From Ignavibacteriota bacterium (GTDB taxonomy: Bacteria; Bacteroidota; Ignavibacteria; UBA10030; CAVZMI01): a stretch of 64,000 bases of DNA. The stretch is from positions 128,001 through 192,000 of the forward strand of contig CAVZMI010000023.1 of the NCBI GenBank assembly GCA_963776275.1, read 5' to 3'. Positions 1 to 64,000 of the stretch are shown here, one piece after another. The position numbers were made by a program, and so were the translations under genes. The notes under the pieces are model-generated. The model searched no databases. It was not told the DNA's origin and worked only from the letters and a program-made list of their open reading frames with translations. Position 1 is the first letter of the stretch, and every line of letters begins with the position of its first letter.

Positions 1-220
1 CTCTTTTGCCGTGCCACCAGGAGACTACCATCTTAGTACCGCGTTTGATGCGAATGGTGATGGTAGTTTTAATTCAGGCAATACAGATCCATATTTGATT
101 TACACGCCTACCAACTCAACAGGAACCGGAACATTTGGTACAGCTGCTGCTAAACTCACTATTATTGCAGGTCAGACTTTTACTGCAAATGTTTCATTCG
201 GAGATACGTACAAGAAATGA
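1..220 (+). CDS. 3' end of a secreted/surface protein running in from the left edge (partial)
   Basis: Open frame ending TGA at 218-220; DANGDG Ca-binding-like motif and beta-rich tail. Confidence 0.55.
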   Translation, partial: SFAVPPGDYHLSTAFDANGDGSFNSGNTDPYLIYTPTNSTGTGTFGTAAAKLTIIAGQTFTANVSFGDTYKK

Positions 221-258
221 AATTTAGGAACGAATGTCCACAGCGGTCATTTAGTAAT

Positions 259-318
259 TGACCTGCCCCCAAAGTGATCAAAAGTATATTATGGATCATA
301 GGGGGCAGCAATTGGTAG
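259..318 (+). mobile_element. Repeat A copy 1: IS3-family left-end remnant
   Basis: TGACCTGCCCCCAAAGTGATC... with a TGATC..GATCA hairpin; homologous to 2866, 11865 and 22699. Confidence 0.6.
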
Positions 319-537
319 TCCGATCCCACAAATGTGGGATCGAGATTTTACCCCGAGTTAATCGAGGGGCTCGTACCGACTTCCCTCGACCCGCCTTCGG
401 CGGGCTCGGGACAGGTCGTCGGGACGGACTTATTTATCCGCCGTCCTAAAGTCGAAGATCCTGAGCCTGTCGAAGGGGACTGCTATGCTGAGGTTAACCG
501 CTCTATCCGCTGGAGTGTTATTTACGTAGACGGAGCG
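317..537. repeat. Repeat B copy 1: nested REP-like palindromes immediately before an attC R' box
   Basis: GATCCCAC..GTGGGATC, CCCTCGACCCGCCTTCGGCGGGCTCGGG and CCTGAGCCTGTCGAAGGG; core is nearly identical to 15093-15220. Confidence 0.8.
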
Positions 538-559
538 CCCATTCGTTATGTTGCAATTG
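536..559 (+). repeat. attC right end (R' GTTATGT) opening cassette 545-1950
   Basis: GTTATGTTGCAATTG (545-559) is the exact reverse complement of CAATTGCAACATAAC (1936-1950). Confidence 0.8.
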
Positions 560-592
560 CCTGTCATGATTCGAAAAACGAGGAGAAAAATC

Positions 593-1933
593 ATGAAAGC
601 TCTTTTCATAACACTTCTGCTCGCTGTTGTGGTGGGCGTGTGCGATGCACAGTGGTTTCAGCAAAACAGCGGGACAACAGCAGATTTGTTTTCCGTTGCT
701 TTCAGCGACTCTAACCATGGGGTGGTTGTTGGTGATTCAGGGTTAATCCTTCAAACCACTAATGGCGGATTAAACTGGATGCGGCGGCAGAGCCGGAGGT
801 CTTTGGCGCTAACCTCTGTCTACTTTCTTAATCCGAGCAATGGTTGGGTTGTGGGCTATGCTGGCGATTCCGTTTTATATACATCGGATGGTGGAATCAA
901 TTGGGTACCAAGAGGTTTGGCTAGTGGTAACTACTTGAGGTCGGTCTATTTTGTAAATCAGAATATCGGATGTGCTGGGGGCATGCAGTATGTGTTGTGG
1001 GGGAACAGGCCGTGTGTCAGCTATACTACTGACGGAGGATTTCACTGGACTAGGGCGGCATGGGATTCTACGGACTTGGGCGGTGGATTCGTTTCATCTA
1101 TTCACTTCTCAGACGAATCTCACGGCTGGCTTGTAAGAAATGAAGATGATCTGTTATATGACTCTTCAAACTTCCTTCCCCAAGTTGCTAGGACTACTGA
1201 CGGGGGTCGCTCTTGGATGTGTGTTCAACTGGGGAATGTGCACATAACTTCAATGGAGATTGTGGGGCTTAACAACATCTGGCTTGTGGGATCCACTAGC
1301 GACAGTGCGAGATATATTCTGCATTCGACAAACGCGGGTAACTCTTGGAATGCCTTAATAGGAAGGATGCGAAGTTCTCTTCAATCTGTGTGCTTCGTTG
1401 ATACAGTCAACGGCTGGGCGATTGGTCGGAATTATGATACCAGTGTAATTCATCAATCTGACACTAGTGTGATTCTAAGGACGACAAACGGCGGAATTGA
1501 TTGGAAGGAGCAATATCGAATGCCTGTTAGTCTATCGGACGCAGGGTTCCGTTCTATTTCATTTGTCGATGTGAACAACGGTTGGGTAGTTGGAAGCAAT
1601 GGCGTAATCCTTCATACGACTAATGGCGGTCTCACGTTTGTTGAATCATCAACGACAGGTGAGGTGCCAGAGACATACGCACTCAAGCAAAACTACCCGA
1701 ACCCTTTTAATCCAGCGACAAATATTTCTTTTAGTCTTCCATCAAAATTTTTTGTTACGTTGAAGGTATTTGATATTATGGGAAGAGAAGTAGCGACCAT
1801 TGTTGCCGAAGATTTATTGGCAGGAAGTTACTTGCGGCAATGGAATGCAGCAAATATGTCGAGTGGAATTTATTTCTATCGTTTACACGCTGGTTCATTT
1901 ACGGAAACTAAAAAACTAGTTTTACTCAGATAA
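593..1933 (+). CDS. YCF48/BNR-repeat beta-propeller secreted protein with T9SS C-terminal domain
   Basis: AGGAG RBS, signal peptide MKALFITLLLA, repeated TT(N/D)GGxxW Asp-boxes, NYPNPFNP...ETKKLVLLR. Confidence 0.85.
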   Translation: MKALFITLLLAVVVGVCDAQWFQQNSGTTADLFSVAFSDSNHGVVVGDSGLILQTTNGGLNWMRRQSRRSLALTSVYFLNPSNGWVVGYAGDSVLYTSDGGINWVPRGLASGNYLRSVYFVNQNIGCAGGMQYVLWGNRPCVSYTTDGGFHWTRAAWDSTDLGGGFVSSIHFSDESHGWLVRNEDDLLYDSSNFLPQVARTTDGGRSWMCVQLGNVHITSMEIVGLNNIWLVGSTSDSARYILHSTNAGNSWNALIGRMRSSLQSVCFVDTVNGWAIGRNYDTSVIHQSDTSVILRTTNGGIDWKEQYRMPVSLSDAGFRSISFVDVNNGWVVGSNGVILHTTNGGLTFVESSTTGEVPETYALKQNYPNPFNPATNISFSLPSKFFVTLKVFDIMGREVATIVAEDLLAGSYLRQWNAANMSSGIYFYRLHAGSFTETKKLVLLR

Positions 1934-1950
1934 AACAATTGCAACATAAC

Positions 1951-2070
1951 CATTTTAAAAAGGAAAGAGTCCCCGCTAAGCGGGATTTCACAAAAAGCGT
2001 TCAACAAGTAAATAGTAATATCCCGATGTATTCGCAGCAAGGATGTTGACAACCGAACGCGACCGGCAGC
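1951..2070 (+). repeat. Repeat E copy 1 (directly after an attC R'' box)
   Basis: ~120 bp nearly identical to 6101-6219; contains a CCCGCTAAGCGGG palindrome. Confidence 0.85.
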
Positions 2071-2103
2071 CCTCATTACAGTGACCAGCGGAAGGATAAT
2101 TAA

Positions 2104-2514
2104 ATGGAGAAGAGTAAGTCGCTATTAATTTTATACTTTTTAATTATTAGTCTTTTGTTTGCCGCCTGTGGAAGAAGAACCATAAAAACCTCCTGCGGCG
2201 ATTTCAAGATCGGCAATCCTTTTTTCCAACCAGTGCAAACCGAAGCCGGAATGCATAACATGCTGTTATTGCCGATAAGCCGTAAGGATGGCGATACGTT
2301 ATCTGTGGATGATATACGATGCATAAAACAGTCACCTCCTTATTTCGGCAGTACATGGGATTCCGGCGGCGGATATGATCTCCGTTATCCCTGGTACGCG
2401 CGATCGAGGAATGGTGAAATGGTATTGGTGTTCGGCGGGGCTCATGTGGGTGACCCGGTGCTCTATTGGGGGGAAAATGATCCGATAAAAATGAAAATCG
2501 ACGAAAGTAGATGA
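2104..2514 (+). CDS. Hypothetical lipoprotein, possibly truncated by in-frame TGA codons
   Basis: Lipobox FAAC; the frame continues past TGA codons at 2512 and 2587 to a CGCATAAC box at ~2654-2661. Confidence 0.55.
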   Translation: MEKSKSLLILYFLIISLLFAACGRRTIKTSCGDFKIGNPFFQPVQTEAGMHNMLLLPISRKDGDTLSVDDIRCIKQSPPYFGSTWDSGGGYDLRYPWYARSRNGEMVLVFGGAHVGDPVLYWGENDPIKMKIDESR

Positions 2515-2674
2515 AAATTCCGAAAAGGAATCTTTCTATTGAAAGACTCAAAGCCGCTCTTTCTGAATATATGCGAACATTCTGTCTGATCAGGCCAAAC
2601 GGAAAAAACTTATATAGAGAAATCTATCGAATCGATTAGCGCAAACCAACGAACGCATAACAAACGGCAAACCG

Positions 2675-2742
2675 GCCCGCCAGAAGATAAAGCACGGCGG
2701 GCAGGCACTTCCGCCAAAAGATTCCGCCAGCAAACGGCGGAC
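2675..2742. repeat. REP-like CCGCCAG...CGGCGG palindromes
   Basis: Two copies here; the same element occurs at 4256-4280. Confidence 0.65.
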
Positions 2743-2865
2743 GCACAAAACGCGACAGCATGGCGTACCCGCTCAGCCGAGTAGAAAAGCGTTCTTTGTG
2801 GGAGCGAGGCGAGCAAATGCACACTGGATAGGCGAGGGAAAAAACTATAATTGGTTCAATAAAAG

Positions 2866-2932
2866 TGACCAGCCCTCATAGTGATCCAAAGTATACTATG
2901 GATCAAAGGAGGCAGCAATGGGCATAAAACGA
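2866..2932 (+). mobile_element. Repeat A copy 2: IS3-family left end with RBS and transposase start (MGIKR)
   Basis: TGACCAGCCC..GTGATCCAAAGTATACTATGGATCAAAGGAGGCAGCAATGGGC. Confidence 0.65.
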
Positions 2933-3034
2933 TTATGCGAAGTGACGTTTACTTCTATCGCTTGAAGGCAGGCTCATTTGTCCAGACTAAGAAGTTGTTG
3001 ATTTTAAAATAGTATTGTATCGAAATATAATAAC

Positions 3035-3209
3035 ACGGCAGCTCTCGTTAGGGCTGCCGTTTGATTATTAGCAGCTGATTGCTTACTTTCAATTGTTCCT
3101 CCAAAGATACATCCGACAACCAGCGTTGTATTGAGTTATAGATATTCGAGCGGTATATTAATCAAAACTAATCAGTGCTATAGCTTGGCTCCAGTCTATT
3201 AGGTGGCAC
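3035..3209 (+). repeat. Repeat C copy 1: terminator-like hairpin, conserved spacer, decayed attC right arm
   Basis: CGGCAGC..GCTGCCGTTTG...GATACATCCGACAACCAGCGTTGTA; ends CAGTGCTATAGCTTGG..CTATTAGGTGG. Confidence 0.8.
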
Positions 3210-3323
3210 CCGACAGTCTACTTTCAGAGGTTATTACACACTGCCCGTTTCAAAGTCCCGTTTTTGTGGGCACGTGTATCACAAACTACCTGCGATTGCA
3301 GGTAAGACAAAGGAGAAATTAAA

Positions 3324-4094
3324 ATGGGCATCTTTAGAAATCTTTCGACACACATTTACATGAAGCACATCAGTATGTGTTCTTGCGTTATTATCTCTCT
3401 GTTCATATTGAATGGCTGTAATTCTGAAGAGAAGGATTGGAATCAGACGCAGACTATCAATAAAATCGATAGTTATACTGACTTTATTAAGAAATACCCC
3501 GAAAGCCAATATGTGGATTCCGCAAAAGTGTTAATCAATGAGATAGGAAAAAAGAATAGACTAGAAAAAGTGTTAGCAACTCGAGACATCGATGCATTAA
3601 AAGCATTTGTATCTGATAGTGCAAACGAAGATATATTGAAGCGCTTTAAGATCAAGGCTGGTGATTCAATAACACTTGCTTCACAGCCGGAGAAAGCAAA
3701 AAAGGGCTACCAACTCTCATTAAAGCCCTCAAAAGAACATGGAAATTTTGATTATTTAATATCGATTCCGCCCAATACCAATGTGGATGTTGATTTCAAG
3801 GAAGATGTTCATGTCAAAATCGTAAAGGGAGATCTTGTGGTGTCTATCAAAAACGGTTATACTGCAGGCTATGTTACCACAAACAAAGAAGCAACCTTAT
3901 TAATAAAAGTGAAAGATAATAGAAAAATCATTCTTAGTGCAGAATATGTCAATGTTGACTCTAATATGTTTGTGTATCTGACTGAATCAGAATTTATCAT
4001 TACACGTACAGAAAGTGCGTCGATAAGAAGGGAATTGTTGAAGAACTCCTTTTCCTTATCAAAAGGAGAAATTTATTATGTGAAATTCGACTGA
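3324..4094 (+). CDS. Hypothetical lipoprotein
   Basis: AAGGAG RBS, lipobox LNGC, 'Y..FI.KYP.S.Y...A' helical motif. Confidence 0.7.
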   Translation: MGIFRNLSTHIYMKHISMCSCVIISLFILNGCNSEEKDWNQTQTINKIDSYTDFIKKYPESQYVDSAKVLINEIGKKNRLEKVLATRDIDALKAFVSDSANEDILKRFKIKAGDSITLASQPEKAKKGYQLSLKPSKEHGNFDYLISIPPNTNVDVDFKEDVHVKIVKGDLVVSIKNGYTAGYVTTNKEATLLIKVKDNRKIILSAEYVNVDSNMFVYLTESEFIITRTESASIRRELLKNSFSLSKGEIYYVKFD

Positions 4095-4203
4095 TTTGTT
4101 AGGTCTAAAATGTGAGTAGGTGTAGTTGTGCTTGTATGTCTTCACACAAATTAAAATCATTCAAGCTAAAAATTACTTGAGAATTTTCAAGAGTCACACT
4201 ATG

Positions 4204-4240
4204 CGACAGCTCTACTTCAGGGCTGCCGTTTGATCATTAT
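4204..4240 (+). repeat. Repeat C head only (copy 2)
   Basis: CAGCTCTA..AGGGCTGCCGTTTGATCATTA. Confidence 0.65.
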
Positions 4241-4288
4241 CCTTGTATCGGTTCAGTCCGCCAGCGAACGGCGGGCAGGCGAATCGAC

Positions 4289-5002
4289 CTATAGTTTTTT
4301 CAGATATGACCAGGGCCAATTCTCATAAAAATCGACCAATCCTGCTGAGACAGGATTCATGAGAATATAATCGACGATACGTGATAAATCGTTATCATCT
4401 CTCACTACGTGATCGTAGCTTTCGTTTTGCCAAAAAGCACCATTCCGAATTAGAATGCGGTTTGCCTCACGCGCGGTATAACGTTTCAATGATTGCATTA
4501 TTCGAAATAACGGTGGGCTGTTGTAGGTCGGAATGTCATTCCGACCTACATCGTTTACGGCCGATTCTTCAACTTGATTTGTAGTATTTATTTCAAATAC
4601 CATATGCACATGATTTGGCATGATACAATATGAGAGCAAACCGTATTCTTTCTGATCACGATGATGGATGGATTTTTTCACAATGCTAGCAATTTGCGGA
4701 TCTATCAACCATAGCGGACCTGTTTCGTTTTTATCGAGCAATCTATCGAATCGAGCAAAATAATCATCATTAAATTCCATCCACTCATCCGTTCGGGTTT
4801 TACGATTATCGATTTCTTCGATACGTTTTTTCACCCGTTCACGATCATAGCGCAACTGTTCAATCGCTTCCGCAGGTAAAGACCCTGCTAATCTAAACGT
4901 CACAAAATATGTTGCCTCTGACGGTTGATAGTGCGGGAGGTGGCGGCGATAGTAGAACTTGTCTACCGAGTTAGATTGTAGTGAGTTTATTGTAGTCTTC
5001 AT
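4289..5002 (-). CDS. REP-associated tyrosine transposase (RAYT, Y1/HUH)
   Basis: RRHLPH, YFVTFRL, HUH motif IMPNHVH, FWQNESYDHVVR, YILMNP; start moved to MKTTI. Confidence 0.9.
   Translation of the reverse strand: MKTTINSLQSNSVDKFYYRRHLPHYQPSEATYFVTFRLAGSLPAEAIEQLRYDRERVKKRIEEIDNRKTRTDEWMEFNDDYFARFDRLLDKNETGPLWLIDPQIASIVKKSIHHRDQKEYGLLSYCIMPNHVHMVFEINTTNQVEESAVNDVGRNDIPTYNSPPLFRIMQSLKRYTAREANRILIRNGAFWQNESYDHVVRDDNDLSRIVDYILMNPVSAGLVDFYENWPWSYLKKL
4522..4550. repeat. GTAG REP embedded in frame within the RAYT gene
   Basis: TGTAGGTCGGAATGTCATTCCGACCTACA, a perfect hairpin. Confidence 0.85.
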
Positions 5003-5087
5003 AATAATATGTTGGTATATATATTTACCGTGGGAATAGAGGATTCTGTGACAGTGGATTGTGGATAAGCGAGTCAGGTTGTCGCTT

Positions 5088-5158
5088 TTATGGTCGATTC
5101 GGCGAATCGACCTACATTGTTTACACATTGTAGGTCGGGATGCTATCCCGACCATAAA
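5088..5158. repeat. REP doublet (REPIN-like) upstream of RAYT
   Basis: TGGTCGATTCGGCGAATCGACCTACA...TGTAGGTCGGGATGCTATCCCGACCATA as an inverted pair. Confidence 0.85.
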
Positions 5159-5260
5159 CGGATATGGTCGAATCGGCCCGCCACTACACTCCGGCGCGGG
5201 CACATCCGGCTCGGATTCCCATGGATAAGACCTCTAATCGCTTTATCCGTCTCTCTTTTA

Positions 5261-5418
5261 ATGGCAGTTCTAGGTTAGGGCTGCCGTTTGATTATATGGA
5301 GTGGATTTCGTACCATTCAATTGTACCCACAAGATACATCCGAAAACCAGCGTTGTAGTGAGTCATAAATAATCAAGCTTATCGGTGACACAGCTTAGTG
5401 GCCATCCGTTAGGCGCCC
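5261..5418 (+). repeat. Repeat C copy 3 ending in an attC right arm (R' GTTAGGC at 5408)
   Basis: ...CAGCTTAGTGGCCATCCGTTAGGCGCCC; near-complementary to GGGCAGCCCAAC at 6089-6100. Confidence 0.8.
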
Positions 5419-5435
5419 GCAAGGATAATTTTGTT

Positions 5436-6088
5436 ATGAAGAAGTCCGTATTACTATATATCCTAGTGACACTCATATTTTTGGCTCAGTCCTGTAAAGA
5501 CAAGTCTGTCGAACCAGAAATACCATCTGACATCGCTGTATTCGTCCAAAGCCAGAATCTTCCAAAGGTGCAACCAATTAAGATTTTCCTTGAAATTCAG
5601 CAGGAGAATCTAATAGCCTTTAAGGTTAGCTATGGAGAAGCTCAAGATTGTCAATCGGGTTGTTTCTACAGCATCGCTTATGGCCTCAAGGTGCGGACGA
5701 AGATTGGCTGGCTCCGAATCAACGACTATGACCAGAACGACCTTAGCCATGTCATCAACTACGACTTTGACAGCACTGAAACGATCCTTTTTTCAAATCC
5801 ATTTTGGGATCAATTGAACGCAGCTGATTATTGGGTGTACCGATATGCTTTTCTCCCCTTGCTTGTTAGTGACAAGGACGTCCCTACGAATGTTCTCCAG
5901 CGAATAGCTGAAGGATTATACACGTATATTGATTCTTACTTAGCTTCTTTGTTGCTACTTAATTCAAAGGTTCAGGAAAGTAAGCCATTCTCACACTTCT
6001 TGCGGAATTACCCGTATTTCAGGGTGATGCTTATCAGGAAGTACGAGGAAAGGCTCGCGAACTGCTGAATTCACTTGGAAATGGTTGA
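5436..6088 (+). CDS. Hypothetical lipoprotein (cassette gene; probable frameshift near 5983)
   Basis: MKKSVLL..AQSC lipobox; an alternative frame AILTLLAELPVF...LGNG* ends just before R''. Confidence 0.65.
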
Positions 6089-6100
6089 GGGCAGCCCAAC

Positions 6101-6219
6101 CATTTTAAAAGGAAAGAGTCCCCGCTAAGCGGGATTTCACAAAAAGCGTTCAACAAGTAAATAGTAATCTCCCGATGAATCCGCAACAAGGATATTGACA
6201 ACCGAACACAACCGGCAGC
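6101..6219 (+). repeat. Repeat E copy 2
   Basis: Near-identical to 1951-2070 and again directly after R'' (..CCCAAC). Confidence 0.85.
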
Positions 6220-6241
6220 ACGCGATGACGGACGGCGAGAT

Positions 6242-6388
6242 TTGGTTCCATCACTTTAATCCATACATCTAGCTTCAGGGTTGCTTCTACTTCGATCTAA
6301 AGCCGGGCGGCATCACGAAAGCAGGTTCAAATAGTATTTTCTGTAATATTTTTTGTTGGGAAAATATCGCGGATATATGGGCGAAGGA
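6242..6388 (+). repeat. Repeat D copy 1 (with AT-rich tail)
   Basis: GGTTCCATCACTTTAATCCATACAT..GTTGCTTCTACTTCGATCTAAAGCCGGGCGGCATC. Confidence 0.85.
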
Positions 6389-6523
6389 TCATGGAAGTAA
6401 GACAGGTGTATGATAATAAAAAAAAGCAATTATCATTGGTACATCATTCGGGGGCAGGTCAATCAATAATTTTATAGCGACACTTGATCGGAGACACCTC
6501 AATTGAGAACCAAAAGTGGGAAT

Positions 6524-8998
6524 ATGAATCGAACAGAGATAGATAATTCCAGAAATCGGATGATTATTATTGTCCTCCTGTCGATGTTCGTCGCATTGAC
6601 ACACATTCAGCAATCTCCTGGCCAGACGACGCCATATGCCTGGAAGAGCGTTATCGTCGGTTGCGGAGGATTTGTGCCCGGGATAGTGTACCATCCTGTT
6701 GTGAAGGACCTGATGTATGCCCGCACCGATATCGGTGGCGCTTATCGATGGGATAAATCGATCAGCAAGTGGATACCATTGAACGATGAATTGACGATCA
6801 ACAATCTGGATGCCGAATACATGGGTGTACTTTCCATTGCCGTCGATCGAAATGACACGAATCGCGTTTATATGGAATGCGGGGAATGGACAGAAGCGTG
6901 GGCACAGCCAGGGGCTCTTTTTTCCTCGACAGACAAGGGTAATTCATGGACGATTCATCGATTGTCGGTTAAAATCGGCGGGGATGAGGATGGACGAGGC
7001 GCAGGAGAAAGACTTCAAGTGGATCCGAATTTAAACTCCATTCTTTTCATGGGGACAACAGCCGACGGATTATGGAAATCTACAAACTATGCGTCTACCT
7101 GGACAAGAATTTCTTCCTTCACTCCGACAAATGTGAATTTTGTTTTATTTGATTCGACGGGCGGCTCTTATGGCGACACTACGCAACGTATTTTTGTGGC
7201 CGCTGCCAATACAACCGGTAAAAGTCTGTATCGAAGCGATGACGGAGGTGCTTCATGGAGAGTTGTGGAAGGGCAACCGGGTGGGGTGATGGCGATAAGG
7301 GCGGCTCTCGCCGATAGCATACTCTATATAACGTTTTCAGATTACCCGGGTCCGAACGGTGCAACCGCAGGTTCCGTATGGAAATATAGCATCCCGGTGG
7401 GAAATTGGACGGATATCAGTCCGTCATCAGGTTATTACGGATTCAGCGGCGTTTCTGTTTGCTCCCAAAATCCGGATATTGTCATAGTGAGTACACTCGA
7501 TCGTTGGTCACCGATGGATGAAATATATCTTTCCACAAATGGCGGTGGTACCTGGTCTTCCCGCCTTTCAAATGCCACCATTGATTGTAGCTATGCGAAT
7601 TACAATAAAAATCTGAATCGCGAATGGCTTGCCTGCCTGGAAATAGATCCCTTTGATTCAAGCGGGGCGATGTTCGGAACCGGATACGGAATTTGGGTGT
7701 GTAACGATATCTATGCTTCCACTCCGACATGGTTTTTCAGGGATGAGAATGTGGAAGAAACCCAGACGTTTCAAATCGTCACTCCTCCGTATACAAATCT
7801 TTTATCGGCCATGGGAGACGTTGACGGATTCAGGCATGATAGTCTTGATGTATCTCCGCCGGATAAATACAGTCCGGCAAAATGGTCGACAACGTCCATT
7901 GCGTTCGCTGAAAATGCACCTGAAAAAGTTGTCAAGACTTACAACTCTCCATCCTGGGTTTCAGTCGATCATGGTGCCTACTCACTCGATGGAACGATCA
8001 CGTGGCACGATTTCGATACATGGCCGGCCGGAACATCCGATGGCGGCGTGTGGTCTATCGCACTTTCGGCAGACGGGAGCACTATAGTATGGAGTCCGAT
8101 CGGATCGGTGATGTCATATTCTACAGACGATGGATCAACATGGACGGCCTGTGGCGGCGGTGTCCCACTCATCTCTCCGGTTGCGGATAGGGTCAATACG
8201 GAAAAATTTTATGCTTATGATGGAATAAACGGACAACTATGGATTTCTTCGGATGGTGGAAAAACTTTTCAAAGAGGTGTTGGAAATTTGCCGGATGTTC
8301 CAAGCTGGCTCCCGCAGGACGGAAATATTTCCGCGGTACCGGGTCATGAGGGAGATCTTTGGATTTGCTGCGGCCAGGGCGGACTTTACCGAACTACCAA
8401 CTCGGGCGTAACAGCGACGAAAATTAATGCCGTAACTGCGGCTTATCGTGCAGGATTCGGCAAGGCATTGAATGCGGGTGGTTACCCTTCCATCTATATG
8501 TTTGGAACCGTCAAAAGTGCATTGGGTTTTTTCCGTTCGGATGACATTGGCGCATCATGGACAAGAATCAATGACGACAAGCATCAGTACGGAAAGATTA
8601 ATCAGATTATGGGCGATCCATGGGTTTATGGCAGGTGTTATGTGACACCGGTCGGACGAGGGATATTATATGGAGAACCGGTTGATAGCACATCTACATC
8701 CGTTGAGAGTAAGGGGGTGATTAGCAATATTCCCGCTGAATATGGATTGTTCCAGAATTATCCTAACCCCTTCAATCCGTCGACAACTATTTCTTTTAGC
8801 CTTCCAACACGGTCTTTTGTCTCGCTGAAAGTATTTGATTTGATAGGAAGAGAGGTCGCAACAATTGTCTCGGAAGAATTGTCGGCGGGGAATTACTCGC
8901 GGCAATGGAATGCGACAAATATGCCGAGCGGGATTTACTTTTATCGTTTACAGGCAGGTATATTTACAGAAACGAAGAAACTTGTTTTGCTGAGGTAA
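6524..8998 (+). CDS. GH74 xyloglucanase-like glycoside hydrolase with T9SS CTD
   Basis: GGGFVPGI-like motif, ARTDIGGAYRW and SAMGDVDGF catalytic-Asp regions, RSDD.G.SW Asp-boxes, CTD; exact start uncertain. Confidence 0.85.
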   Translation: MNRTEIDNSRNRMIIIVLLSMFVALTHIQQSPGQTTPYAWKSVIVGCGGFVPGIVYHPVVKDLMYARTDIGGAYRWDKSISKWIPLNDELTINNLDAEYMGVLSIAVDRNDTNRVYMECGEWTEAWAQPGALFSSTDKGNSWTIHRLSVKIGGDEDGRGAGERLQVDPNLNSILFMGTTADGLWKSTNYASTWTRISSFTPTNVNFVLFDSTGGSYGDTTQRIFVAAANTTGKSLYRSDDGGASWRVVEGQPGGVMAIRAALADSILYITFSDYPGPNGATAGSVWKYSIPVGNWTDISPSSGYYGFSGVSVCSQNPDIVIVSTLDRWSPMDEIYLSTNGGGTWSSRLSNATIDCSYANYNKNLNREWLACLEIDPFDSSGAMFGTGYGIWVCNDIYASTPTWFFRDENVEETQTFQIVTPPYTNLLSAMGDVDGFRHDSLDVSPPDKYSPAKWSTTSIAFAENAPEKVVKTYNSPSWVSVDHGAYSLDGTITWHDFDTWPAGTSDGGVWSIALSADGSTIVWSPIGSVMSYSTDDGSTWTACGGGVPLISPVADRVNTEKFYAYDGINGQLWISSDGGKTFQRGVGNLPDVPSWLPQDGNISAVPGHEGDLWICCGQGGLYRTTNSGVTATKINAVTAAYRAGFGKALNAGGYPSIYMFGTVKSALGFFRSDDIGASWTRINDDKHQYGKINQIMGDPWVYGRCYVTPVGRGILYGEPVDSTSTSVESKGVISNIPAEYGLFQNYPNPFNPSTTISFSLPTRSFVSLKVFDLIGREVATIVSEELSAGNYSRQWNATNMPSGIYFYRLQAGIFTETKKLVLLR

Positions 8999-9001
8999 CG
9001 G

Positions 9002-9055
9002 GCCTGCACGCCGAAGGGCTGCGTTTCGGCCCGCAGGCGGGCAACTGCAACTAAC
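9002..9055 (+). repeat. REP-like palindrome followed by an attC R''-like box GCAACTAAC
   Basis: GCCTGCACGCCGAA..TTCGGCCCGCAGGC; GCAACTGCAACTAAC resembles 1935-1950. Confidence 0.6.
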
Positions 9056-9097
9056 ACTTTAACTAAGATCAAAATATCCGCCAGAGATCAGTGGGCA

Positions 9098-9175
9098 TTG
9101 GTTCCATCATTTTAATCCATACATCAAGTCTCTAGAGTTGCTTCTACTTCGATCTATAGCCGGGGCGGCATCGAA
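9098..9175 (+). repeat. Repeat D copy 2
   Basis: Matches 6242-6314. Confidence 0.85.
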
Positions 9176-9466
9176 CATTAAAAATGGTTGCCTTTCGGGG
9201 AGGCGTTTATATTATTAACGTAATCGTTGACGATTTTGTGACAAGCCGGTGAAAGGTAAAATGTACGGTAAGGCGTTATTGTTTGCTTTTTGTCCCGTGT
9301 TTACTTAAAATCGTGGAAATCATCAGCTGTGCATAACTGTAAAAAGACTCCGGCTTCTACTCTATCTATAATAGATATGATTTTTGTATACGGTAATCAG
9401 ATATTTGCAGAAACTTCTTTCATAAAAATTCTTTTCTTCATTTTATCCTAACAGGAAGGCTCTGAG

Positions 9467-10711
9467 ATGAAAAACTTACGAGACTCAAAACTTTTCATCC
9501 CCGCTGTGGTTGTGGCCGCATTGATTATCGGAGGATTATTATTTTATGGCTTATATAAGGTATATATAAGCTATCGGATGCAACACCAGCCCAATATGCG
9601 GATCGTTCTCGAGGTTAATATCCCCATGTTTCTTGAAAGCCAGGCAAAGAATAGCGATGAACCTTTTTCATCTCTATTCAAAGAAATAAAACAGGAAGCG
9701 GAGAGTAATCAAGATTCCGATATAGTGCAGATATTAAAAAGGAAGTTCCAGGAGAAACAAATCCGCATGAGCCGGTATTATGGCTCTATAAGCGACAGCG
9801 ACGATGATATCACCAGAGAGCTACGTATTCAATCAGATGCCGTGGTTGATCGCGATGTAGATATCATCCGCAAGCGGTTGGATCAGTACGGTGTCTATGA
9901 GCCATCCGTTCAGAAAATGGGTCTCAACAGAATCATTGTCAAACTTCCCGTGGCATCGGTGGATGAACATTCCCAGTCGACGATTCGAAGTCTGTTTAAT
10001 ACCGCGTGTCTCGAATTCAAGCTTCTTAAAGACCCTGAAATATCCTATAAGATAATGACGACACTCGATAGATTCCTTGCCGGAAAAGGAATTAACGACT
10101 CGCTGGAAGTCGCCGTTTCCGACAGAATCGCCATGTCTCAGGGCGATACGGCACTGCTTGCAAAATACCATCCTTTCCTCATCATCGCCAGGCCCGATTC
10201 TCACGGTTCAGGAACCGCGTACGTTGCCGAGGACGACAGGGCAAAAATCAATAGAATTCTGAGCCGGGAAGATGTGAAGCTCCTTGTCCCGGATGATGTT
10301 CAGTTCCTCTGGAGCAATAAACCAGCGTTCAACCGTCAGGATGGCCGCCGTTATTACGAACTATTTACAGTAAAGGCAACTCCGGAGCTTACAGGCGGCG
10401 TCATCGTGAATGCTCGCGCTGTCATGGGTGATTCCAGACAACCTGAAGTTACTATGGAAATGAACAGTGAGGGTGCCCGTGAATGGGCCCGCATCACAGG
10501 CGCCAATATCAATAAATGTATGGCAATTATCCTTGATAGCGCAGTATATTCAGCACCGCGCATTTTATCAAAAATAACTGGAGGACGTTCACAGATCACC
10601 GGAATGCAAAGCATCGAAGAGGCAAAAATCCTTGAAATTGTTCTGAAAGAGGGGGCGATTCCTGCACGTCTGGAAATTATCAAGCAGGAAATCGTTGAAC
10701 CTGGAAAATAA
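9467..10711 (+). CDS. Stand-alone SecD periplasmic (P1) domain protein lacking the C-terminal TM helices
   Basis: IIRKRLDQYGVYEP.VQ, ELTGG.I..A, W.RITGANI...AIILD..VYSAP.I...I.GG...ITG; stops at the AIPARLEII..EIV.P position. Confidence 0.8.
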   Translation: MKNLRDSKLFIPAVVVAALIIGGLLFYGLYKVYISYRMQHQPNMRIVLEVNIPMFLESQAKNSDEPFSSLFKEIKQEAESNQDSDIVQILKRKFQEKQIRMSRYYGSISDSDDDITRELRIQSDAVVDRDVDIIRKRLDQYGVYEPSVQKMGLNRIIVKLPVASVDEHSQSTIRSLFNTACLEFKLLKDPEISYKIMTTLDRFLAGKGINDSLEVAVSDRIAMSQGDTALLAKYHPFLIIARPDSHGSGTAYVAEDDRAKINRILSREDVKLLVPDDVQFLWSNKPAFNRQDGRRYYELFTVKATPELTGGVIVNARAVMGDSRQPEVTMEMNSEGAREWARITGANINKCMAIILDSAVYSAPRILSKITGGRSQITGMQSIEEAKILEIVLKEGAIPARLEIIKQEIVEPGK

Positions 10712-10951
10712 TGGCATTCCTCCAACGACTCTAAACAGTGTCCTAAGGGTCACCGAAGGGTGGCGAAAACATGACAACAGGGTGAAGAAATAGTTACAAC
10801 ACGGCATCCCCTTTGCCTATCGAGGATTCGCGCAGGTAGTTCGTCAACCTCCCTATTTGTTATTTCCAATTATTTGTATAATATTCATGTATTGATGGAA
10901 ATAATTGTATCAGGTCGTTACTATTTAAAACCAAAATACAATGGAGGTAAT

Positions 10952-11833
10952 ATGAAAAAAATACTATCCTATGCATTTTCTGCATGCATGCTGATTCTTA
11001 CGCCATGCTCCTTTCTTTACTCACAAATAAACCCCAATGGCGGATTTGAAACCGGATCACCAGGCGAGCATTCAGGTTCAGATGTTGCAGGATGGACAAT
11101 GCTCACCGGCGGCACTGCATCGGCTGTGTTTGAGATTGTAAATGATGCAGGACTTGCTCATTCCGGCAACCAGGCGTTGAGAGTTACAGTGAATGCGATT
11201 GGAAGCAATGCTTGGGAACCACAAGTCTTTAATACTGATTTTCCTGTTACATCGAACACGAAATATGAAGTCTCTGCCTGGGTAGCATCGGAAGTTGAGG
11301 GTGTCGAGATTATTGTCACTGCAGGCAGTTTGAGTCCAAATTATCACGAATGGGGCAGAAAAAGTACCGGTCCCTTAGGTCTTCTTAGCTGGACGCATAT
11401 TACATTTCAATTTACGACAAGAAATCCGGAATCGGAACCAAGAGGAGGTATTCCGATTCACTTTGGTGTAGCAGCTAATAATCAATTTCTTCCGTTTGTG
11501 GTTTATTTGGATGATATAGAAGTCACAAATCTTTCGACCGGAGTTGATGATCAAATATCATCTTTGCCGAAGACATATTCATTGTCACAAAACTATCCGA
11601 ATCCATTTAATCCAAGTACCACAATACAATTCTCACTCCCAAAGGCATCATATGTAACGCTAAATATTTATAACTCTATTGGACAAGAAGTCGCTCAACT
11701 TGTGTCGAAGCAAATGAATCCCGGTACTTATTCAACAGAATGGAATGCATCAGGTTTTGCAAGCGGTGTATACTATTATCGACTAGAGGCTGGCAGTTAC
11801 GTTGAGACAAAGAAACTTGTCTTACTACGCTGA
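10952..11833 (+). CDS. CBM4/9-like carbohydrate-binding secreted protein with T9SS CTD
   Basis: GGAGG RBS, signal peptide, NGGFE..., AHSG..AL, YLDDI, CTD. Confidence 0.8.
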   Translation: MKKILSYAFSACMLILTPCSFLYSQINPNGGFETGSPGEHSGSDVAGWTMLTGGTASAVFEIVNDAGLAHSGNQALRVTVNAIGSNAWEPQVFNTDFPVTSNTKYEVSAWVASEVEGVEIIVTAGSLSPNYHEWGRKSTGPLGLLSWTHITFQFTTRNPESEPRGGIPIHFGVAANNQFLPFVVYLDDIEVTNLSTGVDDQISSLPKTYSLSQNYPNPFNPSTTIQFSLPKASYVTLNIYNSIGQEVAQLVSKQMNPGTYSTEWNASGFASGVYYYRLEAGSYVETKKLVLLR

Positions 11834-11864
11834 AAGAACGGTACATTTTCAGATCAAATCGAAC

Positions 11865-11933
11865 TGATCTGCCCCAAGGGATCCAAAGTATCATGGATTA
11901 AAGTCGGCAATGGGTAAAAAACGACACAGTCAG
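11865..11933 (+). mobile_element. Repeat A copy 3: IS3-family left end with orfA start MGKKRHSQ
   Basis: TGATCTGCCCC..GATCCAAAGTATCATGGATT...ATGGGTAAAAAACGACACAGT. Confidence 0.6.
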
Positions 11934-12111
11934 GTGGCCAATGCTTGATAATGAAAAAAAACTAACTTATCATTGGTACATAAAACGGGAGCAGATCACC
12001 AGAGATTAGCTGGCATACGAAACAACATTTTACCACCTGACTCAAAGCCCCTGTGAATTACTACCATAGAGACAATACTCAATTTTTCATAACAATTAAT
12101 CCTTCTCAACC

Positions 12112-12645
12112 ATGGCACACAACAGGTTTTTCGGACTGAAGAACAATTTGATTTATAAATCTTTTCTGATTCTTTCATTGATTCTTAATTCATCCTCTTT
12201 GTCTGCTCAGTCTCCGACAAATTTCTCAGGAAAATGGGCATTTGATAAGTCTAGAAGTAATCCTGGACAAGGAGGATTATTTCTGGATGGCGATAGAATC
12301 CTTGAAATTACTCAGAATTCTACCTCGATAATATTTGCAGAAACCCTGATTCGCGAGGGTGACGAAGATATTAAAAATGTTGACACATTCAACTTTGATG
12401 GGAAAGAGAAAATTGTGAAGGGAGATTTTGGAACGACAAAAAATACTTTAAAATGGTCAGAAGACAAAAAGATACTTACGGTAACAACTATAATGACGAC
12501 CGTCTCTAAAGGAATTTCAGAGGATTACCTTGTCGCTGATTCTTACAAACTATCTAACGATGGACGTACTTTGACAATTGAATCGTATTCTAAAAATCGG
12601 GCGACCGGAGAAAGAACAATCACAATGGTATACAATAAAAAATAA
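12112..12645 (+). CDS. Hypothetical secreted beta-barrel (lipocalin-like) protein
   Basis: Signal peptide, NFSGKW.FDKS.S, Y.LS.DG.TLTI, VY.K. Confidence 0.7.
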   Translation: MAHNRFFGLKNNLIYKSFLILSLILNSSSLSAQSPTNFSGKWAFDKSRSNPGQGGLFLDGDRILEITQNSTSIIFAETLIREGDEDIKNVDTFNFDGKEKIVKGDFGTTKNTLKWSEDKKILTVTTIMTTVSKGISEDYLVADSYKLSNDGRTLTIESYSKNRATGERTITMVYNKK

Positions 12646-12733
12646 AATAACCTGGATCTCGAGCAAAATAAAATACACCAGCTAATACAGATAATATAGT
12701 AAACACACTTGCCACAGTTTTTTACATCCAGCA

Positions 12734-12866
12734 TTGATTCCATCATTTTAATCCATACATGTACGCTTCAGAGTTGCTTCTACTTCGATCTAAAGCCCGG
12801 GCGGCATCACGAATTCAGGAGGGGCTGGCATTTTCTATAATATTTTTATTGGATAAATATATCGCC
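12734..12866 (+). repeat. Repeat D copy 3 (tail contains TATAAT)
   Basis: Matches 6242-6370. Confidence 0.85.
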
Positions 12867-12958
12867 CTAGAGGCGGCATCCTTATGAATAATTACCATTC
12901 CACAAACATCGTAAAAAGATAAACGATTACGATTGGTGAAAAGACATTCGTCCGTAAT

Positions 12959-13153
12959 TTGCCAAAGCCGTTTACTCACGCAGTTATCGGGCATAAAGCG
13001 GGTAAGGAGATTGAGTGCGTGAAGTGGTGCGCTTCAGCTGAGTTAGCACAGGAACAAGCTGAGATTCATACACAGGCAGGATATGTGGACATGCAGATTC
13101 TACAGTTTGAGATATCGAAATATGTCAAGGAGTATGTGCCTGGGAAATCCTAA
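12959..13153 (+). CDS. Small hypothetical protein
   Basis: 64-aa ORF on the array strand; no motif recognised. Confidence 0.35.
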   Translation: MPKPFTHAVIGHKAGKEIECVKWCASAELAQEQAEIHTQAGYVDMQILQFEISKYVKEYVPGKS

Positions 13154-14150
13154 TCGATCAGTTATGTCTATTGAGGCATTTGCTAAAAATATTTGGTCTG
13201 TAACAACCTCATATATCCCAATCGGTATCCACCAATCATTGATGATGGCTAGCCATAATAAACCCAAAAAACCTGTAAGGAATCCTGTGGTTTATGTTCT
13301 CCCGAAGAAAGGGCCAGGATATCCAAAGGAAGAACAGATGCCCAGAGTTCAAGAGGAACTAGAACTCACGGTAGGAAAAAAATTTGTCGGTGCGCTCAAA
13401 CATTTTAAAGGTATTGAATTGCACGATCTGCATCATGGTCCTGAACCAGCAGATTTGATTTGTCAAACGGCGGAAGGGGATCAAATTGCGATACAAGTAG
13501 TTGAGGTGGTTGATCTACAACTGCGTCAAGTTGATGACATGCGAGCATCCTACCGAAATGCTTTAGTAAAAACCTTAGATAAAAATCTGCTACTATACAA
13601 TGGATGCCGGGTCACATTGTGCGACAGTGGAGAGCCACCTTATCTTCCAAAGGTCAGCACACCACAAGGACAGGTCTGTCTAATGAGGATTGCTCATTCA
13701 ATATTGGAGATGGCGAAAGGTGTTGATACGCTCGATATCGGTGGATATAAAGGAATACGGGTAAAAATATTTAATCCTAAACGCTCAATAAGTATTGGAG
13801 TGGAACGTGTTATTCCAGCTGCCGACCCAGTGCGATTAGAGTTTACATGGACTGGTGGCGGTCCAGCATATTACTCTGATAAATCACGTGGATTGCTTAC
13901 TAGAGCGGTGCAAACAAAATTAGCAAAGCATTATGTGAAGCCTAATATCGGAAAGTTTATTCTGTTGCTCTATTCGATAGACTTCTCCTTAGAGATGGAT
14001 GAGTTAGATCTTCGTGATGCAAGGCAATTACTCAATTCAGCCAAACACCCATTTGATGACGTTTGGTTCATCTATTTATATCCTCAAGAGGAGTTAGGAG
14101 CGCTCACACTTATTTGGCCACTCAAGGATAAAGAGATTATGATAGTCTGA
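13083..14150 (+). CDS. Hypothetical protein, possible PD-(D/E)xK-like fold (true start probably ~13240)
   Basis: PEPADLIC...IAIQVVE; C-terminal K..KHY....LLLYS, FDDVWF. Confidence 0.6.
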   Translation: MWTCRFYSLRYRNMSRSMCLGNPNRSVMSIEAFAKNIWSVTTSYIPIGIHQSLMMASHNKPKKPVRNPVVYVLPKKGPGYPKEEQMPRVQEELELTVGKKFVGALKHFKGIELHDLHHGPEPADLICQTAEGDQIAIQVVEVVDLQLRQVDDMRASYRNALVKTLDKNLLLYNGCRVTLCDSGEPPYLPKVSTPQGQVCLMRIAHSILEMAKGVDTLDIGGYKGIRVKIFNPKRSISIGVERVIPAADPVRLEFTWTGGGPAYYSDKSRGLLTRAVQTKLAKHYVKPNIGKFILLLYSIDFSLEMDELDLRDARQLLNSAKHPFDDVWFIYLYPQEELGALTLIWPLKDKEIMIV

Positions 14151-14166
14151 ATGAAAGAAATTTATC

Positions 14167-14397
14167 ATGAAAAAGAACATTCACGTTGTTCCAGACGATG
14201 GAAAATAGTCAGTGAAAAAGGAAGGTAAATCAACTCCGATATCTACTCACCGAACCCAGGAATTGGCACGCCATAATGCAGTGCCACTAGCAAAGCAGAA
14301 CGAATCAGAAGTGGTCATCCATGGAAAAGACGGAAAGATTCGCGACAAGGATAGCTATGGGAATGATCCGAATCCGCCGAAGGATAAAAAACACTGA
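14167..14397 (+). pseudogene. DUF2188-family protein with a premature TAG
   Basis: MKKNIHVVPDDGK*SVKKEG...EVVIHGKDGKIRDKDSYGNDP; TAG at 14206 where the family has Trp. Confidence 0.75.
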
Positions 14398-14428
14398 GGA
14401 CTAGCGATTATTATTGAAAGGAGACAGT

Positions 14429-14851
14429 ATGGCAGACTGTGAGATCGACCTGAACAGATTAGATGAACTTATAGCAAGTCGGGGGCTCATTGGTCTCAAG
14501 GCTTTGCTGAACCAGGCTCGAAACGCTATCAGTTCTGGTGGAAGAGTTATTGTACAACGCACCTATATAAATGTGCCACCAGATGTCGAAAAGGTGATTA
14601 CACACTTAGATGATCTCGAAACTTGGAGAAAAATAATTACTCCTATTCCTCTAAAAGTTTTCCTGTGTCCTCTTTGTAATAAATCTCTTACCATAATGGA
14701 TGAGGAAGAGTCTAAAGCTTACAGATTAAAATGTTATGATCCCCCCGGATGTGGGTCCATTTATATATTGGCTATGGGGATTCCTCTCAGACTGATGAAA
14801 CTCGATGTCGACGGTGGGCCAGAAATACCATATCCAGCAAATGAGCAATGA
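14429..14851 (+). CDS. Hypothetical protein with a C-terminal Zn ribbon
   Basis: AAGGAG RBS; CPLC...C.....C. Confidence 0.6.
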   Translation: MADCEIDLNRLDELIASRGLIGLKALLNQARNAISSGGRVIVQRTYINVPPDVEKVITHLDDLETWRKIITPIPLKVFLCPLCNKSLTIMDEEESKAYRLKCYDPPGCGSIYILAMGIPLRLMKLDVDGGPEIPYPANEQ

Positions 14852-14924
14852 GTATATACCACATTGATTTAAGCTGAGCAATCCCGATTAACCAATGATG
14901 AAGATATAGTTATCCGCCTCCCGT

Positions 14925-15240
14925 TCGGCAGCTCTAGTTATTAGTTATTATGGTTGCCGTTTGATTATTAGTAGCTGTTTGCTTACTTTCAATTGTTCCT
15001 ACGAAATACATCCGACAACCAGCGTTGTAGTGAGTCATAGATAGAGATTCAGATATTCGAGCAAGATATTAATCACAACTAATCATTGCCGCAGTCCGAT
15101 CCCGCTTATGCGGGATCGAGATCTCGTCCCGACTTCCCTCGACCCGCCTTCGGCGGGCTCGGGACAGGTCGTCGGGACGGACTTATTTATCCGCCGGAGT
15201 GTTATTTACGTAGGCGGAGCGGCCATCCGTTAGGCGGCCA
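14925..15240 (+). repeat. Repeat C copy 4 plus repeat B inserted in the attC L' box, R' GTTAGGC at 15229
   Basis: ...TGCCGCAG[B 15093-15218]AGCGGCCATCCGTTAGGCGG. Confidence 0.8.
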
Positions 15241-15262
15241 ACCTAAAACGAGGATTCAAACA

Positions 15263-15838
15263 ATGGATATACCTTACTTCAATGGTCTTTCATGGAAGGA
15301 TCTCTCGCGTGATGAGCGATTCTATTGTTTTTGTCTTTATCAAAATGCACAAGACAGTCCCAGGCAATTTGCGGAATTGGTAGCAGAGAAGGCTGGTTTG
15401 AACATCGAATCGACAGATGATTGGGACATCGCTGTTGAAGTGTGTTTTTATCGAGACTATTTGTGGCACAAAGGGAAACCTGTTCATGGTTCGGGTTTCT
15501 CTCCCAAACGCACCTTCGACCTTTGCTTGTTCAGTCCAAACACTATCATCATCATTGAAGCAAAGGTTGATCAGCCATTTGACGCCGAGCAAAATAAAGT
15601 TTTTGCAGAAGACGCAAAGAAAATTCGCAAATTGCTCAAGAATGAAACGATCAAGATTTATTTGGTTGCTTTAGCATCCTCAAAATATTTCAGGGCTGAT
15701 ACGAATAACGGTAACGGAAATTCGCTACTTCCATTTGACGGGCACATTTCGTGGTCTGACATGTACCAAAAATATGGAAATGCAATCTTGAGTCAAGCCG
15801 AGAATTTGTATGGATCGGATGTGCGCAAACTCACTTGA
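15263..15838 (+). CDS. PD-(D/E)xK nuclease-family protein
   Basis: AGGA RBS; RTFDLCLF...IIIIEAK motif. Confidence 0.7.
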   Translation: MDIPYFNGLSWKDLSRDERFYCFCLYQNAQDSPRQFAELVAEKAGLNIESTDDWDIAVEVCFYRDYLWHKGKPVHGSGFSPKRTFDLCLFSPNTIIIIEAKVDQPFDAEQNKVFAEDAKKIRKLLKNETIKIYLVALASSKYFRADTNNGNGNSLLPFDGHISWSDMYQKYGNAILSQAENLYGSDVRKLT

Positions 15839-15877
15839 TGGATTGCCGCACGTTAACACTATCCAGAAGGTGCCATA

Positions 15878-16405
15878 ATGGATATTTATGAAGAGCAGGA
15901 ATGCCAAGATAGTATATTCAAAATAAATTCATTATTGAATTGTAGCATTTTCGATGTTGTTAATTCTGGCAATATATTACAATCCGCTGCTTTCATTGAG
16001 TTAATAATATGTCTTCGTGACCTTCTGCATAAGACGGAAAAGTACGCGAAGCGCATCTCGTTTACCGACGACATCATAATGAATGAATATGTTCATGATA
16101 TAACCGATGCTGTCACTGCTACTCGGGATGCTTGTTGCCATCTCGATTCTTTCAAGCGGGTATTTGATGACCAGGGAAATAGAGGATCTTTTAACGTTAT
16201 CTATGGCAAAGGCTATTTCGCTAAGTTTGGTGATGTGGAAATGAAGTCCGAGTATGAGGACGATACTGCTGTCTATTACGGTAAGAATCGTCTTTATATC
16301 AAACGTCACATTGTTCGGGCCTTTAGAGAAGCTACAACTCTTCTCATGCCGATTCTTACAGGAAAGGATATTAATAATGGCACACCTGCTGACTGCTCAA
16401 TCTGA
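15878..16405 (+). CDS. Putative HEPN-like protein
   Basis: Helical N-terminal half with RxxxxH motif (RDACCH). Confidence 0.55.
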   Translation: MDIYEEQECQDSIFKINSLLNCSIFDVVNSGNILQSAAFIELIICLRDLLHKTEKYAKRISFTDDIIMNEYVHDITDAVTATRDACCHLDSFKRVFDDQGNRGSFNVIYGKGYFAKFGDVEMKSEYEDDTAVYYGKNRLYIKRHIVRAFREATTLLMPILTGKDINNGTPADCSI

Positions 16406-16433
16406 CAAGTGTAAACTGCAGGTCCTCATAAAT

Positions 16434-16725
16434 CTGGTTCCATCACTTTAATCCATACATCGAGGCTCCAGAGTTGCTTCTACTTCGATCTAAAGCCGGG
16501 CGGCATCGGACATTTTTTGTTGGGAAAAAAGCGGATTTATGGGCAAAAGGTTAGGGCTGCCGTTTGATTCTTAGCAGCTGATTGCTTACTTTCAATTGTT
16601 CACCCAAAGATACATCCGACAACCGGCGTTGTATTGAGTCATAGATAGAGATTCAGCTTTTTTGATCCAGATATTTGGGCGACGTGGTAATCAAACTGAT
16701 CAAGGCGACATCTTAGCCGAAATCC
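16434..16725 (+). repeat. Repeat D copy 4 fused to repeat C copy 5 (attC right arm truncated before R')
   Basis: D 16434-16550, then GTTAGGGCTGCCG...GCGACATCTTAGCCGAAATCC. Confidence 0.8.
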
Positions 16726-16900
16726 CTCTTACTGCACATTAGAGCAAGATATTATATTTTCAAAAAGTGCAAAAGGGTAGTTAGTAGAAATTGCATAAAT
16801 GATATATACGCTAAATATAATTTCTCTTTTTTAGTGGTCATAATAAAGTTGTCTATTGGGGAGAAGAACTATTGTGAATATTTGAAGGAGGAACTGTATT

Positions 16901-18199
16901 ATGGAAACAATAACTGGGAAACTATTAACATATACTAAATGGATTGTAATCACTCTAATTGTACTAGCAATTATCATCACTGCATGGAACTTCTTTTTAA
17001 TAAAGGCAACATACGATTATATCTTTCAATATCTTGCTTCCAGTATTGGATTAAATATTTGGTTAATTAGGATAATATCAATTGCATTTAGTCTGTTGGT
17101 TCTTATTTATGGAATAAAATGGTTATGGAGAGTATTATCACCGTCACCGTTAATTAAGTCGAAAGAAAGAAATAATGCTCTTCTAGGCTTGAGTGCTTTA
17201 TTAATATTATTTTGCTTAATGATGTGGTTTTTTACAAAGAATGACATTTATAATAAAATTGGGGAAGCCCAAAAATGTTATGCGGCAACACCCGATGGTT
17301 ATGAATATGTTGATTGCAGTTATAAAGTTCACCCGATCTATGGAACAGAGGTAAAACATGTGACCCCTGAAATTGCGATTATTATTGAAGACAAAAGAAT
17401 ATCTGAAGTGACGAGAATCGTGCCTAATAGAAATTTTAGATTTTTCTCTCCAGATGGCCGATCACTAATTTATTACTATAAGCGTCCTAACGAGAAACTT
17501 GAGTTTTTCTTTCAACCTGGTAGGCATCCTCAATTTAATGAAGAGTTACTGCCCATTACTCCAGAGATTGTGAAACAACTGTTTGAATACTACGAAAATG
17601 GAAAAGACTCAATGATTATCGGGAATGATATTAAGGATAATATTTTGAAAGCTCAAAAAGAATTTGAAACGAAATATAATGAAAATAGTATTAAACAAGG
17701 GACACAAGTCGATATTTATGAATCTTACATTAACCCATCAATAACAAACTCTGGTACGAGTACAGATGTGTCTGTAACTATTGTTGATGAGAATGGTAAT
17801 AATATTGCTTCTGTTTCGAGTGCTATTGCTAATGTTTACAATCAGACTGGGAAAAAAGGGAATACAGGCTTGTTGAGAAGCTCATTTATTCATAAAGCAG
17901 GATTCCAAGAATTGTATGAAGGCAACTCTGATATAATTACAAAATTAAAATTAAGTAGCCACACTGATTATTTGGCAATTGGCAAAATTAAATACTCGAT
18001 GCGACAGGGAACATTGGTTGAAGGGACAATAATTTGTACCGTTTCCCTTGCCATGAACATAATATCAGTTAATAGCAAAACACTAACTAAGAGCTTTTCA
18101 TTTTCAGTTAATGGTAATGGGGCAACAGAATTCCAAGCGAAAGAAGAAGCGGATAAAATACTGGTGAACGTGTATTACAACGAATATTCATCATTATAA
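16901..18199 (+). CDS. Hypothetical membrane protein (3 N-terminal TMs plus a large soluble domain)
   Basis: AAGGAGG RBS; hydrophobic segments; AT-rich. Confidence 0.75.
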   Translation: METITGKLLTYTKWIVITLIVLAIIITAWNFFLIKATYDYIFQYLASSIGLNIWLIRIISIAFSLLVLIYGIKWLWRVLSPSPLIKSKERNNALLGLSALLILFCLMMWFFTKNDIYNKIGEAQKCYAATPDGYEYVDCSYKVHPIYGTEVKHVTPEIAIIIEDKRISEVTRIVPNRNFRFFSPDGRSLIYYYKRPNEKLEFFFQPGRHPQFNEELLPITPEIVKQLFEYYENGKDSMIIGNDIKDNILKAQKEFETKYNENSIKQGTQVDIYESYINPSITNSGTSTDVSVTIVDENGNNIASVSSAIANVYNQTGKKGNTGLLRSSFIHKAGFQELYEGNSDIITKLKLSSHTDYLAIGKIKYSMRQGTLVEGTIICTVSLAMNIISVNSKTLTKSFSFSVNGNGATEFQAKEEADKILVNVYYNEYSSL

Positions 18200-18201
18200 G
18201 G

Positions 18202-19116
18202 TTGAAGAAAATGAAAATAACTATTCACTTATTTATTCTTTTATTTGTTGTTTCTATATCATTATCGCAAAGCGCATTTGATAAATCGATCAACGAGGCA
18301 AGTGCTGATCTTGCTGAAAAGTTAATACGAAAGAATAAAATGAAAATAGCGGTCGTTTGTGTCACCGAGATAAATAAAGAAGAAACAGTTGTTGGGAAAT
18401 ATATAGCCGATGAAATATCAGTAAACATCGTTAACGGTACCGGGGATTTTGAGGTTTTTGATAGAGAAAGTTTATCTGGAATCACACAAGTAAAAAAATT
18501 AGTTGCAGAAGGCTACATCAACGTTTATAAGGCAAAAGAATTAGGGAAATTATTATCAGTCGAAGCAATTATTATTGGTAATTATACAGTAAAAAATAAT
18601 ACAATAAAGCTCACTTTATCAGCTTACAATTCATATTCTGGATTAGTAATTGCTTCGACCCACAAAGATTTACCTATAGACTCAGATGCCGGAGCATTAC
18701 TAGGTATTAACGTGGAAACAAATGGCAAAAGAAATAATTCTAATCGTGGATTCAATAATCGTCCAATAAATTCAAATGAAGATTATAATAATCCAAGAAC
18801 TGTCAGTCCCGACTGTAAAAAAAATAATACAGGAGATTACTGTTTTACAAATACTATGACGAAGACACCATTTACGGTAATAGTGTACTATCGCGAAAAT
18901 TCAAACGCAGGTCGTACAATGACAGTTCAAGCGGGTCAAACTCAATGTTTCAATAATTTCCCTGCTGGTCCGCATAATTATACTATTACCTATAAAGCAC
19001 AAGTCCCTATCATGAAGTTTCCCCCTGGTGCACCTACGATGGAACAAGATGTAATTTACTTACAAGGTCAAATAAATGTTGAGCAATGCAAATCTAAAAC
19101 ATTTGTTATAAAATGA
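18202..19116 (+). CDS. Secreted FlgO/CsgG-like domain protein
   Basis: Signal peptide; F.VFDRE.L, AKELGKLLSVEAIIIG.Y. Confidence 0.65.
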   Translation: MKKMKITIHLFILLFVVSISLSQSAFDKSINEASADLAEKLIRKNKMKIAVVCVTEINKEETVVGKYIADEISVNIVNGTGDFEVFDRESLSGITQVKKLVAEGYINVYKAKELGKLLSVEAIIIGNYTVKNNTIKLTLSAYNSYSGLVIASTHKDLPIDSDAGALLGINVETNGKRNNSNRGFNNRPINSNEDYNNPRTVSPDCKKNNTGDYCFTNTMTKTPFTVIVYYRENSNAGRTMTVQAGQTQCFNNFPAGPHNYTITYKAQVPIMKFPPGAPTMEQDVIYLQGQINVEQCKSKTFVIK

Positions 19117-19129
19117 AGTTCGCAATCTC

Positions 19130-19317
19130 GCCTATCCATAAAGATAAAGCTAGTATATAATTAAAAAGAGCATAAAAGAAATAAATCAAGCAGAGATTGC
19201 GATCATGTTGAAAAGTTGAGATGTAACGCGAGATTGAATGTACAGTGAATATATTTGTCCCGGATAGTACAAGCCAAGAAATTATCGTCGCCGCAGCTTA
19301 GCGCCCATCCGTTATAC
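19130..19317 (+). repeat. Long attC site (left arm decayed)
   Basis: GCCTATCCATAAGATAAAGCT ... GCCGCAGCTTAGCGCCCATCCGTTATAC. Confidence 0.7.
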
Positions 19318-19345
19318 GGCATTTGTAAAGAAATAGCATTTAAAT

Positions 19346-20821
19346 ATGTCTAAGAAAAATAAAAACCGAAAAAATAAGGGAGGTCGTAGGAACTATTCAA
19401 CACTCCAACAGCATACAAAAGCTGGCAAGAAACTCCTGCCTCCTTTTCTTCAAATTCCCAAATTACAACTCGGTTCTTGGCGAGATGATAGACTTCCAGA
19501 AATGATGTGGGCTGCTTTGATTGTTGGTAATCTAGATAGGGAACAGGCACTGGATACTTTCAGAGCAGTAGCAAATTATATCTCAAGTTTAAAGCAACCA
19601 GCAATTTTGGATGATATAACCCATACTACGCTTTCAAATGTTCCTACAGATATTCTTAAGGGCTTTATAAATGTATTAATCTGGCGACCAGATCAAGCGC
19701 GGATTTTAAGAAGTCTATTATTACTTGAAAATCTTCCTGCTTACACAACGTGGAAAGAACTTCTTCCAGACGATGGTTCACCAATCGATTTTATTCCATT
19801 AATGAATGCAGTTGCTAAAACTCTTGATCATCAATCACAAGAAGCCACTGATTGTAGGTGGATGCGAGTTATTGCTATGATGGCAAGTGGTCTCTTTCAG
19901 CTTCCATCTGAAGAAATGGCTAAGGAATTTGCCTATTATCCTAATGAAGGTGATATGAGAAAGGTTCGTCCATCTATTCGTGCAACGGAAGGAGCATTAT
20001 CGAGTATGGATGAGACTAAACGCGAATGGGCAACTAAGTTTTGGATGGAATGTTGGCAAAAGTCAAATTGTTTCCCTCTAAGAATTGCCAGTGACGACAA
20101 TCCTTCACTAAGTGGAACAACAGAGGATAAGGTAAAAATCGTTTATCAAGAATTAATCAAGCATTTTATGGCAACAAATATTACTACTGCAATTGATATA
20201 AAACACGATGTAGTATTTGGTATAGCTTTTTATTCATTATCTATTTTAAAAGAACTGTTACGCATAGGATCAACTCGTTCCATTCTTGCTCGTTCTGGTT
20301 TGCGTACACTTTTAGAATTATATGTAACCCTTAAGTATCTTGTCAATAAGAATGATCTTGAGTTGTGGAAATCCTTTCGTGTCTTTGGTGCAGGTCAGGC
20401 AAAACTTACTTTTCTAAAACTAGACGAAGATCCCAGTAAGCCGAGTTCAATTAACCTTGATACACTTAATGCGCTTGCGAATGAAGATGTTTGGCAGGAA
20501 TTTTTGCCAATAAATCTTGGCCATTGGGAAAATTCAAATCTTCGAAAAATTAGCATTGAAGCTGGAGTTAAAGATGATTATGACAGGTATTATTCTTGGA
20601 CATCATCATATTCACATGGCCATTGGGGTCCAATAAGAGAAACTGTGTTTGATATTTGTGGAAATCCACTTCACCGTCTTCATCGTATTCCTTTAATTTC
20701 GGCAAAACCTTTGCCTGATGTTATTTCCGATGCGTGTTATTTTTCAGATAAAATTCTCGATATTTTAAATTTAGTCTATCCTAATTTTCAACATAAGGTG
20801 AGCATAACAAATGCCGTATAA
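19346..20821 (+). CDS. DUF5677-like (HEPN-related) protein, integron cassette gene
   Basis: R.LLE....L.YL and Y...S.YSHG.W motifs; stop codon lies inside R''. Confidence 0.65.
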   Translation: MSKKNKNRKNKGGRRNYSTLQQHTKAGKKLLPPFLQIPKLQLGSWRDDRLPEMMWAALIVGNLDREQALDTFRAVANYISSLKQPAILDDITHTTLSNVPTDILKGFINVLIWRPDQARILRSLLLLENLPAYTTWKELLPDDGSPIDFIPLMNAVAKTLDHQSQEATDCRWMRVIAMMASGLFQLPSEEMAKEFAYYPNEGDMRKVRPSIRATEGALSSMDETKREWATKFWMECWQKSNCFPLRIASDDNPSLSGTTEDKVKIVYQELIKHFMATNITTAIDIKHDVVFGIAFYSLSILKELLRIGSTRSILARSGLRTLLELYVTLKYLVNKNDLELWKSFRVFGAGQAKLTFLKLDEDPSKPSSINLDTLNALANEDVWQEFLPINLGHWENSNLRKISIEAGVKDDYDRYYSWTSSYSHGHWGPIRETVFDICGNPLHRLHRIPLISAKPLPDVISDACYFSDKILDILNLVYPNFQHKVSITNAV

Positions 20822-21012
20822 CCAGCGGCTCAAGCTTACCGGATGAGCGTGAGTACTTTACGCATGGCTTGTGGTGGGTTTCAGTTTTCATTATAACGTT
20901 CTTTATACATCATGACTTTTGTGTAATTAATTATGTTATCAGAATGAATCTGGTTTCGTTTAGTACAATTTGAAAGTTATCAGTGCCGCAGCTTAGCCGT
21001 CATCCTTTAGGC
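20813..21012 (+). repeat. Long attC site (~200 bp), best preserved copy
   Basis: R'' GCCGTATAAC-CAGCGG-CTCAAGCT ... AGCTTAG-CCGTCATCC-TTTAGGC (R' has G>T); ACAAATGCCGTATAAC is the exact reverse complement of GTTATACGGCATTTGT at 19311. Confidence 0.85.
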
Positions 21013-21026
21013 GAACCCGGAGGATA

Positions 21027-21503
21027 TTGTACCATATGGATGAGTCATATTTCAACAAACAAGTAACACTAATTCGAACCATCGTCGGCGCTGTTCTGGC
21101 CCTTGCCTCGTTACTTTTCTTATGGAAAGGCATTTCTGGTATAGGTGAGATCGGATTGGATTTCCAATTCTTCAGTGGTAAATTCTCTACGACATCTGCT
21201 GGTTTTGCTTTATTATTTGCTGGAGTGATTCTTCTCTTACCACGTCGGCTTCCACAGGATGGTCGAACTAATGAACGACGTAGTCTTGGTCAAATGGCTA
21301 TCGGAATATTGTTCTATATTTTTATAGGTTTACTTCCAGTCATTGGCTGGATAGGCATTATAATTTATCTACACTATAATAGTCCTGATGATATAAAGAA
21401 TATCTCTGTGTTGGGAGCGTACGCTATAATGAGCGAGGTCCCACTTTTTTTCTGGGTAGTTCAGCAAGTGTCTAAACTTCTTCAAAGCGGGACAAAGAAA
21501 TAA
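21027..21503 (+). CDS. Hypothetical 4-TM membrane protein
   Basis: GGAGG RBS; four hydrophobic segments. Confidence 0.65.
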   Translation: MYHMDESYFNKQVTLIRTIVGAVLALASLLFLWKGISGIGEIGLDFQFFSGKFSTTSAGFALLFAGVILLLPRRLPQDGRTNERRSLGQMAIGILFYIFIGLLPVIGWIGIIIYLHYNSPDDIKNISVLGAYAIMSEVPLFFWVVQQVSKLLQSGTKK

Positions 21504-21578
21504 TAATTCTCAAAATTCAGTCGAACTGGAAACTAATAGTTGCAGTCTAACTAACAGGTGTTCAAGGGAGGCAAAGTC

Positions 21579-22025
21579 ATGGCAGGATATATCTGGCAAT
21601 GCTCGCACTGTAAGCTAAAAGCTTCGTTCCCTGAGATGCAAGCACAAAGAGGCATAGTTACGTTTATCTGGCGTACGCTACTGCCCTCGAATTGGGACCA
21701 CAATCTTCTTGTGCGTGACTGTCTCAAGTGTAAGAGACGAGAGATGAGAATCACATTTGAATTTCCACGACAGCAGGATCCAGAATTGTTACAAATCAAG
21801 CAGATTGTTGGCATCTCTCCCAATGGAGGTGACTATTTGCCAATGATGTGGGAGTCATTTCCAGTTGGTCATATTGATCAAAGCTGGTTTAGTTTCAACT
21901 ACGTCAGACTTGTTGACGGAAAAATGAATTCCTGGGGACTTAACAAAGCCGCAGTATTTGATAGAGATGAATTTCGTAAGATAGTACAGATTTATGAACA
22001 AAGCACTGGCCGCACATTCCAGTGA
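21579..22025 (+). CDS. Hypothetical Zn-binding protein
   Basis: GGAGG RBS; CSHC...CLKC. Confidence 0.65.
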   Translation: MAGYIWQCSHCKLKASFPEMQAQRGIVTFIWRTLLPSNWDHNLLVRDCLKCKRREMRITFEFPRQQDPELLQIKQIVGISPNGGDYLPMMWESFPVGHIDQSWFSFNYVRLVDGKMNSWGLNKAAVFDRDEFRKIVQIYEQSTGRTFQ

Positions 22026-22135
22026 TTTCTATGGTACACTAATTAGTTGCTCATGCTGACGAATGTGGACTGCTGGGTCGCTCATACTACATTAGCAAAA
22101 GTCAAATATATCATTATTTCATATAAGGAGAAAAG

Positions 22136-22624
22136 ATGAGAGCATTTATTAGTTATAGTACAAAAGATCTTGATCTGGTCAACCAGATAGCTAATAGAAT
22201 CAACGGCCTCATCCAAGGTGTGAAATATTGGGACAAATCTAAGGAACCTGGAGAGCATGCTTGGAATAAAATTCACAGTTGGATTGATGAAGCGGATATT
22301 GTTTTTGTGTTGATTACAGGAAACACGGTTGAACGAGGAATATCCGTTGGAATGGAAGTCGGCCGAGCAAAAAAGGCGGATAAGTTAATTATCCCCATCG
22401 TTTCGAAAGATATTCTAAATACAGAGTTAGGTTTCTTATCTGAGATCGCCTACCAGCCCATCGATCTCAAGAATCCCATAGTGGCATTGGATGAAATCGA
22501 AAAAGCGCTCAGAATGAGAGTTGTTGCGAATCAAATGTTAGAGGAACAGAAAAAAAATATTCAGAATATATTCGTAATTATAGCGATCTTATGTATCATT
22601 ATCGCAATACTATCAAAAGAGTAA
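22136..22624 (+). CDS. TIR-domain protein with a C-terminal TM helix
   Basis: AFISYS..D, MEVG.A (catalytic Glu position), IIPI; hydrophobic C-terminus. Confidence 0.8.
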   Translation: MRAFISYSTKDLDLVNQIANRINGLIQGVKYWDKSKEPGEHAWNKIHSWIDEADIVFVLITGNTVERGISVGMEVGRAKKADKLIIPIVSKDILNTELGFLSEIAYQPIDLKNPIVALDEIEKALRMRVVANQMLEEQKKNIQNIFVIIAILCIIIAILSKE

Positions 22625-22698
22625 TATTGCAAACCTTAACAAATCGTGAAACATTCTTAAGGAGAAAAAATGGGCTACTGGATATATGGTTTCTTTCT

Positions 22699-22779
22699 TG
22701 ACCAGCCCCAAAAGTGATCCAAAGTATGTTATGGATCAAAGGAGGTAGCGATGGGCAGTTAAGCGGCCATCCGTTAGGT
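22699..22779 (+). mobile_element. Repeat A copy 4 (IS3 left end) fused to an attC right end (R' GTTAGGT at 22773)
   Basis: TGACCAGCCCCAAAAGTGATCC...AAGGAGGTAGCGATGGGCAG-TTAAGCGGCCATCCGTTAGGT. Confidence 0.7.
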
Positions 22780-22883
22780 GTTCAGATGGAATGTTATATT
22801 GAAGAAACACGCATCAAGGTTGTTATGAAGAAACGATATAAACACTAGTTAGACGGCAGCTGCCTGCAATACGAGGCTCACTT

Positions 22884-23810
22884 ATGATTCTTTATAAGTT
22901 TACATCTGCTCAACGTGGTATAGATATTCTTAGTAGTAATTCTATTCGTTTTTCTCAACTTGAGGTGCTTAATGATCCTTTCGAATCCTTCCCACCAGTT
23001 GAAGGTTTCATTACAAGAGAATTCGCATTTAAGATATTCGATTTCGCTTTGAGTAATGAAGATATGTTGAATAGCCTCATCGAGAAATCCCTTAAACGGA
23101 TGTATAACGACCTCTCTTATGCACAGAAAGCTCTCTTGGATTTCTACAATTATAAGATAATTGCTAAAAAGATTGTTGACGCTGAAATAGCAAAGAGGAA
23201 TACCACAATGGTAGACCTTCTTCGAACATTTCTTGAAACGAACTATGAGGCTTTTCTTTCAACAGTGAAACAACAGATTAATGTCTTATTAACAAAAAAC
23301 ATCTGTGTGCTAAGTCTTAGTACTGCAAAATCAAACCATCAAATGTGGTCACATTACGCAGATTCCCACAAAGGCATTGCTATCGGTTTTAATTCGAACG
23401 ATCCTTTTTTCTCTAAAGCCTTAGAAGTCCAATATCGAACCGAAAGACCAAAGATAAATCTCTTCCCAATTCCCGAAGAGGAACAAGAAAAACTAAAGCT
23501 TACAAAAGCCATTATGGCTACAAAGAATATAACTTGGCATTACGAAGAGGAATATAGACTTCTCAATGCAGCTGATTTGCTACAAAAAGATTCCGCGAAT
23601 GATCCGGATGGATTTCCGATCTTTGTGGCATCTTTTCCCGTCCAGTCTGTGCAGCATGTCATTTTCGGATGCAACACACCAGAAAATTATAGGAAAAAAG
23701 TGATCGAAATTGTCGTAGCCAAATACCCCGCCGCCAGATTAAGCGATGCTATCTTGGATACCCAGACTTTTCAAATCAATTTTAAGCCGTTAAATATGAC
23801 TGCGGATTAA
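22884..23810 (+). CDS. DUF2971 domain protein
   Basis: LYKF, LNDPFE, MWSHYADSHKGIAIGF, K...W.YEEEYR; followed by R''-like TAACCAGTCGTTC. Confidence 0.8.
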   Translation: MILYKFTSAQRGIDILSSNSIRFSQLEVLNDPFESFPPVEGFITREFAFKIFDFALSNEDMLNSLIEKSLKRMYNDLSYAQKALLDFYNYKIIAKKIVDAEIAKRNTTMVDLLRTFLETNYEAFLSTVKQQINVLLTKNICVLSLSTAKSNHQMWSHYADSHKGIAIGFNSNDPFFSKALEVQYRTERPKINLFPIPEEEQEKLKLTKAIMATKNITWHYEEEYRLLNAADLLQKDSANDPDGFPIFVASFPVQSVQHVIFGCNTPENYRKKVIEIVVAKYPAARLSDAILDTQTFQINFKPLNMTAD

Positions 23811-23940
23811 CCAGTCGTTCCCCGCTTATAAGCATATCAGGGCAAACGTTGTATTAAACTCAGCTCTTCTTGACAATCTCACCGCCTCTTCGTACAATAC
23901 ACGCATGAATTCTTCTCATTAATCAGCAAGGAATCCGACA

Positions 23941-26900
23941 TTGTCTGCCCCCGACACGATACTCCGCCTCATTGACCGGTTCGACCGGAATAAAGATGAA
24001 TATAAAAATCCGGGCTATAACGAAACTCAGCTCCGCCGCGAGTTCCTCGATCCATTCTTCGGAGCACTCGGATGGGATGTGGAAAATAAACAGGGATACG
24101 CCGAAGCGTACAAAGAGGTTGTCCACGAAGACGCCATCAAAGTCGGCAGTGCCACAAAAGCACCTGATTATTCTTTCCGAATAGGCGGCATGCGAAAATT
24201 TTTTGTCGAAGCCAAAAAACCTTACACAAATCTCAAAGAGGATGTAAGTCCGGCCTTCCAGCTACGCCGTTATGCCTGGTCTGCAAAACTACCGTTGAGT
24301 ATTTTGACTGACTTTGAAGAATTCGTCGTTTATGACTGCCGTATTAAGCCAGTTCATACCGATAAATCTTCGACCGCGAGGACATTGTATCTTCCGTACA
24401 CCGATTATGAAAGACAGTGGGATGAGATATACAATATTTTCTCGCATGAAGCGGTTCTCAAAGGTTCGTTCGATAAATATGCCGAGACGAACAGGCTTAA
24501 AAAGGGAACTGCCGAAGTCGATGATGCCTTCCTGAAAGAGATAGAATCGTGGCGCGATACGCTTGCACGTACAATTGCACTGCGCAATACAAAACTCACA
24601 CAGCGTGAATTGAACTTTGCAGTCCAGCGCACAATAGACCGTATTATATTTCTCAGAATCTGTGAAGATCGCGGAGTTGAAACGTACGGCACACTCATGG
24701 CTCTTCAAAACGGCGAGCGGGTTTATAAAAAGCTGTGCGAGATTTTCTATCGTGCCGACGAGAAGTATAACTCCGGACTTTTCCATTTCCAGCAAGAGAA
24801 AGGACGCCCCGAAACCCCGGATGAGCTGACACTTACGCTCGATATCGACGATAAACCGCTAAAAGAAATTATAAAAGGACTTTATTACCCCGATAGTCCG
24901 TACGAGTTCTCTGTTCTACCGGCCGATATACTCGGACAAGTGTACGAACAATTCTTGGGCAAAGTAATTCGCCTTACTGAGGGGCATCGTGCTGTTGTTG
25001 AAGATAAACCAGAAGTGAAAAAAGCCGGTGGTGTATATTACACACCGACGTACATCGTAGAGTATATTGTGAAGAATACGGTGGGGAAACTGCTCGAAGG
25101 TAAAACTCCAAATCAAGTTACTAAACTGCATATACTCGATCCCGCATGCGGTTCAGGTTCATTCCTCATTGGGGCATATCAGCATTTACTCGACTGGCAC
25201 CGTGATTGGTACGTGAAAGATGGAATTGACAAATGGACACAGGGACGCAAGGCCACGCTTTATCAAGGACAGGGGGGCGACTGGCGGCTTACAACTTCGG
25301 AGCGGAAACGTATTCTTCTGAACAATATTTATGGCGTTGATATTGATACTCAGGCAGTTGAAGTGACAAAGCTTTCGCTTCTGCTTAAAGTTTTAGAAGG
25401 AGAAAATGAACAGACGCTGTCATCCCAGCTAAAATTATTCCACGAACGAGCGCTTCCCGATCTTGGTGACAATATCAAATGCGGTAATTCGCTTATCGGT
25501 CCGGATTTTTATGATGGACAACAACTATCTCTCTTAGATGGAGTAGAGCGGCTGCGGATTAACGCATTCGACTGGAATAAAGAATTTGCCGAGATAATGA
25601 AGGGTGGTGGGTTTGATACGGTAATTGGGAATCCGCCATATATACGTATGTTAATAGTAGATAAATCCGAATTAGTTTACATGAGTAATAAATATTCATC
25701 AGCTACCGGCCATTTTGATATTTATGTATTGTTCATAGAGAAAACCAGAATTCTTGTGAAGCATAATGGTCGGGTCGGCATGATAGTTCCATCAAAATTT
25801 TTACAAGCAAATTATGGTCGTGGTCTGAAAGATATCTTATTAAGAGATAAACATTTGGAATCATTTGTTGACTTTAAGGATTATCAAATTTTTAAAAATG
25901 CTTCCACTTATACTTGTGTGCCAATTTTTGATTATTCAAACGCATATGATAATATTACAATTATTACTCCGAAAGATAATAGGTCGGTAGCATTAATCAA
26001 TGATACAAAAAATATCAACGATAACTATTTTCTATATGATTCAGCTCTTGAATCGATTACTTTTAATTTAGGTACATTTCAGAAACAGGAATTAAGAGAC
26101 ATCGAAAATAGATTATCTCACTTGGGAATTACTACACTAGAAGATTGTTGTGAAAAAATCTTTCAAGGTTTAGCGACAACAGCTGATCCGGTATTTACAT
26201 TCGATTTAGTAAAAGAGAAAAAATCAACATATATAGGTTTTTCAAAATCTATAGGTGCTAATTTTGAGGTAGAAAAAAATATCTGCAAGAAATTAGCAAA
26301 AGGGTCAGATATTAAGCGATACCGATTGATCAGCCCGTCAAAATATTTCATCTTCCCATACATCATTGCAAATGATAAAGCAAATGTAATTCAATATGAT
26401 GAAATGAAGAATAATTATCCTCTAGCGTTATCTTATCTTAAAATGAATAAAGATCTGTTGGATAAAAGAGAACATGGGAAAATGATCGTAAGAAAAGATT
26501 GGTACGCCTATTCGCAAGAACATAATCTCAATTATTTTGAAAGAGAAAAAATAATAACGCAAGTATTGGCAAAAAGAGCCTCTTTTACAATTGATAAAGA
26601 AAAGGATATATATTTTGTGGGTGGAGGTAATGCAGGAGGGTATGCTATTGTTCCTAAACGACTAGAGATGATTAAGTACTACCTCGCTTTACTGAATTCT
26701 AGATTGTTTGATTATCTTTTGCAGAGCAGAAGTAGTCGCTTTAGGGGTGGTTACTATTCATATGCACGTAGGTTCATAGGTGTCCTTCCAATACTGGAAA
26801 CACAATCACAGATTCAAGATTCTTTCACCTCACTCGTAGATAAAATAATGGGTCTAAATAGGGAATTCGGGTATTCTAAAAATCCACATGACAATACATT

Positions 26901-27024
26901 TGTCATAAAAGAAATTGATGCGATTGAGAAACAGATTGACACTCTGGTGTACGAGCTTTACGGATTGACTGAGAAAGAGATAAAGATTGTGGAGGGGGAA
27001 GGGCAAAAGATAATTAAAAATTAA
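23941..27024 (+). CDS. Type IIG restriction-modification enzyme (Eco57I/TaqI-like REase-MTase-TRD)
   Basis: PDY...FVEAKKP nuclease, GVYYTP, LDPACGSG, GNPPY, C-terminal VYELYGLT..EI.IVE. Confidence 0.9.
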   Translation: MSAPDTILRLIDRFDRNKDEYKNPGYNETQLRREFLDPFFGALGWDVENKQGYAEAYKEVVHEDAIKVGSATKAPDYSFRIGGMRKFFVEAKKPYTNLKEDVSPAFQLRRYAWSAKLPLSILTDFEEFVVYDCRIKPVHTDKSSTARTLYLPYTDYERQWDEIYNIFSHEAVLKGSFDKYAETNRLKKGTAEVDDAFLKEIESWRDTLARTIALRNTKLTQRELNFAVQRTIDRIIFLRICEDRGVETYGTLMALQNGERVYKKLCEIFYRADEKYNSGLFHFQQEKGRPETPDELTLTLDIDDKPLKEIIKGLYYPDSPYEFSVLPADILGQVYEQFLGKVIRLTEGHRAVVEDKPEVKKAGGVYYTPTYIVEYIVKNTVGKLLEGKTPNQVTKLHILDPACGSGSFLIGAYQHLLDWHRDWYVKDGIDKWTQGRKATLYQGQGGDWRLTTSERKRILLNNIYGVDIDTQAVEVTKLSLLLKVLEGENEQTLSSQLKLFHERALPDLGDNIKCGNSLIGPDFYDGQQLSLLDGVERLRINAFDWNKEFAEIMKGGGFDTVIGNPPYIRMLIVDKSELVYMSNKYSSATGHFDIYVLFIEKTRILVKHNGRVGMIVPSKFLQANYGRGLKDILLRDKHLESFVDFKDYQIFKNASTYTCVPIFDYSNAYDNITIITPKDNRSVALINDTKNINDNYFLYDSALESITFNLGTFQKQELRDIENRLSHLGITTLEDCCEKIFQGLATTADPVFTFDLVKEKKSTYIGFSKSIGANFEVEKNICKKLAKGSDIKRYRLISPSKYFIFPYIIANDKANVIQYDEMKNNYPLALSYLKMNKDLLDKREHGKMIVRKDWYAYSQEHNLNYFEREKIITQVLAKRASFTIDKEKDIYFVGGGNAGGYAIVPKRLEMIKYYLALLNSRLFDYLLQSRSSRFRGGYYSYARRFIGVLPILETQSQIQDSFTSLVDKIMGLNREFGYSKNPHDNTFVIKEIDAIEKQIDTLVYELYGLTEKEIKIVEGEGQKIIKN

Positions 27025-27056
27025 CCCTTCGACTCCCCGCCTACGGCGGGTCGCTC
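27025..27056. repeat. REP-like element CCCTTCGACT..CCCGCCTACGGCGGG..CGCTC
   Basis: Same nested family as repeat B. Confidence 0.6.
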
Positions 27057-27222
27057 GACGGAGTCGTACTTTAGTGCAGGGCAAGAATTAAAAAGGAAAA
27101 AGAGGAAAGCGGATAAATAAAAGAGCTCGGCGGTAATCGTGCCCCGGCAGTCCCGACGAGAGGAGGGACTCCAGTACTTTAGTGTTTGGGGTGCGTAGAA
27201 TAAATTTAAATGCGTTTTATTT

Positions 27223-27300
27223 AACGCAGGCTGAAGCCTGCGGCTACCGTCTCGCCAATAATAAAAAGCATCGGCGGTAGGCGCACCCCTTGGGGTGCGT
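27223..27300. repeat. GTAG REP pair, left flank of the second RAYT
   Basis: ACGCAGGCTGAAGCCTGCGGCTAC ... GTAGGCGCACCCCTTGGGGTGCG. Confidence 0.8.
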
Positions 27301-27326
27301 GGAATTGGTATATACTCTTTGAAGGA

Positions 27327-27665
27327 ATGCTTCTAAACGAGGCAAACAAAAAAGGATGCAATTTAGATGCCTATATCTTTATGCCCGATCATTGCCATAT
27401 CTTGCTTTCGGGGAAAGATGTCCAATCCGATTGTCTGCGAACAATCATTGCTTTCAAACAGCGAACGGGATATTGGTTATCGAGAAACAAGCCGGCTATC
27501 AGATGGCAGAAAGATTTTTATGACCATATCTTGAGAGAGGAAGAGGATCTTCAGAAACACATATTATATATTTTAAATAATCCGATGAGAAACGATCTTG
27601 TTCAAGATTGGAAACAATATCCGTTCAAAGGATCGACAGTATATAATTTTGAGGGATTTGAATAG
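27327..27665 (+). pseudogene. 5'-truncated RAYT (Y1 transposase)
   Basis: YIFMPDHCH (HUH), WQKDFYDHILR, YILNNP; N-terminal strand missing. Confidence 0.8.
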
Positions 27666-27679
27666 AATATAGCTTATTC

Positions 27680-27747
27680 GACGCGGACATGAAGTCCGCG
27701 GCTACCGTCTCGCAATAATAAAAAGCATCAGCGATAAGCGCACCCCC
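27680..27747. repeat. REP pair, right flank (direct repeat of 27223-27290)
   Basis: ACGCGGACATGAAGTCCGCGGCTACCGTCTCGCAATAATAAAAAGCATC. Confidence 0.8.
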
Positions 27748-27838
27748 GGATTTCTGCCTCCGGGCGGAAATACAGTACTTTAAAGTACACGACAGACTGA
27801 TTTTACATCTTTCGAGACTGAAAAGGAGGGAGTAAGTT

Positions 27839-28438
27839 ATGCTCCGCGGTTATTGGATAGTTCTGTCTGGACTCTGTCTGTACGCCATTGCAAATATAAT
27901 CTGGAAAGTCGTCGGACGCTCTCGCAAGCGACGTATCGAGCGATTGATGCTAGCGCAGGGTGCGGTTAAACATGAGGATGGTTCAATAACATTTTCAAAA
28001 GGTGGATTCCAATTCTGCCGGAACCTTGTACCCACCGGTGAATACGTCGGAGCTGGAGAGGTTCCGATTTTTTGCGCGATTAACAAGGTCGAACTCGGTG
28101 GAATTCGTCCGGTCCTGGATACTGTGCGAATTTCTCGTCGCAAGTCAATCCTTTCCAGCAATCCGGAGAAACTCAGATTTGAGACGAGTGTCGGTTCAAA
28201 ACGGTTCGTAGGCGAGTTGCACCCGACATCGGGCTATGTGGTCTATGTGTGCGATCGGAGGGATACCGAGAATGCCGGCAGACTGGTGAATGCTTTTCGG
28301 TCGGTGTTAGATGGCGGCTTAGAGAAATCATGGACGGTTGGCCGATCGTATGGATTGATATATCGCCCTCTGATACCGGATGCAGTATGCGGTTCTTCTC
28401 GCTGGACTCGCTGGCAGCCCTTAACAAGCGAAGTATGA
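27839..28438 (+). CDS. Hypothetical protein with an N-terminal TM
   Basis: AGGAGG upstream; 199-aa ORF. Confidence 0.55.
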   Translation: MLRGYWIVLSGLCLYAIANIIWKVVGRSRKRRIERLMLAQGAVKHEDGSITFSKGGFQFCRNLVPTGEYVGAGEVPIFCAINKVELGGIRPVLDTVRISRRKSILSSNPEKLRFETSVGSKRFVGELHPTSGYVVYVCDRRDTENAGRLVNAFRSVLDGGLEKSWTVGRSYGLIYRPLIPDAVCGSSRWTRWQPLTSEV

Positions 28439-28583
28439 TCTCCAGGTTTAACCAGAGCACTTTATCGGCATGCCAAATTCTTCTGGCTGAGTTCGATGGA
28501 AAAAAGTTTATCCCGAGCGAGCGAACGGAGTGAGCGAGTAGAGGGGTAAAAAGTATATCGTTCCGCGAAGCAGTTAAAAAGAC

Positions 28584-28612
28584 AAGAGATAAAGATTGTG
28601 GAGGGGAAATAA
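28584..28612 (+). repeat. 23-bp direct repeat of the type IIG gene 3' end (EIKIVEGK*)
   Basis: AAGAGATAAAGATTGTGGAGGGG is identical to 26975-26997. Confidence 0.8.
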
Positions 28613-28659
28613 AATGAAGGGGCGTGGTAATCAAATTCAGATGAGTATGTTTAAAACGA

Positions 28660-28688
28660 TGTAGGTCGAGCAGTCTGCTCGACCTACA
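28660..28688. repeat. GTAG REP (RAYT1 family)
   Basis: TGTAGGTCGAGCAGTCTGCTCGACCTACA. Confidence 0.8.
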
Positions 28689-28723
28689 GGTTTCTTAAGC
28701 TATCAAGCATGTATTTATCGGAG

Positions 28724-28780
28724 ATGCAGTGCGATCGCATCGACCGCCAAATCGACGAAGCGGTGTATGAGCTATACGGT
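28724..28780 (+). pseudogene. Relic of another type IIG R-M C-terminus
   Basis: Translates [18 protein letters not shown], paralleling IDAIEKQIDTLVYELYG. Confidence 0.7.
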
Positions 28781-28973
28781 CATAGTGCTTTGGGCTATCG
28801 TCCTCCGGCATCAGAATATTTTTACCGTATTCAGCTTGCCAATGCCTTATGAAATCACTAACTTTGTATTGGTATATAATTCGGGGGCAGGTCAATACGG
28901 AGGACTCCAGATCGATCAAGCAAAGCGGTATAAAGATCGGACAAAAACGTACCGAAGAAGGAGGCAAACGACG

Positions 28974-29546
28974 ATGAGCATACTCGGCACACAAACCGAA
29001 AAAAATCTTTTAACGGCCTTCGCAGGCGAATCGCAGGCACGCAATCGCTACACATTTTTTGCGTCGCAGGCGAAGAAGGATGGATTCGAGCAGATTGCAG
29101 CGATCTTTCTTGAGACTGCCGACAACGAAAAAGAACACGCCAAACGATTCTTCAAGTTTCTCGAAGGCGGCAAGGTTGAAATTACGGCAACGTTTCCGGC
29201 CGGCATAATCGGAACCACGCAAGAAAATCTGAAAGCCGCCGCCGATGGTGAACAGGAAGAACACACGGAAATCTACCCGCAGTTCGCCGAGATAGCGAAA
29301 CAGGAGGGTTTCTCTGAGATCGCGCAGGTATTCCGTACCATCGCGACGGTCGAGAAGCACCACGAGTCGCGTTACCGGAAATTATTGAAGAGTCTCGTTG
29401 ACGGTAGCATATTCAAGAAGGAAAAAGTTGTACGCTGGAAGTGCAGGAATTGCGGTTACATACACGAAGGCAAAACCCCGCCGAAAAAATGTCCAGCCTG
29501 CGAGCATCCGGAAGCCTTTTTCGAGATGATCGTCGAAGAGGAGTAA
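28974..29546 (+). CDS. rbr: Rubrerythrin
   Basis: [36 protein letters not shown]; AAGGAGG RBS. Confidence 0.95.
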
Positions 29547-29743
29547 CCGAAACGAACTCGGCCTTTATCAGGATGCGCTGCGTTTAAAAAATAATTGCCT
29601 CTCGAAGACTACAGACATAGAGAGACCCAAAAAATGTCGAATGAATAGTAACATGAACCACGAATGATATTGAGTAGATGATGCCAGATTCAAGTCTCGA
29701 GTGCTTATTGTCGATAATATGATTATAAAAGGGAGACATTCAT

Positions 29744-30151
29744 ATGCAGCCATCCAGTTGGGATAAACGATATAGTGTGGCTATCAGTGCCGTTGACATT
29801 CAACATCAAAGTCTCGTTCATATACTCGATGGACTCACGATGTTAGTCATTCAGAAAAAGGAAATCGGTCTAATTAACCCATTACTTGATAATCTTTTCA
29901 CGGGAGTAAAAGAACATTTTGAATGTGAAGAGAATCTTATGAAGAGTCATCATTATCCGTCGTTTACGATTCATAAAGCCATGCATGATGCTTTTTTAAA
30001 GCAATTATCAAAGGATTACTCGAGTTGGAAAGAAGGGAAAGAATCTCTTTCAATCGAAGGAGTATCTCTTCTTAAACGGTGGTTCATAGATCATATTCTC
30101 GGAGTGGACAGACTTTTAACCCCATTCTTCAACCAGAAGGGGCTCTCCTGA
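29744..30151 (+). CDS. Bacteriohemerythrin
   Basis: W...Y.V....VD.QH, HF..EE.LM....YP....H...H, W...HI...D. Confidence 0.9.
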   Translation: MQPSSWDKRYSVAISAVDIQHQSLVHILDGLTMLVIQKKEIGLINPLLDNLFTGVKEHFECEENLMKSHHYPSFTIHKAMHDAFLKQLSKDYSSWKEGKESLSIEGVSLLKRWFIDHILGVDRLLTPFFNQKGLS

Positions 30152-30271
30152 TAAACATTTTTCTATTTTTCTCCCCTAAGCTATTGATTTGTTCCAGCCT
30201 AAAAAAGTTCTTGATTCTTCACCCGAGAAATCATATATTTTATTAATAAATTCTGCAATTTAATAAAATCC

Positions 30272-30344
30272 GGACAGGTAGCTCAGTTGGTAGAGCAAAG
30301 GACTGAAAATCCTTGTGTCGGGGGTTCGATTCCCTCCCTGTCCA
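30272..30344 (+). tRNA. tRNA-Phe(GAA)
   Basis: GGACAGG/CCTGTCC acceptor stem, CTGAAAA anticodon loop, GGTTCGATT. Confidence 0.95.
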
Positions 30345-30350
30345 CACCAG

Positions 30351-30384
30351 TGGGATTTCTTGAGCTGAGGAATCCCATTTTTTG
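30351..30384 (+). terminator. Rho-independent terminator
   Basis: TGGGATTTC..GGAATCCCA-TTTTTT. Confidence 0.7.
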
Positions 30385-30445
30385 TCCCTTTCTTTGTGGA
30401 AAATTTTAGAGAAGATCAAATAATTGTAGAATGATACTCTCTAAC

Positions 30446-30540
30446 ACACCCCGCCCTCCCTTCGGGAGGGCATCCCTCGGCTCGCCCCGCCTTCAGCGGG
30501 ACTCGCTCGGGATAAAGCCCCTCTCAGAGAGAGGGGACTG
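30446..30540. repeat. Nested REP-like palindromes upstream of queC
   Basis: GCCCTCCCTTCGGGAGGGC, CCCGCCTTCAGCGGG, CCCCTCTC..GAGAGGGG. Confidence 0.7.
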
Positions 30541-30574
30541 TAACGATCCGAGATAATTTGCCCAAGAGAGAGCT

Positions 30575-31255
30575 ATGAAAGAAAAGGCCATAGTCCTCGT
30601 AAGCGGCGGTATGGATAGCTGCGTCACGGCAGCAATTGCTTCACAGCTATACTCCATGGCATTTCTCCATATCAATTACGGTCAACGTACAGAACACCGG
30701 GAATTCAAAGCCTTTTCCGACATTGCCGATTTTTATTCCATCCATCAGCGGTTGGTCGTCGATCTTGGACATCTCCGTATCATTGGAGGATCAAGTTTGA
30801 CCGACCCTAACATCCCGGTCGAACGGGCCGATCTTCAACGTGATGGCGTTCCTTCATCCTATGTCCCGTTTCGAAATGCAAACATGCTCTCTGTTGCAAC
30901 GAGTTGGGGTGAAGTCCTGGGTGCTTCAAGAATTTTTATCGGAGCCGTTGAAGAAGATTCGTCAGGGTATCCCGATTGCCGGAAGGAATTTTATGATGCA
31001 TTCAACGCCGTAATCCGGGCAGGGACAAAACCGGGCAAGCAAATTATTGTCGAGACGCCGATCATCAATCTCTCAAAAGCCGATATCGTACGAAAGGGTG
31101 CAGAGTTGAAAGCTCCGTTTCATTTAACATGGTCGTGTTACCAGGCGGAGGACAGCGCATGCGGTGTGTGCGACAGCTGCGCCCTCCGGCTTCGGGGATT
31201 CCGGCAGGCAGGGATCGAAGATCCGCTGCCGTACACTGTTCGTCCCGTTTATTAA
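30575..31255 (+). CDS. queC: 7-cyano-7-deazaguanine synthase
   Basis: SGGMDS, YVPFRN, GYPDCR, TWSCY, CG.CDSC. Confidence 0.95.
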
Positions 31256-31270
31256 TAAACACATAAGGTT

Positions 31271-32190
31271 ATGGAATTACGATCGCGCATCCAATGGATA
31301 TTATTCAATCCGACGAATCATAACTTTCGTTCCGGATGGCGTATTTGCATTTTTATTATTGTTATGTCGTGTCTTACAGCCGGTGCATTTTTCACTGCGA
31401 ATTACTTTTTCCCGGATTCGACGATTGTAATATCGGTTTTCTTGGATGCGGCTCTGATCTGCTCATCGATATTCATGGTCACAGTCATAGACAAACGTCC
31501 GTTCTATTCTTTTGGAATTGCTGTGCGTCGGCGATTTTTTATTGAATGGGGACAGGGACTGTTGATCGCAGGTGTCATGATGACGTTCATTGTTTTTTCA
31601 TTTTTACTTACCGGTACAATTGTCATCACAGGCGAAGGTTTTTCATCGGCGGAGATTGCATCACATCTTCTTAAGGGATTCTTTCTTTTTGCCCTTGCCG
31701 GATTCTGGGAAGAACTTATGTTTCGCGGATATATTTTTCAAACTCTCGTCGAAGGAACAAATCGCCTTATTGCAATTTTGGTGTTTTCGGTCTTTTTCGG
31801 ACTTGCCCATCTCGGCAATCCCCATATTTCGGTGTTTTCAACATTTAATATCATCCTGGCCGGTATTTTTCTTTCTTTGGCATATTTTCGGACAGGGACA
31901 CTCTGGTTCTGCACGGCGTTGCATTTAGGGTGGAATTTCTTCCAGGGAAGCGTCTATTCACTACCGGTGAGCGGTATGGTAACATCTGATATTACTGTAT
32001 CCTATGTGACTCTGACGGGCCCTGAGTGGTTAACTGGGGGTGTTTTCGGCCTGAAGGTGGTATCGCGGCGACTGTCGTTCTGGTTCTGGCATCAATTGTG
32101 ATCTGGAGAGTCCCGTGGATTAAAAATGAAAATCCCCCGGCGGTTATTGACACATCAATTCAATCTGCCGATGGAAAGATAAACGAATGA
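31271..32190 (+). CDS. CPBP/CAAX intramembrane metalloprotease (frameshift near 32050)
   Basis: EELMFRGY, FGLAH..N, LH..WNF; FG(P)EGG restored by adding one C. Confidence 0.85.
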
Positions 32191-33350
32191 ATCTTCAAAA
32201 AATACTTATCGGATTATGCATTGGTCTATGCTGTTATGTGAATGTATCGCCTGCTCAATGGGATACAGATTCAATATTCGATATTCACACACAGCAGGGC
32301 ATTAACGCCGTATATAACCTTGATTTCCCCAATGCAACGAGGGAATTTGAGGCCTTGGTCGCGCTTAAGCCAAAACATCCGGCAGGCCATTTTTTCCTGG
32401 CCATGGTAGAGTGGGAAAAAATTTTAATCGATATTGACGATGAATCGCGCGACGATACTTTCTTTGACATGCTCGACAAAGTGATCGATCTCTGCGATGA
32501 TCGTCTTGATGAAAATCCAAACGACATCACCGCACTCTTTTTTAAAGGAGGAGCTATCGGATTCCGCGGCAGACTTCGTGCCCATCGGAGTCATTGGCTG
32601 CGGGCGGCGAATGACGGTCGACGCGCACTTCCCATCGTGCAAAAGATCCAGGAGCTGGACCGAAATAATTATGACGTTTTGCTCGGCACAGGAATCTATG
32701 ATTATTTCGCCGAAGTTGTTCCTAACGAATATCCGTTTCTGAAGCCATTAATGATTTTTTTCCCGACGGGGAATAAGGAAAAGGGAATACGGGAACTTCG
32801 CCTTGCATCTGAAAAGGCAAAATATGCCGCGGCAGAAGCATCATATTTTTTAATGGAGGTGTACATTAACTATGAACATCAACCCTCGAACGCCTTGATG
32901 CCGGCATTGAAGCTTACAGCCCGATTTCCAAACAACCCGCAATTTGCCCGATATTTAGGGCGGTGTTATGTTCAAACCGGAATCTGGCCCGAGGTGTTCC
33001 GTGTTTTTTCAGATATACGGAGAAAGGGACTCGAACGGATGACCGGATATACAATGAATGTCGTCCGGGAAGCAGAATATTATATTGGAATGTATTATTT
33101 TACCTCTAAGGTATATGAAATGGCTCTCCCGCATTTCTTTGCCTGTGATTCGCTTTCTCGGACGCTTGACCGAAAGAACGGGCCTTCGGGTTTCATGACG
33201 ATGACGAATCTTAGACTTGGACAAATTTACGATCTTCAGGGCAAGCGCGATTATGCACTTCAAGAGTACCGAAAGGTGATCATATTAAATGATTATGAAA
33301 ATGCACATGCCCTTGCCGAACAATACACAAAAACACCTTTCAAATACTGA
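32187..33350 (+). CDS. Secreted TPR protein
   Basis: Signal peptide and TPR-like helices. Confidence 0.75.
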   Translation: MNLQKILIGLCIGLCCYVNVSPAQWDTDSIFDIHTQQGINAVYNLDFPNATREFEALVALKPKHPAGHFFLAMVEWEKILIDIDDESRDDTFFDMLDKVIDLCDDRLDENPNDITALFFKGGAIGFRGRLRAHRSHWLRAANDGRRALPIVQKIQELDRNNYDVLLGTGIYDYFAEVVPNEYPFLKPLMIFFPTGNKEKGIRELRLASEKAKYAAAEASYFLMEVYINYEHQPSNALMPALKLTARFPNNPQFARYLGRCYVQTGIWPEVFRVFSDIRRKGLERMTGYTMNVVREAEYYIGMYYFTSKVYEMALPHFFACDSLSRTLDRKNGPSGFMTMTNLRLGQIYDLQGKRDYALQEYRKVIILNDYENAHALAEQYTKTPFKY

Positions 33351-34114
33351 TGACCGACATTACCATCATATTATTTTTCGGATTTATTGCAGCGTTTGCC
33401 GAGATCATAGGTGCAGCGATCGTGCTTCTCCGGCAGCGATGGCCCCGGAAATTTCAGGAATATCTCCTTGCCCTTGGAGCCGGATTCATCCTCGCGCTCG
33501 TCTTCAGTGAGTTAATTCCAAGGAGTTTCGATGCAATCGGGGCGATCGCAGCAGTCTTTATTATTCTCGGATATGCCGTAATCCATTTGTTCGAGCACAC
33601 CATAGTCGGCCATCTCCACTTTGGTGAAGAAACGCATCATGATGTCATGGTCTCGAAGATCGCCAGTCTCTCTGCATATGCCGGACTTTTCGTCCATGCG
33701 TTTTTTGATGGATTATCAATTTCTGTCGGAATGCATTTCAATTTTTTAGTGGGGCTGTTGATCTTTATTGCTGTCCTGCTGCATAAGATTCCTGAAGGAA
33801 TGACTATTGCTTCGATCATGCTCTCGGCAGACCATACAAAGAAATTTCGATTATGGGCATCGTATAGTCTTGGTGCTGCTACAATGCTGGGAGCATGTAT
33901 GATTTTCATCTTAACGAATGTCGACGTGAGAATCACAGGTATCGCGTTTGCGTTTTCGGCGGGAGCTGGAGCATATGTCGGTGCAACCGATCTTGTTCCC
34001 GAGATCAACAAATCTGAGAACCGCCTTGCTCCGATTATTGTCCTGATAGGGATGCTTCTCTTTTATGGAACGCTGCGCGGACTCGAAATTGTCTCGGGTA
34101 TACACACACATTAA
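33350..34114 (+). CDS. ZIP-family metal transporter
   Basis: HAFFDG, LHKIPEG, His-rich loop. Confidence 0.9.
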   Translation: MTDITIILFFGFIAAFAEIIGAAIVLLRQRWPRKFQEYLLALGAGFILALVFSELIPRSFDAIGAIAAVFIILGYAVIHLFEHTIVGHLHFGEETHHDVMVSKIASLSAYAGLFVHAFFDGLSISVGMHFNFLVGLLIFIAVLLHKIPEGMTIASIMLSADHTKKFRLWASYSLGAATMLGACMIFILTNVDVRITGIAFAFSAGAGAYVGATDLVPEINKSENRLAPIIVLIGMLLFYGTLRGLEIVSGIHTH

Positions 34115-34169
34115 TACGAAATGATCGTTTTAAAAAATGACCATTTCATATCCTGTGATCATGAAAAAA

Positions 34170-35123
34170 TCAGAATGAGGTTGAGATCGAAATCCTGTGA
34201 GTAGCACCTACGGCGCCAAACGAGTTATACGCGTAGTCCACCATGTATCCCTTCACAAGAATTCCACCTCCGAGAGAAAAGCCGGCCATACCTGCCGATG
34301 TTCCGAGTTTTAAATCCAGCCGGCGTTGGTTGTTATAGCCGACGCGGAGTTTTACAACAGAACTGAGCGAGAATTCCCCTCCCAGTGAAAAACATTTAAA
34401 ACGATCGATAAAAGAATTTTCGGCATAATTCAATTGATGAAAATTGATATTAAGCAGGAGGGGCAGGTGTTCAAGCTTTTTCGATATTCCGATGGAAATA
34501 TCGAATGGAAGACTCTCATTTGTACTGATGTATGATTTTGTCTGCCGGCCGATATTGGTGGCACTTACACCGAGTGTGAACAGCTTATCAGGGATATTGT
34601 ACAAGAATCCAATATCGAATCCGACCGCCGTGGAAGTGTATTCAGCAATGGATGAGTAAATAAATTTTGCGTTAATTCCGTACGTCAGATTTTCGTACAT
34701 GAGATTGGAGTAATTGAGTGTGATCGCGAGATCGTTCGCCGTGAACGTCCCGAGTCTATTTCCCAGTTCATCAGTCTGTGCGAACGAGCCATAGTTCACG
34801 TATTGAATTCCTCCGCCCACCCAGCCAAAGTCCTCAATATTTTGTCCGTAGCTGGCAGTACCGGCATTGATATCAACGAGATTCTTAAAAAAGCCGAACG
34901 AAATCTGTCGGGCTTCAAGTGTACCAATGATAGCCGGATTAACGAAGATGCCGTTTGGGTCGTTGACAATGCTTACGAAACTGCCGCCAAGGCCGGCTGC
35001 GCGTGCGCTTGCGTCGGTTCTTAAAAAAGCATACGTGGAATTATCCGCAGCCTGACAGGGAAGCGAAAGAGGAATTATTCCCATGAAAGAAAATAGAAAA
35101 ACCACCAAAGAATTAAGACGCAT
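34170..35123 (-). CDS. T9SS PorQ/PorV-family outer-membrane protein
   Basis: FL....SARAAGLGG, NPA, DYAY...G..G.THRIS. Confidence 0.8.
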   Translation of the reverse strand: MRLNSLVVFLFSFMGIIPLSLPCQAADNSTYAFLRTDASARAAGLGGSFVSIVNDPNGIFVNPAIIGTLEARQISFGFFKNLVDINAGTASYGQNIEDFGWVGGGIQYVNYGSFAQTDELGNRLGTFTANDLAITLNYSNLMYENLTYGINAKFIYSSIAEYTSTAVGFDIGFLYNIPDKLFTLGVSATNIGRQTKSYISTNESLPFDISIGISKKLEHLPLLLNINFHQLNYAENSFIDRFKCFSLGGEFSLSSVVKLRVGYNNQRRLDLKLGTSAGMAGFSLGGGILVKGYMVDYAYNSFGAVGATHRISISTSF

Positions 35124-35248
35124 ATTTATCCTTTTATATAAAGTATAATGTATCGAAATTGGCCGTAAACTTCAACATTTTTCTTCGTTGCAATTCTGAA
35201 AAAAAATCATTAAATTTTAATGCTTAATATTATAAATAGGGAGATTCA

Positions 35249-35476
35249 ATGAAAGCTTCAATTCATCCTGAGTATAAGAAATCGGTCGTTACCTGTATCT
35301 GTGGAAATGTATTCGAGACACGGTCGACAGTCGGTAATATCAAGGTTGAAATTTGTTCAAAGTGCCATCCGTTTTTTACGGGGCGTCAGAAATTGGTAGA
35401 CTCGGCCGGACGTGTCGAGCGCTTCAACAGGAAATACGGAAAGAAAACAACGGAAACGGCATCGCAGGCTTCGTAG
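35249..35476 (+). CDS. rpmE: 50S ribosomal protein L31 (Zn-binding type)
   Basis: [26 protein letters not shown]. Confidence 0.97.
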
Positions 35477-35511
35477 ACAATGGCCGGCCGCCGTCCAGCA
35501 TGTTGCACAAC

Positions 35512-35545
35512 AAAAACGGAATGAGATGCTCCATTCCGTTTTTTT
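35512..35545 (+). terminator. Terminator after rpmE
   Basis: AAAAACGGAATG..CATTCCGTTTTTTT. Confidence 0.7.
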
Positions 35546-35876
35546 GTTTTTCAATTGTCGATCCTGAATTATCCTGCAAAGCTGCATATGTATGCTCGTT
35601 TTTTTGAATATGATGAATCCGCGGGCAAGTCGCACTTGTTACGATGGAGTGTAGCGAAATACCCGCAGTTTTCCTTCGCGGTGAATTCATACCAAATGGA
35701 CTCCCTCGATGACTTCATAGAAATTATGAACGGTAAAGTGCAAAAGTTACCGGCCCTTTATCCAAAAAAATCCCTTCCCGGAAGGAGGGTGAACTCGATT
35801 CAGAAGGAATTTGTTAAATGTACAGCGGCGCAGTCTTACAAAATATTATCCATATTATCATAGACCGGGTAAGCAA

Positions 35877-37235
35877 ATGACAGCAGAGACAGCCGAACGC
35901 TCGCTCTATGACAGCGTTCGAGGAATTGCGGTAAAAATACTCAATAGGGTTGAACGTACGGACTCGTATCTCGATAAACTCCTCGATAATGAACTCCGCT
36001 CTGACGACCTGAACGATCTGGATAAAGGGCTTCTTAACGAGCTTGTGCACGGAGTTCTTCGATGGCAATTAAAACTCGATTGGGTTATTACAGGATTCTT
36101 TCATGGAAATTACCCGAAGTCGAATGTGAATGTCCGGAATGCTCTTCGAGTAGCCCTGTATCAAATTCTTTTTCTCGAACGCATTCCGTCGTCCGCTGCC
36201 GTAAATGAAGCTGTCGAGATGGTTAAAAGAATTCGCGGACAGAAATCGGCCGATCTTGTCAATGCAGTATTGAGAAACATCGATCGCAATATCGCCGCTA
36301 TCCGTTATCCGGTGGCCGATGAAAATCCAATTCATTACCTGTCTGTCGTCTATTCGCACCCACAATGGATTGTGCGTCGATGGATAGAGCGATACGGTAT
36401 CGAGGGGACAGAGAAGATTCTTGCGGCAAATAATGAAAGACCCCCGATTACTGTGCGGGTGAATCAAATCCGCTCTACAACTGAAGAGATCACGACCCTT
36501 TTTGATACCGCTCATATCCACTATGTAAGGTCTCTCTATATTCCCACTTTTCTTCGGGTCTCAGGGTTAGGGAATGTCGGCAACAATTCGGCGTTTCAGG
36601 AGGGAAAATTTACCGTTCAGGATGAGAGTGCGGGACTCGTATGCCAGCTCGTCTCACCTCAACCCGGTGAGAGAATCATCGATTTCTGTGCGGCACCCGG
36701 CGGTAAATCGACCTATCTTGCAGAGTTGATGCAAAACAAGGGAGAGGTTATCGCAATTGACAAGTACGATATGAAACTGCGGATGATCCGGAGTGCGGCT
36801 GAACGTTTGGGAATAACGATCATTTCAACAATGGAAGCCGATGCAACGATCTACGACGGTAGTGTCGCCGATAAGGTTCTCCTGGATGCGCCCTGTTCCG
36901 GTCTCGGTGTGCTGACGAAGAAGCCCGATATCAAGTGGAAACGGGAACCGGAAGATATTGCAACACTTGTTGAATTGCAGAAAAGACTTTTACACAATGC
37001 AGCACATTTGGTAAGACCGGGAGGTGTGCTTGTCTATAGCACCTGTACTACCGAACCTGAAGAGAATATCGAGTTGATTCGTCGATTTCGTGATACCCAT
37101 CCGGAGTTTATCGTCGACGATGCACGAAAGTATGTTCACGTGGATGTCGTTAATGCGGAAGGTTGTATTGAAACCCTGACAAGTGTTCACGGCATTGATG
37201 GATCGTTCGCGGTACGACTTATTAGGAATCACTGA
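35877..37235 (+). CDS. rsmB: 16S rRNA m5C967 methyltransferase
   Basis: NusB-like N-terminus, D.CAAPGGKS, LLDAPCSG.G, YSTCT. Confidence 0.93.
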   Translation: MTAETAERSLYDSVRGIAVKILNRVERTDSYLDKLLDNELRSDDLNDLDKGLLNELVHGVLRWQLKLDWVITGFFHGNYPKSNVNVRNALRVALYQILFLERIPSSAAVNEAVEMVKRIRGQKSADLVNAVLRNIDRNIAAIRYPVADENPIHYLSVVYSHPQWIVRRWIERYGIEGTEKILAANNERPPITVRVNQIRSTTEEITTLFDTAHIHYVRSLYIPTFLRVSGLGNVGNNSAFQEGKFTVQDESAGLVCQLVSPQPGERIIDFCAAPGGKSTYLAELMQNKGEVIAIDKYDMKLRMIRSAAERLGITIISTMEADATIYDGSVADKVLLDAPCSGLGVLTKKPDIKWKREPEDIATLVELQKRLLHNAAHLVRPGGVLVYSTCTTEPEENIELIRRFRDTHPEFIVDDARKYVHVDVVNAEGCIETLTSVHGIDGSFAVRLIRNH

Positions 37236-37259
37236 TTGTTCGAGGAGAAATATAATACC

Positions 37260-38486
37260 ATGAAAGCGATTATTAAGGAACGTCCTGAACAGGGGAAAGA
37301 ATGGGAAACGGGACTCCGATTTGTCGAAAAGCCCATACCGACGCTTCAAAAAGATACTGATGTCAAGCTTCAGATAGTTGCAAGTGCCATCTGCGGGACT
37401 GATCTTGGTATTTACAATTCGAAGGAATCACTGCGGGACCTAATGTCCGTTGCGATGAAGCCCGACGTGATTATCGGTCATGAATTTTGCAGTACACTCA
37501 GTGAGGCAGGGGCTGCGGCCCGCGTTCACCTTGCGGCGCTTCTCATTACAGAGGCAAGAGGGGATAGGGTAATTCAAAGATTCATCAAGGGTCGTTCGGC
37601 GAAGGGACTGGCAAAAGACACTCATTTTCTGGAGTTTCTATCAGAACATTTTTATTCGACGGCTGAAATGCACGTCACATGCGGGAAATGCTATCAATGC
37701 CGGACGGGGCAGAGACATATCTGCTCCAACACCATTATACGTGGAATCCAAGATGACGGTGCATTCACCCGGTATATAGTTCTACCAGCGGAGAATATCA
37801 GAATATTCAAGAAGGGTGATATTCCCCCTGATGTCATTGCATTTATGGATGCTATAGGGAATGCGACGCATACCGTGCAATCGGCAAACGTTAGAGGAAA
37901 AACAATTGCAATCACCGGACTCGGTGTTCAAGGGCTGATGGCAACGGCAATTGCCAAATCAGCCGGAGCAAAAAAAATATTTGTCACTGACGCGTCCCAC
38001 GGTGAGTTTACCTACGAGAAACTGGCGAACGGACGGTTTCGACTTGCACGTTTATACGGGGCGGACGATTGTTTTGATGTTCATATCGATAATGATAAAG
38101 ATCGGTTCTATAAAACGGTAAAAAAGGAGACCAATGGTGTCGGTGTCGATGCCGTGCTTGAAATGTCCGGCAACTACAAGGCGTATGAAGATGCATTTAG
38201 AGTGCTCAGGATGGGAGGTTGTATATCACTTCTCGGTCTCCCGGGTGGGATGATGGTAGTTGATTTTTCAAAAGATGTTATCTTTAAAGGAGTTACAATT
38301 CACGGAGTGATCGGCCGCCGCATCTGGGAGACATGGGATATGATGACTCATATTCTGAGGAAAGGATTGGCAAAGACCTTCATCGAGACAGGATTCATCA
38401 CGCATGATTTACTACTCGAGAAATATGAAGAAGGCTTCCAAGCCATTATGAATGGCGACGCACTTAAAGTGATATTGCGTCCGTAG
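37260..38486 (+). CDS. tdh: L-threonine 3-dehydrogenase-like Zn dehydrogenase (with internal insertion)
   Basis: ICGTD, GHEF, CGKCYQC...HIC, GNA.HT, LEMSG; adjacent to kbl. Confidence 0.8.
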   Translation: MKAIIKERPEQGKEWETGLRFVEKPIPTLQKDTDVKLQIVASAICGTDLGIYNSKESLRDLMSVAMKPDVIIGHEFCSTLSEAGAAARVHLAALLITEARGDRVIQRFIKGRSAKGLAKDTHFLEFLSEHFYSTAEMHVTCGKCYQCRTGQRHICSNTIIRGIQDDGAFTRYIVLPAENIRIFKKGDIPPDVIAFMDAIGNATHTVQSANVRGKTIAITGLGVQGLMATAIAKSAGAKKIFVTDASHGEFTYEKLANGRFRLARLYGADDCFDVHIDNDKDRFYKTVKKETNGVGVDAVLEMSGNYKAYEDAFRVLRMGGCISLLGLPGGMMVVDFSKDVIFKGVTIHGVIGRRIWETWDMMTHILRKGLAKTFIETGFITHDLLLEKYEEGFQAIMNGDALKVILRP

Positions 38487-38503
38487 AAAATCCAACGGAA
38501 GGA

Positions 38504-39739
38504 ATGACATGTATGCAACAATTGTATGAATTGCTCGTTGCTGAGCTTGATCAGCTCAGGCACTTAAAAACATACAAGTATGAAACGGAACTCGAAGGCC
38601 CGCAGGATGGTGTCGTGCGGGTTAAAGGACGCAGTGTCGTCATGCTTGCATCAAATAACTATATCGGAATGGCAAATCATCCCGCCATCAAGAAGTCCGC
38701 AATTGATGGCATTAAGAAATATGGATATGGAATGGCGTCGGTACGTTTTATATGCGGTACGCAGACAATTCATCGTACCCTGGAAAAAAAGATCGCAAAG
38801 TTTGTTGGAACTGAAGATGCGATTCTCTTTTCTTCGTGCTGGTCGGCAAACGAGGCATTTTTTGCTGCATTAAGTAATGAAAAATTTGGGACAGAAAGCT
38901 ATAAGGATGTCATCTATAGTGATCGTTTGAATCACGCCAGTATCATTGATGGACAACGCCTGACCCGATCAGATACCTGCGATCGCAAGATATATCAACA
39001 TGCCGATCTCAACGATCTTGCACGCCAACTTGAGGATGATAAAGGAAAGGATTATCGCTTCCGCATGATTGCAACAGATGGTGTTTTTAGCATGGAAGGA
39101 GATCTTGCGCCGCTCGATAAGCTGGTAGAAATTGCACGGCAATATCAGGCTATTCTTTTCGTTGATGATTCGCATGCGGTTGGGGTTGTCGGGAAGACCG
39201 GTCGTGGCACACCCGAACATTTTAATGTACTGGGTAAGGTGGATATCATTACAGGTACACTGGGGAAAGCCATCGGTGGTGCTTCAGGAGGATATATTGC
39301 CGGAAGAAAAGAGCTTGTTGATTATATGCGACAGAAAGCTCGAACGTATATCTTTTCAAATTCACTCCCGCCGTCAATCGTCACGGCGTGCATAGCCAGT
39401 TTCGATTTGCTCTCTAGGGATAAATCGATAGTCCGGCGGTTGCATGAAAACACTGCGTATTTCCGGCAGGAGATCAAGAGACTAGGATTCACAATTCTTG
39501 AAGGGACACACCCAATTGTGCCGATTATGCTCGGTGAAGCGGCACTTGCTCAGGATATGTCGGCTGCTTTATTGAAAGAGGGTGTTTATGTCAAGGGATT
39601 ATGGTATCCCGTTGTTCCGAAAGGTGAAGCACGACTTCGGGCTCAAATATCTGCAGCATTGAAAAAAAACGACATCGATCGGGCACTTGCGGCATTCAAA
39701 AAAGTGGGAATGAAATTCGGAGTGATCCGAAAAAATTGA
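38504..39739 (+). CDS. kbl: 2-amino-3-ketobutyrate CoA ligase
   Basis: GMASVRFICGTQ, DGVFSMEG, DDSHA, GTLGKA.GGASGG. Confidence 0.92.
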   Translation: MTCMQQLYELLVAELDQLRHLKTYKYETELEGPQDGVVRVKGRSVVMLASNNYIGMANHPAIKKSAIDGIKKYGYGMASVRFICGTQTIHRTLEKKIAKFVGTEDAILFSSCWSANEAFFAALSNEKFGTESYKDVIYSDRLNHASIIDGQRLTRSDTCDRKIYQHADLNDLARQLEDDKGKDYRFRMIATDGVFSMEGDLAPLDKLVEIARQYQAILFVDDSHAVGVVGKTGRGTPEHFNVLGKVDIITGTLGKAIGGASGGYIAGRKELVDYMRQKARTYIFSNSLPPSIVTACIASFDLLSRDKSIVRRLHENTAYFRQEIKRLGFTILEGTHPIVPIMLGEAALAQDMSAALLKEGVYVKGLWYPVVPKGEARLRAQISAALKKNDIDRALAAFKKVGMKFGVIRKN

Positions 39740-39797
39740 TACTTACCCTGTTTTTCAATATCTTATTCTACGGATGTAGTACATAAAAAGGAAGCGA

Positions 39798-40898
39798 ATG
39801 AAGCCGTTGACCAAGGAAAATATACTCGAGGCATTAAGACAGGTTCATGATCCTGATCTCAATCGTGATATTGTGACACTTAATTTTGTGAAAGATATTA
39901 CTATTAATGGAAACAATATAGCGGTAACCGTCGAACTTACAACTCCAGCTTGTCCCGTCCGGGATGAGTTGAAAAGTTCCTGTGTTCGTGTTATTAAGGA
40001 AAATATTGAGGGAGTCGGAAATATCGCTGTTACAATGACGTCGAATGTCGTAAGTCGTGACAATGTTCAGCCGGGGATAATTCTCCCCGGCGTGAAACAT
40101 ACGGTTGCGATTGCATCGGGAAAAGGGGGAGTTGGCAAATCGACAATAGCTGTGAATCTGGCCGTTGCCCTCGCACGTGACGGGGCAAAAGTGGGACTGG
40201 TAGATGCCGATGTCTATGGTCCGAGCATTCCTGTTATGATGGGGATTGATGATAGACCGAGACTGCGAAATAACAAGATAATTCCACTAGAAAACCACGG
40301 CGTCAAAGTCATGTCGATTGGATTCCTCATCGATCCGTTGCAGGCAATAATATGGCGGGGACCCATGGCGAGTAGTGCAGTAAAACAGTTCCTCACCGAT
40401 GTCGACTGGGGAGAACTCGATTATCTACTTTTTGATCTTCCGCCCGGGACCGGAGATGTCCAACTAACGCTTGTTCAAACAATTCCCTTAACAGGTGCCG
40501 TTATCGTAACAACTCCGCAGGATATATCGCTTTCCGATGCCAGAAAAGGACTTATGATGTTCCGGAAAGTCAATGTTCCGATTCTTGGTATTATTGAGAA
40601 TATGAGTTATTTTATCTGTTCACATTGCGGGCATCGTGAAGAGATTTTCAGCTATGGTGGTGGGAAAAGGACTGCCAGAGAACTTGAGACTGTCTTTTTG
40701 GGGGAAATACCAATTCATACCGATATCCGGATTGGTAGTGACGTTGGGAGACCGATCGTGATTGCCGAAACCGATACGGAACTTTCCGAAATCATCCAAA
40801 AGATTGCCCGGGCGATGGCTGCACAGCTTAGTATTCATACTATCAACGCTCCGCCTGTTCCGACAAAGTCAGGACGGATGTCCGGTGCATCCCGCTAA
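39798..40898 (+). CDS. mrp: Mrp/ApbC Fe-S cluster carrier ATPase
   Basis: LTTPACP, GKGGVGKST, WRGPM, DLPPGTGD, ENMS...C..C. Confidence 0.93.
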   Translation: MKPLTKENILEALRQVHDPDLNRDIVTLNFVKDITINGNNIAVTVELTTPACPVRDELKSSCVRVIKENIEGVGNIAVTMTSNVVSRDNVQPGIILPGVKHTVAIASGKGGVGKSTIAVNLAVALARDGAKVGLVDADVYGPSIPVMMGIDDRPRLRNNKIIPLENHGVKVMSIGFLIDPLQAIIWRGPMASSAVKQFLTDVDWGELDYLLFDLPPGTGDVQLTLVQTIPLTGAVIVTTPQDISLSDARKGLMMFRKVNVPILGIIENMSYFICSHCGHREEIFSYGGGKRTARELETVFLGEIPIHTDIRIGSDVGRPIVIAETDTELSEIIQKIARAMAAQLSIHTINAPPVPTKSGRMSGASR

Positions 40899-40918
40899 TA
40901 GCGGTACGGAGAAACCCA

Positions 40919-41170
40919 ATGAACACCATTAATGAAACAAGCGAAACACTACAGGAACGAGTGAAAAAAGTTCTTGAGTCCGTCCGTCCATATCTTCAAG
41001 CCGATGGCGGTGATGTCGATCTTGTCAAGATTACCGATGACGGAATTGTCTCGGTTCATCTTATTGGAGCGTGCGGATCATGTCCAATGGCGATGATGAC
41101 GCTTCGTGCAGGGATTGAACGTGCGCTTATGCGTGAAATACCCGAAGTAAAACGAGTCGAAGCTGTATAA
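40919..41170 (+). CDS. NifU-like (Nfu) Fe-S protein
   Basis: VRPYLQADGGD, GACGSCP. Confidence 0.9.
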   Translation: MNTINETSETLQERVKKVLESVRPYLQADGGDVDLVKITDDGIVSVHLIGACGSCPMAMMTLRAGIERALMREIPEVKRVEAV

Positions 41171-41191
41171 TCAAAAAGAGATGTAAAAACG

Positions 41192-41226
41192 AAAGGCGGT
41201 TCATATGCAATGAACCGCCTTTTTTC
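41192..41226. terminator. Bidirectional terminator
   Basis: AAAGGCGGTTCAT..ATGAACCGCCTTTTT between convergent genes. Confidence 0.8.
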
Positions 41227-41258
41227 TTTCCTGTCAAAGACTGATGTGGAGAATAGTT

Positions 41259-42146
41259 CTAATGTCCGTATGTATTACCGCATGATTTGTTTTTATTATT
41301 ATTTCCACAACTACCACCATTACCAGAACGGCCGGTATTATTTCCGCAACCGCCGTCATTACCATAATGATCGGTATTATTTCCGCAACCGCCGTCATTA
41401 CCATAATGATCGGTATTATTTCCGCAACCGCCGCCATTACCATAATGATCGGTATTATTTCCGCAACCGCCGCCATTACCATAATGATCGGTATTATTTC
41501 CACAACCGCCGCAATTGCCAGAATGCCCGGTATTGTTTCCATAAGCGTTGCCGCCATTACCATAACAGCCATTATTGTTTCCGCAATAGCCGTCCCAATT
41601 GCCCCAACCATAGCCGTTCCAACCGTCCCAACAATATCCATTGCCACAGCCCCAATGACAACTATCGTTCGTGACATCATTCTCGGGTACAGATTCTGCC
41701 ACGGTAATTGATAAAGGTGTGACATTCATGACATTTCCAATGAGAATAACATCATAAGTTCCTATAGCTGGAAGAGTGATATTTGCCGTCCATTGACCTG
41801 TCGCTGCATCATCGAGGACAGCCTGGTCTGACGTTGCATCGCCAATAATAATAACGGCATCGACACCACTGGTCACCGGGTTCCCTCCCGAATCGACGAC
41901 GATAAACTTTACCGGGACTTGCATTCCAGGAGTGAAAGGTTTATCGAGCGAAATAGGTGGTCGCCATCCACCAAAGATAAGCGCTGATCCACCCATAATA
42001 AAATTAACTCGAGGAAGATTGACGGTATTCGAATTGAGATTTGAATTGGAACTTAAGATCGGATTATCAATATTATCCTGACAACCAGTTAAAAAACCCC
42101 CCATGCATAAAATCAACAACATAAACAACGAAATTCCTTTTATCAT
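41259..42146 (-). CDS. Orphan lipoprotein with a Cys/Gly/Asn/His tandem-repeat tail
   Basis: GGAG RBS, lipobox LTGC, Ig-like middle, (GNGGGCGNNTDHY)n. Confidence 0.75.
   Translation of the reverse strand: MIKGISLFMLLILCMGGFLTGCQDNIDNPILSSNSNLNSNTVNLPRVNFIMGGSALIFGGWRPPISLDKPFTPGMQVPVKFIVVDSGGNPVTSGVDAVIIIGDATSDQAVLDDAATGQWTANITLPAIGTYDVILIGNVMNVTPLSITVAESVPENDVTNDSCHWGCGNGYCWDGWNGYGWGNWDGYCGNNNGCYGNGGNAYGNNTGHSGNCGGCGNNTDHYGNGGGCGNNTDHYGNGGGCGNNTDHYGNDGGCGNNTDHYGNDGGCGNNTGRSGNGGSCGNNNKNKSCGNTYGH
41295..41606. repeat. 39-bp coding tandem repeat (~8 units, 4 nearly identical)
   Basis: GGTATTATTTCCGCAACCGCCG(T/C)CATTACCATAATGATC at 41334, 41373, 41412 and 41451. Confidence 0.9.
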
Positions 42147-42395
42147 TTCACCATCTCCATTGTTGGGTTATTAATAATTTAAAAACCCCCCATTCGAAAT
42201 AAATTATCGTAAAAAAATTGATAAGTAACAAGAGGTATATCAAGAAATTCAATCGGCTTTGCATTAATTTTATATCTCGTAAATAATCACGATATAAAAA
42301 AATATTAAAAAAGTAGCACCGTAGGAAGGCCAGGGTATTTTTTTAAGGATATTCCCTGTAATTGGTAAGAAAATATAAATCTTCACTGGATGGTG

Positions 42396-43055
42396 TTACA
42401 TTGTCATTTCTGAAAGCTTTCCATCTTTAAGCTGTACAACGCGGGCTCTAAGTTTCTTTATAAGTTCATGATTATGAGTAGCCATGAGTACTGCTGTACC
42501 GTGATTGTTAATTTCCTCCAGTGTTTGCATGATCTCTGCCGCTGATTCGGGATCGAGATTTCCGGTGGGTTCATCTGCTAGGAGGATGAACGGCTCGTTA
42601 ACCAGCGCGCGTGCAATTGCGACTCGCTGTTTCTCACCCCCGGAAATTTCATGCGGGAAAGAATTTCGTTTATGACTCAAGCCGACATCCGCAAGAACTC
42701 TCAGAACCCGCTTTTTAATCGTGCTCTTTCTGGAACCTGTCACGTGAAGCGCAAAGGCAACATTCTCAAAAACCGACCGGTCTTCAAATAACTTGAAATC
42801 TTGAAAGACCACGCCAATCTTTCTCCGGAGATAAGGAATTTGTCGGCGTCTTATTGTGGAGGAGGAATAATCGCCCACTTCAACTTCGCCGGTCTGAGGG
42901 AACAGATCCATGTAGATCAGCCGAAGCAGTGTGCTTTTTCCGACTCCTGTTACACCGATAAGAAATACAAATTCTCCCTGAAGTATTGTCAGATCCACGC
43001 CGTCAAGAACTTTTCGTGAATCGAAGGAATACTCAACATTTTTTATGGTGATCAT
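42396..43055 (-). CDS. ftsE: Cell division ATP-binding protein FtsE
   Basis: [38 protein letters not shown]. Confidence 0.92.
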
Positions 43056-44092
43056 ATGTATGCCTTTGATTTATCGATTGTTGATCGATTTCGTGAGGAA
43101 TGAAGCCTTCGGCGGCATGCTATGTGCCCCGCCATTACAATAGCTTCAACCATGCTGTTGGGATTTGCAATGTTTTTCCCTGCGATTTCAAATGCTGTCC
43201 CATGATCAGGTGATGTTCGAATAATTTGTAGACCGGCCGAGAAATTTACTCCACGACCGCGCGCAGTCATTTTTAACGGGATTAATCCCTGATCATGATA
43301 CATCGCTATAACTGCGTCGTATCGATGTGGAAACCACTGACTGAAAAATCCATCGGCTGGAAATCGGACCGCTAACCTTCAGGTTCTGGAGTCGTAGAAA
43401 TTCCACAGCAGGCTTTACAATGGTTAAATCTTCGTTTCCGATTAATCCTTCTTCACTCGCATGCGGATTTAAAGCAAGAAGCGCAATGGATGGTGTTCGA
43501 ATGCTAAAGTCATGCCGGAGTGTGAAATCGACGATAACAGTCGTCTCAAATATCTTCTCGATGGACAACGTTGAGGAAACGTCGCGGAGCGGCAGATGGA
43601 TTGTGACGAGACCGACCCGCATTGTCCTCGAAATAAGCATCATAACGACTTTTTGATTGCCGGAGAGTGCAGAAAGCATCTCTGTTTGTCCCGGATACCC
43701 GAATCCCGCCGCGTTTAATGTTTCTTTCGATATGGGGGCAGTTACCATTGCATCAACGACATGAGTACGGCAGAGATTTGCCGCATATTCAATGGCCCGG
43801 CCAGCACACAATCCTGCAGTGGAAGACAATCGACCAATCGAAATATCTCCCGCTGTCGCCGTCGGTATATCGAGAACCGGAATCGCCCGTCGATATTTCT
43901 TTGGAACCTCTGTAACTTTCTCGAGTGAGACGGGATATCGGAATTTCTTCCTGAAGAATTGAAAAATATCAAATGGCCCGATAAGGATAAAATGGTGATG
44001 CTGAAGAAGAGATCGGCGGGAGAGAGCTTTGAGCGTTATCTCAGGCCGACACCATTGAAATCACCGATTGTAATGGCAATTCGGGGTATCAT
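43052..44092 (-). CDS. pdxA: 4-hydroxythreonine-4-phosphate dehydrogenase (several frameshifts)
   Basis: [45 protein letters not shown] spread over several frames. Confidence 0.88.
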
Positions 44093-45453
44093 ATCTGTTC
44101 TACCCTCATCAAGGTATAACCCCCGTTCCGACTCTCATCTATGAAAATAAAACGTTTGTGTAGTTCAGGATATGTCCATATTTCAATGGGTGCTCCATTG
44201 GTAGGGAATAACCTCTCGGGAGAAGAGGGAATTCCGAAGAGAATCGATATTTTTCCCCGATCGGTTTTAGCTCCATCGGGAGATTTAATCGAAGCATACG
44301 CCGACTGTGCATAATCGATTCGCGAGTAATATTCTTCGAGCGCTTCATTGTATGCCGTACAGGGAGTCGGATCTTTTAATTTCCAGTATTTTTCGAAGGT
44401 ACGTATCTGTTCGTTGCGATCTAGCGCCTTAAGTGAATCAAATTCATTTTTACTGAGCTCATATATCAACATATCGATTGCATAATCAATCCTCATTAAT
44501 GAACGGGGCATCGACGGCCATCGTATGGTCATGAGTTTGCCGATTGTAATTTTTTTCTCTCCGTGAAGAATTTTCACTTCAATCATATATTGACCATAAT
44601 CAATCTGATCACCGTTAACATTGATGATTGCCGAACGGTTTCCATCCTGCGAGGGGATCAATGGAAATGCTGTCAATGAGTCATTAGAAAGTGAACCGAT
44701 TTGTGATCGATGAAGAATCAGAAAAGGAATGCTGTCATGAAACGAAAGATTTTTCTCGGCTGGATGATGCTCGTACTTGAAGAATTTAATCGTAATATTA
44801 CGGAGTGTATCGTAATCCGAGTGGGTTTCGAAATATAGCCTGAAATTTTCGCCTAAAAAAGCGTCCCCACCCCGTAAAAGTGGGTGGAGAACCTTTTCAT
44901 CGGTCGAATCGGGAGAGAGTATGATAATGTCCGATGTCGTGTACGGTTTTCGAAAATCCTTCAATATTTTTCTGAATGTATGATTGAATTTTCTTGTCGA
45001 TTCCAGATCACTTACCTCCACGATACAATCATACGTTCCCGGATCAAGATCGAAACATACTGTGTGGGTGATCGACTGCTGATGGATGTCGTTCTCGGCA
45101 AGAGGAGATAAACGGTTTAATTCCTTATGGACAATGTGCCTGGTTATTGAATTTTTAATTGTATCAAGGATTTCGATGCTTATTTCACCTTTAGCCGAAT
45201 ATGCAGCATTCTGACCGGGATTTTTCATAAATATGAAAAACGTCTGTGGAATATCGAATATGATAAGAAGTCGGCTCTTAAGACTGTCGAGTGAGGCGAG
45301 ATTAATAAGGTCGACATGGATGGGAGGCATCCCTGGTTTTTCCTGAAAATCCGGGGCATTCCGTGGAAATCTCTCTTGCTGACTCAGTGCAGAGCACGCT
45401 GTCAGAAAAATCAATGTGAGAAAGGAGCAGATGCTCATGCGGACGGTCTTCAT
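44089..45453 (-). CDS. GWxTD-domain lipoprotein
   Basis: W...DPTP.T..NE..EEYY.R..YA, G.KTDRG.I.I.FG.P, EIW.Y. Confidence 0.85.
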   Translation of the reverse strand: MKTVRMSICSFLTLIFLTACSALSQQERFPRNAPDFQEKPGMPPIHVDLINLASLDSLKSRLLIIFDIPQTFFIFMKNPGQNAAYSAKGEISIEILDTIKNSITRHIVHKELNRLSPLAENDIHQQSITHTVCFDLDPGTYDCIVEVSDLESTRKFNHTFRKILKDFRKPYTTSDIIILSPDSTDEKVLHPLLRGGDAFLGENFRLYFETHSDYDTLRNITIKFFKYEHHPAEKNLSFHDSIPFLILHRSQIGSLSNDSLTAFPLIPSQDGNRSAIINVNGDQIDYGQYMIEVKILHGEKKITIGKLMTIRWPSMPRSLMRIDYAIDMLIYELSKNEFDSLKALDRNEQIRTFEKYWKLKDPTPCTAYNEALEEYYSRIDYAQSAYASIKSPDGAKTDRGKISILFGIPSSPERLFPTNGAPIEIWTYPELHKRFIFIDESRNGGYTLMRVEQI

Positions 45454-45577
45454 ATGGCATAAGATAGATGATCAGTACCAATATATAATGTACATGCTTG
45501 CATATCGAAATGCAACCGCTGAACTAGGGATGTCTTCATTCCGATTGATGTAGCGCCAATGATGCAGGTGAAAAGTA

Positions 45578-47095
45578 CTATTGGAGTCGTTTCCAGTGCC
45601 GAAGCATTTCAGTCAATAATCGGACACCGACACCCGTACCTCCTTTGGGGATATAGTCGAGTGGTTCCTCGAGCATTGCAGTACCAGCAATATCGAGATG
45701 GACCCATGGGTAATCACCGGCAAATTTTTTCAAGAAACATCCGGCAGTAATCGCACCGGCCCATCGTCCCCCGGTGTTTTTCACATCGGCGATTTCGCTC
45801 TTAATGTGTTTCTCATATTCTTCGAAAAGAGGGAGCCGCCACACTCGCTCATAAGTCTTTTCACCCGCTATGGTCAACCTGGTCATAAGCTCCTCATTCG
45901 TTCCCATCATCCCTGTTGCATGGTGTCCGAGTGCGACGACGCAGGCTCCTGTCAATGTGGCGAGATCGATGATTGCATCGGGTTTGAAGCTCGAAGCGTA
46001 TGCCAGGGCATCGGCAAGAATAAGGCGTCCTTCCGCGTCTGTGTTATCGACTTCGGTCGTAGTGCCGTTATAATGACGAATGATGTCTCCCGGTTTAAGG
46101 GCGCGGCTACCGGGCATATTTTCGGTCGCAGGAATGAGACCTATGAGATGAATATTAAGTCTGAGTCGGGCGCACGCTTCAAATACCCCAATGACAGCAG
46201 CGGCACCGGACATATCCATTTTCATCTCTGCCATTCCTGACGACGGTTTGAGGGAAATGCCCCCTGAATCGAAAGTAATACCCTTTCCGACAAGGATAAT
46301 CGTATCGGTCTTTTTCTGTCCATATTCAAGAATGATAAATCGAGGCGGTTTTGAGCTTCCCTGACTCACTGCAAGTAATCCACCCATCCCCAGCTGTTTG
46401 ATTTTCTGTGAGTTAAATACTGACACTCTGAATCCATACCTGCGGGCAAGACGCCGGGTGATTCGGGCGAGCGTTTCAGGATAAATCTCGTTTGCAGGAG
46501 CATTTTCCAGATCACGCGCCAGAGAAGTTGCATCGTAGAAGAACCGACGCATATGCAACACTGCGGATCCCCTCGGCATGTCGCCGGCCATTGCCGTCAA
46601 ACACAGTAAGCGAGGTGATCTTTTTTATCTTTTTCTCTTTATTTGTGATATATTTGTCGAATATATAAAGAGATAGTGATGCTCCTTCCGCAATAGCCTG
46701 AACCATATCGGCATATGAGCATTGTAGAATATTCTTGACAGCGGTATAATCAAACACCTCAATTGCGAGCGATTGAATTTTATAGCTTCGTGCCCGTTTT
46801 GCTGCTCCAGCTGTGGCTCGGCGTATTTTCTCGAGGGTCAGTTTTTTTTGATCACCGAGTCCTACAATTATCAACCGCCGGCAATGGAGTCCGACTTTTG
46901 GATATATAACGACGAGTTCTCCTTCCTTACCTCGAAAATCTTTCGTCTTGATGTATGGTGCAAGCTGATTTCCTGCTATCTGATCGAGTTCTGCAGTTCG
47001 TGCTCGGAATTGTCCGGCATTCTCGCAGACAAACACTGCGGCAGCGTCGGTTCTTTTATGCGGCGTAGTGATGCATGTTGAAATTGAAGTCTCAT
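45578..47095 (-). CDS. pepA: Leucyl aminopeptidase (frameshifted)
   Basis: VGKGITFDSGG, MKMDM.G, NTDAEGRL.LAD, ATLTGA, HLDIAG; N-terminal part in other frames. Confidence 0.9.
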
Positions 47096-47114
47096 TTTTT
47101 CCCTCACAGTTTGC

Positions 47115-48137
47115 TCAATGTATAAATGAACTCACACGTGCAAGCACCCGTTGGATAACGACATCGAGAGGAACGCCGTTTATCCGTGCGCCGGCTGCAT
47201 TTATATGGCCGTTGCCGCCAAATTCTTGTGCGAGTTTGTTGATAGGGATATCTCCTTTTGATCGAAAACTAATTTTCACTTCGTCAGGTTGCTCTATGAA
47301 TAGCAGTCCGACGCGAATACCGCCAATTCCGAGTATATAGTTTGTAAATCCGTCGGTATCTACATCAGATGTTTGCGTTTCCTTGAACATTTTCCGGGTA
47401 ATGACGCCATATGAGACTGTCCCATCATGTGTTGTGGCGAGTCCTGAAAGCATTTGCCCGAGTAAACGCATCCGGTTGATCGGTCCACATTCGTACACAT
47501 GACTGTAAATTTCAGTCGGATCAGCCCCATGTTGAATCAAATCGGCAGTGATCTGGTGGATCTCCGGATCAGTTTTTGGAAATCTGAATGATCCAGTATC
47601 GGTCATGATTGCGGTATATAAAGCTGTTGAAACCTCGGCAGTGAGAACATTCGGATCTATTTGCTGAATCAGCCGATAGATGATCTCACCCGTGGCGGTT
47701 GCTTCAAAATCGATGATCGAAAATGGCCCGACATTTACAGGTTCGGGATGATGGTCGATGATAATTTTTAGCGCCGGACTTTCAAAGACAGCCTGTCCCA
47801 TCGAGCGTAATCGAATGGGGGCATTGGTATCGACGAGGAAAATCACTTCGGCGTTTAATATCAGCGGCCGGTGTCGTGAAGCATCATACAATTCGATAAA
47901 ACCATGCGGATCCAGAAAAAGAAAATTGGGGGGAGTAGTGTCGTAATTGATAATTCGGACATCCTTATTGCGGGTACGGAGCAATGCTGCGAGGGCAAGT
48001 TGACTTCCAAGTCCGTCGCCATCGGGATTCACATGGGTTGTCAGAACAAACCGGTGATGCGATTCAATGAGAGATCGAAAGTGATCCACGAGAAACTCCC
48101 TATAAAAACCGGAGATACCAAAAAGCCCCGTAGGCAA
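47115..48137 (-). CDS. nrnA: DHH/DHHA1 phosphoesterase (NrnA-like)
   Basis: H.NPDGD, IDHH, TDTGSF, SFRS, GGNGH..AAG. Confidence 0.88.
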   Translation of the reverse strand: MPTGLFGISGFYREFLVDHFRSLIESHHRFVLTTHVNPDGDGLGSQLALAALLRTRNKDVRIINYDTTPPNFLFLDPHGFIELYDASRHRPLILNAEVIFLVDTNAPIRLRSMGQAVFESPALKIIIDHHPEPVNVGPFSIIDFEATATGEIIYRLIQQIDPNVLTAEVSTALYTAIMTDTGSFRFPKTDPEIHQITADLIQHGADPTEIYSHVYECGPINRMRLLGQMLSGLATTHDGTVSYGVITRKMFKETQTSDVDTDGFTNYILGIGGIRVGLLFIEQPDEVKISFRSKGDIPINKLAQEFGGNGHINAAGARINGVPLDVVIQRVLARVSSFIH

Positions 48138-48179
48138 ATGTCGGGGCTGTGTATGGAAAAATCTGTCAGACCATCGGAC

Positions 48180-49220
48180 TTATTTGATTGTCCATGTTTC
48201 CCCCGATTCGAATAACGTCTTCAAATCGGCAGTTCCTTGTTTTGCCTTTGCTTGTTCAATTTGTTGAAGCATTACATCCTCGTACACCGGTCGTTCCTTC
48301 ACGTGAAAAATACCCATAGGTCTGGGCAGGTCTGGGTAGTCTTCCAGAGTCGCCATGATGAATGCAAGCGCATGATCTTTCTCATCGAAAACAACAACGT
48401 CATTAACCGTATACTTTCCGTCATCGATGGTAATCGCTTCGGGAATTAATCCGTTCAGTCTGATACCGCGATTTCGCCTTTTCCCGAATAGAAGAGGTTT
48501 GCCATGCTCAAGATATACGACATGGTCGTCTTTGGTTTCTTTTTCGGTCAGGAGTTCGAATGCACCGTCGTTGAAGACATTACAATTCTGATAGATTTCA
48601 ATGAACGCCGTTCCTCTATGTCCGGCTGCACGTCTGAGCACATATTGAAGATGTTTCGGGTCCCGGTCTATTGTCCGGGCGACAAATGTTCCGCTTGATC
48701 CCAGTGCCACCAGAATAGGATGGAATGGAAAATCGATCGATCCATACGGCGTAGATTTTGTGATTTTTCCAGATTCGGATGTCGGTGAGTACTGTCCCTT
48801 CGTCAATCCGTAAATTTGGTTGTTGAACAGAAGGACTTTGATATTTAGATTCCGTCGTATCAAATGAATCATATGATTTCCCCCGATACTCAGTCCATCA
48901 CCATCACCCGTGACGACCCAGACTGACAGATCGGGATTTGCCATTTTCACTCCCGAGGCGATCGCTGTTGCACGACCGTGGATTCCGTGAAATCCGTAGG
49001 TCTCCATGTAATAGGGGAAGCGGCTCGAACAGCCGATTCCGGACACAAAGACGGTCTTCTCGCGTGGGATTCCAAGTTCAGGCATGATCCGCTGGACCTG
49101 TGCGAGGATTGAATAGTCACCGCATCCCGGACACCAGCGTGGATCCTGATCGGATGCGAAGTCTTTTGGAGTGTTCTTTTTCAGCGCGGCGCTGATCGTG
49201 TTGTCCGTTGGAGTTGTCAT
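48180..49220 (-). CDS. korB: 2-oxoacid:ferredoxin oxidoreductase beta subunit
   Basis: WCPGCGD, SGIGCSSR, GDGD.LSIGGNH, YGLTKGQ.SPT. Confidence 0.92.
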   Translation of the reverse strand: MTTPTDNTISAALKKNTPKDFASDQDPRWCPGCGDYSILAQVQRIMPELGIPREKTVFVSGIGCSSRFPYYMETYGFHGIHGRATAIASGVKMANPDLSVWVVTGDGDGLSIGGNHMIHLIRRNLNIKVLLFNNQIYGLTKGQYSPTSESGKITKSTPYGSIDFPFHPILVALGSSGTFVARTIDRDPKHLQYVLRRAAGHRGTAFIEIYQNCNVFNDGAFELLTEKETKDDHVVYLEHGKPLLFGKRRNRGIRLNGLIPEAITIDDGKYTVNDVVVFDEKDHALAFIMATLEDYPDLPRPMGIFHVKERPVYEDVMLQQIEQAKAKQGTADLKTLFESGETWTIK

Positions 49221-49230
49221 CGTTGTCCAG

Positions 49231-51063
49231 TTATCCTCTTAATATTTCATTAATCTTCTGCTCAACATCGGCCGCACGAAGTGGTAATCCTTTGATAAGA
49301 TTTAAACCGACAGCCGGGACAAGGTATTGCGATCGAAGAATCTTGATTAGCTGTCCGTTGTTAATCTCGGGGACTAAAACCTGTTTGAAATTATGGAGAA
49401 TTTCACCGAGATTTTTCGGGAATGGATTAATGTATCGAACCTGGACATGAGAGACCGATTTCCCCCGCTGTCGCATGTTTGTAACGGCCTCTCTGATTGC
49501 TCCGTACGTTCCACCCCATCCGACAATAAGGAGGTCGCCTTCGGTGTCGCCTTCTATTGTTTGAAGGGGGATATCGTTGACAATACGATCGATTTTTTCC
49601 TGGCGGAGTTTTACCATTAAGTGATGATTCTCCGGATCATAGCTGATGTTGCCATTAATATTTGCTTTTTCAAGTCCGCCTATCCGGTGTTCGAGTCCCG
49701 GAGTTCCCGGAATTGCCCAGGGGCGGGCGAGAGTTTTTTCATCACGAATGTACGGTTGGAAGGTGTCCTTGTCGGTGCAAAATTTTACCCTGAGGTCAGG
49801 GAGTGATTCCGGTTCAGGAATTCTCCACGGTTCGGAACCATTTCCCAGATAGCCGTCTGTCAGACAGATGACCGGCGTCATATATTTCAGTGCGATGCGT
49901 GCCGATTCGAAAGCAGCATAGAAGCAGTCAGCCGGACTTGTAGCTGCGATTACAGGGACAGGAGCTTCTCCATTGCGGCCGTACATCGCCTGGAGTAGGT
50001 CACCTTGTTCAGTTTTCGTTGGCAATCCGGTACTTGGCCCGCCGCGCTGGACATCGACGACGACAAGAGGAAGTTCAGTCATGACTGCCAATCCGATGGC
50101 TTCGGTTTTAAGTGAGAGTCCGGGACCGCTTGTTGTCGATGCACCCAGCGCGCCTGCAAACGATGCGCCTATGGCGCTGGTTATACCGGCGATTTCATCC
50201 TCGGCCTGGAATGTCTTCACTCCGGCGTTATTATATTTTGAAAGCTCGTGGAGGATCTCACTTGCAGGAGTGATAGGATAGCTGCCGAGGAACAAGTCTA
50301 ATCCGGCTCGTTGGGCGGCTGCGACCAGACCGAGTGCAGTGGCTTCATTTCCTGTTAAGTTGCGGTATTTCCCTGGTTTCAGTTTAGCAGATTTGACTTC
50401 ATATCGTTCAGTAAATAATTCTGTTGTTTCGCCATAATTCCAGCCGGCTTTTAAAACCCGAAGATTTGACTCTGCGATATCCGGTTTGTTGGCAAATTTC
50501 GTTTTTATCCACTTGATAGACGGTTCCATTGGCCGATCATACAACCAGAACATCACTCCGAGTGCGAAAAAATTCTTTGTACGATCGATCACCTTTGGTG
50601 AGAGTCTCATCCCCGACAACGCCGCTTCGGTCAATTTATTGATATCGATTTTATAGGTTTGATATTTTTTTAGTGACCCGTCATCGAGAGGATTCGATGT
50701 ATAGCCGGCGAGTTTTAGATTTTTATCGTTGAATGACCCCGTGTTTGCAATGATAATTCCGTCTTCGCGTAGTATCCGCAGATTTACTTTCAGTGCAGCC
50801 GGGTTCATCACAACCAGTACATCGCACATATCGCCTGGAGTCATAATCTCGACGCTGCCGAAATGAATTTGAAATCCACTGACGCCTGAAGGTGTACCGG
50901 CGGGTGCACGGATTTCTGCAGGATAATCCGGAAGGGTACTTAAATCGTTCCCGAGAGCGGCTGATGCATTCGTAAAATGGGTCCCGGTGAGCTGCATTCC
51001 GTCACCGGAATCACCGGCGAAGCGTATCGTGACATTGTCAAGCGTCTTAATACTTTTTGCCAT
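49231..51063 (-). CDS. korA: 2-oxoacid:ferredoxin oxidoreductase alpha subunit
   Basis: [38 protein letters not shown]. Confidence 0.92.
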
Positions 51064-51200
51064 CGTATTCAATCACCTCACCTCGAACCGTGAGAATTCT
51101 TACTCGTGCAAACATTGCCGGAGAGAATAAAGTTGCATGTAGCAACCGGTCTCAGAATGAAAGACGCTTTTCTCACCGGAAAGGCTTTTCGGTGTCGAGA

Positions 51201-51644
51201 TTATTCGGCAACAACCCACACTTTGAGTGTCGATGTTACTTTTGGGTGCAGTTTTACTGGAACTTCGTATACTCCAAGAGCTTTGATTGGTTCATCAAGC
51301 TCGATACTTCGCTTATCAATTGTTATTCCCTGGGCTTCGAGCTGTTCTGCAATCATCTGTGATGTTACAGATCCGTACAGTTTATCTTCTTCGCCCACTT
51401 TCATTTTCAGAGTCACCGAAGTGGTCGACAGGGTTGCACCGAGATTGTTGGCCGATTTTTTCTCTTTTCCATGTCGGCGTTCGTTTTGACGTTTTTCTTC
51501 TTCGAGAGCGCGAAGAGAACCCTCCGTTGCCTGGTAGGCAATATTCCGTGGAAGAAGATAGTTGCGTGCATAGCCGTCCTTTACTTCGACGACGTCCCCT
51601 ATATGACCGAGTGCTTCATAATCTTGTCGCAAAATAACTTTCAT
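51201..51644 (-). CDS. rplI: 50S ribosomal protein L9
   Basis: MKVIL, VKDGYARNYL.P, LYGSVT. Confidence 0.97.
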   Translation of the reverse strand: MKVILRQDYEALGHIGDVVEVKDGYARNYLLPRNIAYQATEGSLRALEEEKRQNERRHGKEKKSANNLGATLSTTSVTLKMKVGEEDKLYGSVTSQMIAEQLEAQGITIDKRSIELDEPIKALGVYEVPVKLHPKVTSTLKVWVVAE

Positions 51645-51810
51645 AAGAGCTCCATTAAAAAAATCATCAACACGTCATCATCTCTCATGGAGTACAAATA
51701 GAGAGTCATGATGAGTTGTTTATAATTCACGCCGTATCGCGGAGAAAGCATTTCTGTCTTCCATTAACGGCGAGGGTGTTCTCTCTTTGCTTTGAGGTAC
51801 TCGAGAGAGA

Positions 51811-52050
51811 CTAACGGATTGTATCAGAAACGAATGGAAGCAGCGCAAGATGTCGTGCCCGCTTGATTGCCTGCACAAGCTGACGCTGATGCTTCGCACA
51901 TGTACCGGTGATCCTTTTCGGAATAATTTTTCCTTGTTCGGTTACAAAACGATGAAGTCTTTTCTCATCTTTGTAATCGATATAGATTTCTTTATTCTCG
52001 CAGAACCGGCAATTTCGTTTTTTCCGTACCTGATTATTCTCCTTCAACAT
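51811..52050 (-). CDS. rpsR: 30S ribosomal protein S18
   Basis: CRFC, IDYKD, GKIIP.R.TG.C.KHQR, AIKRAR. Confidence 0.97.
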
Positions 52051-52095
52051 TATTCTCCTTTGCGCTGTGTTGTGCGATCGGCGGAATCCCTATGC

Positions 52096-52572
52096 TCATT
52101 GATTCCGTAACAGGTGTGGTTCACCGTCTTTAATGAATCGATCGAAAGAGTCATCCTCGAATGAGTTAGATTCTTCTTCGTGTGGAACCTTTGCCTGTTC
52201 GATTTCTGCTTCATTATAAGTTCGGGTCCGTTTGTTGAGGAATTGAATGCGTCGTGCTTTGACTTCCACAACAGAGCGATTGGACCCGTCCTCCGCTTTC
52301 CAGGTTCGGCTTTGCAGCTCGCCATCGATGAGAACAGCGTTCCCTTTCTTCAGACGGTCCCGGCAGCTTTCAGCCAGTTTATTCCATGCTACCACACCGA
52401 CATAGCAGACATCTTCCTGCCATTGATTGTTCGCATCGCGGTATTTCCGATTTGATGCGATTGAAAAATTGATCACAGGAGTCCCGTTTGTCGTTTGGCG
52501 GCAGATGGGATCTTTCGTCAGATTTCCTGCGATGATCACAGAATTCAATTCTGGTATTTTTAAATCTGCCAT
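52096..52572 (-). CDS. ssb: Single-stranded DNA-binding protein
   Basis: LN.V...GNLTKDP, F.IA.NR, G.L..R.W. Confidence 0.92.
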   Translation of the reverse strand: MADLKIPELNSVIIAGNLTKDPICRQTTNGTPVINFSIASNRKYRDANNQWQEDVCYVGVVAWNKLAESCRDRLKKGNAVLIDGELQSRTWKAEDGSNRSVVEVKARRIQFLNKRTRTYNEAEIEQAKVPHEEESNSFEDDSFDRFIKDGEPHLLRNQ

Positions 52573-52665
52573 CAGTTCATCTCCATGTAGGCAATAATAC
52601 TATAACTCATTTGAGTGTACTTTATAATGCACATCACATGAATTTTCTGATAATACTACTTGTGT

Positions 52666-53085
52666 TTATTCTGTTATCGCGACCACCAGTGGATCTACGA
52701 CGGCTTCACCCGCCAGATCTGGTAATACCGGGGCTGCCGCTGGTTCTTCCTCAGCCCGTGCAACCGAGCGCCGTGCCTTCAGAGCTTTCGTATCCAATTG
52801 TACTGTTAAATAGCGTATGATATTTTCATCGAGCTGGTAGTGACGCTCAAGTTTGGCAACAGCATCACCCTTTGCAGAAAATATGAGAACGATATAGAAG
52901 CCGTTGTTTTTCTTCTGGATAGGATAGGCGAGCCGCTTGCGACCCCATTTCTCGACCGCTGTAACCGTGCTCCCATTCTTGACGAGTAATTCTTGAACGC
53001 GGGCAATGACAGCTTCGGTCTGAGCATCATCAAGCGTTGCGTTAATGATGAACGTTGTCTCGTAGTTACGTGTCAATGTGTCCAT
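52666..53085 (-). CDS. rpsF: 30S ribosomal protein S6
   Basis: AAAGGAGG RBS, YET.FI, WG.KRLAYPI.K...G.Y. Confidence 0.96.
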   Translation of the reverse strand: MDTLTRNYETTFIINATLDDAQTEAVIARVQELLVKNGSTVTAVEKWGRKRLAYPIQKKNNGFYIVLIFSAKGDAVAKLERHYQLDENIIRYLTVQLDTKALKARRSVARAEEEPAAAPVLPDLAGEAVVDPLVVAITE

Positions 53086-53269
53086 GTATTCACCTCCTTT
53101 GGACGTTTCTTGTACCGCTCCAACTATCATTTTAAAAATTAACTGTGTTGGATTGTGTACTGTGCCCCCTTTTTTTGAATGGTACGAAAAGTAGGAAGGG
53201 CACTTGTTCGAAATTAACCCCAGGATAGTAGCCTTTTCGTCCAGGCTAACCCCGGAGTAGGATTTTATA

Positions 53270-53851
53270 TTATACCTCCGGCCGTGTGTTCCACCGATTC
53301 ATTGCAGCGTCAATGCCTTCTTCGATCCAGTATTGAAGTGCATCCGCTGCCTGAAGAATCATCGCTCGAACACCTTCTCGTTCTTCGGGTATGAAAGGTG
53401 ATAGAACGAAATCAACCGAGTTCAACCGTGTAGCATCCTGTGCCGTGCTTTGTATTCCGCATCTCAAGCGAGGTATTTCCTCACTCTGCAGGTGATAAAT
53501 AATCGATCCCATGCCGTTGTGTCCGCCGTCGCTTCCCTGTGGTCGGAACCGAAGTGTTCCTATCGGCAGATGGACATCATCATAAACAATAATCAGATTA
53601 ATAAGTTCAATTTTAAACCGTTCAACAACATCTCGAACAGCACAGCCGCTATTGTTCATCATTGTTGTCGGTTTGACCAGAACAATATCTTCGTTGTTGA
53701 TATTCCCCGACGCGATCCAGTAATCGCCCTTTCCCGGCCTGAATGAAATTTTCCTCTGCTCGGCTATGGTATCGACAACGGCAAATCCGATATTATGCCG
53801 GGTCTCAGCGTATGCCGATCCAGGATTACCGAGTCCAATAATGATATGCAC
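53270..53851 (-). CDS. pth: Peptidyl-tRNA hydrolase
   Basis: GLGNPG..Y..TRHN.GF, KP.T.MN.SG, GSDGGHNG. Confidence 0.95.
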   Translation of the reverse strand: MHIIIGLGNPGSAYAETRHNIGFAVVDTIAEQRKISFRPGKGDYWIASGNINNEDIVLVKPTTMMNNSGCAVRDVVERFKIELINLIIVYDDVHLPIGTLRFRPQGSDGGHNGMGSIIYHLQSEEIPRLRCGIQSTAQDATRLNSVDFVLSPFIPEEREGVRAMILQAADALQYWIEEGIDAAMNRWNTRPEV

Positions 53852-53878
53852 GGGAGTCGGCAGATTCTTCGAAAGAGA

Positions 53879-54569
53879 TTATTTTTTTTCTTCTTTCTTC
53901 GGGACTTCTGCTTTCTTTGGTTCTTCAGTCCCCTCAGCACCTTCTTCAGGTTTCTTTCCCTTGCCGATTACTTCGGGTTCAGCCGGTATCTCGGCTTCTA
54001 CTACTGGAGCTACTTCGACAACCGCCGCCGGTGGAATGACAGCGACGATAGCGTTTTCTTCACCATCTAGAATTTTTACATTCTGGAGTTCGAACGTCGC
54101 TCACATGGAGCGAGTTATTGATTTCTAACGCCGAGACGTTGAGTGTGATATTCTCTGGAATGTATCGGGGCAGGCAGGATACCCGTAATGTATGCATTAT
54201 ATGCTGCATTATTCCACCATTTTTTACTCCTGCCGGTATTCCTTGAAGGACAATCGGCACCTCAATCGTCAGCTCTTGGTCTGCTTTGATTCCCTGTAGA
54301 TCAAAGTGAACCGGAAGATCGGTTAGAGGGTCATATTGGACATCACGGAGAATACAATTGAGTGTTTCACCGGAATTCAATTTCAGGTTGATAATATGAG
54401 CTTCCTTGGTTCCAACCAGCGGTCGTAATGCCTTTTCCGTAGTCACGATCGCGATATTCTCTTCCCCTCGAGCATAATACACGCCCGGGATTTTTCCGGC
54501 ACGCCGCAATGCACGAGACTGCTTTCCACGTGAATTTCGAACCTCTGCTTCTAGAACTATTTCAGCCAT
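53879..54569 (-). CDS. rplY: 50S ribosomal protein L25/Ctc (frameshift near 54090)
   Basis: LRRAG.IPGV.Y, H.D, GVK.GG; C-terminus EPEVIGKGKK lies in another frame. Confidence 0.92.
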
Positions 54570-54586
54570 TGGTAATCCTCATTATT

Positions 54587-55534
54587 CTAAATCGCCTTAT
54601 CTTTATCAGTATCAAAAAGAGAACTGATCGATTGATTCAGATTCGTTCGTTTAATTGCTTCTCCGAAAACACCTGCAACTGATATGACTTCAATCTTGCT
54701 CGATGATCTCCGTAACGGCACCGTATCTGTCACCAACAGTTTTGTCACACCGCAGCTCTCAATCTTTTCGTATGACTGCCCTGAAAGGATTGGGTGCGTA
54801 CAGGCCCCATAGATTTTTTTTGCACCGGCTTCTTCAAGAACCTTTACAGCGTTTGTAAACGTGCCTGCCGTGTCGATTAAATCATCGATGATCAGAATAT
54901 TTTTGTCTTTGACATCACCGATGATATTCATTACTTCGGCGACATTTGCCTTGGGCCGTCGTTTGTCTATAAGGACAAGATCTGCCTCGAGCCGCTTGGC
55001 ATATGCGCGTGCAATCTTGATGCCGCCAACATCCGGTGAAACGACCGCAAGATTTTCCATCTTCATATCTTGGATATATTTTATAAGCACCCTTGAAGCA
55101 TATAAGTGGTCGAACGGTATATCAAAAAAGCCCTGAATTTGCGGTGTATGCAGATCCATCGCAATTACGCGATCGGCACCCGCTGTGGTGATCAGGTTGG
55201 CTACCAATTTTGCTGAAATTGATACCCGTGGCTGGTCTTTTCTATCCTGCCGTGCATACCCGAAATACGGAATCACAGCTGTGACTCGTCGTGCTGACGA
55301 CCGTTTCGCTGCATCAAGAAGGATCAACAACTCCATAAGATTTTCAGCCGGTGGATTTGTCGATTGAATGATGTATACATCCGACCCGCGGATGTTATCA
55401 TTATATTTCACCCAAATTTCACCGTCGCTGAAAGTCTGGAACGAGTTGTTTCCAAGCGGTTGATCTATCGCCTGACCAACGCGTTCAGCGAATTGCGGGT
55501 TGCTCCGCCCGGAAAAAATATACATATTGTCCAT
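54587..55534 (-). CDS. prs: Ribose-phosphate pyrophosphokinase
   Basis: FSDGE, PYFGYARQDRK, DLH..QIQGFF, VSPD.GG, DDLIDTAGT. Confidence 0.96.
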   Translation of the reverse strand: MDNMYIFSGRSNPQFAERVGQAIDQPLGNNSFQTFSDGEIWVKYNDNIRGSDVYIIQSTNPPAENLMELLILLDAAKRSSARRVTAVIPYFGYARQDRKDQPRVSISAKLVANLITTAGADRVIAMDLHTPQIQGFFDIPFDHLYASRVLIKYIQDMKMENLAVVSPDVGGIKIARAYAKRLEADLVLIDKRRPKANVAEVMNIIGDVKDKNILIIDDLIDTAGTFTNAVKVLEEAGAKKIYGACTHPILSGQSYEKIESCGVTKLLVTDTVPLRRSSSKIEVISVAGVFGEAIKRTNLNQSISSLFDTDKDKAI

Positions 55535-55550
55535 GGCTCTCGGCTTTCTG

Positions 55551-55622
55551 CTGGGGTGCCTGGATTCGAACCAGGGCATGGCGGCTCCAAAGGCCGCTGC
55601 CTTACCGCTTGGCTACACCCCA
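55551..55622 (-). tRNA. tRNA-Gln(TTG)
   Basis: TGGGGTG TAGCCAAGCGGTAAGGC ... CTTTGGA ... GGTTCGAATCC CACCCCAG. Confidence 0.95.
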
Positions 55623-55755
55623 GTCGGATAATCATTATTAAGCTATAAAATATACTCAAATATTAGAAAAGTGTCAATAAATTTCTCTCCATTTCTTGAT
55701 TCTCCTGAAGGATTTTTGTATCTTCGTCACTAATAAATTAAACGAAGGAGCATTA

Positions 55756-56328
55756 ATGAGAGAATTGTCTCAAAATACGGCGTCGAAATCGTTTAAAATT
55801 ACAAATACCAGCACGGTCGCCCAGGGATTTTGGATTATTGGTTTTACGATTCTAACGGCGGCAGGTGCCCGTATTGAAATTCTCCATCAACCGGTACCAT
55901 TTACCCTACAGACATTTATGGTTGTCCTTGCCGGAGGATTCCTCGGCATGCGAAATGGTTTCATAAGTCAGGTGATATATCTGGCAATGGGGTGCGCAGG
56001 ATTTCCGGTTTTCGCGGGTGGACATGCAGGACTGGCCATTCTTTTGGGTCCCACCGGTGGGTATTTACTGGCATTTCCTCTTGCAAGCTCTATTATCGGA
56101 TGGATGGTACATTTGCGAAAAGGATTTTGGTGGAATTTTTTCTCGTGCAGCATTGGTCTTGCGGCGATCTTTACGCTCGGCGCAATGCAGCTCAACATTG
56201 TCTATTTTCATAATATTTCAGATTCGATTAAAGCAGGCTTCCTGATCTTTTCATTGTGGGATGTGTTAAAACTTTTTGCTGCTGCATCGATAATCACGGT
56301 GTATAGCCGCCATTTTGTAAAGCCGTAG
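55756..56328 (+). CDS. bioY: Biotin transporter BioY
   Basis: PVPFTLQT, G.PVFA.G, GPTGGYL. Confidence 0.92.
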   Translation: MRELSQNTASKSFKITNTSTVAQGFWIIGFTILTAAGARIEILHQPVPFTLQTFMVVLAGGFLGMRNGFISQVIYLAMGCAGFPVFAGGHAGLAILLGPTGGYLLAFPLASSIIGWMVHLRKGFWWNFFSCSIGLAAIFTLGAMQLNIVYFHNISDSIKAGFLIFSLWDVLKLFAAASIITVYSRHFVKP

Positions 56329-56393
56329 GGAGATACAGAAGGGTTCACCGATAACTGCCGCCTTTTACATTAGTTTTTTAAATAAAGCTTCTC

Positions 56394-57326
56394 TTATTTC
56401 CGTCCTTCCACTGGATCAATATGGACGAATACCTTATTCACCTCACGCAGCGATTCGATCTCGTTCTGGACTTCTTTTCCGATATCGTGAGAACGCTGGG
56501 TAGCTAGTGTGCGGTCCACCTCGATATGGATTTCGATGTGGAAGCGATTGCCGACATGGTGAGATCGGAGTGCATTCACACCGAGCACACCTTCGATCTT
56601 TGTGGCCCGCCGGATAATCTCCAACATTAACTCTTCAGTTGCACCCTTGCCCATAAGATAATTAATGTTTTCTTTAGCGATCAGGTAGCCGCCGCGGGCG
56701 ATCATTAACGACACTGCGATTCCTCCAATTCCATCACACCATGTGTATCCAAAATATGAAAGGGTAATACCGACGATCGCCATCGAGGCGCACAGAACAT
56801 CGTTTTTTGCATCAATCGAGCTTGCCATGAGAGCCGGACTTTCATATTTCAGACCCACTTTCTGAAGGTGCTTTCCCATTGCAAATTTAATGATGATGGT
56901 AACCGCGAGCACGGCAAATGGAAGAATTTGGATCGAGTGAATTGTCGGTGTGAAGACTCTCTCAATAGATTCTTTTAACATGTTAAAACAGACCACGGCT
57001 GCAAAGATTGCATAGAGCAGACTTGTGATCGGTTCGGCGGCGCGATGGCCGAATGGATGATCTTCGTCCGGTGCGCGAAGAGCGATCCGTACACTATAGA
57101 TGATTCCTCCGGAGGCGATAATATCGAGAAGCGAGTTAAACGCCTCAGAGATCACTGAAATGCTTGAAATGGTGAACCCGGCATAGAGTTTTATGCAAAA
57201 TAGAAAAATATTTGCTGCGAGAGTGATGAACGCAGCCCGTGTCCGGGTCGAATGTACGTGATCGATACCTTCTTGGGGTTGATCCTGTGAGTCCTTATCA
57301 TTCATATTCTCTCCGTGGATGATCAT
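56394..57326 (-). CDS. Cation diffusion facilitator (FieF-like)
   Basis: PDEDHPFGH..AE, D..ND, HIEV, V.VHIDP. Confidence 0.9.
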   Translation of the reverse strand: MIIHGENMNDKDSQDQPQEGIDHVHSTRTRAAFITLAANIFLFCIKLYAGFTISSISVISEAFNSLLDIIASGGIIYSVRIALRAPDEDHPFGHRAAEPITSLLYAIFAAVVCFNMLKESIERVFTPTIHSIQILPFAVLAVTIIIKFAMGKHLQKVGLKYESPALMASSIDAKNDVLCASMAIVGITLSYFGYTWCDGIGGIAVSLMIARGGYLIAKENINYLMGKGATEELMLEIIRRATKIEGVLGVNALRSHHVGNRFHIEIHIEVDRTLATQRSHDIGKEVQNEIESLREVNKVFVHIDPVEGRK

Positions 57327-58003
57327 GAATGATTATCAAGATTTAAGAATGAATTCCATTTTTGAAAAAGAAGCGCTGTTGCCCGGATGTCACCGAGGCA
57401 ATATTCGGCGATTTCTTTATATCTACCTCCTGTGAATAAAGTTCCCATGTCGAGTCCTGTTATACCATGGCTCTTTGGACTTTCAATACCGAACTGCTTA
57501 CAATAAAAATCGAGATTGAATTTTTTTGTCGCTCCATAGTATGAAAGTTGGTCGAGCAAATCGCAGTGGATCCGGGTATCATATCGATAGGGAATAAGGT
57601 TTCTTGTAGGCTTCACACCGCGGATTGCCGACCGAAGCATTATGAATGGACAATCGAATGCCCGGCCGTTGAATGTAATGAATTGATCGTATTTAGTCAC
57701 AACATCCCAGAAATGAGAAAGCAAATCGTTTTCCGTACTGCTGATATAATCGATCTGGCCGTCGTCGCTGACATAATGTCCTTCGGTATCGGCTTGATAT
57801 AGAATTTTACCGTGGTTGGTATCCGGGTTGAGAAGGCCGATGGCAATAATCTGTGCTGTCAGAGGGTAAAGGTTGAGTTTCTGGAGTGTTTCAGTGCGCT
57901 GCTCATCATCCTGTGCAAATCGGAGAAGGTACTCCTGCTGTACCTCGTCGAATTGTTCGAGCGGAAAAGCAAGCGTTTCAATATCAAAAACGAGTCTGTT
58001 CAT
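57323..58003 (-). CDS. DEDD 3'-5' exonuclease (RNase H-like, PolB-related)
   Basis: FDIET, TFNGRAFD.P, H.DL, YC..D. Confidence 0.85.
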   Translation of the reverse strand: MNRLVFDIETLAFPLEQFDEVQQEYLLRFAQDDEQRTETLQKLNLYPLTAQIIAIGLLNPDTNHGKILYQADTEGHYVSDDGQIDYISSTENDLLSHFWDVVTKYDQFITFNGRAFDCPFIMLRSAIRGVKPTRNLIPYRYDTRIHCDLLDQLSYYGATKKFNLDFYCKQFGIESPKSHGITGLDMGTLFTGGRYKEIAEYCLGDIRATALLFQKWNSFLNLDNHS

Positions 58004-59061
58004 CGGTGCAGTGGTATACGCTCGGTTTTTGTTATTGTGTAATGAGTGAAGCCCCAGTATGCCTGTTTCGCAGTCACCTTAATGATTGTAGCGATTGGTA
58101 TTGCCAGAAGCATTCCAATTATACCCCCGAATTCATTTCCAATCAGAACGATGATCAGTACCGAGAGGGGATGCATGTTGACTGCCGTTGCGAAGGCCCA
58201 TGGTTGGATTGCTGTATTATCGACGAGCTGAATGACAAGGGTCAGGATAATAATATTGACAACTAGTGCGCTATTTCCTCCCTGGAGCACGGCTATAATA
58301 ACGGCAGGAACAATGCCGGCAACAGGACCGACGTAGGGAATCAGATTTGTAATCCCGGCGACAACCCCGAGAACGAATGCGTACTCCATCCCTATGATGA
58401 AATATCCAATGATCATCAAGATACCGACGACGAACGAGTCGAGCAGCCATCCCCGGATATACCCGGCAAGTTCGTGTCCGAGTCGGTCGACAAGGTTCAG
58501 AGTGATTTCGAAGTAGCGATTAGGGACCCGTTCGATCAGCGCTTTCAACGACTTTCGCCCGTCGCGGACGATAAAAAAAGCAATGAACGGCACAATTGCC
58601 ATAAGCATCAGGAGTGAAAATATTTTAGAAATATTGCTCAGCACTCCGTTCATGAGATCGCTTGCCGCCTCGTTTACACCCCGGGCGACATCAACTGCTT
58701 TTAAAAAGGGGACTCGGTGTTCTATTTCTTGACCGATAGCGAGCAGTTGCTGTTCCATATTCACATGTTTCATCATATCGGCAAGTAATTTAATCTGACT
58801 TATAAATAGTGGTACAGCGATCCATAATGCGATACCCAGAAGCGCACCAATCCCCAAGAAGGCGAAAATAGTTGCGGCAGTCCTTCTCAAACCATGCTGT
58901 TCCAGATAGTCAACGAACGGAGTAAGAATGAACGAGAGTAGAAATGCCAACAATACGATCATTGAAATTTCGGCAAAAAAGCCCCCGAGCCATATAATAC
59001 AGGCAACCGCTGTCAACAGAAGCGCAATTTTCTTAACGATATGGGCCGGTGGATGTGTCAT
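58000..59061 (-). CDS. AI-2E/PerM family transporter
   Basis: P.V..LE..G..R, IPY.GP, HPL, G..GM.LAIP. Confidence 0.88.
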   Translation of the reverse strand: MTHPPAHIVKKIALLLTAVACIIWLGGFFAEISMIVLLAFLLSFILTPFVDYLEQHGLRRTAATIFAFLGIGALLGIALWIAVPLFISQIKLLADMMKHVNMEQQLLAIGQEIEHRVPFLKAVDVARGVNEAASDLMNGVLSNISKIFSLLMLMAIVPFIAFFIVRDGRKSLKALIERVPNRYFEITLNLVDRLGHELAGYIRGWLLDSFVVGILMIIGYFIIGMEYAFVLGVVAGITNLIPYVGPVAGIVPAVIIAVLQGGNSALVVNIIILTLVIQLVDNTAIQPWAFATAVNMHPLSVLIIVLIGNEFGGIIGMLLAIPIATIIKVTAKQAYWGFTHYTITKTERIPLHR

Positions 59062-60110
59062 TGGTTTTGCTGATGAGCAAGCCGGTAATGTTCGAGCCCC
59101 CAGTGTGTTTCTTTCATGATGACTTTTATGACTGTCGCAACCGGAATAGCAAGAACCATCCCGATAACACCGATGAGCTGACTGCCGATAAAGATATACA
59201 GAATCACAGTAACCGGATGTGTCTTGACACTTCGTGAATAGAGAAATGGGATTATGATCATATCGTCAAATAAACGAATTCCAATGAACATAAGAGCTAA
59301 TGGAAACACCATAGTCAATCCACCAAACTGGTTCATGGAGACGACTATTGCGCTGATAGCGCTTATTAGCGGACCGATATACGGTATGAGATTAAGGATC
59401 GTGGAAACAAGTCCGAGTACCGGTGCGCTCTGGATACCGAACAACAACAGGCCAATGGTTACAAGAGACCCGACTATGACCGCCTCGATGATTACTCCAC
59501 GGATATATTGTTTTAGCTGGGTGCGAATTTTGTAGAGGACATTCAGTCCCATCTCAAAATATCGGTTCGGTATGAGTTCCACAAATCCCTTTTGCATCCG
59601 GGGACCATCCTTAAGCAGGAAAAATGTGATGAAGGGAATGATGGTTGCAAACGTTATAATCGAGGCGACGCTTGAAAGAATATCCATGGCCTGCGAGATA
59701 AGAGAAGTAAGTTCCGACTGGATGCGGGAGCTGATATCTCCCGGACGGATCATAGGGATTACTTTTCGGATTTCTTCCTCGAACCCGCGTATTCGTGCTG
59801 CGAATGGAAACTGCTGGACGGTGTTTCCGAGTACTGAGAGGTCACTGATGAGCACCGGTAGTAAAAGGGCGATAATCCATGCAATTGATCCAAAACCCAC
59901 AATGAAAATTCCCAGTATGCTAATAGTGCGTGAAACCATGTGCCGTTCGAACCATTCGACAATCGGCCAGAGGAAAAATGTGATTACTCCGGCGATCAGC
60001 ACAAGAATCCCGATACTCAAAAATTGCGCTGCAATAAATAGTGCAAGGGTAACAACAATAAGAACAATCGTTACCTTACCAATATTCGATGATAGAAATG
60101 TGTGAAACAT
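59058..60110 (-). CDS. AI-2E/PerM family transporter (tandem paralog)
   Basis: FF.LKDG, IPNRYFE, IPYIGP, HPV, G..GM.LAIP. Confidence 0.88.
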   Translation of the reverse strand: MFHTFLSSNIGKVTIVLIVVTLALFIAAQFLSIGILVLIAGVITFFLWPIVEWFERHMVSRTISILGIFIVGFGSIAWIIALLLPVLISDLSVLGNTVQQFPFAARIRGFEEEIRKVIPMIRPGDISSRIQSELTSLISQAMDILSSVASIITFATIIPFITFFLLKDGPRMQKGFVELIPNRYFEMGLNVLYKIRTQLKQYIRGVIIEAVIVGSLVTIGLLLFGIQSAPVLGLVSTILNLIPYIGPLISAISAIVVSMNQFGGLTMVFPLALMFIGIRLFDDMIIIPFLYSRSVKTHPVTVILYIFIGSQLIGVIGMVLAIPVATVIKVIMKETHWGLEHYRLAHQQNQ

Positions 60111-60116
60111 AGATTC

Positions 60117-60758
60117 TCATTCCTTGTGTAATACCTCGTCCACGACATGACCGATGATATCCCATTCGAATCCCCGTTGAGCGAGAAATTGTGCAAGCCT
60201 CTGTTTTTGTTTTTTTAGATCGAGTTTTTCAAATTGTGATCGTGAAACCCTGAGTTTTTTTCTTGCGGCAGCCAGGGCAATCGTTTCTTCTTTCTGAGTT
60301 TCAAGCGTGGCCGTCAGTACATTGTCGATAATTTCCTTGTGGATACCCTTGAGACGCAATCGTTGTAAAAGTGCGCGTCGCCCGATCGGGCGCTTCTGCA
60401 AACAATCTGTAACATAGGCTACGGCGAATTGGGTATCGTTGAGATAGCCGGACGAACGGAAATCGTCAATAAGTCTAAGGATTGTATCAGCCGAGAACCC
60501 TTTCTTCTGAAGTTTTTGATTCAGTTCTTTTTCACTATGCATTCGCCGCGAGAGATAATCGAGCGCCTTCCGCTTTGCCTGAAAGAGCTCTTCAGCTGCT
60601 TGGATTTTTGCTATGAGACTTTCATCAACCTGATCCCCGCGTCGTAATCCGAACTGAATGAGAACATCGGTGCTCATGCCGAGGAGAAATTTCCCATCGA
60701 CAATGAGATTTTTCCGTGCTGGATCCTTCTTCTGCGTTTCTATCGCAGTAATTCGCAT
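60117..60758 (-). CDS. recX: Regulatory protein RecX
   Basis: AL.YLSRR..S..EL..KL, YLND..FA, L..RGF. Confidence 0.9.
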   Translation of the reverse strand: MRITAIETQKKDPARKNLIVDGKFLLGMSTDVLIQFGLRRGDQVDESLIAKIQAAEELFQAKRKALDYLSRRMHSEKELNQKLQKKGFSADTILRLIDDFRSSGYLNDTQFAVAYVTDCLQKRPIGRRALLQRLRLKGIHKEIIDNVLTATLETQKEETIALAAARKKLRVSRSQFEKLDLKKQKQRLAQFLAQRGFEWDIIGHVVDEVLHKE

Positions 60759-60771
60759 TAAAAGATTCGCT

Positions 60772-61458
60772 TTACGAAAACAAACGTGCAAGTCCGAAGG
60801 CTGTTATCGCTGCCAATCCGCCGATAAAAACAGTCTGGAATGCGCTTCGAAACGGAGCCACTCCGGTAAAACGGCCTTTAACGTATCCGAAGATAATGAG
60901 TGCAAGAAACGTTACTATAACCGACATCCAGAGAGCTGTCCGAATGCTCGAGAAAAGCATGTAAGGGCCAAGAGGTATGAATCCCCCTGTAATATACGCT
61001 CCGGCAATTGTCAGGGCGCTTGTTAACGCCCTCTGGGGATTTGGTTTTTCAAGCCCGAGTTCAAAACGCATCATAAAATCAACCCATTCCTCGGGCCTTC
61101 GGCTGAGTGCTGAAACGACTATTTTACTTTCCTCTTCCTTTATTCCGTATTCCTCGAACACCCTCGTAATTTCAGCTTTTTCTTCTTCCGGGATTTCCTT
61201 TACTTCCTGTTGTTCACGAAGTCTTTCTGAGTCATAATGCTCAGCCTCACTTTTGGCAGCGAGGTATCCGCCCAGTCCCATCGCGATCGAACCGGCTGCA
61301 ATCTCTGCAAGTCCCGCGGTTACAATGATTCCCGAGGCAACCACAGCACCTGTTAATCCGGCCGCAAGAGCAAAAGGAACGGTTAGACCATCTGACATTC
61401 CTATCACAATATCACGGACTGTCTCCGATCCGGTAAAGTGAGTTTCTGTATGCGGCAT
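60772..61458 (-). CDS. VIT1/CCC1 iron/manganese transporter
   Basis: RDIVIGMSDGLTVPFALAAG, MGLGGYLA, FMMRFELG. Confidence 0.92.
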   Translation of the reverse strand: MPHTETHFTGSETVRDIVIGMSDGLTVPFALAAGLTGAVVASGIIVTAGLAEIAAGSIAMGLGGYLAAKSEAEHYDSERLREQQEVKEIPEEEKAEITRVFEEYGIKEEESKIVVSALSRRPEEWVDFMMRFELGLEKPNPQRALTSALTIAGAYITGGFIPLGPYMLFSSIRTALWMSVIVTFLALIIFGYVKGRFTGVAPFRSAFQTVFIGGLAAITAFGLARLFS

Positions 61459-61471
61459 TTGAGAAGTGATC

Positions 61472-62566
61472 CTATGGTTTTTGTGCCGGTTTCTTAGTAG
61501 TTTGTGGTGGTTCGACTTTTTCAGGTTTTGGTGGTGTCGTCGGCGGTGATGCGATCTGCCGCTGAGGCAGACCAAGCTTTGTACGTACGCTAGTCTCGAC
61601 TTCCGCCATCATCTTTGGTGATTCCTGCAGATATTTCTTTACTGCATCCCGTCCCTGCCCGATACGTTCGGGGCCATACGAGAACCAGGCACCGCTTTTC
61701 TGGATTACGTTCAACTCGACTGCGGTATCGATCAGGTCGCCGAGTTTTGAAATGCCTTCGTTATAAAGAATATCAAATTGTGCTTCTCGGAACGGTGGTG
61801 CGACTTTATTCTTCACAATTTTCACTTTTGTTCTGTTGCCGATGACGTTTGTGCCGTCTTTCAATGCTTCGATCCGTCTGACATCCATACGAACCGATGC
61901 ATAAAACTTGAGGGCATTCCCGCCCGTTGTCGTTTCCGGATTGCCGAACATCACGCCGATTTTCATGCGAAGCTGGTTAGTGAAGATGACGGAAGTGTTA
62001 GATTTGGCAATTGCAGAAGTCAGTTTCCGTAGTGCCTGTGACATAAGCCGTGCCTGTATACCCATTTGTGGATCGCCCATCTCCCCCTCGATCTCGGCGC
62101 GCGGAGTAAGTGCTGCAACAGAATCGATGACGATAACATCCAATGCGCCGCTCCGAACGAGTGTTTCCACGATTTCCAGTGCCTGCTCTCCAAATTCGGG
62201 TTGGGATAGAAGGAGGTCGTTCACGTTTACACCGAGACGTTTTGCATATCCCATATCCATTGCATTTTCAGCATCAATGAACGCAGCAAGCCCTCCCGCC
62301 TTTTGAGCTTCGGTAATAATATGGAGACACAGGGTCGTTTTCCCCGATGATTCAGGACCATAGATTTCGATTACCCTTCCCCGAGGGACGCCCCCGATGC
62401 CCAGAGCGGCGTCAAGTGAAATCGAGCCGGTGGAAATTGATTCAATCTTGGCAACCGGACCTTCTCCAAGACGCATGACCGAACCTTTGCCATGCTCTTT
62501 TTCAATCTGGTCGATTGCGTTTTGTAATGCTTGTAGGCGCTGTGTTTTAGTCCTCTCGTCAGCCAT
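61472..62566 (-). CDS. recA: Recombinase A
   Basis: [37 protein letters not shown]. Confidence 0.98.
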
Positions 62567-62575
62567 GCGAACTCC

Positions 62576-63142
62576 TTATTTCTGTAGTGCAATGGTTTGT
62601 ATTCTTGTGTAAATGGAGCCGGTAGAACGAAGCTCGCTCTTCATGAAGTGAACCTCGTCGATGATTACTGGATGTGGTTCAAATGTAACGCTTTGGAACA
62701 TTTTAATCAAGCTCGGAATATTTTGCCTTCCCTTTACTCTTGCTAGAGTGATATGGGGGTGAAATGACCTATTTTCGCGTTCAAAGCCATATCGTACTAC
62801 AATATCGTCTATATTTTTTTTTATCCGGACAAGTGTCCCATCATCATTATGTGAACCGGCCCAGATTATACGCGGGTTTCGTGTATCGGGGAAACAACCG
62901 AGTCCCTCGTATATTAAAGAGAACGATGGGAGGTTACAGACGACATTTGAACATTCGGTCATCAGTTGAGGGAGTTGACGCTCGTCGACATTTCCTAGAA
63001 AACGAAGTGTAATATGGAGCTTTTCGGGCGGTTCCCATTTGACCTCGGCACGCGAGGTATTCAATTCAGCCTGAATTTCGCTCAACACTTGCCTGACGTT
63101 GTCGGGAGTTGGGATCGCTATGAATGTGCGGATTGATGCCAT
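62576..63142 (-). CDS. thpR: RNA 2',3'-cyclic phosphodiesterase
   Basis: R.FIAI and two HITL motifs. Confidence 0.92.
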   Translation of the reverse strand: MASIRTFIAIPTPDNVRQVLSEIQAELNTSRAEVKWEPPEKLHITLRFLGNVDERQLPQLMTECSNVVCNLPSFSLIYEGLGCFPDTRNPRIIWAGSHNDDGTLVRIKKNIDDIVVRYGFERENRSFHPHITLARVKGRQNIPSLIKMFQSVTFEPHPVIIDEVHFMKSELRSTGSIYTRIQTIALQK

Positions 63143-63354
63143 TTGTCTTAGTTATTTTAACTCCGTGGGCGATGAATATATAATTTCTTTTTCTAAAATA
63201 TAATACCACAGCATTATTCAGGGCAATGAGTGGTACGGTGCTCTCTTTTTAAAATCGAAATTAATAATAAGAGCACCGACACAGAGGACTCAGAGGGTCC
63301 ATAAAGGTCACAGAGTATGGGGCTTACTATTCTATTCATTATAGATGTTGTAGT

Positions 63355-64000
63355 CTATTGTTCCAGAGCAATCGAAAGGATTTTTCTCCTCACCAGCTCC
63401 ATCGCCGCCTGAGAAGCCCGCTCTTTTGTCCGCATCCGGTTATTACCGAAATTAAATTGAAGCGCGAATGAACTTTCCGTATCTGCATAACCGATCCATA
63501 CAAGACCGACCGGTTTTTCAGGCGTGCCGCCCGACGGTCCGGCTATACCCGTCGTGGAAATACCGATTGTCGTCTTGGCGGTTTTTCGGATTCCCTCAGC
63601 CATGGCAAGAGCTACTTCACGGCTTACCGCGCCATGCCGGGCAATGAGCTCAGACGGAACACCGAGCAGTTCAATCTTCGAAGCATTGCCGTATGTGACG
63701 ACCCCCCGTTCGAAGTATTCCGAACTTCCCGGAACATTCGTCAGACGATCTGCTATCATCCCGCCGGTACACGATTCGGCCACAGCAATCGTCATTTTCC
63801 GTTCCTTCAGGATGTGGCCGACTATTTCCTCGAGATCTTCTTCGCCTGTCGCATAAATATATTTATCGACTTTCGCGCGGATCTGCTGTTCTACTTCCTG
63901 AATTTTCTTCTCAGCGGCAGCAACCGACGGCTCGTTAACGGTTATGCGCAGGCGTGTGCCGTGCGGCGATGGCAGAAACGCAAGGGTTGCTCCGCCAAGG
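63355..64000 (-). CDS. cinA: CinA/PncC (NMN deamidase) protein, 5' part outside the window
   Basis: AESCTGG, PGSS.YF, HGAVS, TGIAGP.GG...KPVG.V; the frame continues to the window edge. Confidence 0.92.
   Translation of the reverse strand, partial: LGGATLAFLPSPHGTRLRITVNEPSVAAAEKKIQEVEQQIRAKVDKYIYATGEEDLEEIVGHILKERKMTIAVAESCTGGMIADRLTNVPGSSEYFERGVVTYGNASKIELLGVPSELIARHGAVSREVALAMAEGIRKTAKTTIGISTTGIAGPSGGTPEKPVGLVWIGYADTESSFALQFNFGNNRMRTKERASQAAMELVRRKILSIALEQ

Follow-up and report, generated by a model that had tools for sequence, protein, structure and literature searches.

A probable decayed integron cassette array with putatively recombining spacer modules in an Ignavibacteriota bacterium

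Introduction

What kind of locus lines up gene after gene on one strand, separates them with spacers that share a small set of repeated modules, and has no integrase at hand to move them? The window, a 64,000-nucleotide stretch of DNA from an Ignavibacteriota bacterium (GCA_963776275.1, CAVZMI010000023.1:128001-192000), raises this question in its first 24 kb. The original prediction, made from this stretch only, was an integrase-less cassette array with spacers composed of five modules (A-E), reshuffled by recombination between the modules or by REP/IS machinery. We followed it up in the genome that holds the window (G000; a metagenome bin of 38 contigs and 3.7 Mb, 96.4% complete with 5.3% contamination), in a sister genome (G001) and in further relatives.

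Results

The seven right ends named in the original prediction are all present. Six (545, 5408, 15229, 19311, 21006 and 22773) fit the motif SSCAT(C/T)(C/T)|(G/T)TTRRRY, all on the + strand and in spacers just 5' of ORFs, and the one at 3198 is a degenerate copy with the core ATTAGGT. The same expression matched 88 times on both strands across the 3.7-Mb genome, so that fewer than one match is expected by chance in 24 kb. The genes had been described as lying on the + strand throughout; this holds for 19 of the 20 ORFs picked within 259-23830, the exception being a RAYT-like gene on the - strand (Table 1). A hypervariable island of ~36 kb starts at a tRNA-Val gene ~6.8 kb left of the window, and the island, and with it the array, ends near 23853, where homology to the sister genome resumes. 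GC is 0.355-0.39 at 16-24 kb versus 0.43-0.47 on the right flank (30-40 kb). With this low GC, and with a DitA-like gene that among 101 same-order genomes is found in this genome only, the content of the array looks foreign. Several units comprise two or three genes, and many of the genes encode T9SS cargo of the ordinary host type, unlike typical small cassettes. Candidate defence genes (DitA-like/DUF5677 and DUF2971/PDC-S31) are included, as is a gene for a TIR-domain protein.

Table 1. Features of the array, from left to right
Feature	Position	Strand	Remarks
Composite L'-R' arm before cassette 1	259..547	+	G at 545; order: module A 259-319, small hairpins, module B 370-443, REP-like insert 444-503, hairpin 504-530, L', R'
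Cassette 1	545..1950	+	15 bp exact end complementarity, start to R'' and its flank; gene 548-1933 BNR/Sortilin-like with T9SS C-terminal sorting domain (Pfam)
Module E copy 1	1951..2075	+	R''-proximal attC arm, CCCGC..GCGGG hairpin
136-aa ORF without family match	2104..2514	+	between R''-E arm and next L'-R' arm; conserved in G001 (98.8%)
Module A (2866-2924), module C (3036-3180), degenerate L'-R' (3185-3204)	2866..3204	+	core ATTAGGT; covariance model 12.9 bits, E 0.03; C hairpin 3035-3060 terminator-like
Cassette 2	3324..4094	+	256-aa ORF, weak YfiO-like match; no recognisable R''
Upstream part of C-type spacer with C hairpin	4118..4239	+	partial C copy
RAYT-like gene (REP-associated tyrosine transposase/IS200-like Y1), 304 aa	4289..5203	-	Y1_Tnp E 8.6e-7
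Module C, then L'-R'	5263..5414	+	G at 5408; covariance model 7.8 bits, E 0.82
Cassette 3	5408..6102	+	ORF ends 6068; R'' GCCCAAC 6096-6102
Module E copy 2 (6103-6219), module D (6240-6314), AT-rich extension of D (6315-6404), inverted A-element end (6418-6461)	6103..6461	+	
Sortilin/BNR-like T9SS cargo gene, 831 aa	6503..8998	+	
Module D copy 2	9095..9179	+	
Two ORFs	9467..11833	+	SecDF P1-head-like 9467-10711; CBM plus T9SS tail protein 10874-11833
Complete A-type palindromic element, ~126 nt, MITE-like	11873..11998	+	inverted ends TGATCTGCCCC and GGGAGCAGATCA; read from sequence
177-aa ORF without family match	12112..12645	+	
Module D copy 3 with extension	12731..12860	+	
ORFs 13083-14150 and 14414-14851	13083..14851	+	no family match
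Module C, module B, then L'-R'	14940..15235	+	G at 15229; in module B, nested hairpins split L' between GCAG and AGCGGCC; 15087-15135 100% identical to attC arm on contig C4
Two ORFs	15260..16405	+	weak PD-(D/E)XK-like protein; 175-aa ORF
Module D copy 4, short extension, module C, degenerate L'	16432..16746	+	L' CATCTTAGCCGAAATCC, without GTT core; read from sequence
ORFs 16901-18199 and 18202-19116	16901..19116	+	the second with weak CsgG-like match
Orphan L'-R' arm	19279..19317	+	G at 19311; covariance model 5.3 bits, E 4.2
Matched-end cassette	19311..20822	+	DitA-like/DUF5677 defence-candidate gene 19346-20821; DitA 262 bits
Sole intact attC, 197 nt	20816..21012	+	covariance model R1; order: R'' GTATAAC, CAGC, L'' GGCTCAAGCT, AT-rich VTS, L' GCAGCTTAGCC, GTCATCC, R' TTTAGGC
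One unit with three ORFs	21027..22624	+	21027-21503, 21558-22025, TIR-domain protein 22136-22624
Module A directly joined to L'-R'	22699..22779	+	G at 22773; covariance model 12 bits, E 0.053
DUF2971/PDC-S31 defence-candidate gene, then truncated attC left arm	22884..23853	+	R'' GGATTAAC ends at 23811, then CAGTCGTTCCCCGC...

The ends of two cassettes carry the signature of a circularly permuted unit. Positions 545-559 match the reverse complement of 1936-1950 exactly over 15 bp, and 19311-19326 that of 20807-20822 over 16 bp, as had been predicted. Complementarity of a cassette start at G|TT to the flank of its own R'' was thus found at two of seven candidate starts, with at most 7 bp at the other five; in cassette 3 it is imperfect only. 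Elsewhere in the genome, 9-13 bp of exact end complementarity occurs at five pairs on contigs C30 and C4. Right cores lie at 545, 5408, 15229, 19311 and 22773 and left cores at 1944-1950, 6096-6102, 20816-20822 and 23805-23811. Both inverse cores, R'' (RYYYAAC) and R' (GTTRRRY), are present at 20816-21012. Together with the covariance-model match described below, the cores and the complementarity support these ends as integron-type cassette ends.

Employing only the 33 attC sites that adjoin real intI genes in four same-order genomes, we built a covariance model (R1). The search with this model, on which the integron reading could have failed, matched 20816-21012 over its full length (112.8 bits, E 1e-29 to 1e-30) and found 11 more sites at E<=4.4e-6 on loci from contigs C4, C30, C23 and C25 of the same genome. 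Five other right ends of the window scored at noise level (E 0.03-4.2); by the model only one of ~8 window junctions is an intact attC. An Rfam search gave no attC-like match. In the 33 sites 95.8% of cells pair, and three L-stem pairs show GC-to-CG compensation in six sequences each; pairing and compensation as high as this arose in none of 500 shuffles. The L box of these sites leaves C16 and A23 unpaired with 6 bp (AAGCTG/CAGCTT) between them, and the window site aligns to this whole structure, extra-helical bases included. The family is marked by inverse cores CTAAC/GTTAG, an L stem GCGCT/AGCGC, two extra-helical bases exactly 6 bp apart and a long variable middle, which brings whole sites to 155-201 nt in relatives (n=33). 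The match to R1 supports identifying the sites of the window as true integron attC sites, of the same family as those of real same-order integrons.

Sites of this lineage have hairpin units nested in their L arms and in their middle. Those in this genome measure 197, 247, 308, 335, 389 and 409 nt, those of 247-409 nt lying outside the window; the 389-nt site was folded within a stretch of 406 nt, whose ends pair and from which several hairpins branch off (z -7.6). An integrase-less array is not peculiar in having nested hairpins in its attC arms; many arms of IntI-bearing genomes of the same order have them too, and two such genomes have 38 and 35 hairpin-type L arms, with whole arrays built on them. 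At four of the six same-order IntI loci examined, the adjoining array shows the same arms, with motifs matching 16, 22, 9 and 15 times on the array side versus 1, 1, 0 and 0 times on the far side; at the other two (G292 and G154) the motif search found no array.

We searched the whole genome in six frames for IntI (TIGR02249). Nine matches turned up, each skipping model positions 181-235 and none as high as the 265-bit cut-off. The sister genome, 99% complete, gave no match at E<=1e-30. By comparison, G002 of the same family has an IntI of 484.5 bits, and 59 of 301 genomes across the class have one over the cut-off. The original prediction had also pointed to the sequence left of the array; no recombinase is among the 10 ORFs annotated in the 20 kb on that side. 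The intI gene that a complete integron has next to its array, with attI and a promoter, is absent from the assembly. The absence of an integrase from the genome would make the locus a CALIN-type relic. A CALIN is reportedly a cluster of at least two attC sites without an integrase; the window has one intact site plus orphan arms, and contig C30, with five model matches in 12 kb, is clearly a CALIN.

The spacers were then resolved into their modules. Copies of A start at 259, 2866, 22699 and, diverged, at 11873; of B at 370 and 15123; of C at 3038, 4207 (partial), 5265, 14940 and 16541; of D at 6240, 9096, 12732 and 16432; and of E at 1951 and 6103. They are 69-99% identical over 45-143 nt. The predicted counts (A4, B2, C5, D4, E2) and all listed junction types were recovered. 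In the proposed composite tile R''-E-D-C-(B)-L'-R' the junctions E-D and D-C occur once each, and no single spacer contains the tile in full. At least E, B and C run without a break into attC arms; D has no hairpin.

Modules E and B are attC arms with nested hairpins, and the E-type arm also occurs in IntI-linked arrays of relatives. Module C is a genus-specific body fused to an L'-R' arm; its attC-like part is demonstrably only the last ~45 nt (global alignment z 1.6-1.9), and its hairpin has nine true copies genome-wide. Module A is a putative MITE-like palindrome in 4-5 copies, whose inverted ends are present in the copy at 11873-11998 and also occur singly; no target duplication is evident by eye. 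Module D is an unexplained conserved non-hairpin element. Because it lacks a hairpin and has weak relatives outside any array in two other genomes, its membership in attC is unsupported. A search of 15 IntI-adjacent loci, from G002 and six same-order genomes, did not find modules A, C and D; its one match was a 30-nt stretch of E.

Comparison with the sister genome revealed differences within the array. The flanks are 95-96% identical, and the units of the array differ in order and content; the unit of cassette 3 lies at a different position in G001. Region 6040-6520 is chimeric, its left part corresponding to copy b and its right part to copy a of G001, with the switch inside the R''-E-D block (6103..6461), which has no R' core. 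In the orthologous arm before cassette 1, ~190 nt of hairpins in this genome correspond to 24 nt in G001. The crossover in the R''-E-D block and the 190-nt hairpin indel favour homologous recombination between modules, as suggested by a single clear chimera; both assemblies compared come from metagenomes. Of the predicted reshuffling, the rearrangement at modules is directly visible against G001, and its attribution to recombination comes from that one chimera.

Discussion

The region is probably what decay has left of the cassette array of a chromosomal integron, a relic of the CALIN type whose modules would now recombine homologously. One attC is intact and two cassettes have matched ends; at the other junctions a left or a right arm stands alone, joined to the genus-specific filler C, the small palindromic element A and the conserved element D, which has no hairpin. 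The array is largely fossil rather than a working array of giant sites. Units would have been reordered and lost by homologous recombination between 100-300-nt modules, composite spacers would have formed by fusion of neighbouring attC remnants with gain and loss of hairpins, and IntI could act only if supplied in trans.

An integron that is still live, with intI present in the organism but unassembled and IntI moving cassettes at G|TT, is unlikely. Contigs C4 and C30 begin inside attC sites, indicating that integron regions break the assembly; the genome is 96.4% complete, and 24 of the 40 same-order genomes listed in the class sample have an IntI over the cut-off. The intact attC and the two matched-end cassettes would also fit a live integron. 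However, the six-frame search yielded no IntI-type gene fragment, the more complete sister genome also lacks IntI, most junctions of the window miss one arm, and the crossover relative to G001 fell in a block without an R' core.

We consider it similarly improbable that some or all modules are REP/REPIN- or MITE-like non-autonomous elements which the RAYT-like HUH/Y1 enzyme of the array mobilises on single-stranded DNA, with folded attC sites as preferred landing sites. In favour of this, the gene sits within a C-type spacer with a copy of the C hairpin on either side, hairpin units are either there or missing at precise positions of the L arms, the A element has inverted ends and is complete (126 nt) in one copy, and the unit at 444-503 belongs to a repeat also found on contigs C7 and C8. 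A RAYT system would be expected to show a score over the cut-off, inverted REPs and a high copy number; here the match to NF047646 is 77.7 bits versus a cut-off of 80, the flanking hairpins are direct, not inverted, and ~75% alike, and module copies number 4-10, not hundreds. In addition, a genome-wide scan found no C hairpin on C38 and C2, the contigs with RAYT paralogues; hairpin units H1 and H2 are confined to attC sites; and in relatives the CCCGC..GCGGG hairpin simply forms the terminal stem of a short subtype of attC. With a score just under the cut-off for this gene, the one pointer to REP/IS machinery, and copy numbers far below those of REPs, the suggested role of such machinery is not supported, and the gene is a candidate to which we assign no role.

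Collapsed or chimeric assembly of the bin is a highly improbable source of the repeats and junctions: the bin is fragmented and partly contaminated, and contigs from public runs break at modules, but the independently assembled G001 has the same modules and several identical junctions (93-99% identity), and module copies differ by 1-30%, unlike a collapse product.

CALINs are among the known systems closest to the remnant described here. According to Cury et al. (2016; PMC4889954), half of all CALINs are in genomes without IntI, and the VTS ranges from 20 to 100 nt. Shared with CALINs are attC-bounded units in one orientation, the lack of intI nearby or in the genome, and the relation to arrays of IntI-bearing relatives. 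Here, however, only one site is whole, at most junctions a single arm adjoins other repeats, units often contain more than one gene and sites far exceed that VTS range. Nivina et al. (2016; PMC5027507) give attC lengths of 57-141 bp and state that the longer VTS of SCI sites can form complex branched structures. As in SCIs with long homogeneous attC sites (Vibrio VCRs), we found a lineage-specific family of similar sites, a long branched middle, two extra-helical bases across a 6-bp stem and defence-type content; unlike in those, sites reach 155-201 nt in relatives and up to 409 nt here, hairpins lie within the L arms and not only at the tip, and there is no integrase. REP/BIME elements with RAYT (PMC2817692, PMC3337134) exceed 100 copies. 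Small palindromes in intergenic mosaics and a RAYT-type gene flanked by hairpins are common to both; the copies here number 4-10 and occur solely in one island and a few attC arrays, and the hairpins on either side of the gene have a direct orientation. Known to target attC sites are the IS1111-attC group and group IIC-attC introns. Like them, the array has foreign DNA at a fixed position inside attC, but the inserts are 40-190 nt of hairpins only, with no ORF, and no IS1111-type or reverse-transcriptase gene is among the annotated ORFs.

A broader reading, which we offer tentatively as possible rather than probable, is that attC sites in this order are open-ended scaffolds and that module-based shuffling follows the loss of IntI. 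Nesting of hairpins in the middle and the L arms, together with fusion of adjacent sites, would give multi-branched sites of up to ~400 nt that keep the R/L frame. Standard attC models and size limits may count too few of the hairpin-type arrays. With the integrase gone, cassettes could be shuffled independently of it, the 100-300-nt modules then being what homologous recombination acts on.

Integron surveys rely on attC models tuned to sites of ~60-140 nt. This lineage combines canonical R and L boxes and extra-helical spacing with sites of 155-409 nt that carry hairpins in their arms, so cassette reservoirs in Ignavibacteria-like bacteria may exceed their reported size. The comparison with the sister genome provides a concrete case of an array changing after integrase loss, via its own repeats, and bears on how CALINs arise and on how long cassettes, including defence candidates, stay exchangeable.

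Integron integrases and attC arrays in the genome and its relatives

Integrons, and CALINs (clusters of attC sites without an integron-integrase), are on record in Ignavibacteriae and Chlorobi (PMC9024848). The array in the window had been predicted to lack an integrase, and we found no integron integrase in this genome (G000), where nine matches to TIGR02249 all fell below the 265-bit cut-off (best 137.6 bits). All nine skipped model positions 181-235, which would be expected of Xer-type recombinases. G001, the sister genome within the genus, is 99% complete and yielded no integron integrase either. G002, a member of the same family, gave an integron integrase match at 484.5 bits, and 59 of the 301 genomes in a sample of the class carried one.

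We examined the sequence on either side of six intI genes from the same order. In four of the genomes (G229, G178, G104 and G186), dense arrays with the same arms as those in the window lay where a divergent array would be expected; arm motifs numbered 16, 22, 9 and 15 on the array side versus 1, 1, 0 and 0 on the other, respectively. By the arm motifs used, the intI flanks of G292 and G154 showed no array. Around intI of G002, the arm motifs were absent from 40 kb upstream, and the contig stops 162 nt past the gene.

A covariance model of relatives' attC sites identifies an integron site in the window

Employing 33 complete sites (155-201 nt) from these four IntI-adjacent arrays, we made an alignment and a covariance model with nothing from G000 in the training set. 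The canonical structure written on the alignment consists of a 7-bp R box followed by spacers of 3 nt on one side and 6 nt on the other, and an L part with the stem GCGCT/AGCGC, an unpaired C, 6 bp (AAGCTG/CAGCTT), an unpaired A and 3 more pairs. Pairing held in 95.8% of the cells of the 33-site alignment, and for each of three L-stem pairs there were six sequences in which both partners had changed, GC to CG. The observed pairing values were unmatched by 500 of 500 shuffles; with the partners slid, pairing fell to 21-46%. The 6-bp distance between the unpaired C and the unpaired A agrees with the spacing rule quoted in PMC5027507.

The reading of the window as holding integron sites was upheld by this model, which matched one site at full length (Table) and eleven further sites (E<=4.4e-6) on loci from contigs C4, C30, C23 (the contig of the window) and C25. 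With filters off, that site was the only strong match in 1-30000, and five weak right ends each finished exactly at the predicted core. Little of the window remains integron. A search of 1-31000 against Rfam (gathering threshold and E<=5) returned a tRNA only; Rfam may hold no attC family. Complete sites in G000 are 197, 247, 308, 335, 389 and 409 nt long. The predicted fold of a 406-nt stretch holding the 389-nt site pairs its ends and has several branches (z -7.6).

Table. Features of the array and its right flank (window positions)
Feature	Position	Remark
Module A (4 copies)	259, 2866, 11873, 22699	11873 diverged; complete copy, 126 nt, 11873-11998
Module B (2)	370, 15123	extra REP-like unit inserted in copy at 370
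Module C (5)	3038, 4207, 5265, 14940, 16541	4207 partial
Module D (4)	6240, 9096, 12732, 16432	
Module E (2)	1951, 6103	
Right-end motif	545, 3198, 5408, 15229, 19311, 21006, 22773	3198 a degenerate copy
Left arm	1944, 6096, 20816, 23805	
Complementary cassette ends	545-559 with 1936-1950	15 bp, exact
Complementary cassette ends	19311-19326 with 20807-20822	16 bp, exact
attC, full-length model match	20816-21012	112.8 bits
Weak right ends, model match (end)	3204, 5414, 15235, 19317, 22779	E 0.03-4.2
ORF between left arm and following right arm	2104-2514	
RAYT-like gene	4289-5203	- strand; 77.7 bits, cut-off 80
DitA-like gene, defence candidate	right half of array	262 bits
TIR-domain protein, defence candidate	right half of array	
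PDC-S31/DUF2971 protein, defence candidate	right half of array	
Type IIG restriction-modification gene	23941-27024	directly past array; 835 bits, PADLOC
Small Y1/RAYT-like ORF	27327-27665	within 27112-27746

Layout of the array

Across its first 24 kb, the window has about 20 ORFs with 40-810 nt of spacer between them, and several array units contain 2-3 genes. All genes had been assigned to the + strand; this holds for 19 picked ORFs but not for the RAYT-like gene. Every predicted right end was recovered, and a strict right-end regular expression gave 88 matches across the 3.7-Mb genome, six of them within the 24-kb array and all six on the + strand. Exact complementarity of the ends was reproduced for both cassettes for which it had been claimed; the remaining five candidate cassette starts had no complementary partner longer than 7 bp. 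The left arm at 23805 is cut off at the point where homology to G001 restarts. The same right arm, with a matching left arm (YTAAC|CAG..GCTCAAGCTGAC), is clustered on C4, C30, C6 and C25 and at two more places on C23, and five start/R'' pairs on C30 and C4 showed 9-13 bp of exact complementarity.

Spacer modules A-E

A repeat finder run on 1-30000 returned 19 direct-repeat families and reproduced the five modules at their predicted copy numbers. Module E represents a left arm whose R'' leads into a CCCGC..GCGGG hairpin and then TTTCAC..TCAACAAG; this arm type also occurs on C4, C6, C23 and C30 and in the relatives' IntI-adjacent arrays. Module B consists of nested hairpins, one in the loop of another, with GCAG and AGCGCC of the right arm on either side. 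Module C (~110-250 nt) starts with a terminator-like hairpin and runs at its 3' end into ..ATCAGTGC(C/G)GCAG(C/T)TT.. and R'; an attC-like part is demonstrable for only its last ~45 nt, and full-length homology of the module to a standard attC was unsupported (z 1.6-1.9).

Module A is a palindromic unit with the inverted ends TGA(C/T)CTGCCCC and GGG(G/A)GCAG(G/A)TCA, which are also found singly. An inverted end of this element (..GGGGGCAGGTCA) recurs at 28851-28894, 6.2 kb to the right of the copy at 22699. Copies of module D share the strand of the genes throughout and fall between one gene's stop codon and the start of the next. As a hairpin or structured RNA it was rejected, with just 3 trivial pairs predicted, and it had no match in Rfam.

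In distribution, modules A, C and D are essentially genus-specific. A D-C query matched four of 101 same-order genomes, namely G000, G001 and two with weak D-only matches outside any array, and modules A, C and D were not found in the 15 loci of IntI-bearing relatives searched.

Gene content

GC content is low (0.355-0.39) across the array's right half, where three defence candidates lie; a fourth, the type IIG restriction-modification gene, follows the array. The DitA-like gene, which bears the perfectly matched cassette ends, was not found in the 100 other same-order genomes (101 searched). The first 1.7 kb of the type IIG restriction-modification gene showed 88% identity in the sister genome. 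Two otherwise unlike genes share a 246-nt 3' end (1688-1933 and 8753-8998, 78% identical), a T9SS C-terminal sorting domain with many paralogous copies genome-wide; such domains fit an Ignavibacteria-like lineage. Elsewhere in G000 (C5:59090-59400), a 19-nt palindrome (GTCCCGAC..GTCGGGAC) replaces the expected anticodon loop in two tRNA-like sequences.

Comparison with the sister genome places a switch within the R''-E-D block

The flanks of the region are 95-96% identical in G000 and G001, on the tRNA-Val side and from about window position 28932 onward; between these flanks, gene content and order differ. The variable island begins at tRNA-Val, at 12830-13860 of locus L009 to the left of the window (C23:120830-121860). 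At the island start, two partial tRNA-Val 5' ends, each followed by hairpins, lie upstream of the intact tRNA-Val. Beyond this tRNA, a ~75-nt repeat is present three times and a 34-nt GC-rich hairpin unit four times in tandem.

In G000, the unit C-L'R'-cassette 3-R''-E-D (cassette 3, 5408-6102) immediately precedes the gene at 6503-8998, whereas in G001 unit and gene are separated by 10 kb and stand in reversed order. In a three-way alignment, G000 tracked copy b of G001 as far as R'' and copy a starting at the D extension, the switch falling somewhere in a ~290-nt shared block without an R' core. Recombination between direct repeats, either by a circle excised and re-inserted or by unequal exchange, would leave such a switch. 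From the two assemblies we infer that the pattern fits this kind of recombination, not IntI cutting at G|TT in R', and the prediction that the array has been reshuffled at its module repeats gains support from the position of the switch. The arm before cassette 1 (545-1950), orthologous in the two genomes, contains ~190 nt of hairpin units in G000 versus 24 nt in G001, between flanks 93-95% identical. Among contigs from public runs, the fraction of sampled words found was 0.32 in the best source and <=0.08 in every other; their joints run between copies of one and the same module, and several of the array genes are left uncovered.

REP/IS machinery had also been proposed. A RAYT-like gene is indeed present in the array and could possibly help move modules, but its score is below the cut-off and the contigs that carry its paralogues, C38 and C2, lack the C hairpin. 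The two C hairpin copies flanking the gene are only ~75% alike. A second small Y1/RAYT-like ORF lies to the right of the array, with direct repeats (27232-27289 and 27690-27746) on either side.

Nested hairpins in attC sites of the order

Initial counts (interrupted L arms, 8 of ~15 here versus 2 of 47 in IntI-adjacent arrays) underlay the idea that hairpins had built up after loss of the integrase; it was rejected on the abundance of this arm type in IntI-bearing genomes. In pattern counts over 101 same-order genomes, interrupted versus intact arms numbered 38 versus 50 in G178, 35 versus 35 in G229, 10 versus 35 in G186, 6 versus 123 in G113 and 4 versus 237 in G339. An array in G229 has a short attC subtype (~60 nt) in which CCCGC-loop-GCGGG forms the terminal stem, and neighbouring sites of ~225 and ~330 nt with module-B-like hairpins in the right arm. 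Entire arrays of the hairpin-type arm were also seen (e.g. G178:C19:39234-67455 and G229:C5:113773-131914), and populations of this attC family can be very large, the left-arm pattern occurring 237, 123, 81, 50 and 35 times in G339, G113, G342, G178 and G229.

According to PMC5027507, attC sites span 57-141 bp, and those of chromosomal integrons have longer, branched middles; PMC4889954 gives 20-100 nt for the VTS. By comparison with the former range, sites measure 155-201 nt in the relatives and up to 409 nt in G000. In titles, abstracts and text passages, our literature search found no description of attC structure in Ignavibacteria, of hairpin units or RAYT genes within attC sites, of 155-409-nt sites with L-arm hairpins or of a CALIN shuffled through its own repeats; attC and RAYT terms co-occurred there only incidentally.

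On the arm counts and the G229 subtype, nested hairpins therefore characterize the attC family of this order and do not signify decay. What is distinctive in G000 is the size and breakage of the sites, not the hairpins themselves.

Follow-up and report, generated by a model that had tools for sequence, protein, structure and literature searches.

Repeat D, a previously undescribed family of apparently non-coding elements in one order of Ignavibacteria

A short repeat, here called repeat D, recurs four times between genes in a 64,000-nucleotide stretch of an Ignavibacteriota genome (contig CAVZMI010000023.1, positions 128,001 to 192,000; hereafter the window), raising the question of what kind of element it is. 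A preliminary description of this DNA had considered a structured non-coding RNA, a portable promoter and a recombination site, and had likened the repeat to the bridge RNA of IS110 elements. Judged from sequence comparison, repeat D represents a family of non-coding elements of one Ignavibacteria order that had not been described before, and the window copies are reduced, locally amplified members of that family. The reading that we favour, at slightly short of an even chance, is that repeat D acts in cis, as a leader or promoter-proximal module, and has been amplified here where variable blocks of secreted-protein genes meet.

Repeat D in the window

All four copies reported in the preliminary description were found, as ~85-bp elements on the + strand that are 89–95% identical pairwise over ~75 nt, and variation is indeed greatest in the central ~11 nt. 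Exact counts in the window are four for the 14-mer TTTAATCCATACAT (shuffle mean 1.07) and four, all without mismatch, for the 20-mer GTTGCTTCTACTTCGATCTA (shuffle mean 0.01); for neither did any of 100 shuffles reach four. The AT-rich tail described earlier is also real. Copies 1 and 4, and a fifth genomic copy outside the window, share in it another conserved block, TTTTTTGTTGGGAAAATATCGCGGATATATGGGCGAAGG, of which copy 3 has a weaker version; the tail of copy 2 is different.

Copy D1 (6238–6322, + strand) matches our covariance model (R2) with 84.5 bits and comprises a degenerate 3′ strand of the first family helix (P1), the core GTTGCTTCTAC (6280–6290) and the hairpin of the second helix (P2), TTCGAT..GCC-GGGC-GGC..ATCACGAA (6291–6319), all on the + strand. 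Its tail (6323–6397, +), made up of a ~26-nt spacer (AGGTTCAAATAGTATTTTCTGTAATA), a T-run from 6349 and module 2 (TTGGGAAAATATCGCGGATATATGGGCGAAGG), appears to be a promoter-like or operator-like region 5′ of a Sortilin/T9SS cargo gene (ORF 6503–8998). Repeat R4 (6098–6219, +), which begins with a terminator-like hairpin (CCCCGCTAAGCGGG), abuts D1 on the 5′ side; a second R4 copy lies at 1948–2070, and the R4–D pairing was seen twice more in a same-genus genome. Copy D2 (9094–9180, +) has a perfect 6-bp outer P2 stem (TTCGAT/ATCGAA), its own terminator-like hairpin on the 3′ side (9189–9205) and no module 2. Copy D3 (12730–12816, +), with a degenerate P1, is followed by a spacer, TATAAT at 12835–12840 and a T-run from 12843. 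Copy D4 (16430–16515, +) is the family model's best match among the window copies (98 bits) and keeps P1 in part (GGTTCC with GAGGCTC; duplex −10.6 kcal/mol); its T-run (16513–16518) comes directly after P2, the spacer being deleted (‘type b’), and in its tail (16513–16675, +) module 2 (16513–16549) is fused to repeat R5 (16548–16675), 5′ of ORF 16901–18199.

A family with covarying helices

When the covariance model proposed in the preliminary description was built and run against 151 genomes of the order, 23 proved to carry the element, at 1–7 copies per positive genome (five in this genome, seven in a genome of the same genus); elsewhere the copies are mostly single rather than arrayed. Outside the order, a sample of the class gave one weak case. 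In a species collection, 16 of 34 pattern hits passed the model, all 16 from Ignavibacteria-like metagenome-assembled genomes (MAGs). The likewise proposed search of Rfam returned no family matching repeat D.

Across 54 copies (53 distinct rows), two helices, P1 and P2, covary around an invariant CTTCTACTTCGA core. Paired cells amount to 76.0%, against 65.6% in shuffles (0 of 500 reached 76.0%), with both-sided changes at 13 of 15 pairs, although the alignment behind these pair counts was fitted to the model and is thus biased toward the structure; the covariation score reaches 0.336, whereas slid partners give 0.139 at most. Cognate P1 halves pair more stably than non-cognate ones (−7.0 versus −5.8 kcal/mol; permutation p 0.01, 25 copies), and the half-sites co-change between lineages (GAGCCTC/GAGGCTC, GGGTCCC/GGGACTCC, TGGGTCC/GGATCCA). 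In the full form, a 7-bp P1 encloses a ~20-nt loop in which TTTAAGCCTTAC is conserved; the single-stranded, near-invariant core, the nested helix P2 and, ~23 nt on, a T-rich tract come next. The 85-nt window copies fold no better than shuffles (z +0.09 to +1.80 on the + strand, −0.58 to +1.10 on the − strand), RNAalifold retained just three pairs among 12 close copies, and, in the copies of the two same-genus genomes (G000 and G001), only 15 of 77 P1 cells are Watson-Crick. These comparisons support a structured element at family level, of which the window copies largely lack the first helix; the earlier label ‘structured’ fits the small 3′ hairpin and the family helices, but not the folding of the window copies.

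Helix cells hold G-U and A-C combinations in like numbers (77 and 70), as expected if neither strand folds, so that pairing favours neither strand and an inverted repeat at DNA level fits equally. An unlikely alternative on this footing is a regulatory region that acts as double-stranded DNA, with transcription not needed, in which inverted repeats and invariant core are protein-binding sites (operator or activator) just 5′ of a T-rich core promoter, the binder possibly being a linked sigma-like or HTH protein. Strong conservation of the core sequence itself and further palindromes adjoining the element (GAAATCGATTTC, CCAGAATTTTTTCTGG and, in module 2, ATATC-N3-GATAT) are in keeping with protein binding; the co-changing P1 half-sites, however, would require a co-evolving protein, and the P1 loop varies in length from ~19 to ~33 nt.

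Coding was also considered, as a protein-coding remnant or as a small ORF (leader peptide) from an ATG just 5′ of P1. That ATG is present in 30 of 54 copies, the core is readable as (S/C)FYFD, and two distant copies encode similar 29-aa peptides, MSLVHLSLTERLRSCFYFDVKTSRHHESW and xSLKRLSLTSSLRCCFYFDLKTARHIQSW (TTG as start in L030). Nevertheless, only 11 of the 30 keep the frame across the core and 11 end after 5–12 codons; in the window copies the ATG is missing and the reading frame differs between copies owing to a 1-nt indel; third positions of TTC TAC TTC GAT are nearly invariant; and no long ORF runs into the element. We regard coding as very improbable, and the decayed gene fragment that the preliminary description had named as the contrary case was looked for and not found.

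Patchy distribution (23 of 151 genomes), multiple copies that are more alike within than between genomes, and a setting amid mosaic intergenic repeats (R1, R2, R4 and R5) might instead suggest a dispersed repeat, MITE-like or REP-like, that is selfish or neutral and does nothing for the host. Against this, five families of the order share an invariant core, compensatory change maintains the helices, copies are oriented toward downstream genes and no transposase is linked, leaving such a repeat with little probability. The MITE reading failed its test, with neither terminal inverted repeats nor target duplications in the flanks read; the REP reading failed its own, in agreement with the preliminary description.

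Gene context and a linked sigma-like gene

Counting ORFs of 110 aa or more up to 1 kb away, the gene downstream of the 54 copies is co-oriented in 37, convergent in 8 and absent in 9 (median gap 328 nt). Downstream genes are heterogeneous (T9SS cargo, NYN, a PIN pair, Cas6, an MmeI-like enzyme, ferritin and LacI), the co-oriented ones being, by prediction, those of T9SS cargo, defence or accessory proteins. Full forms open a co-oriented transcription unit, and often come directly after a small ECF-sigma-like gene or opposite the radC operon of an ICE-like island. The preliminary description had placed the repeat always just 3′ of a gene. This holds in the window, each copy lying 25–170 nt past the stop codon of a co-oriented ORF, but not in the family: in 14 of 54 copies the neighbour upstream is divergent, so the element cannot be that gene's tail.

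A T-run follows within ~100 nt in 51 of 54 copies (median 23 nt, mode 22–27 nt), often running on as TAGATTT.. in a manner like the TAnnTTTG box, a Bacteroidota promoter element. This near-fixed distance favours DNA-level action, yet the spacer between element and T-run is either present or deleted in this genus, which breaks any fixed promoter geometry, and a sigma-70-type promoter scan found 33 matches against 31.6 expected, with no enrichment. The hairpin preceding the T-run does not exceed shuffles in stability (mean z −0.23) and a terminator scan did not call P2, so a classical attenuator is weakly supported. A promoter or leader role, the former raised as a portable promoter in the preliminary description, is a candidate that agrees with gene context and the fixed T-run.

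Five aligned copies form a subtype of genus g21 and its relatives (L025, L028, L031, L083 and L097), with a strong terminator hairpin ~100 nt 3′ of the element, weakened in L097; a co-oriented gene after the element is listed for L031 and L097, and none for L025, L028 and L083. The heterogeneity of the downstream genes, the eight copies that face a convergent gene, and the one genus with a strong terminator and no gene after the element, speak against a control module.

It is also conceivable, though doubtful, that repeat D is a stand-alone family of small regulatory RNA genes (‘sibling sRNAs’) acting in trans on mRNAs, with P1 as 5′ hairpin, CUUCUACUUCGAU as exposed conserved seed and P2 plus U-tract as 3′ end; such RNAs might, in this genome, be released from the 3′ UTRs of upstream genes. 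The single-stranded core, window copies less folded than shuffles, the g21-subtype terminator, the eight copies with a convergent gene and nine with none within 1 kb and the 1–7 copies per genome would all suit an sRNA, as would the T6 that comes directly after P2, 25–150 nt past the upstream stop codon, in D4 and four same-genus copies. The bias toward downstream co-orientation (37 versus 8) argues otherwise, as do the lack of a conserved promoter on the 5′ side of the window copies and the weakness of P2 plus T-run as a terminator (−7 kcal/mol, z +0.7).

An intact, co-oriented gene for a ~165-aa protein lies at most 600 nt 5′ of the element in 8 of 54 copies. Its product looks like an ECF sigma factor: TIGR02937 matched two of the eight members (best E 4e-4), and every one of the top 10 Foldseek matches was an ECF sigma factor (best E 0.013, prob 0.98). 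The gene occurs in 15 of 23 element-positive versus 6 of 128 element-negative genomes (the same 151), a link that is co-occurrence only, among related, non-independent genomes; it is missing from eight element-positive genomes, this genome and its congener among them. Adjacency to, and co-occurrence with, a predicted DNA-binding protein would also suit DNA-level action. No adjacent Cas12f- or TnpB-like gene was seen, no anti-sigma gene comes next and no ECF-type −35/−10 pair could be placed within the element.

The RNA-guided dCas12f-sigmaE transcription systems of Bacteroidota (PMC12259090) offer a distant analogue. Like them, and like ECF sigma regulons with a promoter beside the sigma gene, repeat D links a small ECF-like gene to a non-coding element and to envelope or secreted-protein genes in the same wider phylum; it differs in the absence of an adjacent Cas12f- or TnpB-like gene, an anti-sigma gene and a placeable ECF −35/−10, and of any sigma-like gene in this genome.

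Block junctions and a possible control module

The four direct copies are spaced 2.9–3.7 kb apart and bound blocks of 1–4 genes. Homology with the congener stops at the element end (window 6314 and 12808), and the D2–D3 and D3–D4 genes are missing from that genome (99% complete), where matches to these blocks comprise one 73%-identical paralogous stretch and short repeats. Genome G124 carries a 5.8-kb repeated block that ends in the element three times, each time followed by different genes, the element there bordering conserved backbone and variable genes. Metagenome contigs hold other combinations, with R4 joined to D4 and D3 joined to the tail of D1, and tRNA genes lie within ~250 nt of three copies.

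Such observations could point to a recombination site or cassette boundary, used by a trans-acting recombinase (integron-like) or as a homologous-recombination hot spot. Homology blocks between the two species of the genus do break at the element, which supports the preliminary description's recombination site indirectly, but ordinary RecA-type recombination between repeats predicts the same, the window has no recombinase gene (a tyrosine recombinase occurs no nearer than 44 kb beyond the window end), blocks hold 1–4 genes and copies elsewhere are mostly single; we give a recombination site or cassette boundary a slim chance. Integron attC and CALIN arrays share direct, co-oriented repeats with a variable centre between blocks that differ in close relatives; repeat D differs in its highly conserved primary sequence and multi-gene blocks, with no integrase nearby and no full-length imperfect palindrome or R/L core sites. 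The attC reading failed its test, in agreement with the preliminary description, which had called the repeat not attC-like.

The IS110 bridge-RNA reading found no support. Its likeness is confined to a superficial conserved/variable/conserved layout; repeat D is much shorter, the IS110-type (DEDD) genes of this genome adjoin no copy and one of five element-bearing genomes searched has no IS110 gene at all.

Neisserial intergenic mosaic elements (NIMEs, RS/dRS3 repeats) are mosaic intergenic repeats near surface-protein genes. The likeness lies in unrelated short repeats (D, R1, R2, R4 and R5) in varying order between secreted- or surface-protein genes, and in blocks shuffled among close relatives. 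Repeat D differs in having no dRS3-like flanking inverted repeats. Its family reaches deep across the order, with helices that covary and a regulator gene linked to it, features not known from NIME units.

Cis-acting read-through leader RNAs include the put RNAs of phage HK022, the EAR element of Bacillus eps operons and LoaP- or RfaH-type leader signals. Repeat D resembles them as a short, sequence-conserved, two-hairpin element at the co-oriented head of operons for surface or secreted proteins or of horizontally acquired ones, with T-rich or hairpin signals after the element. We found no sequence or Rfam relation to them, many repeat D copies have no downstream gene, and the partner would be ECF-sigma-like rather than a NusG paralogue.

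Because fuller forms fold two hairpins and usually sit 5′ of genes, often right after the sigma-like gene, repeat D is most likely a cis-acting control module for the genes downstream. It would probably be a transcribed leader whose hairpins and T-tract form a conditional stop or processing signal, and the linked sigma-like regulator may control transcription that enters or passes the element. In this genome and its congener, which have no sigma-like gene, the copies have lost the 5′ part and helix P1. The reduced copies persist where species-specific blocks of T9SS cargo (secreted-protein) genes meet, probably supplying a common upstream module and, as direct repeats of ~90% identity, allowing the recombination that would shuffle those blocks.

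Copies in this genome and known classes of repeat

The preliminary description had reported four copies of a ~75-bp repeat, and all four were confirmed there on the + strand, at 6238–6322 (D1), 9094–9180 (D2), 12730–12816 (D3) and 16430–16515 (D4); two sub-strings, of 14 nt and 20 nt, each occur exactly four times (chance expectation ~1 and 0.01, respectively). A BLAST search with copy 1 revealed a fifth copy on another contig of the same assembly (C20:154409–154483, − strand). The copies of this element are 89–95% identical over ~75 nt and have unrelated flanks, and the differences cluster, as had been noted, in a centre of ~11 nt. Read from the alignment, the ends of the element are GGTTCCATC and GGCATCGAA, and its nearly invariant core is CTTCTACTTCGA. 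A shared 3′ sequence does exist, but its earlier listing as an AT-rich tail was incomplete: a ~26-nt spacer follows the element in copies 1, 3 and the fifth copy (there is none in copy 4), and after the spacer, or directly, come a T-run and a conserved block, module 2 (TTGGGAAAATATCGCGGATATATGGGCGAAGG). The tail of copy 2 differs and includes a terminator-like hairpin of its own at 9189–9205.

A search of the window against Rfam release 15 returned two tRNAs only, with no match at the copies, even at an E-value of 10, over 5900–17000; eight distant loci with the element yielded one tRNA only. The initial impression of an IS110 bridge RNA did not survive comparison: the gene for such an RNA directly adjoins an IS110-type DEDD recombinase gene, whereas no copy of the element lies beside an IS110 gene and none of the five adjoins a PF01548 match. 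PF01548 matches in this genome fall at C7:21361 and C23:223068, the latter 31 kb beyond the window end, and G054, one of five element-bearing genomes searched, has three copies of the element and no PF01548 match.

We concur that the element is neither attC-like nor a REP. It has no full-length palindrome, no core sites and no integrase nearby: end-to-end pairing of R''-L'' with L'-R' was seen on neither strand of the 85-nt copies, a direct reading of the alignment found the core sites RYYYAAC and GTTRRRY absent from the element ends, and the sole GTT, in the mid-repeat GTTGCTT, does not fit RRR. No tyrosine recombinase is encoded in the window (the nearest of seven PF00589 matches in the genome is at C23:235771), and the multi-gene nature of the blocks between copies was counted against an attC reading. 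The unit spans 85 nt or more, is mostly unpaired and is always direct within arrays, not a short palindrome in inverted pairs. The flanks, aligned for 13 and for 54 copies, showed on inspection no terminal inverted repeats or target-site duplication of the kind seen in MITEs. As for promoters, a sigma-54 site was rejected, as GG-N10-GC fits copy 4 only in the alignment, and an ECF-type −35/−10 pair has no consistent placement in the element.

Distribution and consensus structure of the family

A first covariance model was built from 12 copies, and weaker relatives were found in other families of the same order. A pattern scan of a species collection (one genome per species) returned 34 loci, of which 16 pass the model; all 16 come from MAGs of peat and similar origin that carry the label Ignavibacteriales, Ignavibacteriota or ‘Bacteroidota’, and the other 18 were dismissed as chance matches in unrelated phyla. 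A phage link was also tested: neither of two pattern matches on viral contigs passes the model. With a second covariance model, which includes both helices of the family (P1 and P2), 23 of 151 genomes from the order are positive, with one to seven copies each, across five of nine families; the class sample (151 genomes) gave one weak case only outside the order.

The consensus begins with P1, a helix of 7 bp that closes a ~20-nt loop with TTTAAGCCTTAC. Next is a linker whose last part is the nearly invariant CTTCTACT-TCGA, and then P2, whose outer stem is TCGAT/ATCGA and whose inner hairpin varies; a T-run lies within ~100 nt in 51 of 54 aligned copies, at a median of 23 nt past the match. The ‘variable central segment’ first seen in the window corresponds to the 3′ strand of P1 in distant copies, and the GGTTCC end of the element supplies the 5′ strand. 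Among distant copies P1 takes the forms GAGCCTC/GAGGCTC, GGGTCCC/GGGACTCC and TGGGTCC/GGATCCA, and cognate halves pair more stably than non-cognate halves (−7.0 vs −5.8 kcal/mol; permutation p 0.01, 25 copies). Across the 54 copies, the named structure has 76.0% of cells paired, compared with 65.6% in shuffles (0/500 reach the observed value) and at most 56.3% when partners are slid, and 13 of 15 pairs show changes on both sides; these pair counts rest on an alignment fitted to the covariance model. The family structure comprises two simple hairpins only; a bridge RNA has two internal loops, which bear the target and donor guides. In one distant locus (L026), three direct repeats with a 12-nt period (AGAGGACCCAAT / ATGGGACCCAAA / ATGAGCCTCGTC) lie 5′ of the element, on the reverse strand at about 1300–1340, leading into P1; other genomes have one or two such units, and the model then takes ATGGGACCC as the 5′ strand of P1.

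Our preferred reading is a transcribed leader, in which the hairpins and T-tract would provide a conditional stop or a site of processing. Conserved structure with covariation, as in leader RNAs, is present at the family level, on a model-fitted alignment in which G-U wobble cells (77) are about as frequent as A-C cells (70). Because of this parity, the helices give no clue to the folding strand, or to whether they represent an RNA fold or a DNA inverted repeat, and an attempt to assign the strand through wobble pairs failed. The same parity speaks for a purely DNA-level operator or promoter region, a reading that we rate about half as likely as the leader.

The window copies had been called structured; that description applies to the family of 54, with its covarying helices, but not to the window copies alone. 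On neither strand do their 85-nt sequences fold better than dinucleotide shuffles (z −0.58 to +1.80 overall; +0.09 to +1.80 on the + strand). RNAalifold on 12 close copies retains only a 3-bp inner hairpin. A long-range pairing of the A- and T-rich element ends appears in single-sequence folds but is dropped by RNAalifold. Across the copies of this genome and of its congener (a same-genus genome with seven copies), Watson-Crick pairs make up only 15 of the 77 P1 cells, and a usable P1 is retained only in copy 4 and in copies near tRNA genes. As P1 is mostly lost here, the window copies represent reduced versions of the family.

A T-run stands right behind P2 only in D4 among the four window copies, and in four same-genus copies; the D4-type hairpin before it has a free energy of −7.0 kcal/mol (z +0.74). 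A terminator scan called none of the four window P2 hairpins, and called 9189–9205 just past D2. A classical terminator seems doubtful, the hairpin preceding the T-run being no more stable than shuffles (mean z −0.23). The decayed protein-coding fragment that the preliminary description had itself raised as a counter-explanation was also tested, and no reading frame is kept across copies. An ATG occurs just 5′ of P1 in 30 of the 54 copies; the frame runs on across the core in only 11 of these 30 and ends at a stop after 5–12 codons in 11, and two distant copies encode similar 29-aa peptides (taking TTG as the start in L030). A coding remnant or small ORF was set aside: the window copies have no ATG and a frame-shifting indel separates them, and third codon positions of the core are nearly invariant.

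Gene neighbourhood and a linked sigma-like gene

Within the window, each copy lies 25–170 nt behind a co-oriented ORF and 181–386 nt before the next. The gene downstream of D1 encodes a Sortilin-repeat protein with a T9SS sorting domain, those downstream of D2 a SecDF-P1-like protein and then a CBM protein with a T9SS domain, and those downstream of D3 and D4 proteins without Pfam matches. The earlier statement that the element sits always just 3′ of a gene is accurate for the window but fails in the family, where the upstream gene is co-oriented at 36 of 54 copies, divergent at 14 and absent within 1 kb at four; the 14 divergent cases rule out the tail of an upstream gene as a general reading. 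The downstream ORF (≥110 aa, within 1 kb) is co-oriented at 37 copies, convergent at eight and absent at nine. A riboswitch-like leader would be expected before co-oriented genes of one functional theme; the functions found are mixed, with T9SS or Sortilin-repeat cargo recurring (T9SS cargo, Sortilin/BNR proteins and an S8 peptidase with a T9SS domain) alongside NYN, a PIN pair, Cas6, an MmeI-like enzyme, ferritin, LacI and a WYL regulator. A stand-alone small RNA, also about half as likely as the leader, would suit a subtype in genus g21 and its relatives, where a strong terminator stands ~100 nt past the element and a co-oriented gene is missing behind most aligned copies.

tRNA genes lie 170–250 nt from three copies (downstream in L019 and L020; at 1850–1933 in L028), co-oriented at this genome’s fifth copy and at the congener’s, and convergent in G040. 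ORFs of 175–230 aa upstream of copies in this genus were rejected as a family: they are mutually unrelated (13–22% identity) and unrelated to the sigma-like family described below.

Two left neighbours recur. The first is a divergent radC, identified by Pfam at four loci (L026, L027, L034 and L113) and through homology to L034 at two more (L101 and L105). In genome G124, three copies of the element terminate a repeated 5.8-kb block (L114, 4396–10211; near-copies in L115 and L116), the three block copies being 88–95% identical. The block encodes Mu Gam-like, ATP-dependent DNA ligase, WGR, DUF932, clamp-like and RadC proteins, and behind each copy of the element come different small genes, then an MmeI-like restriction(-modification) enzyme. 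The block resembles the leading or anti-restriction part of an integrative conjugative element, and the whole an ICE-like island that has a hot spot for cargo immediately behind the element.

The second neighbour is an intact, co-oriented gene for a protein of ~165 aa, found ≤600 nt upstream of eight of the 54 copies; at least three further copies keep its 3′ end and terminator as remnants. The protein has no Pfam match, and its C-terminus is weakly like LuxR/FixJ-type HTH chains (E 0.1–1.7). TIGR02937 (sigma-70 ECF) matches two of eight members (best E 4e-4). An AlphaFold model (pLDDT 64) has two helical domains and a disordered linker, and its first ten Foldseek matches are all ECF sigma factors (best E 0.013, prob 0.98). 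Members include L037:934–1428, the first found, and L030:1676–2173(−), L107:2412–2903 and relatives, 58–67% identical to it. This sigma-like family occurs in 21 of the 151 genomes of the order, with up to five copies per genome, some with internal stops; it is found in 15 of the 23 genomes that carry the element and in 6 of the 128 that do not, a co-occurrence that, because the genomes are related, is an association and not a test. Searches of this genome and of the congener found it in neither.

In all seven sigma-gene upstream regions read, an inverted repeat CTTATACC..GGAATAAG stands just before the ribosome-binding site, and the CTTATACC box recurs in about eight of the 54 element flanks. 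This box was set aside: in three genomes the exact 10-mer TTCTTATACC shows no enrichment (5, 12 and 8 occurrences, where the control has 22, 28 and 11), and the box may represent the radC promoter seen from the opposite strand.

Taken together, the compensatory helices, the invariant core, the T-tract at a fixed distance, the co-orientation bias and the sigma-like link fit a cis-acting control module heading a transcription unit. That the element and the minimal ECF-like sigma gene should form a two-part control unit of an undescribed kind, a structured leader or small RNA partnering a private sigma, is a good deal less probable, and we regard it as a long shot. In such a unit the element would be the sigma’s dedicated promoter-leader, or an RNA gating the sigma; the unit would then be a ‘plug’ putting newly acquired secreted-protein and defence blocks of Ignavibacteria under common control, and the orphan arrays of this genome would be what remains after loss of the sigma gene. 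The reduced window copies (P1 mostly gone, with neither upstream box nor sigma-like gene) may act differently from the full form, or may serve only as shared upstream sequence and recombination substrate.

A mosaic locus and the significance of the element

The region holds further intergenic repeat families (R1, R2, R4 and R5), whose order relative to the element varies. R4 (1948–2070 and 6098–6219; 123 bp, 93% identical) starts with a terminator-like hairpin and holds TTGACA; it directly precedes the element at one site of the window and at two of the congener. R5 (3037–3178, 5263–5378, 14948–15089 and 16548–16675; ~100–140 bp, 81–95% identical) begins with a hairpin GGCAGCTC..GGGCTGCC and is without an Rfam match. 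Its copies lie 0–230 nt upstream of ORFs 3324, 5385, 15086 and 16901, and at D4 it is fused to module 2; the pairing of the element with R5 seen there occurs twice in the congener, which has more R5 copies on several contigs. Short repeats of R1 and R2 lie at 256–315, 2863–2922 and 22698–22759, at 370–443 / 15123–15196, and at 15192–15236; this last piece, of 45 nt, recurs at 93–98% identity on at least five congener contigs. Self-matches offset by 78 bp (77–84% identity) mark a tandem repeat of ~78-bp period at 41297–41603.

Homology with the congener is mosaic, with blocks ending at the 3′ edge of the element (window 6314 and 12808), and the genes of the D2–D3 and D3–D4 intervals were found nowhere in the congener (99% complete) save for a 73%-identical paralogue fragment and short repeats. 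Peat and soil metagenome contigs (four runs, window 1–20000) break up at repeats, with mosaic joints only (R4 to D4; D3 to D1’s tail) and no clean insertion or deletion alleles. From the homology ends, the genes absent from the congener and the metagenome joints, we infer that the element marks junctions of species-specific blocks of secreted-protein genes. Direct repeats of 75–150 bp at ~90% identity would suffice for block exchange by ordinary homologous recombination; no dedicated recombinase need be invoked, and the window encodes none.

The element is a new family of a familiar type of object, the conserved structured intergenic element; its association with a minimal ECF-like sigma gene is unusual. 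A search of the literature on Ignavibacteria and noncoding RNA or RNA motifs, with supplements and subscription journals outside its scope, found nothing relevant, and almost no regulatory RNAs or promoter architecture have been described for this group. A covarying, sigma-linked element before T9SS cargo and defence genes offers a concrete way to approach how these bacteria regulate foreign genes and secreted proteins. Within this genome the element also flags the break points of a hypervariable surface- or secreted-protein locus, which helps in interpreting strain variation in peat and soil metagenomes.
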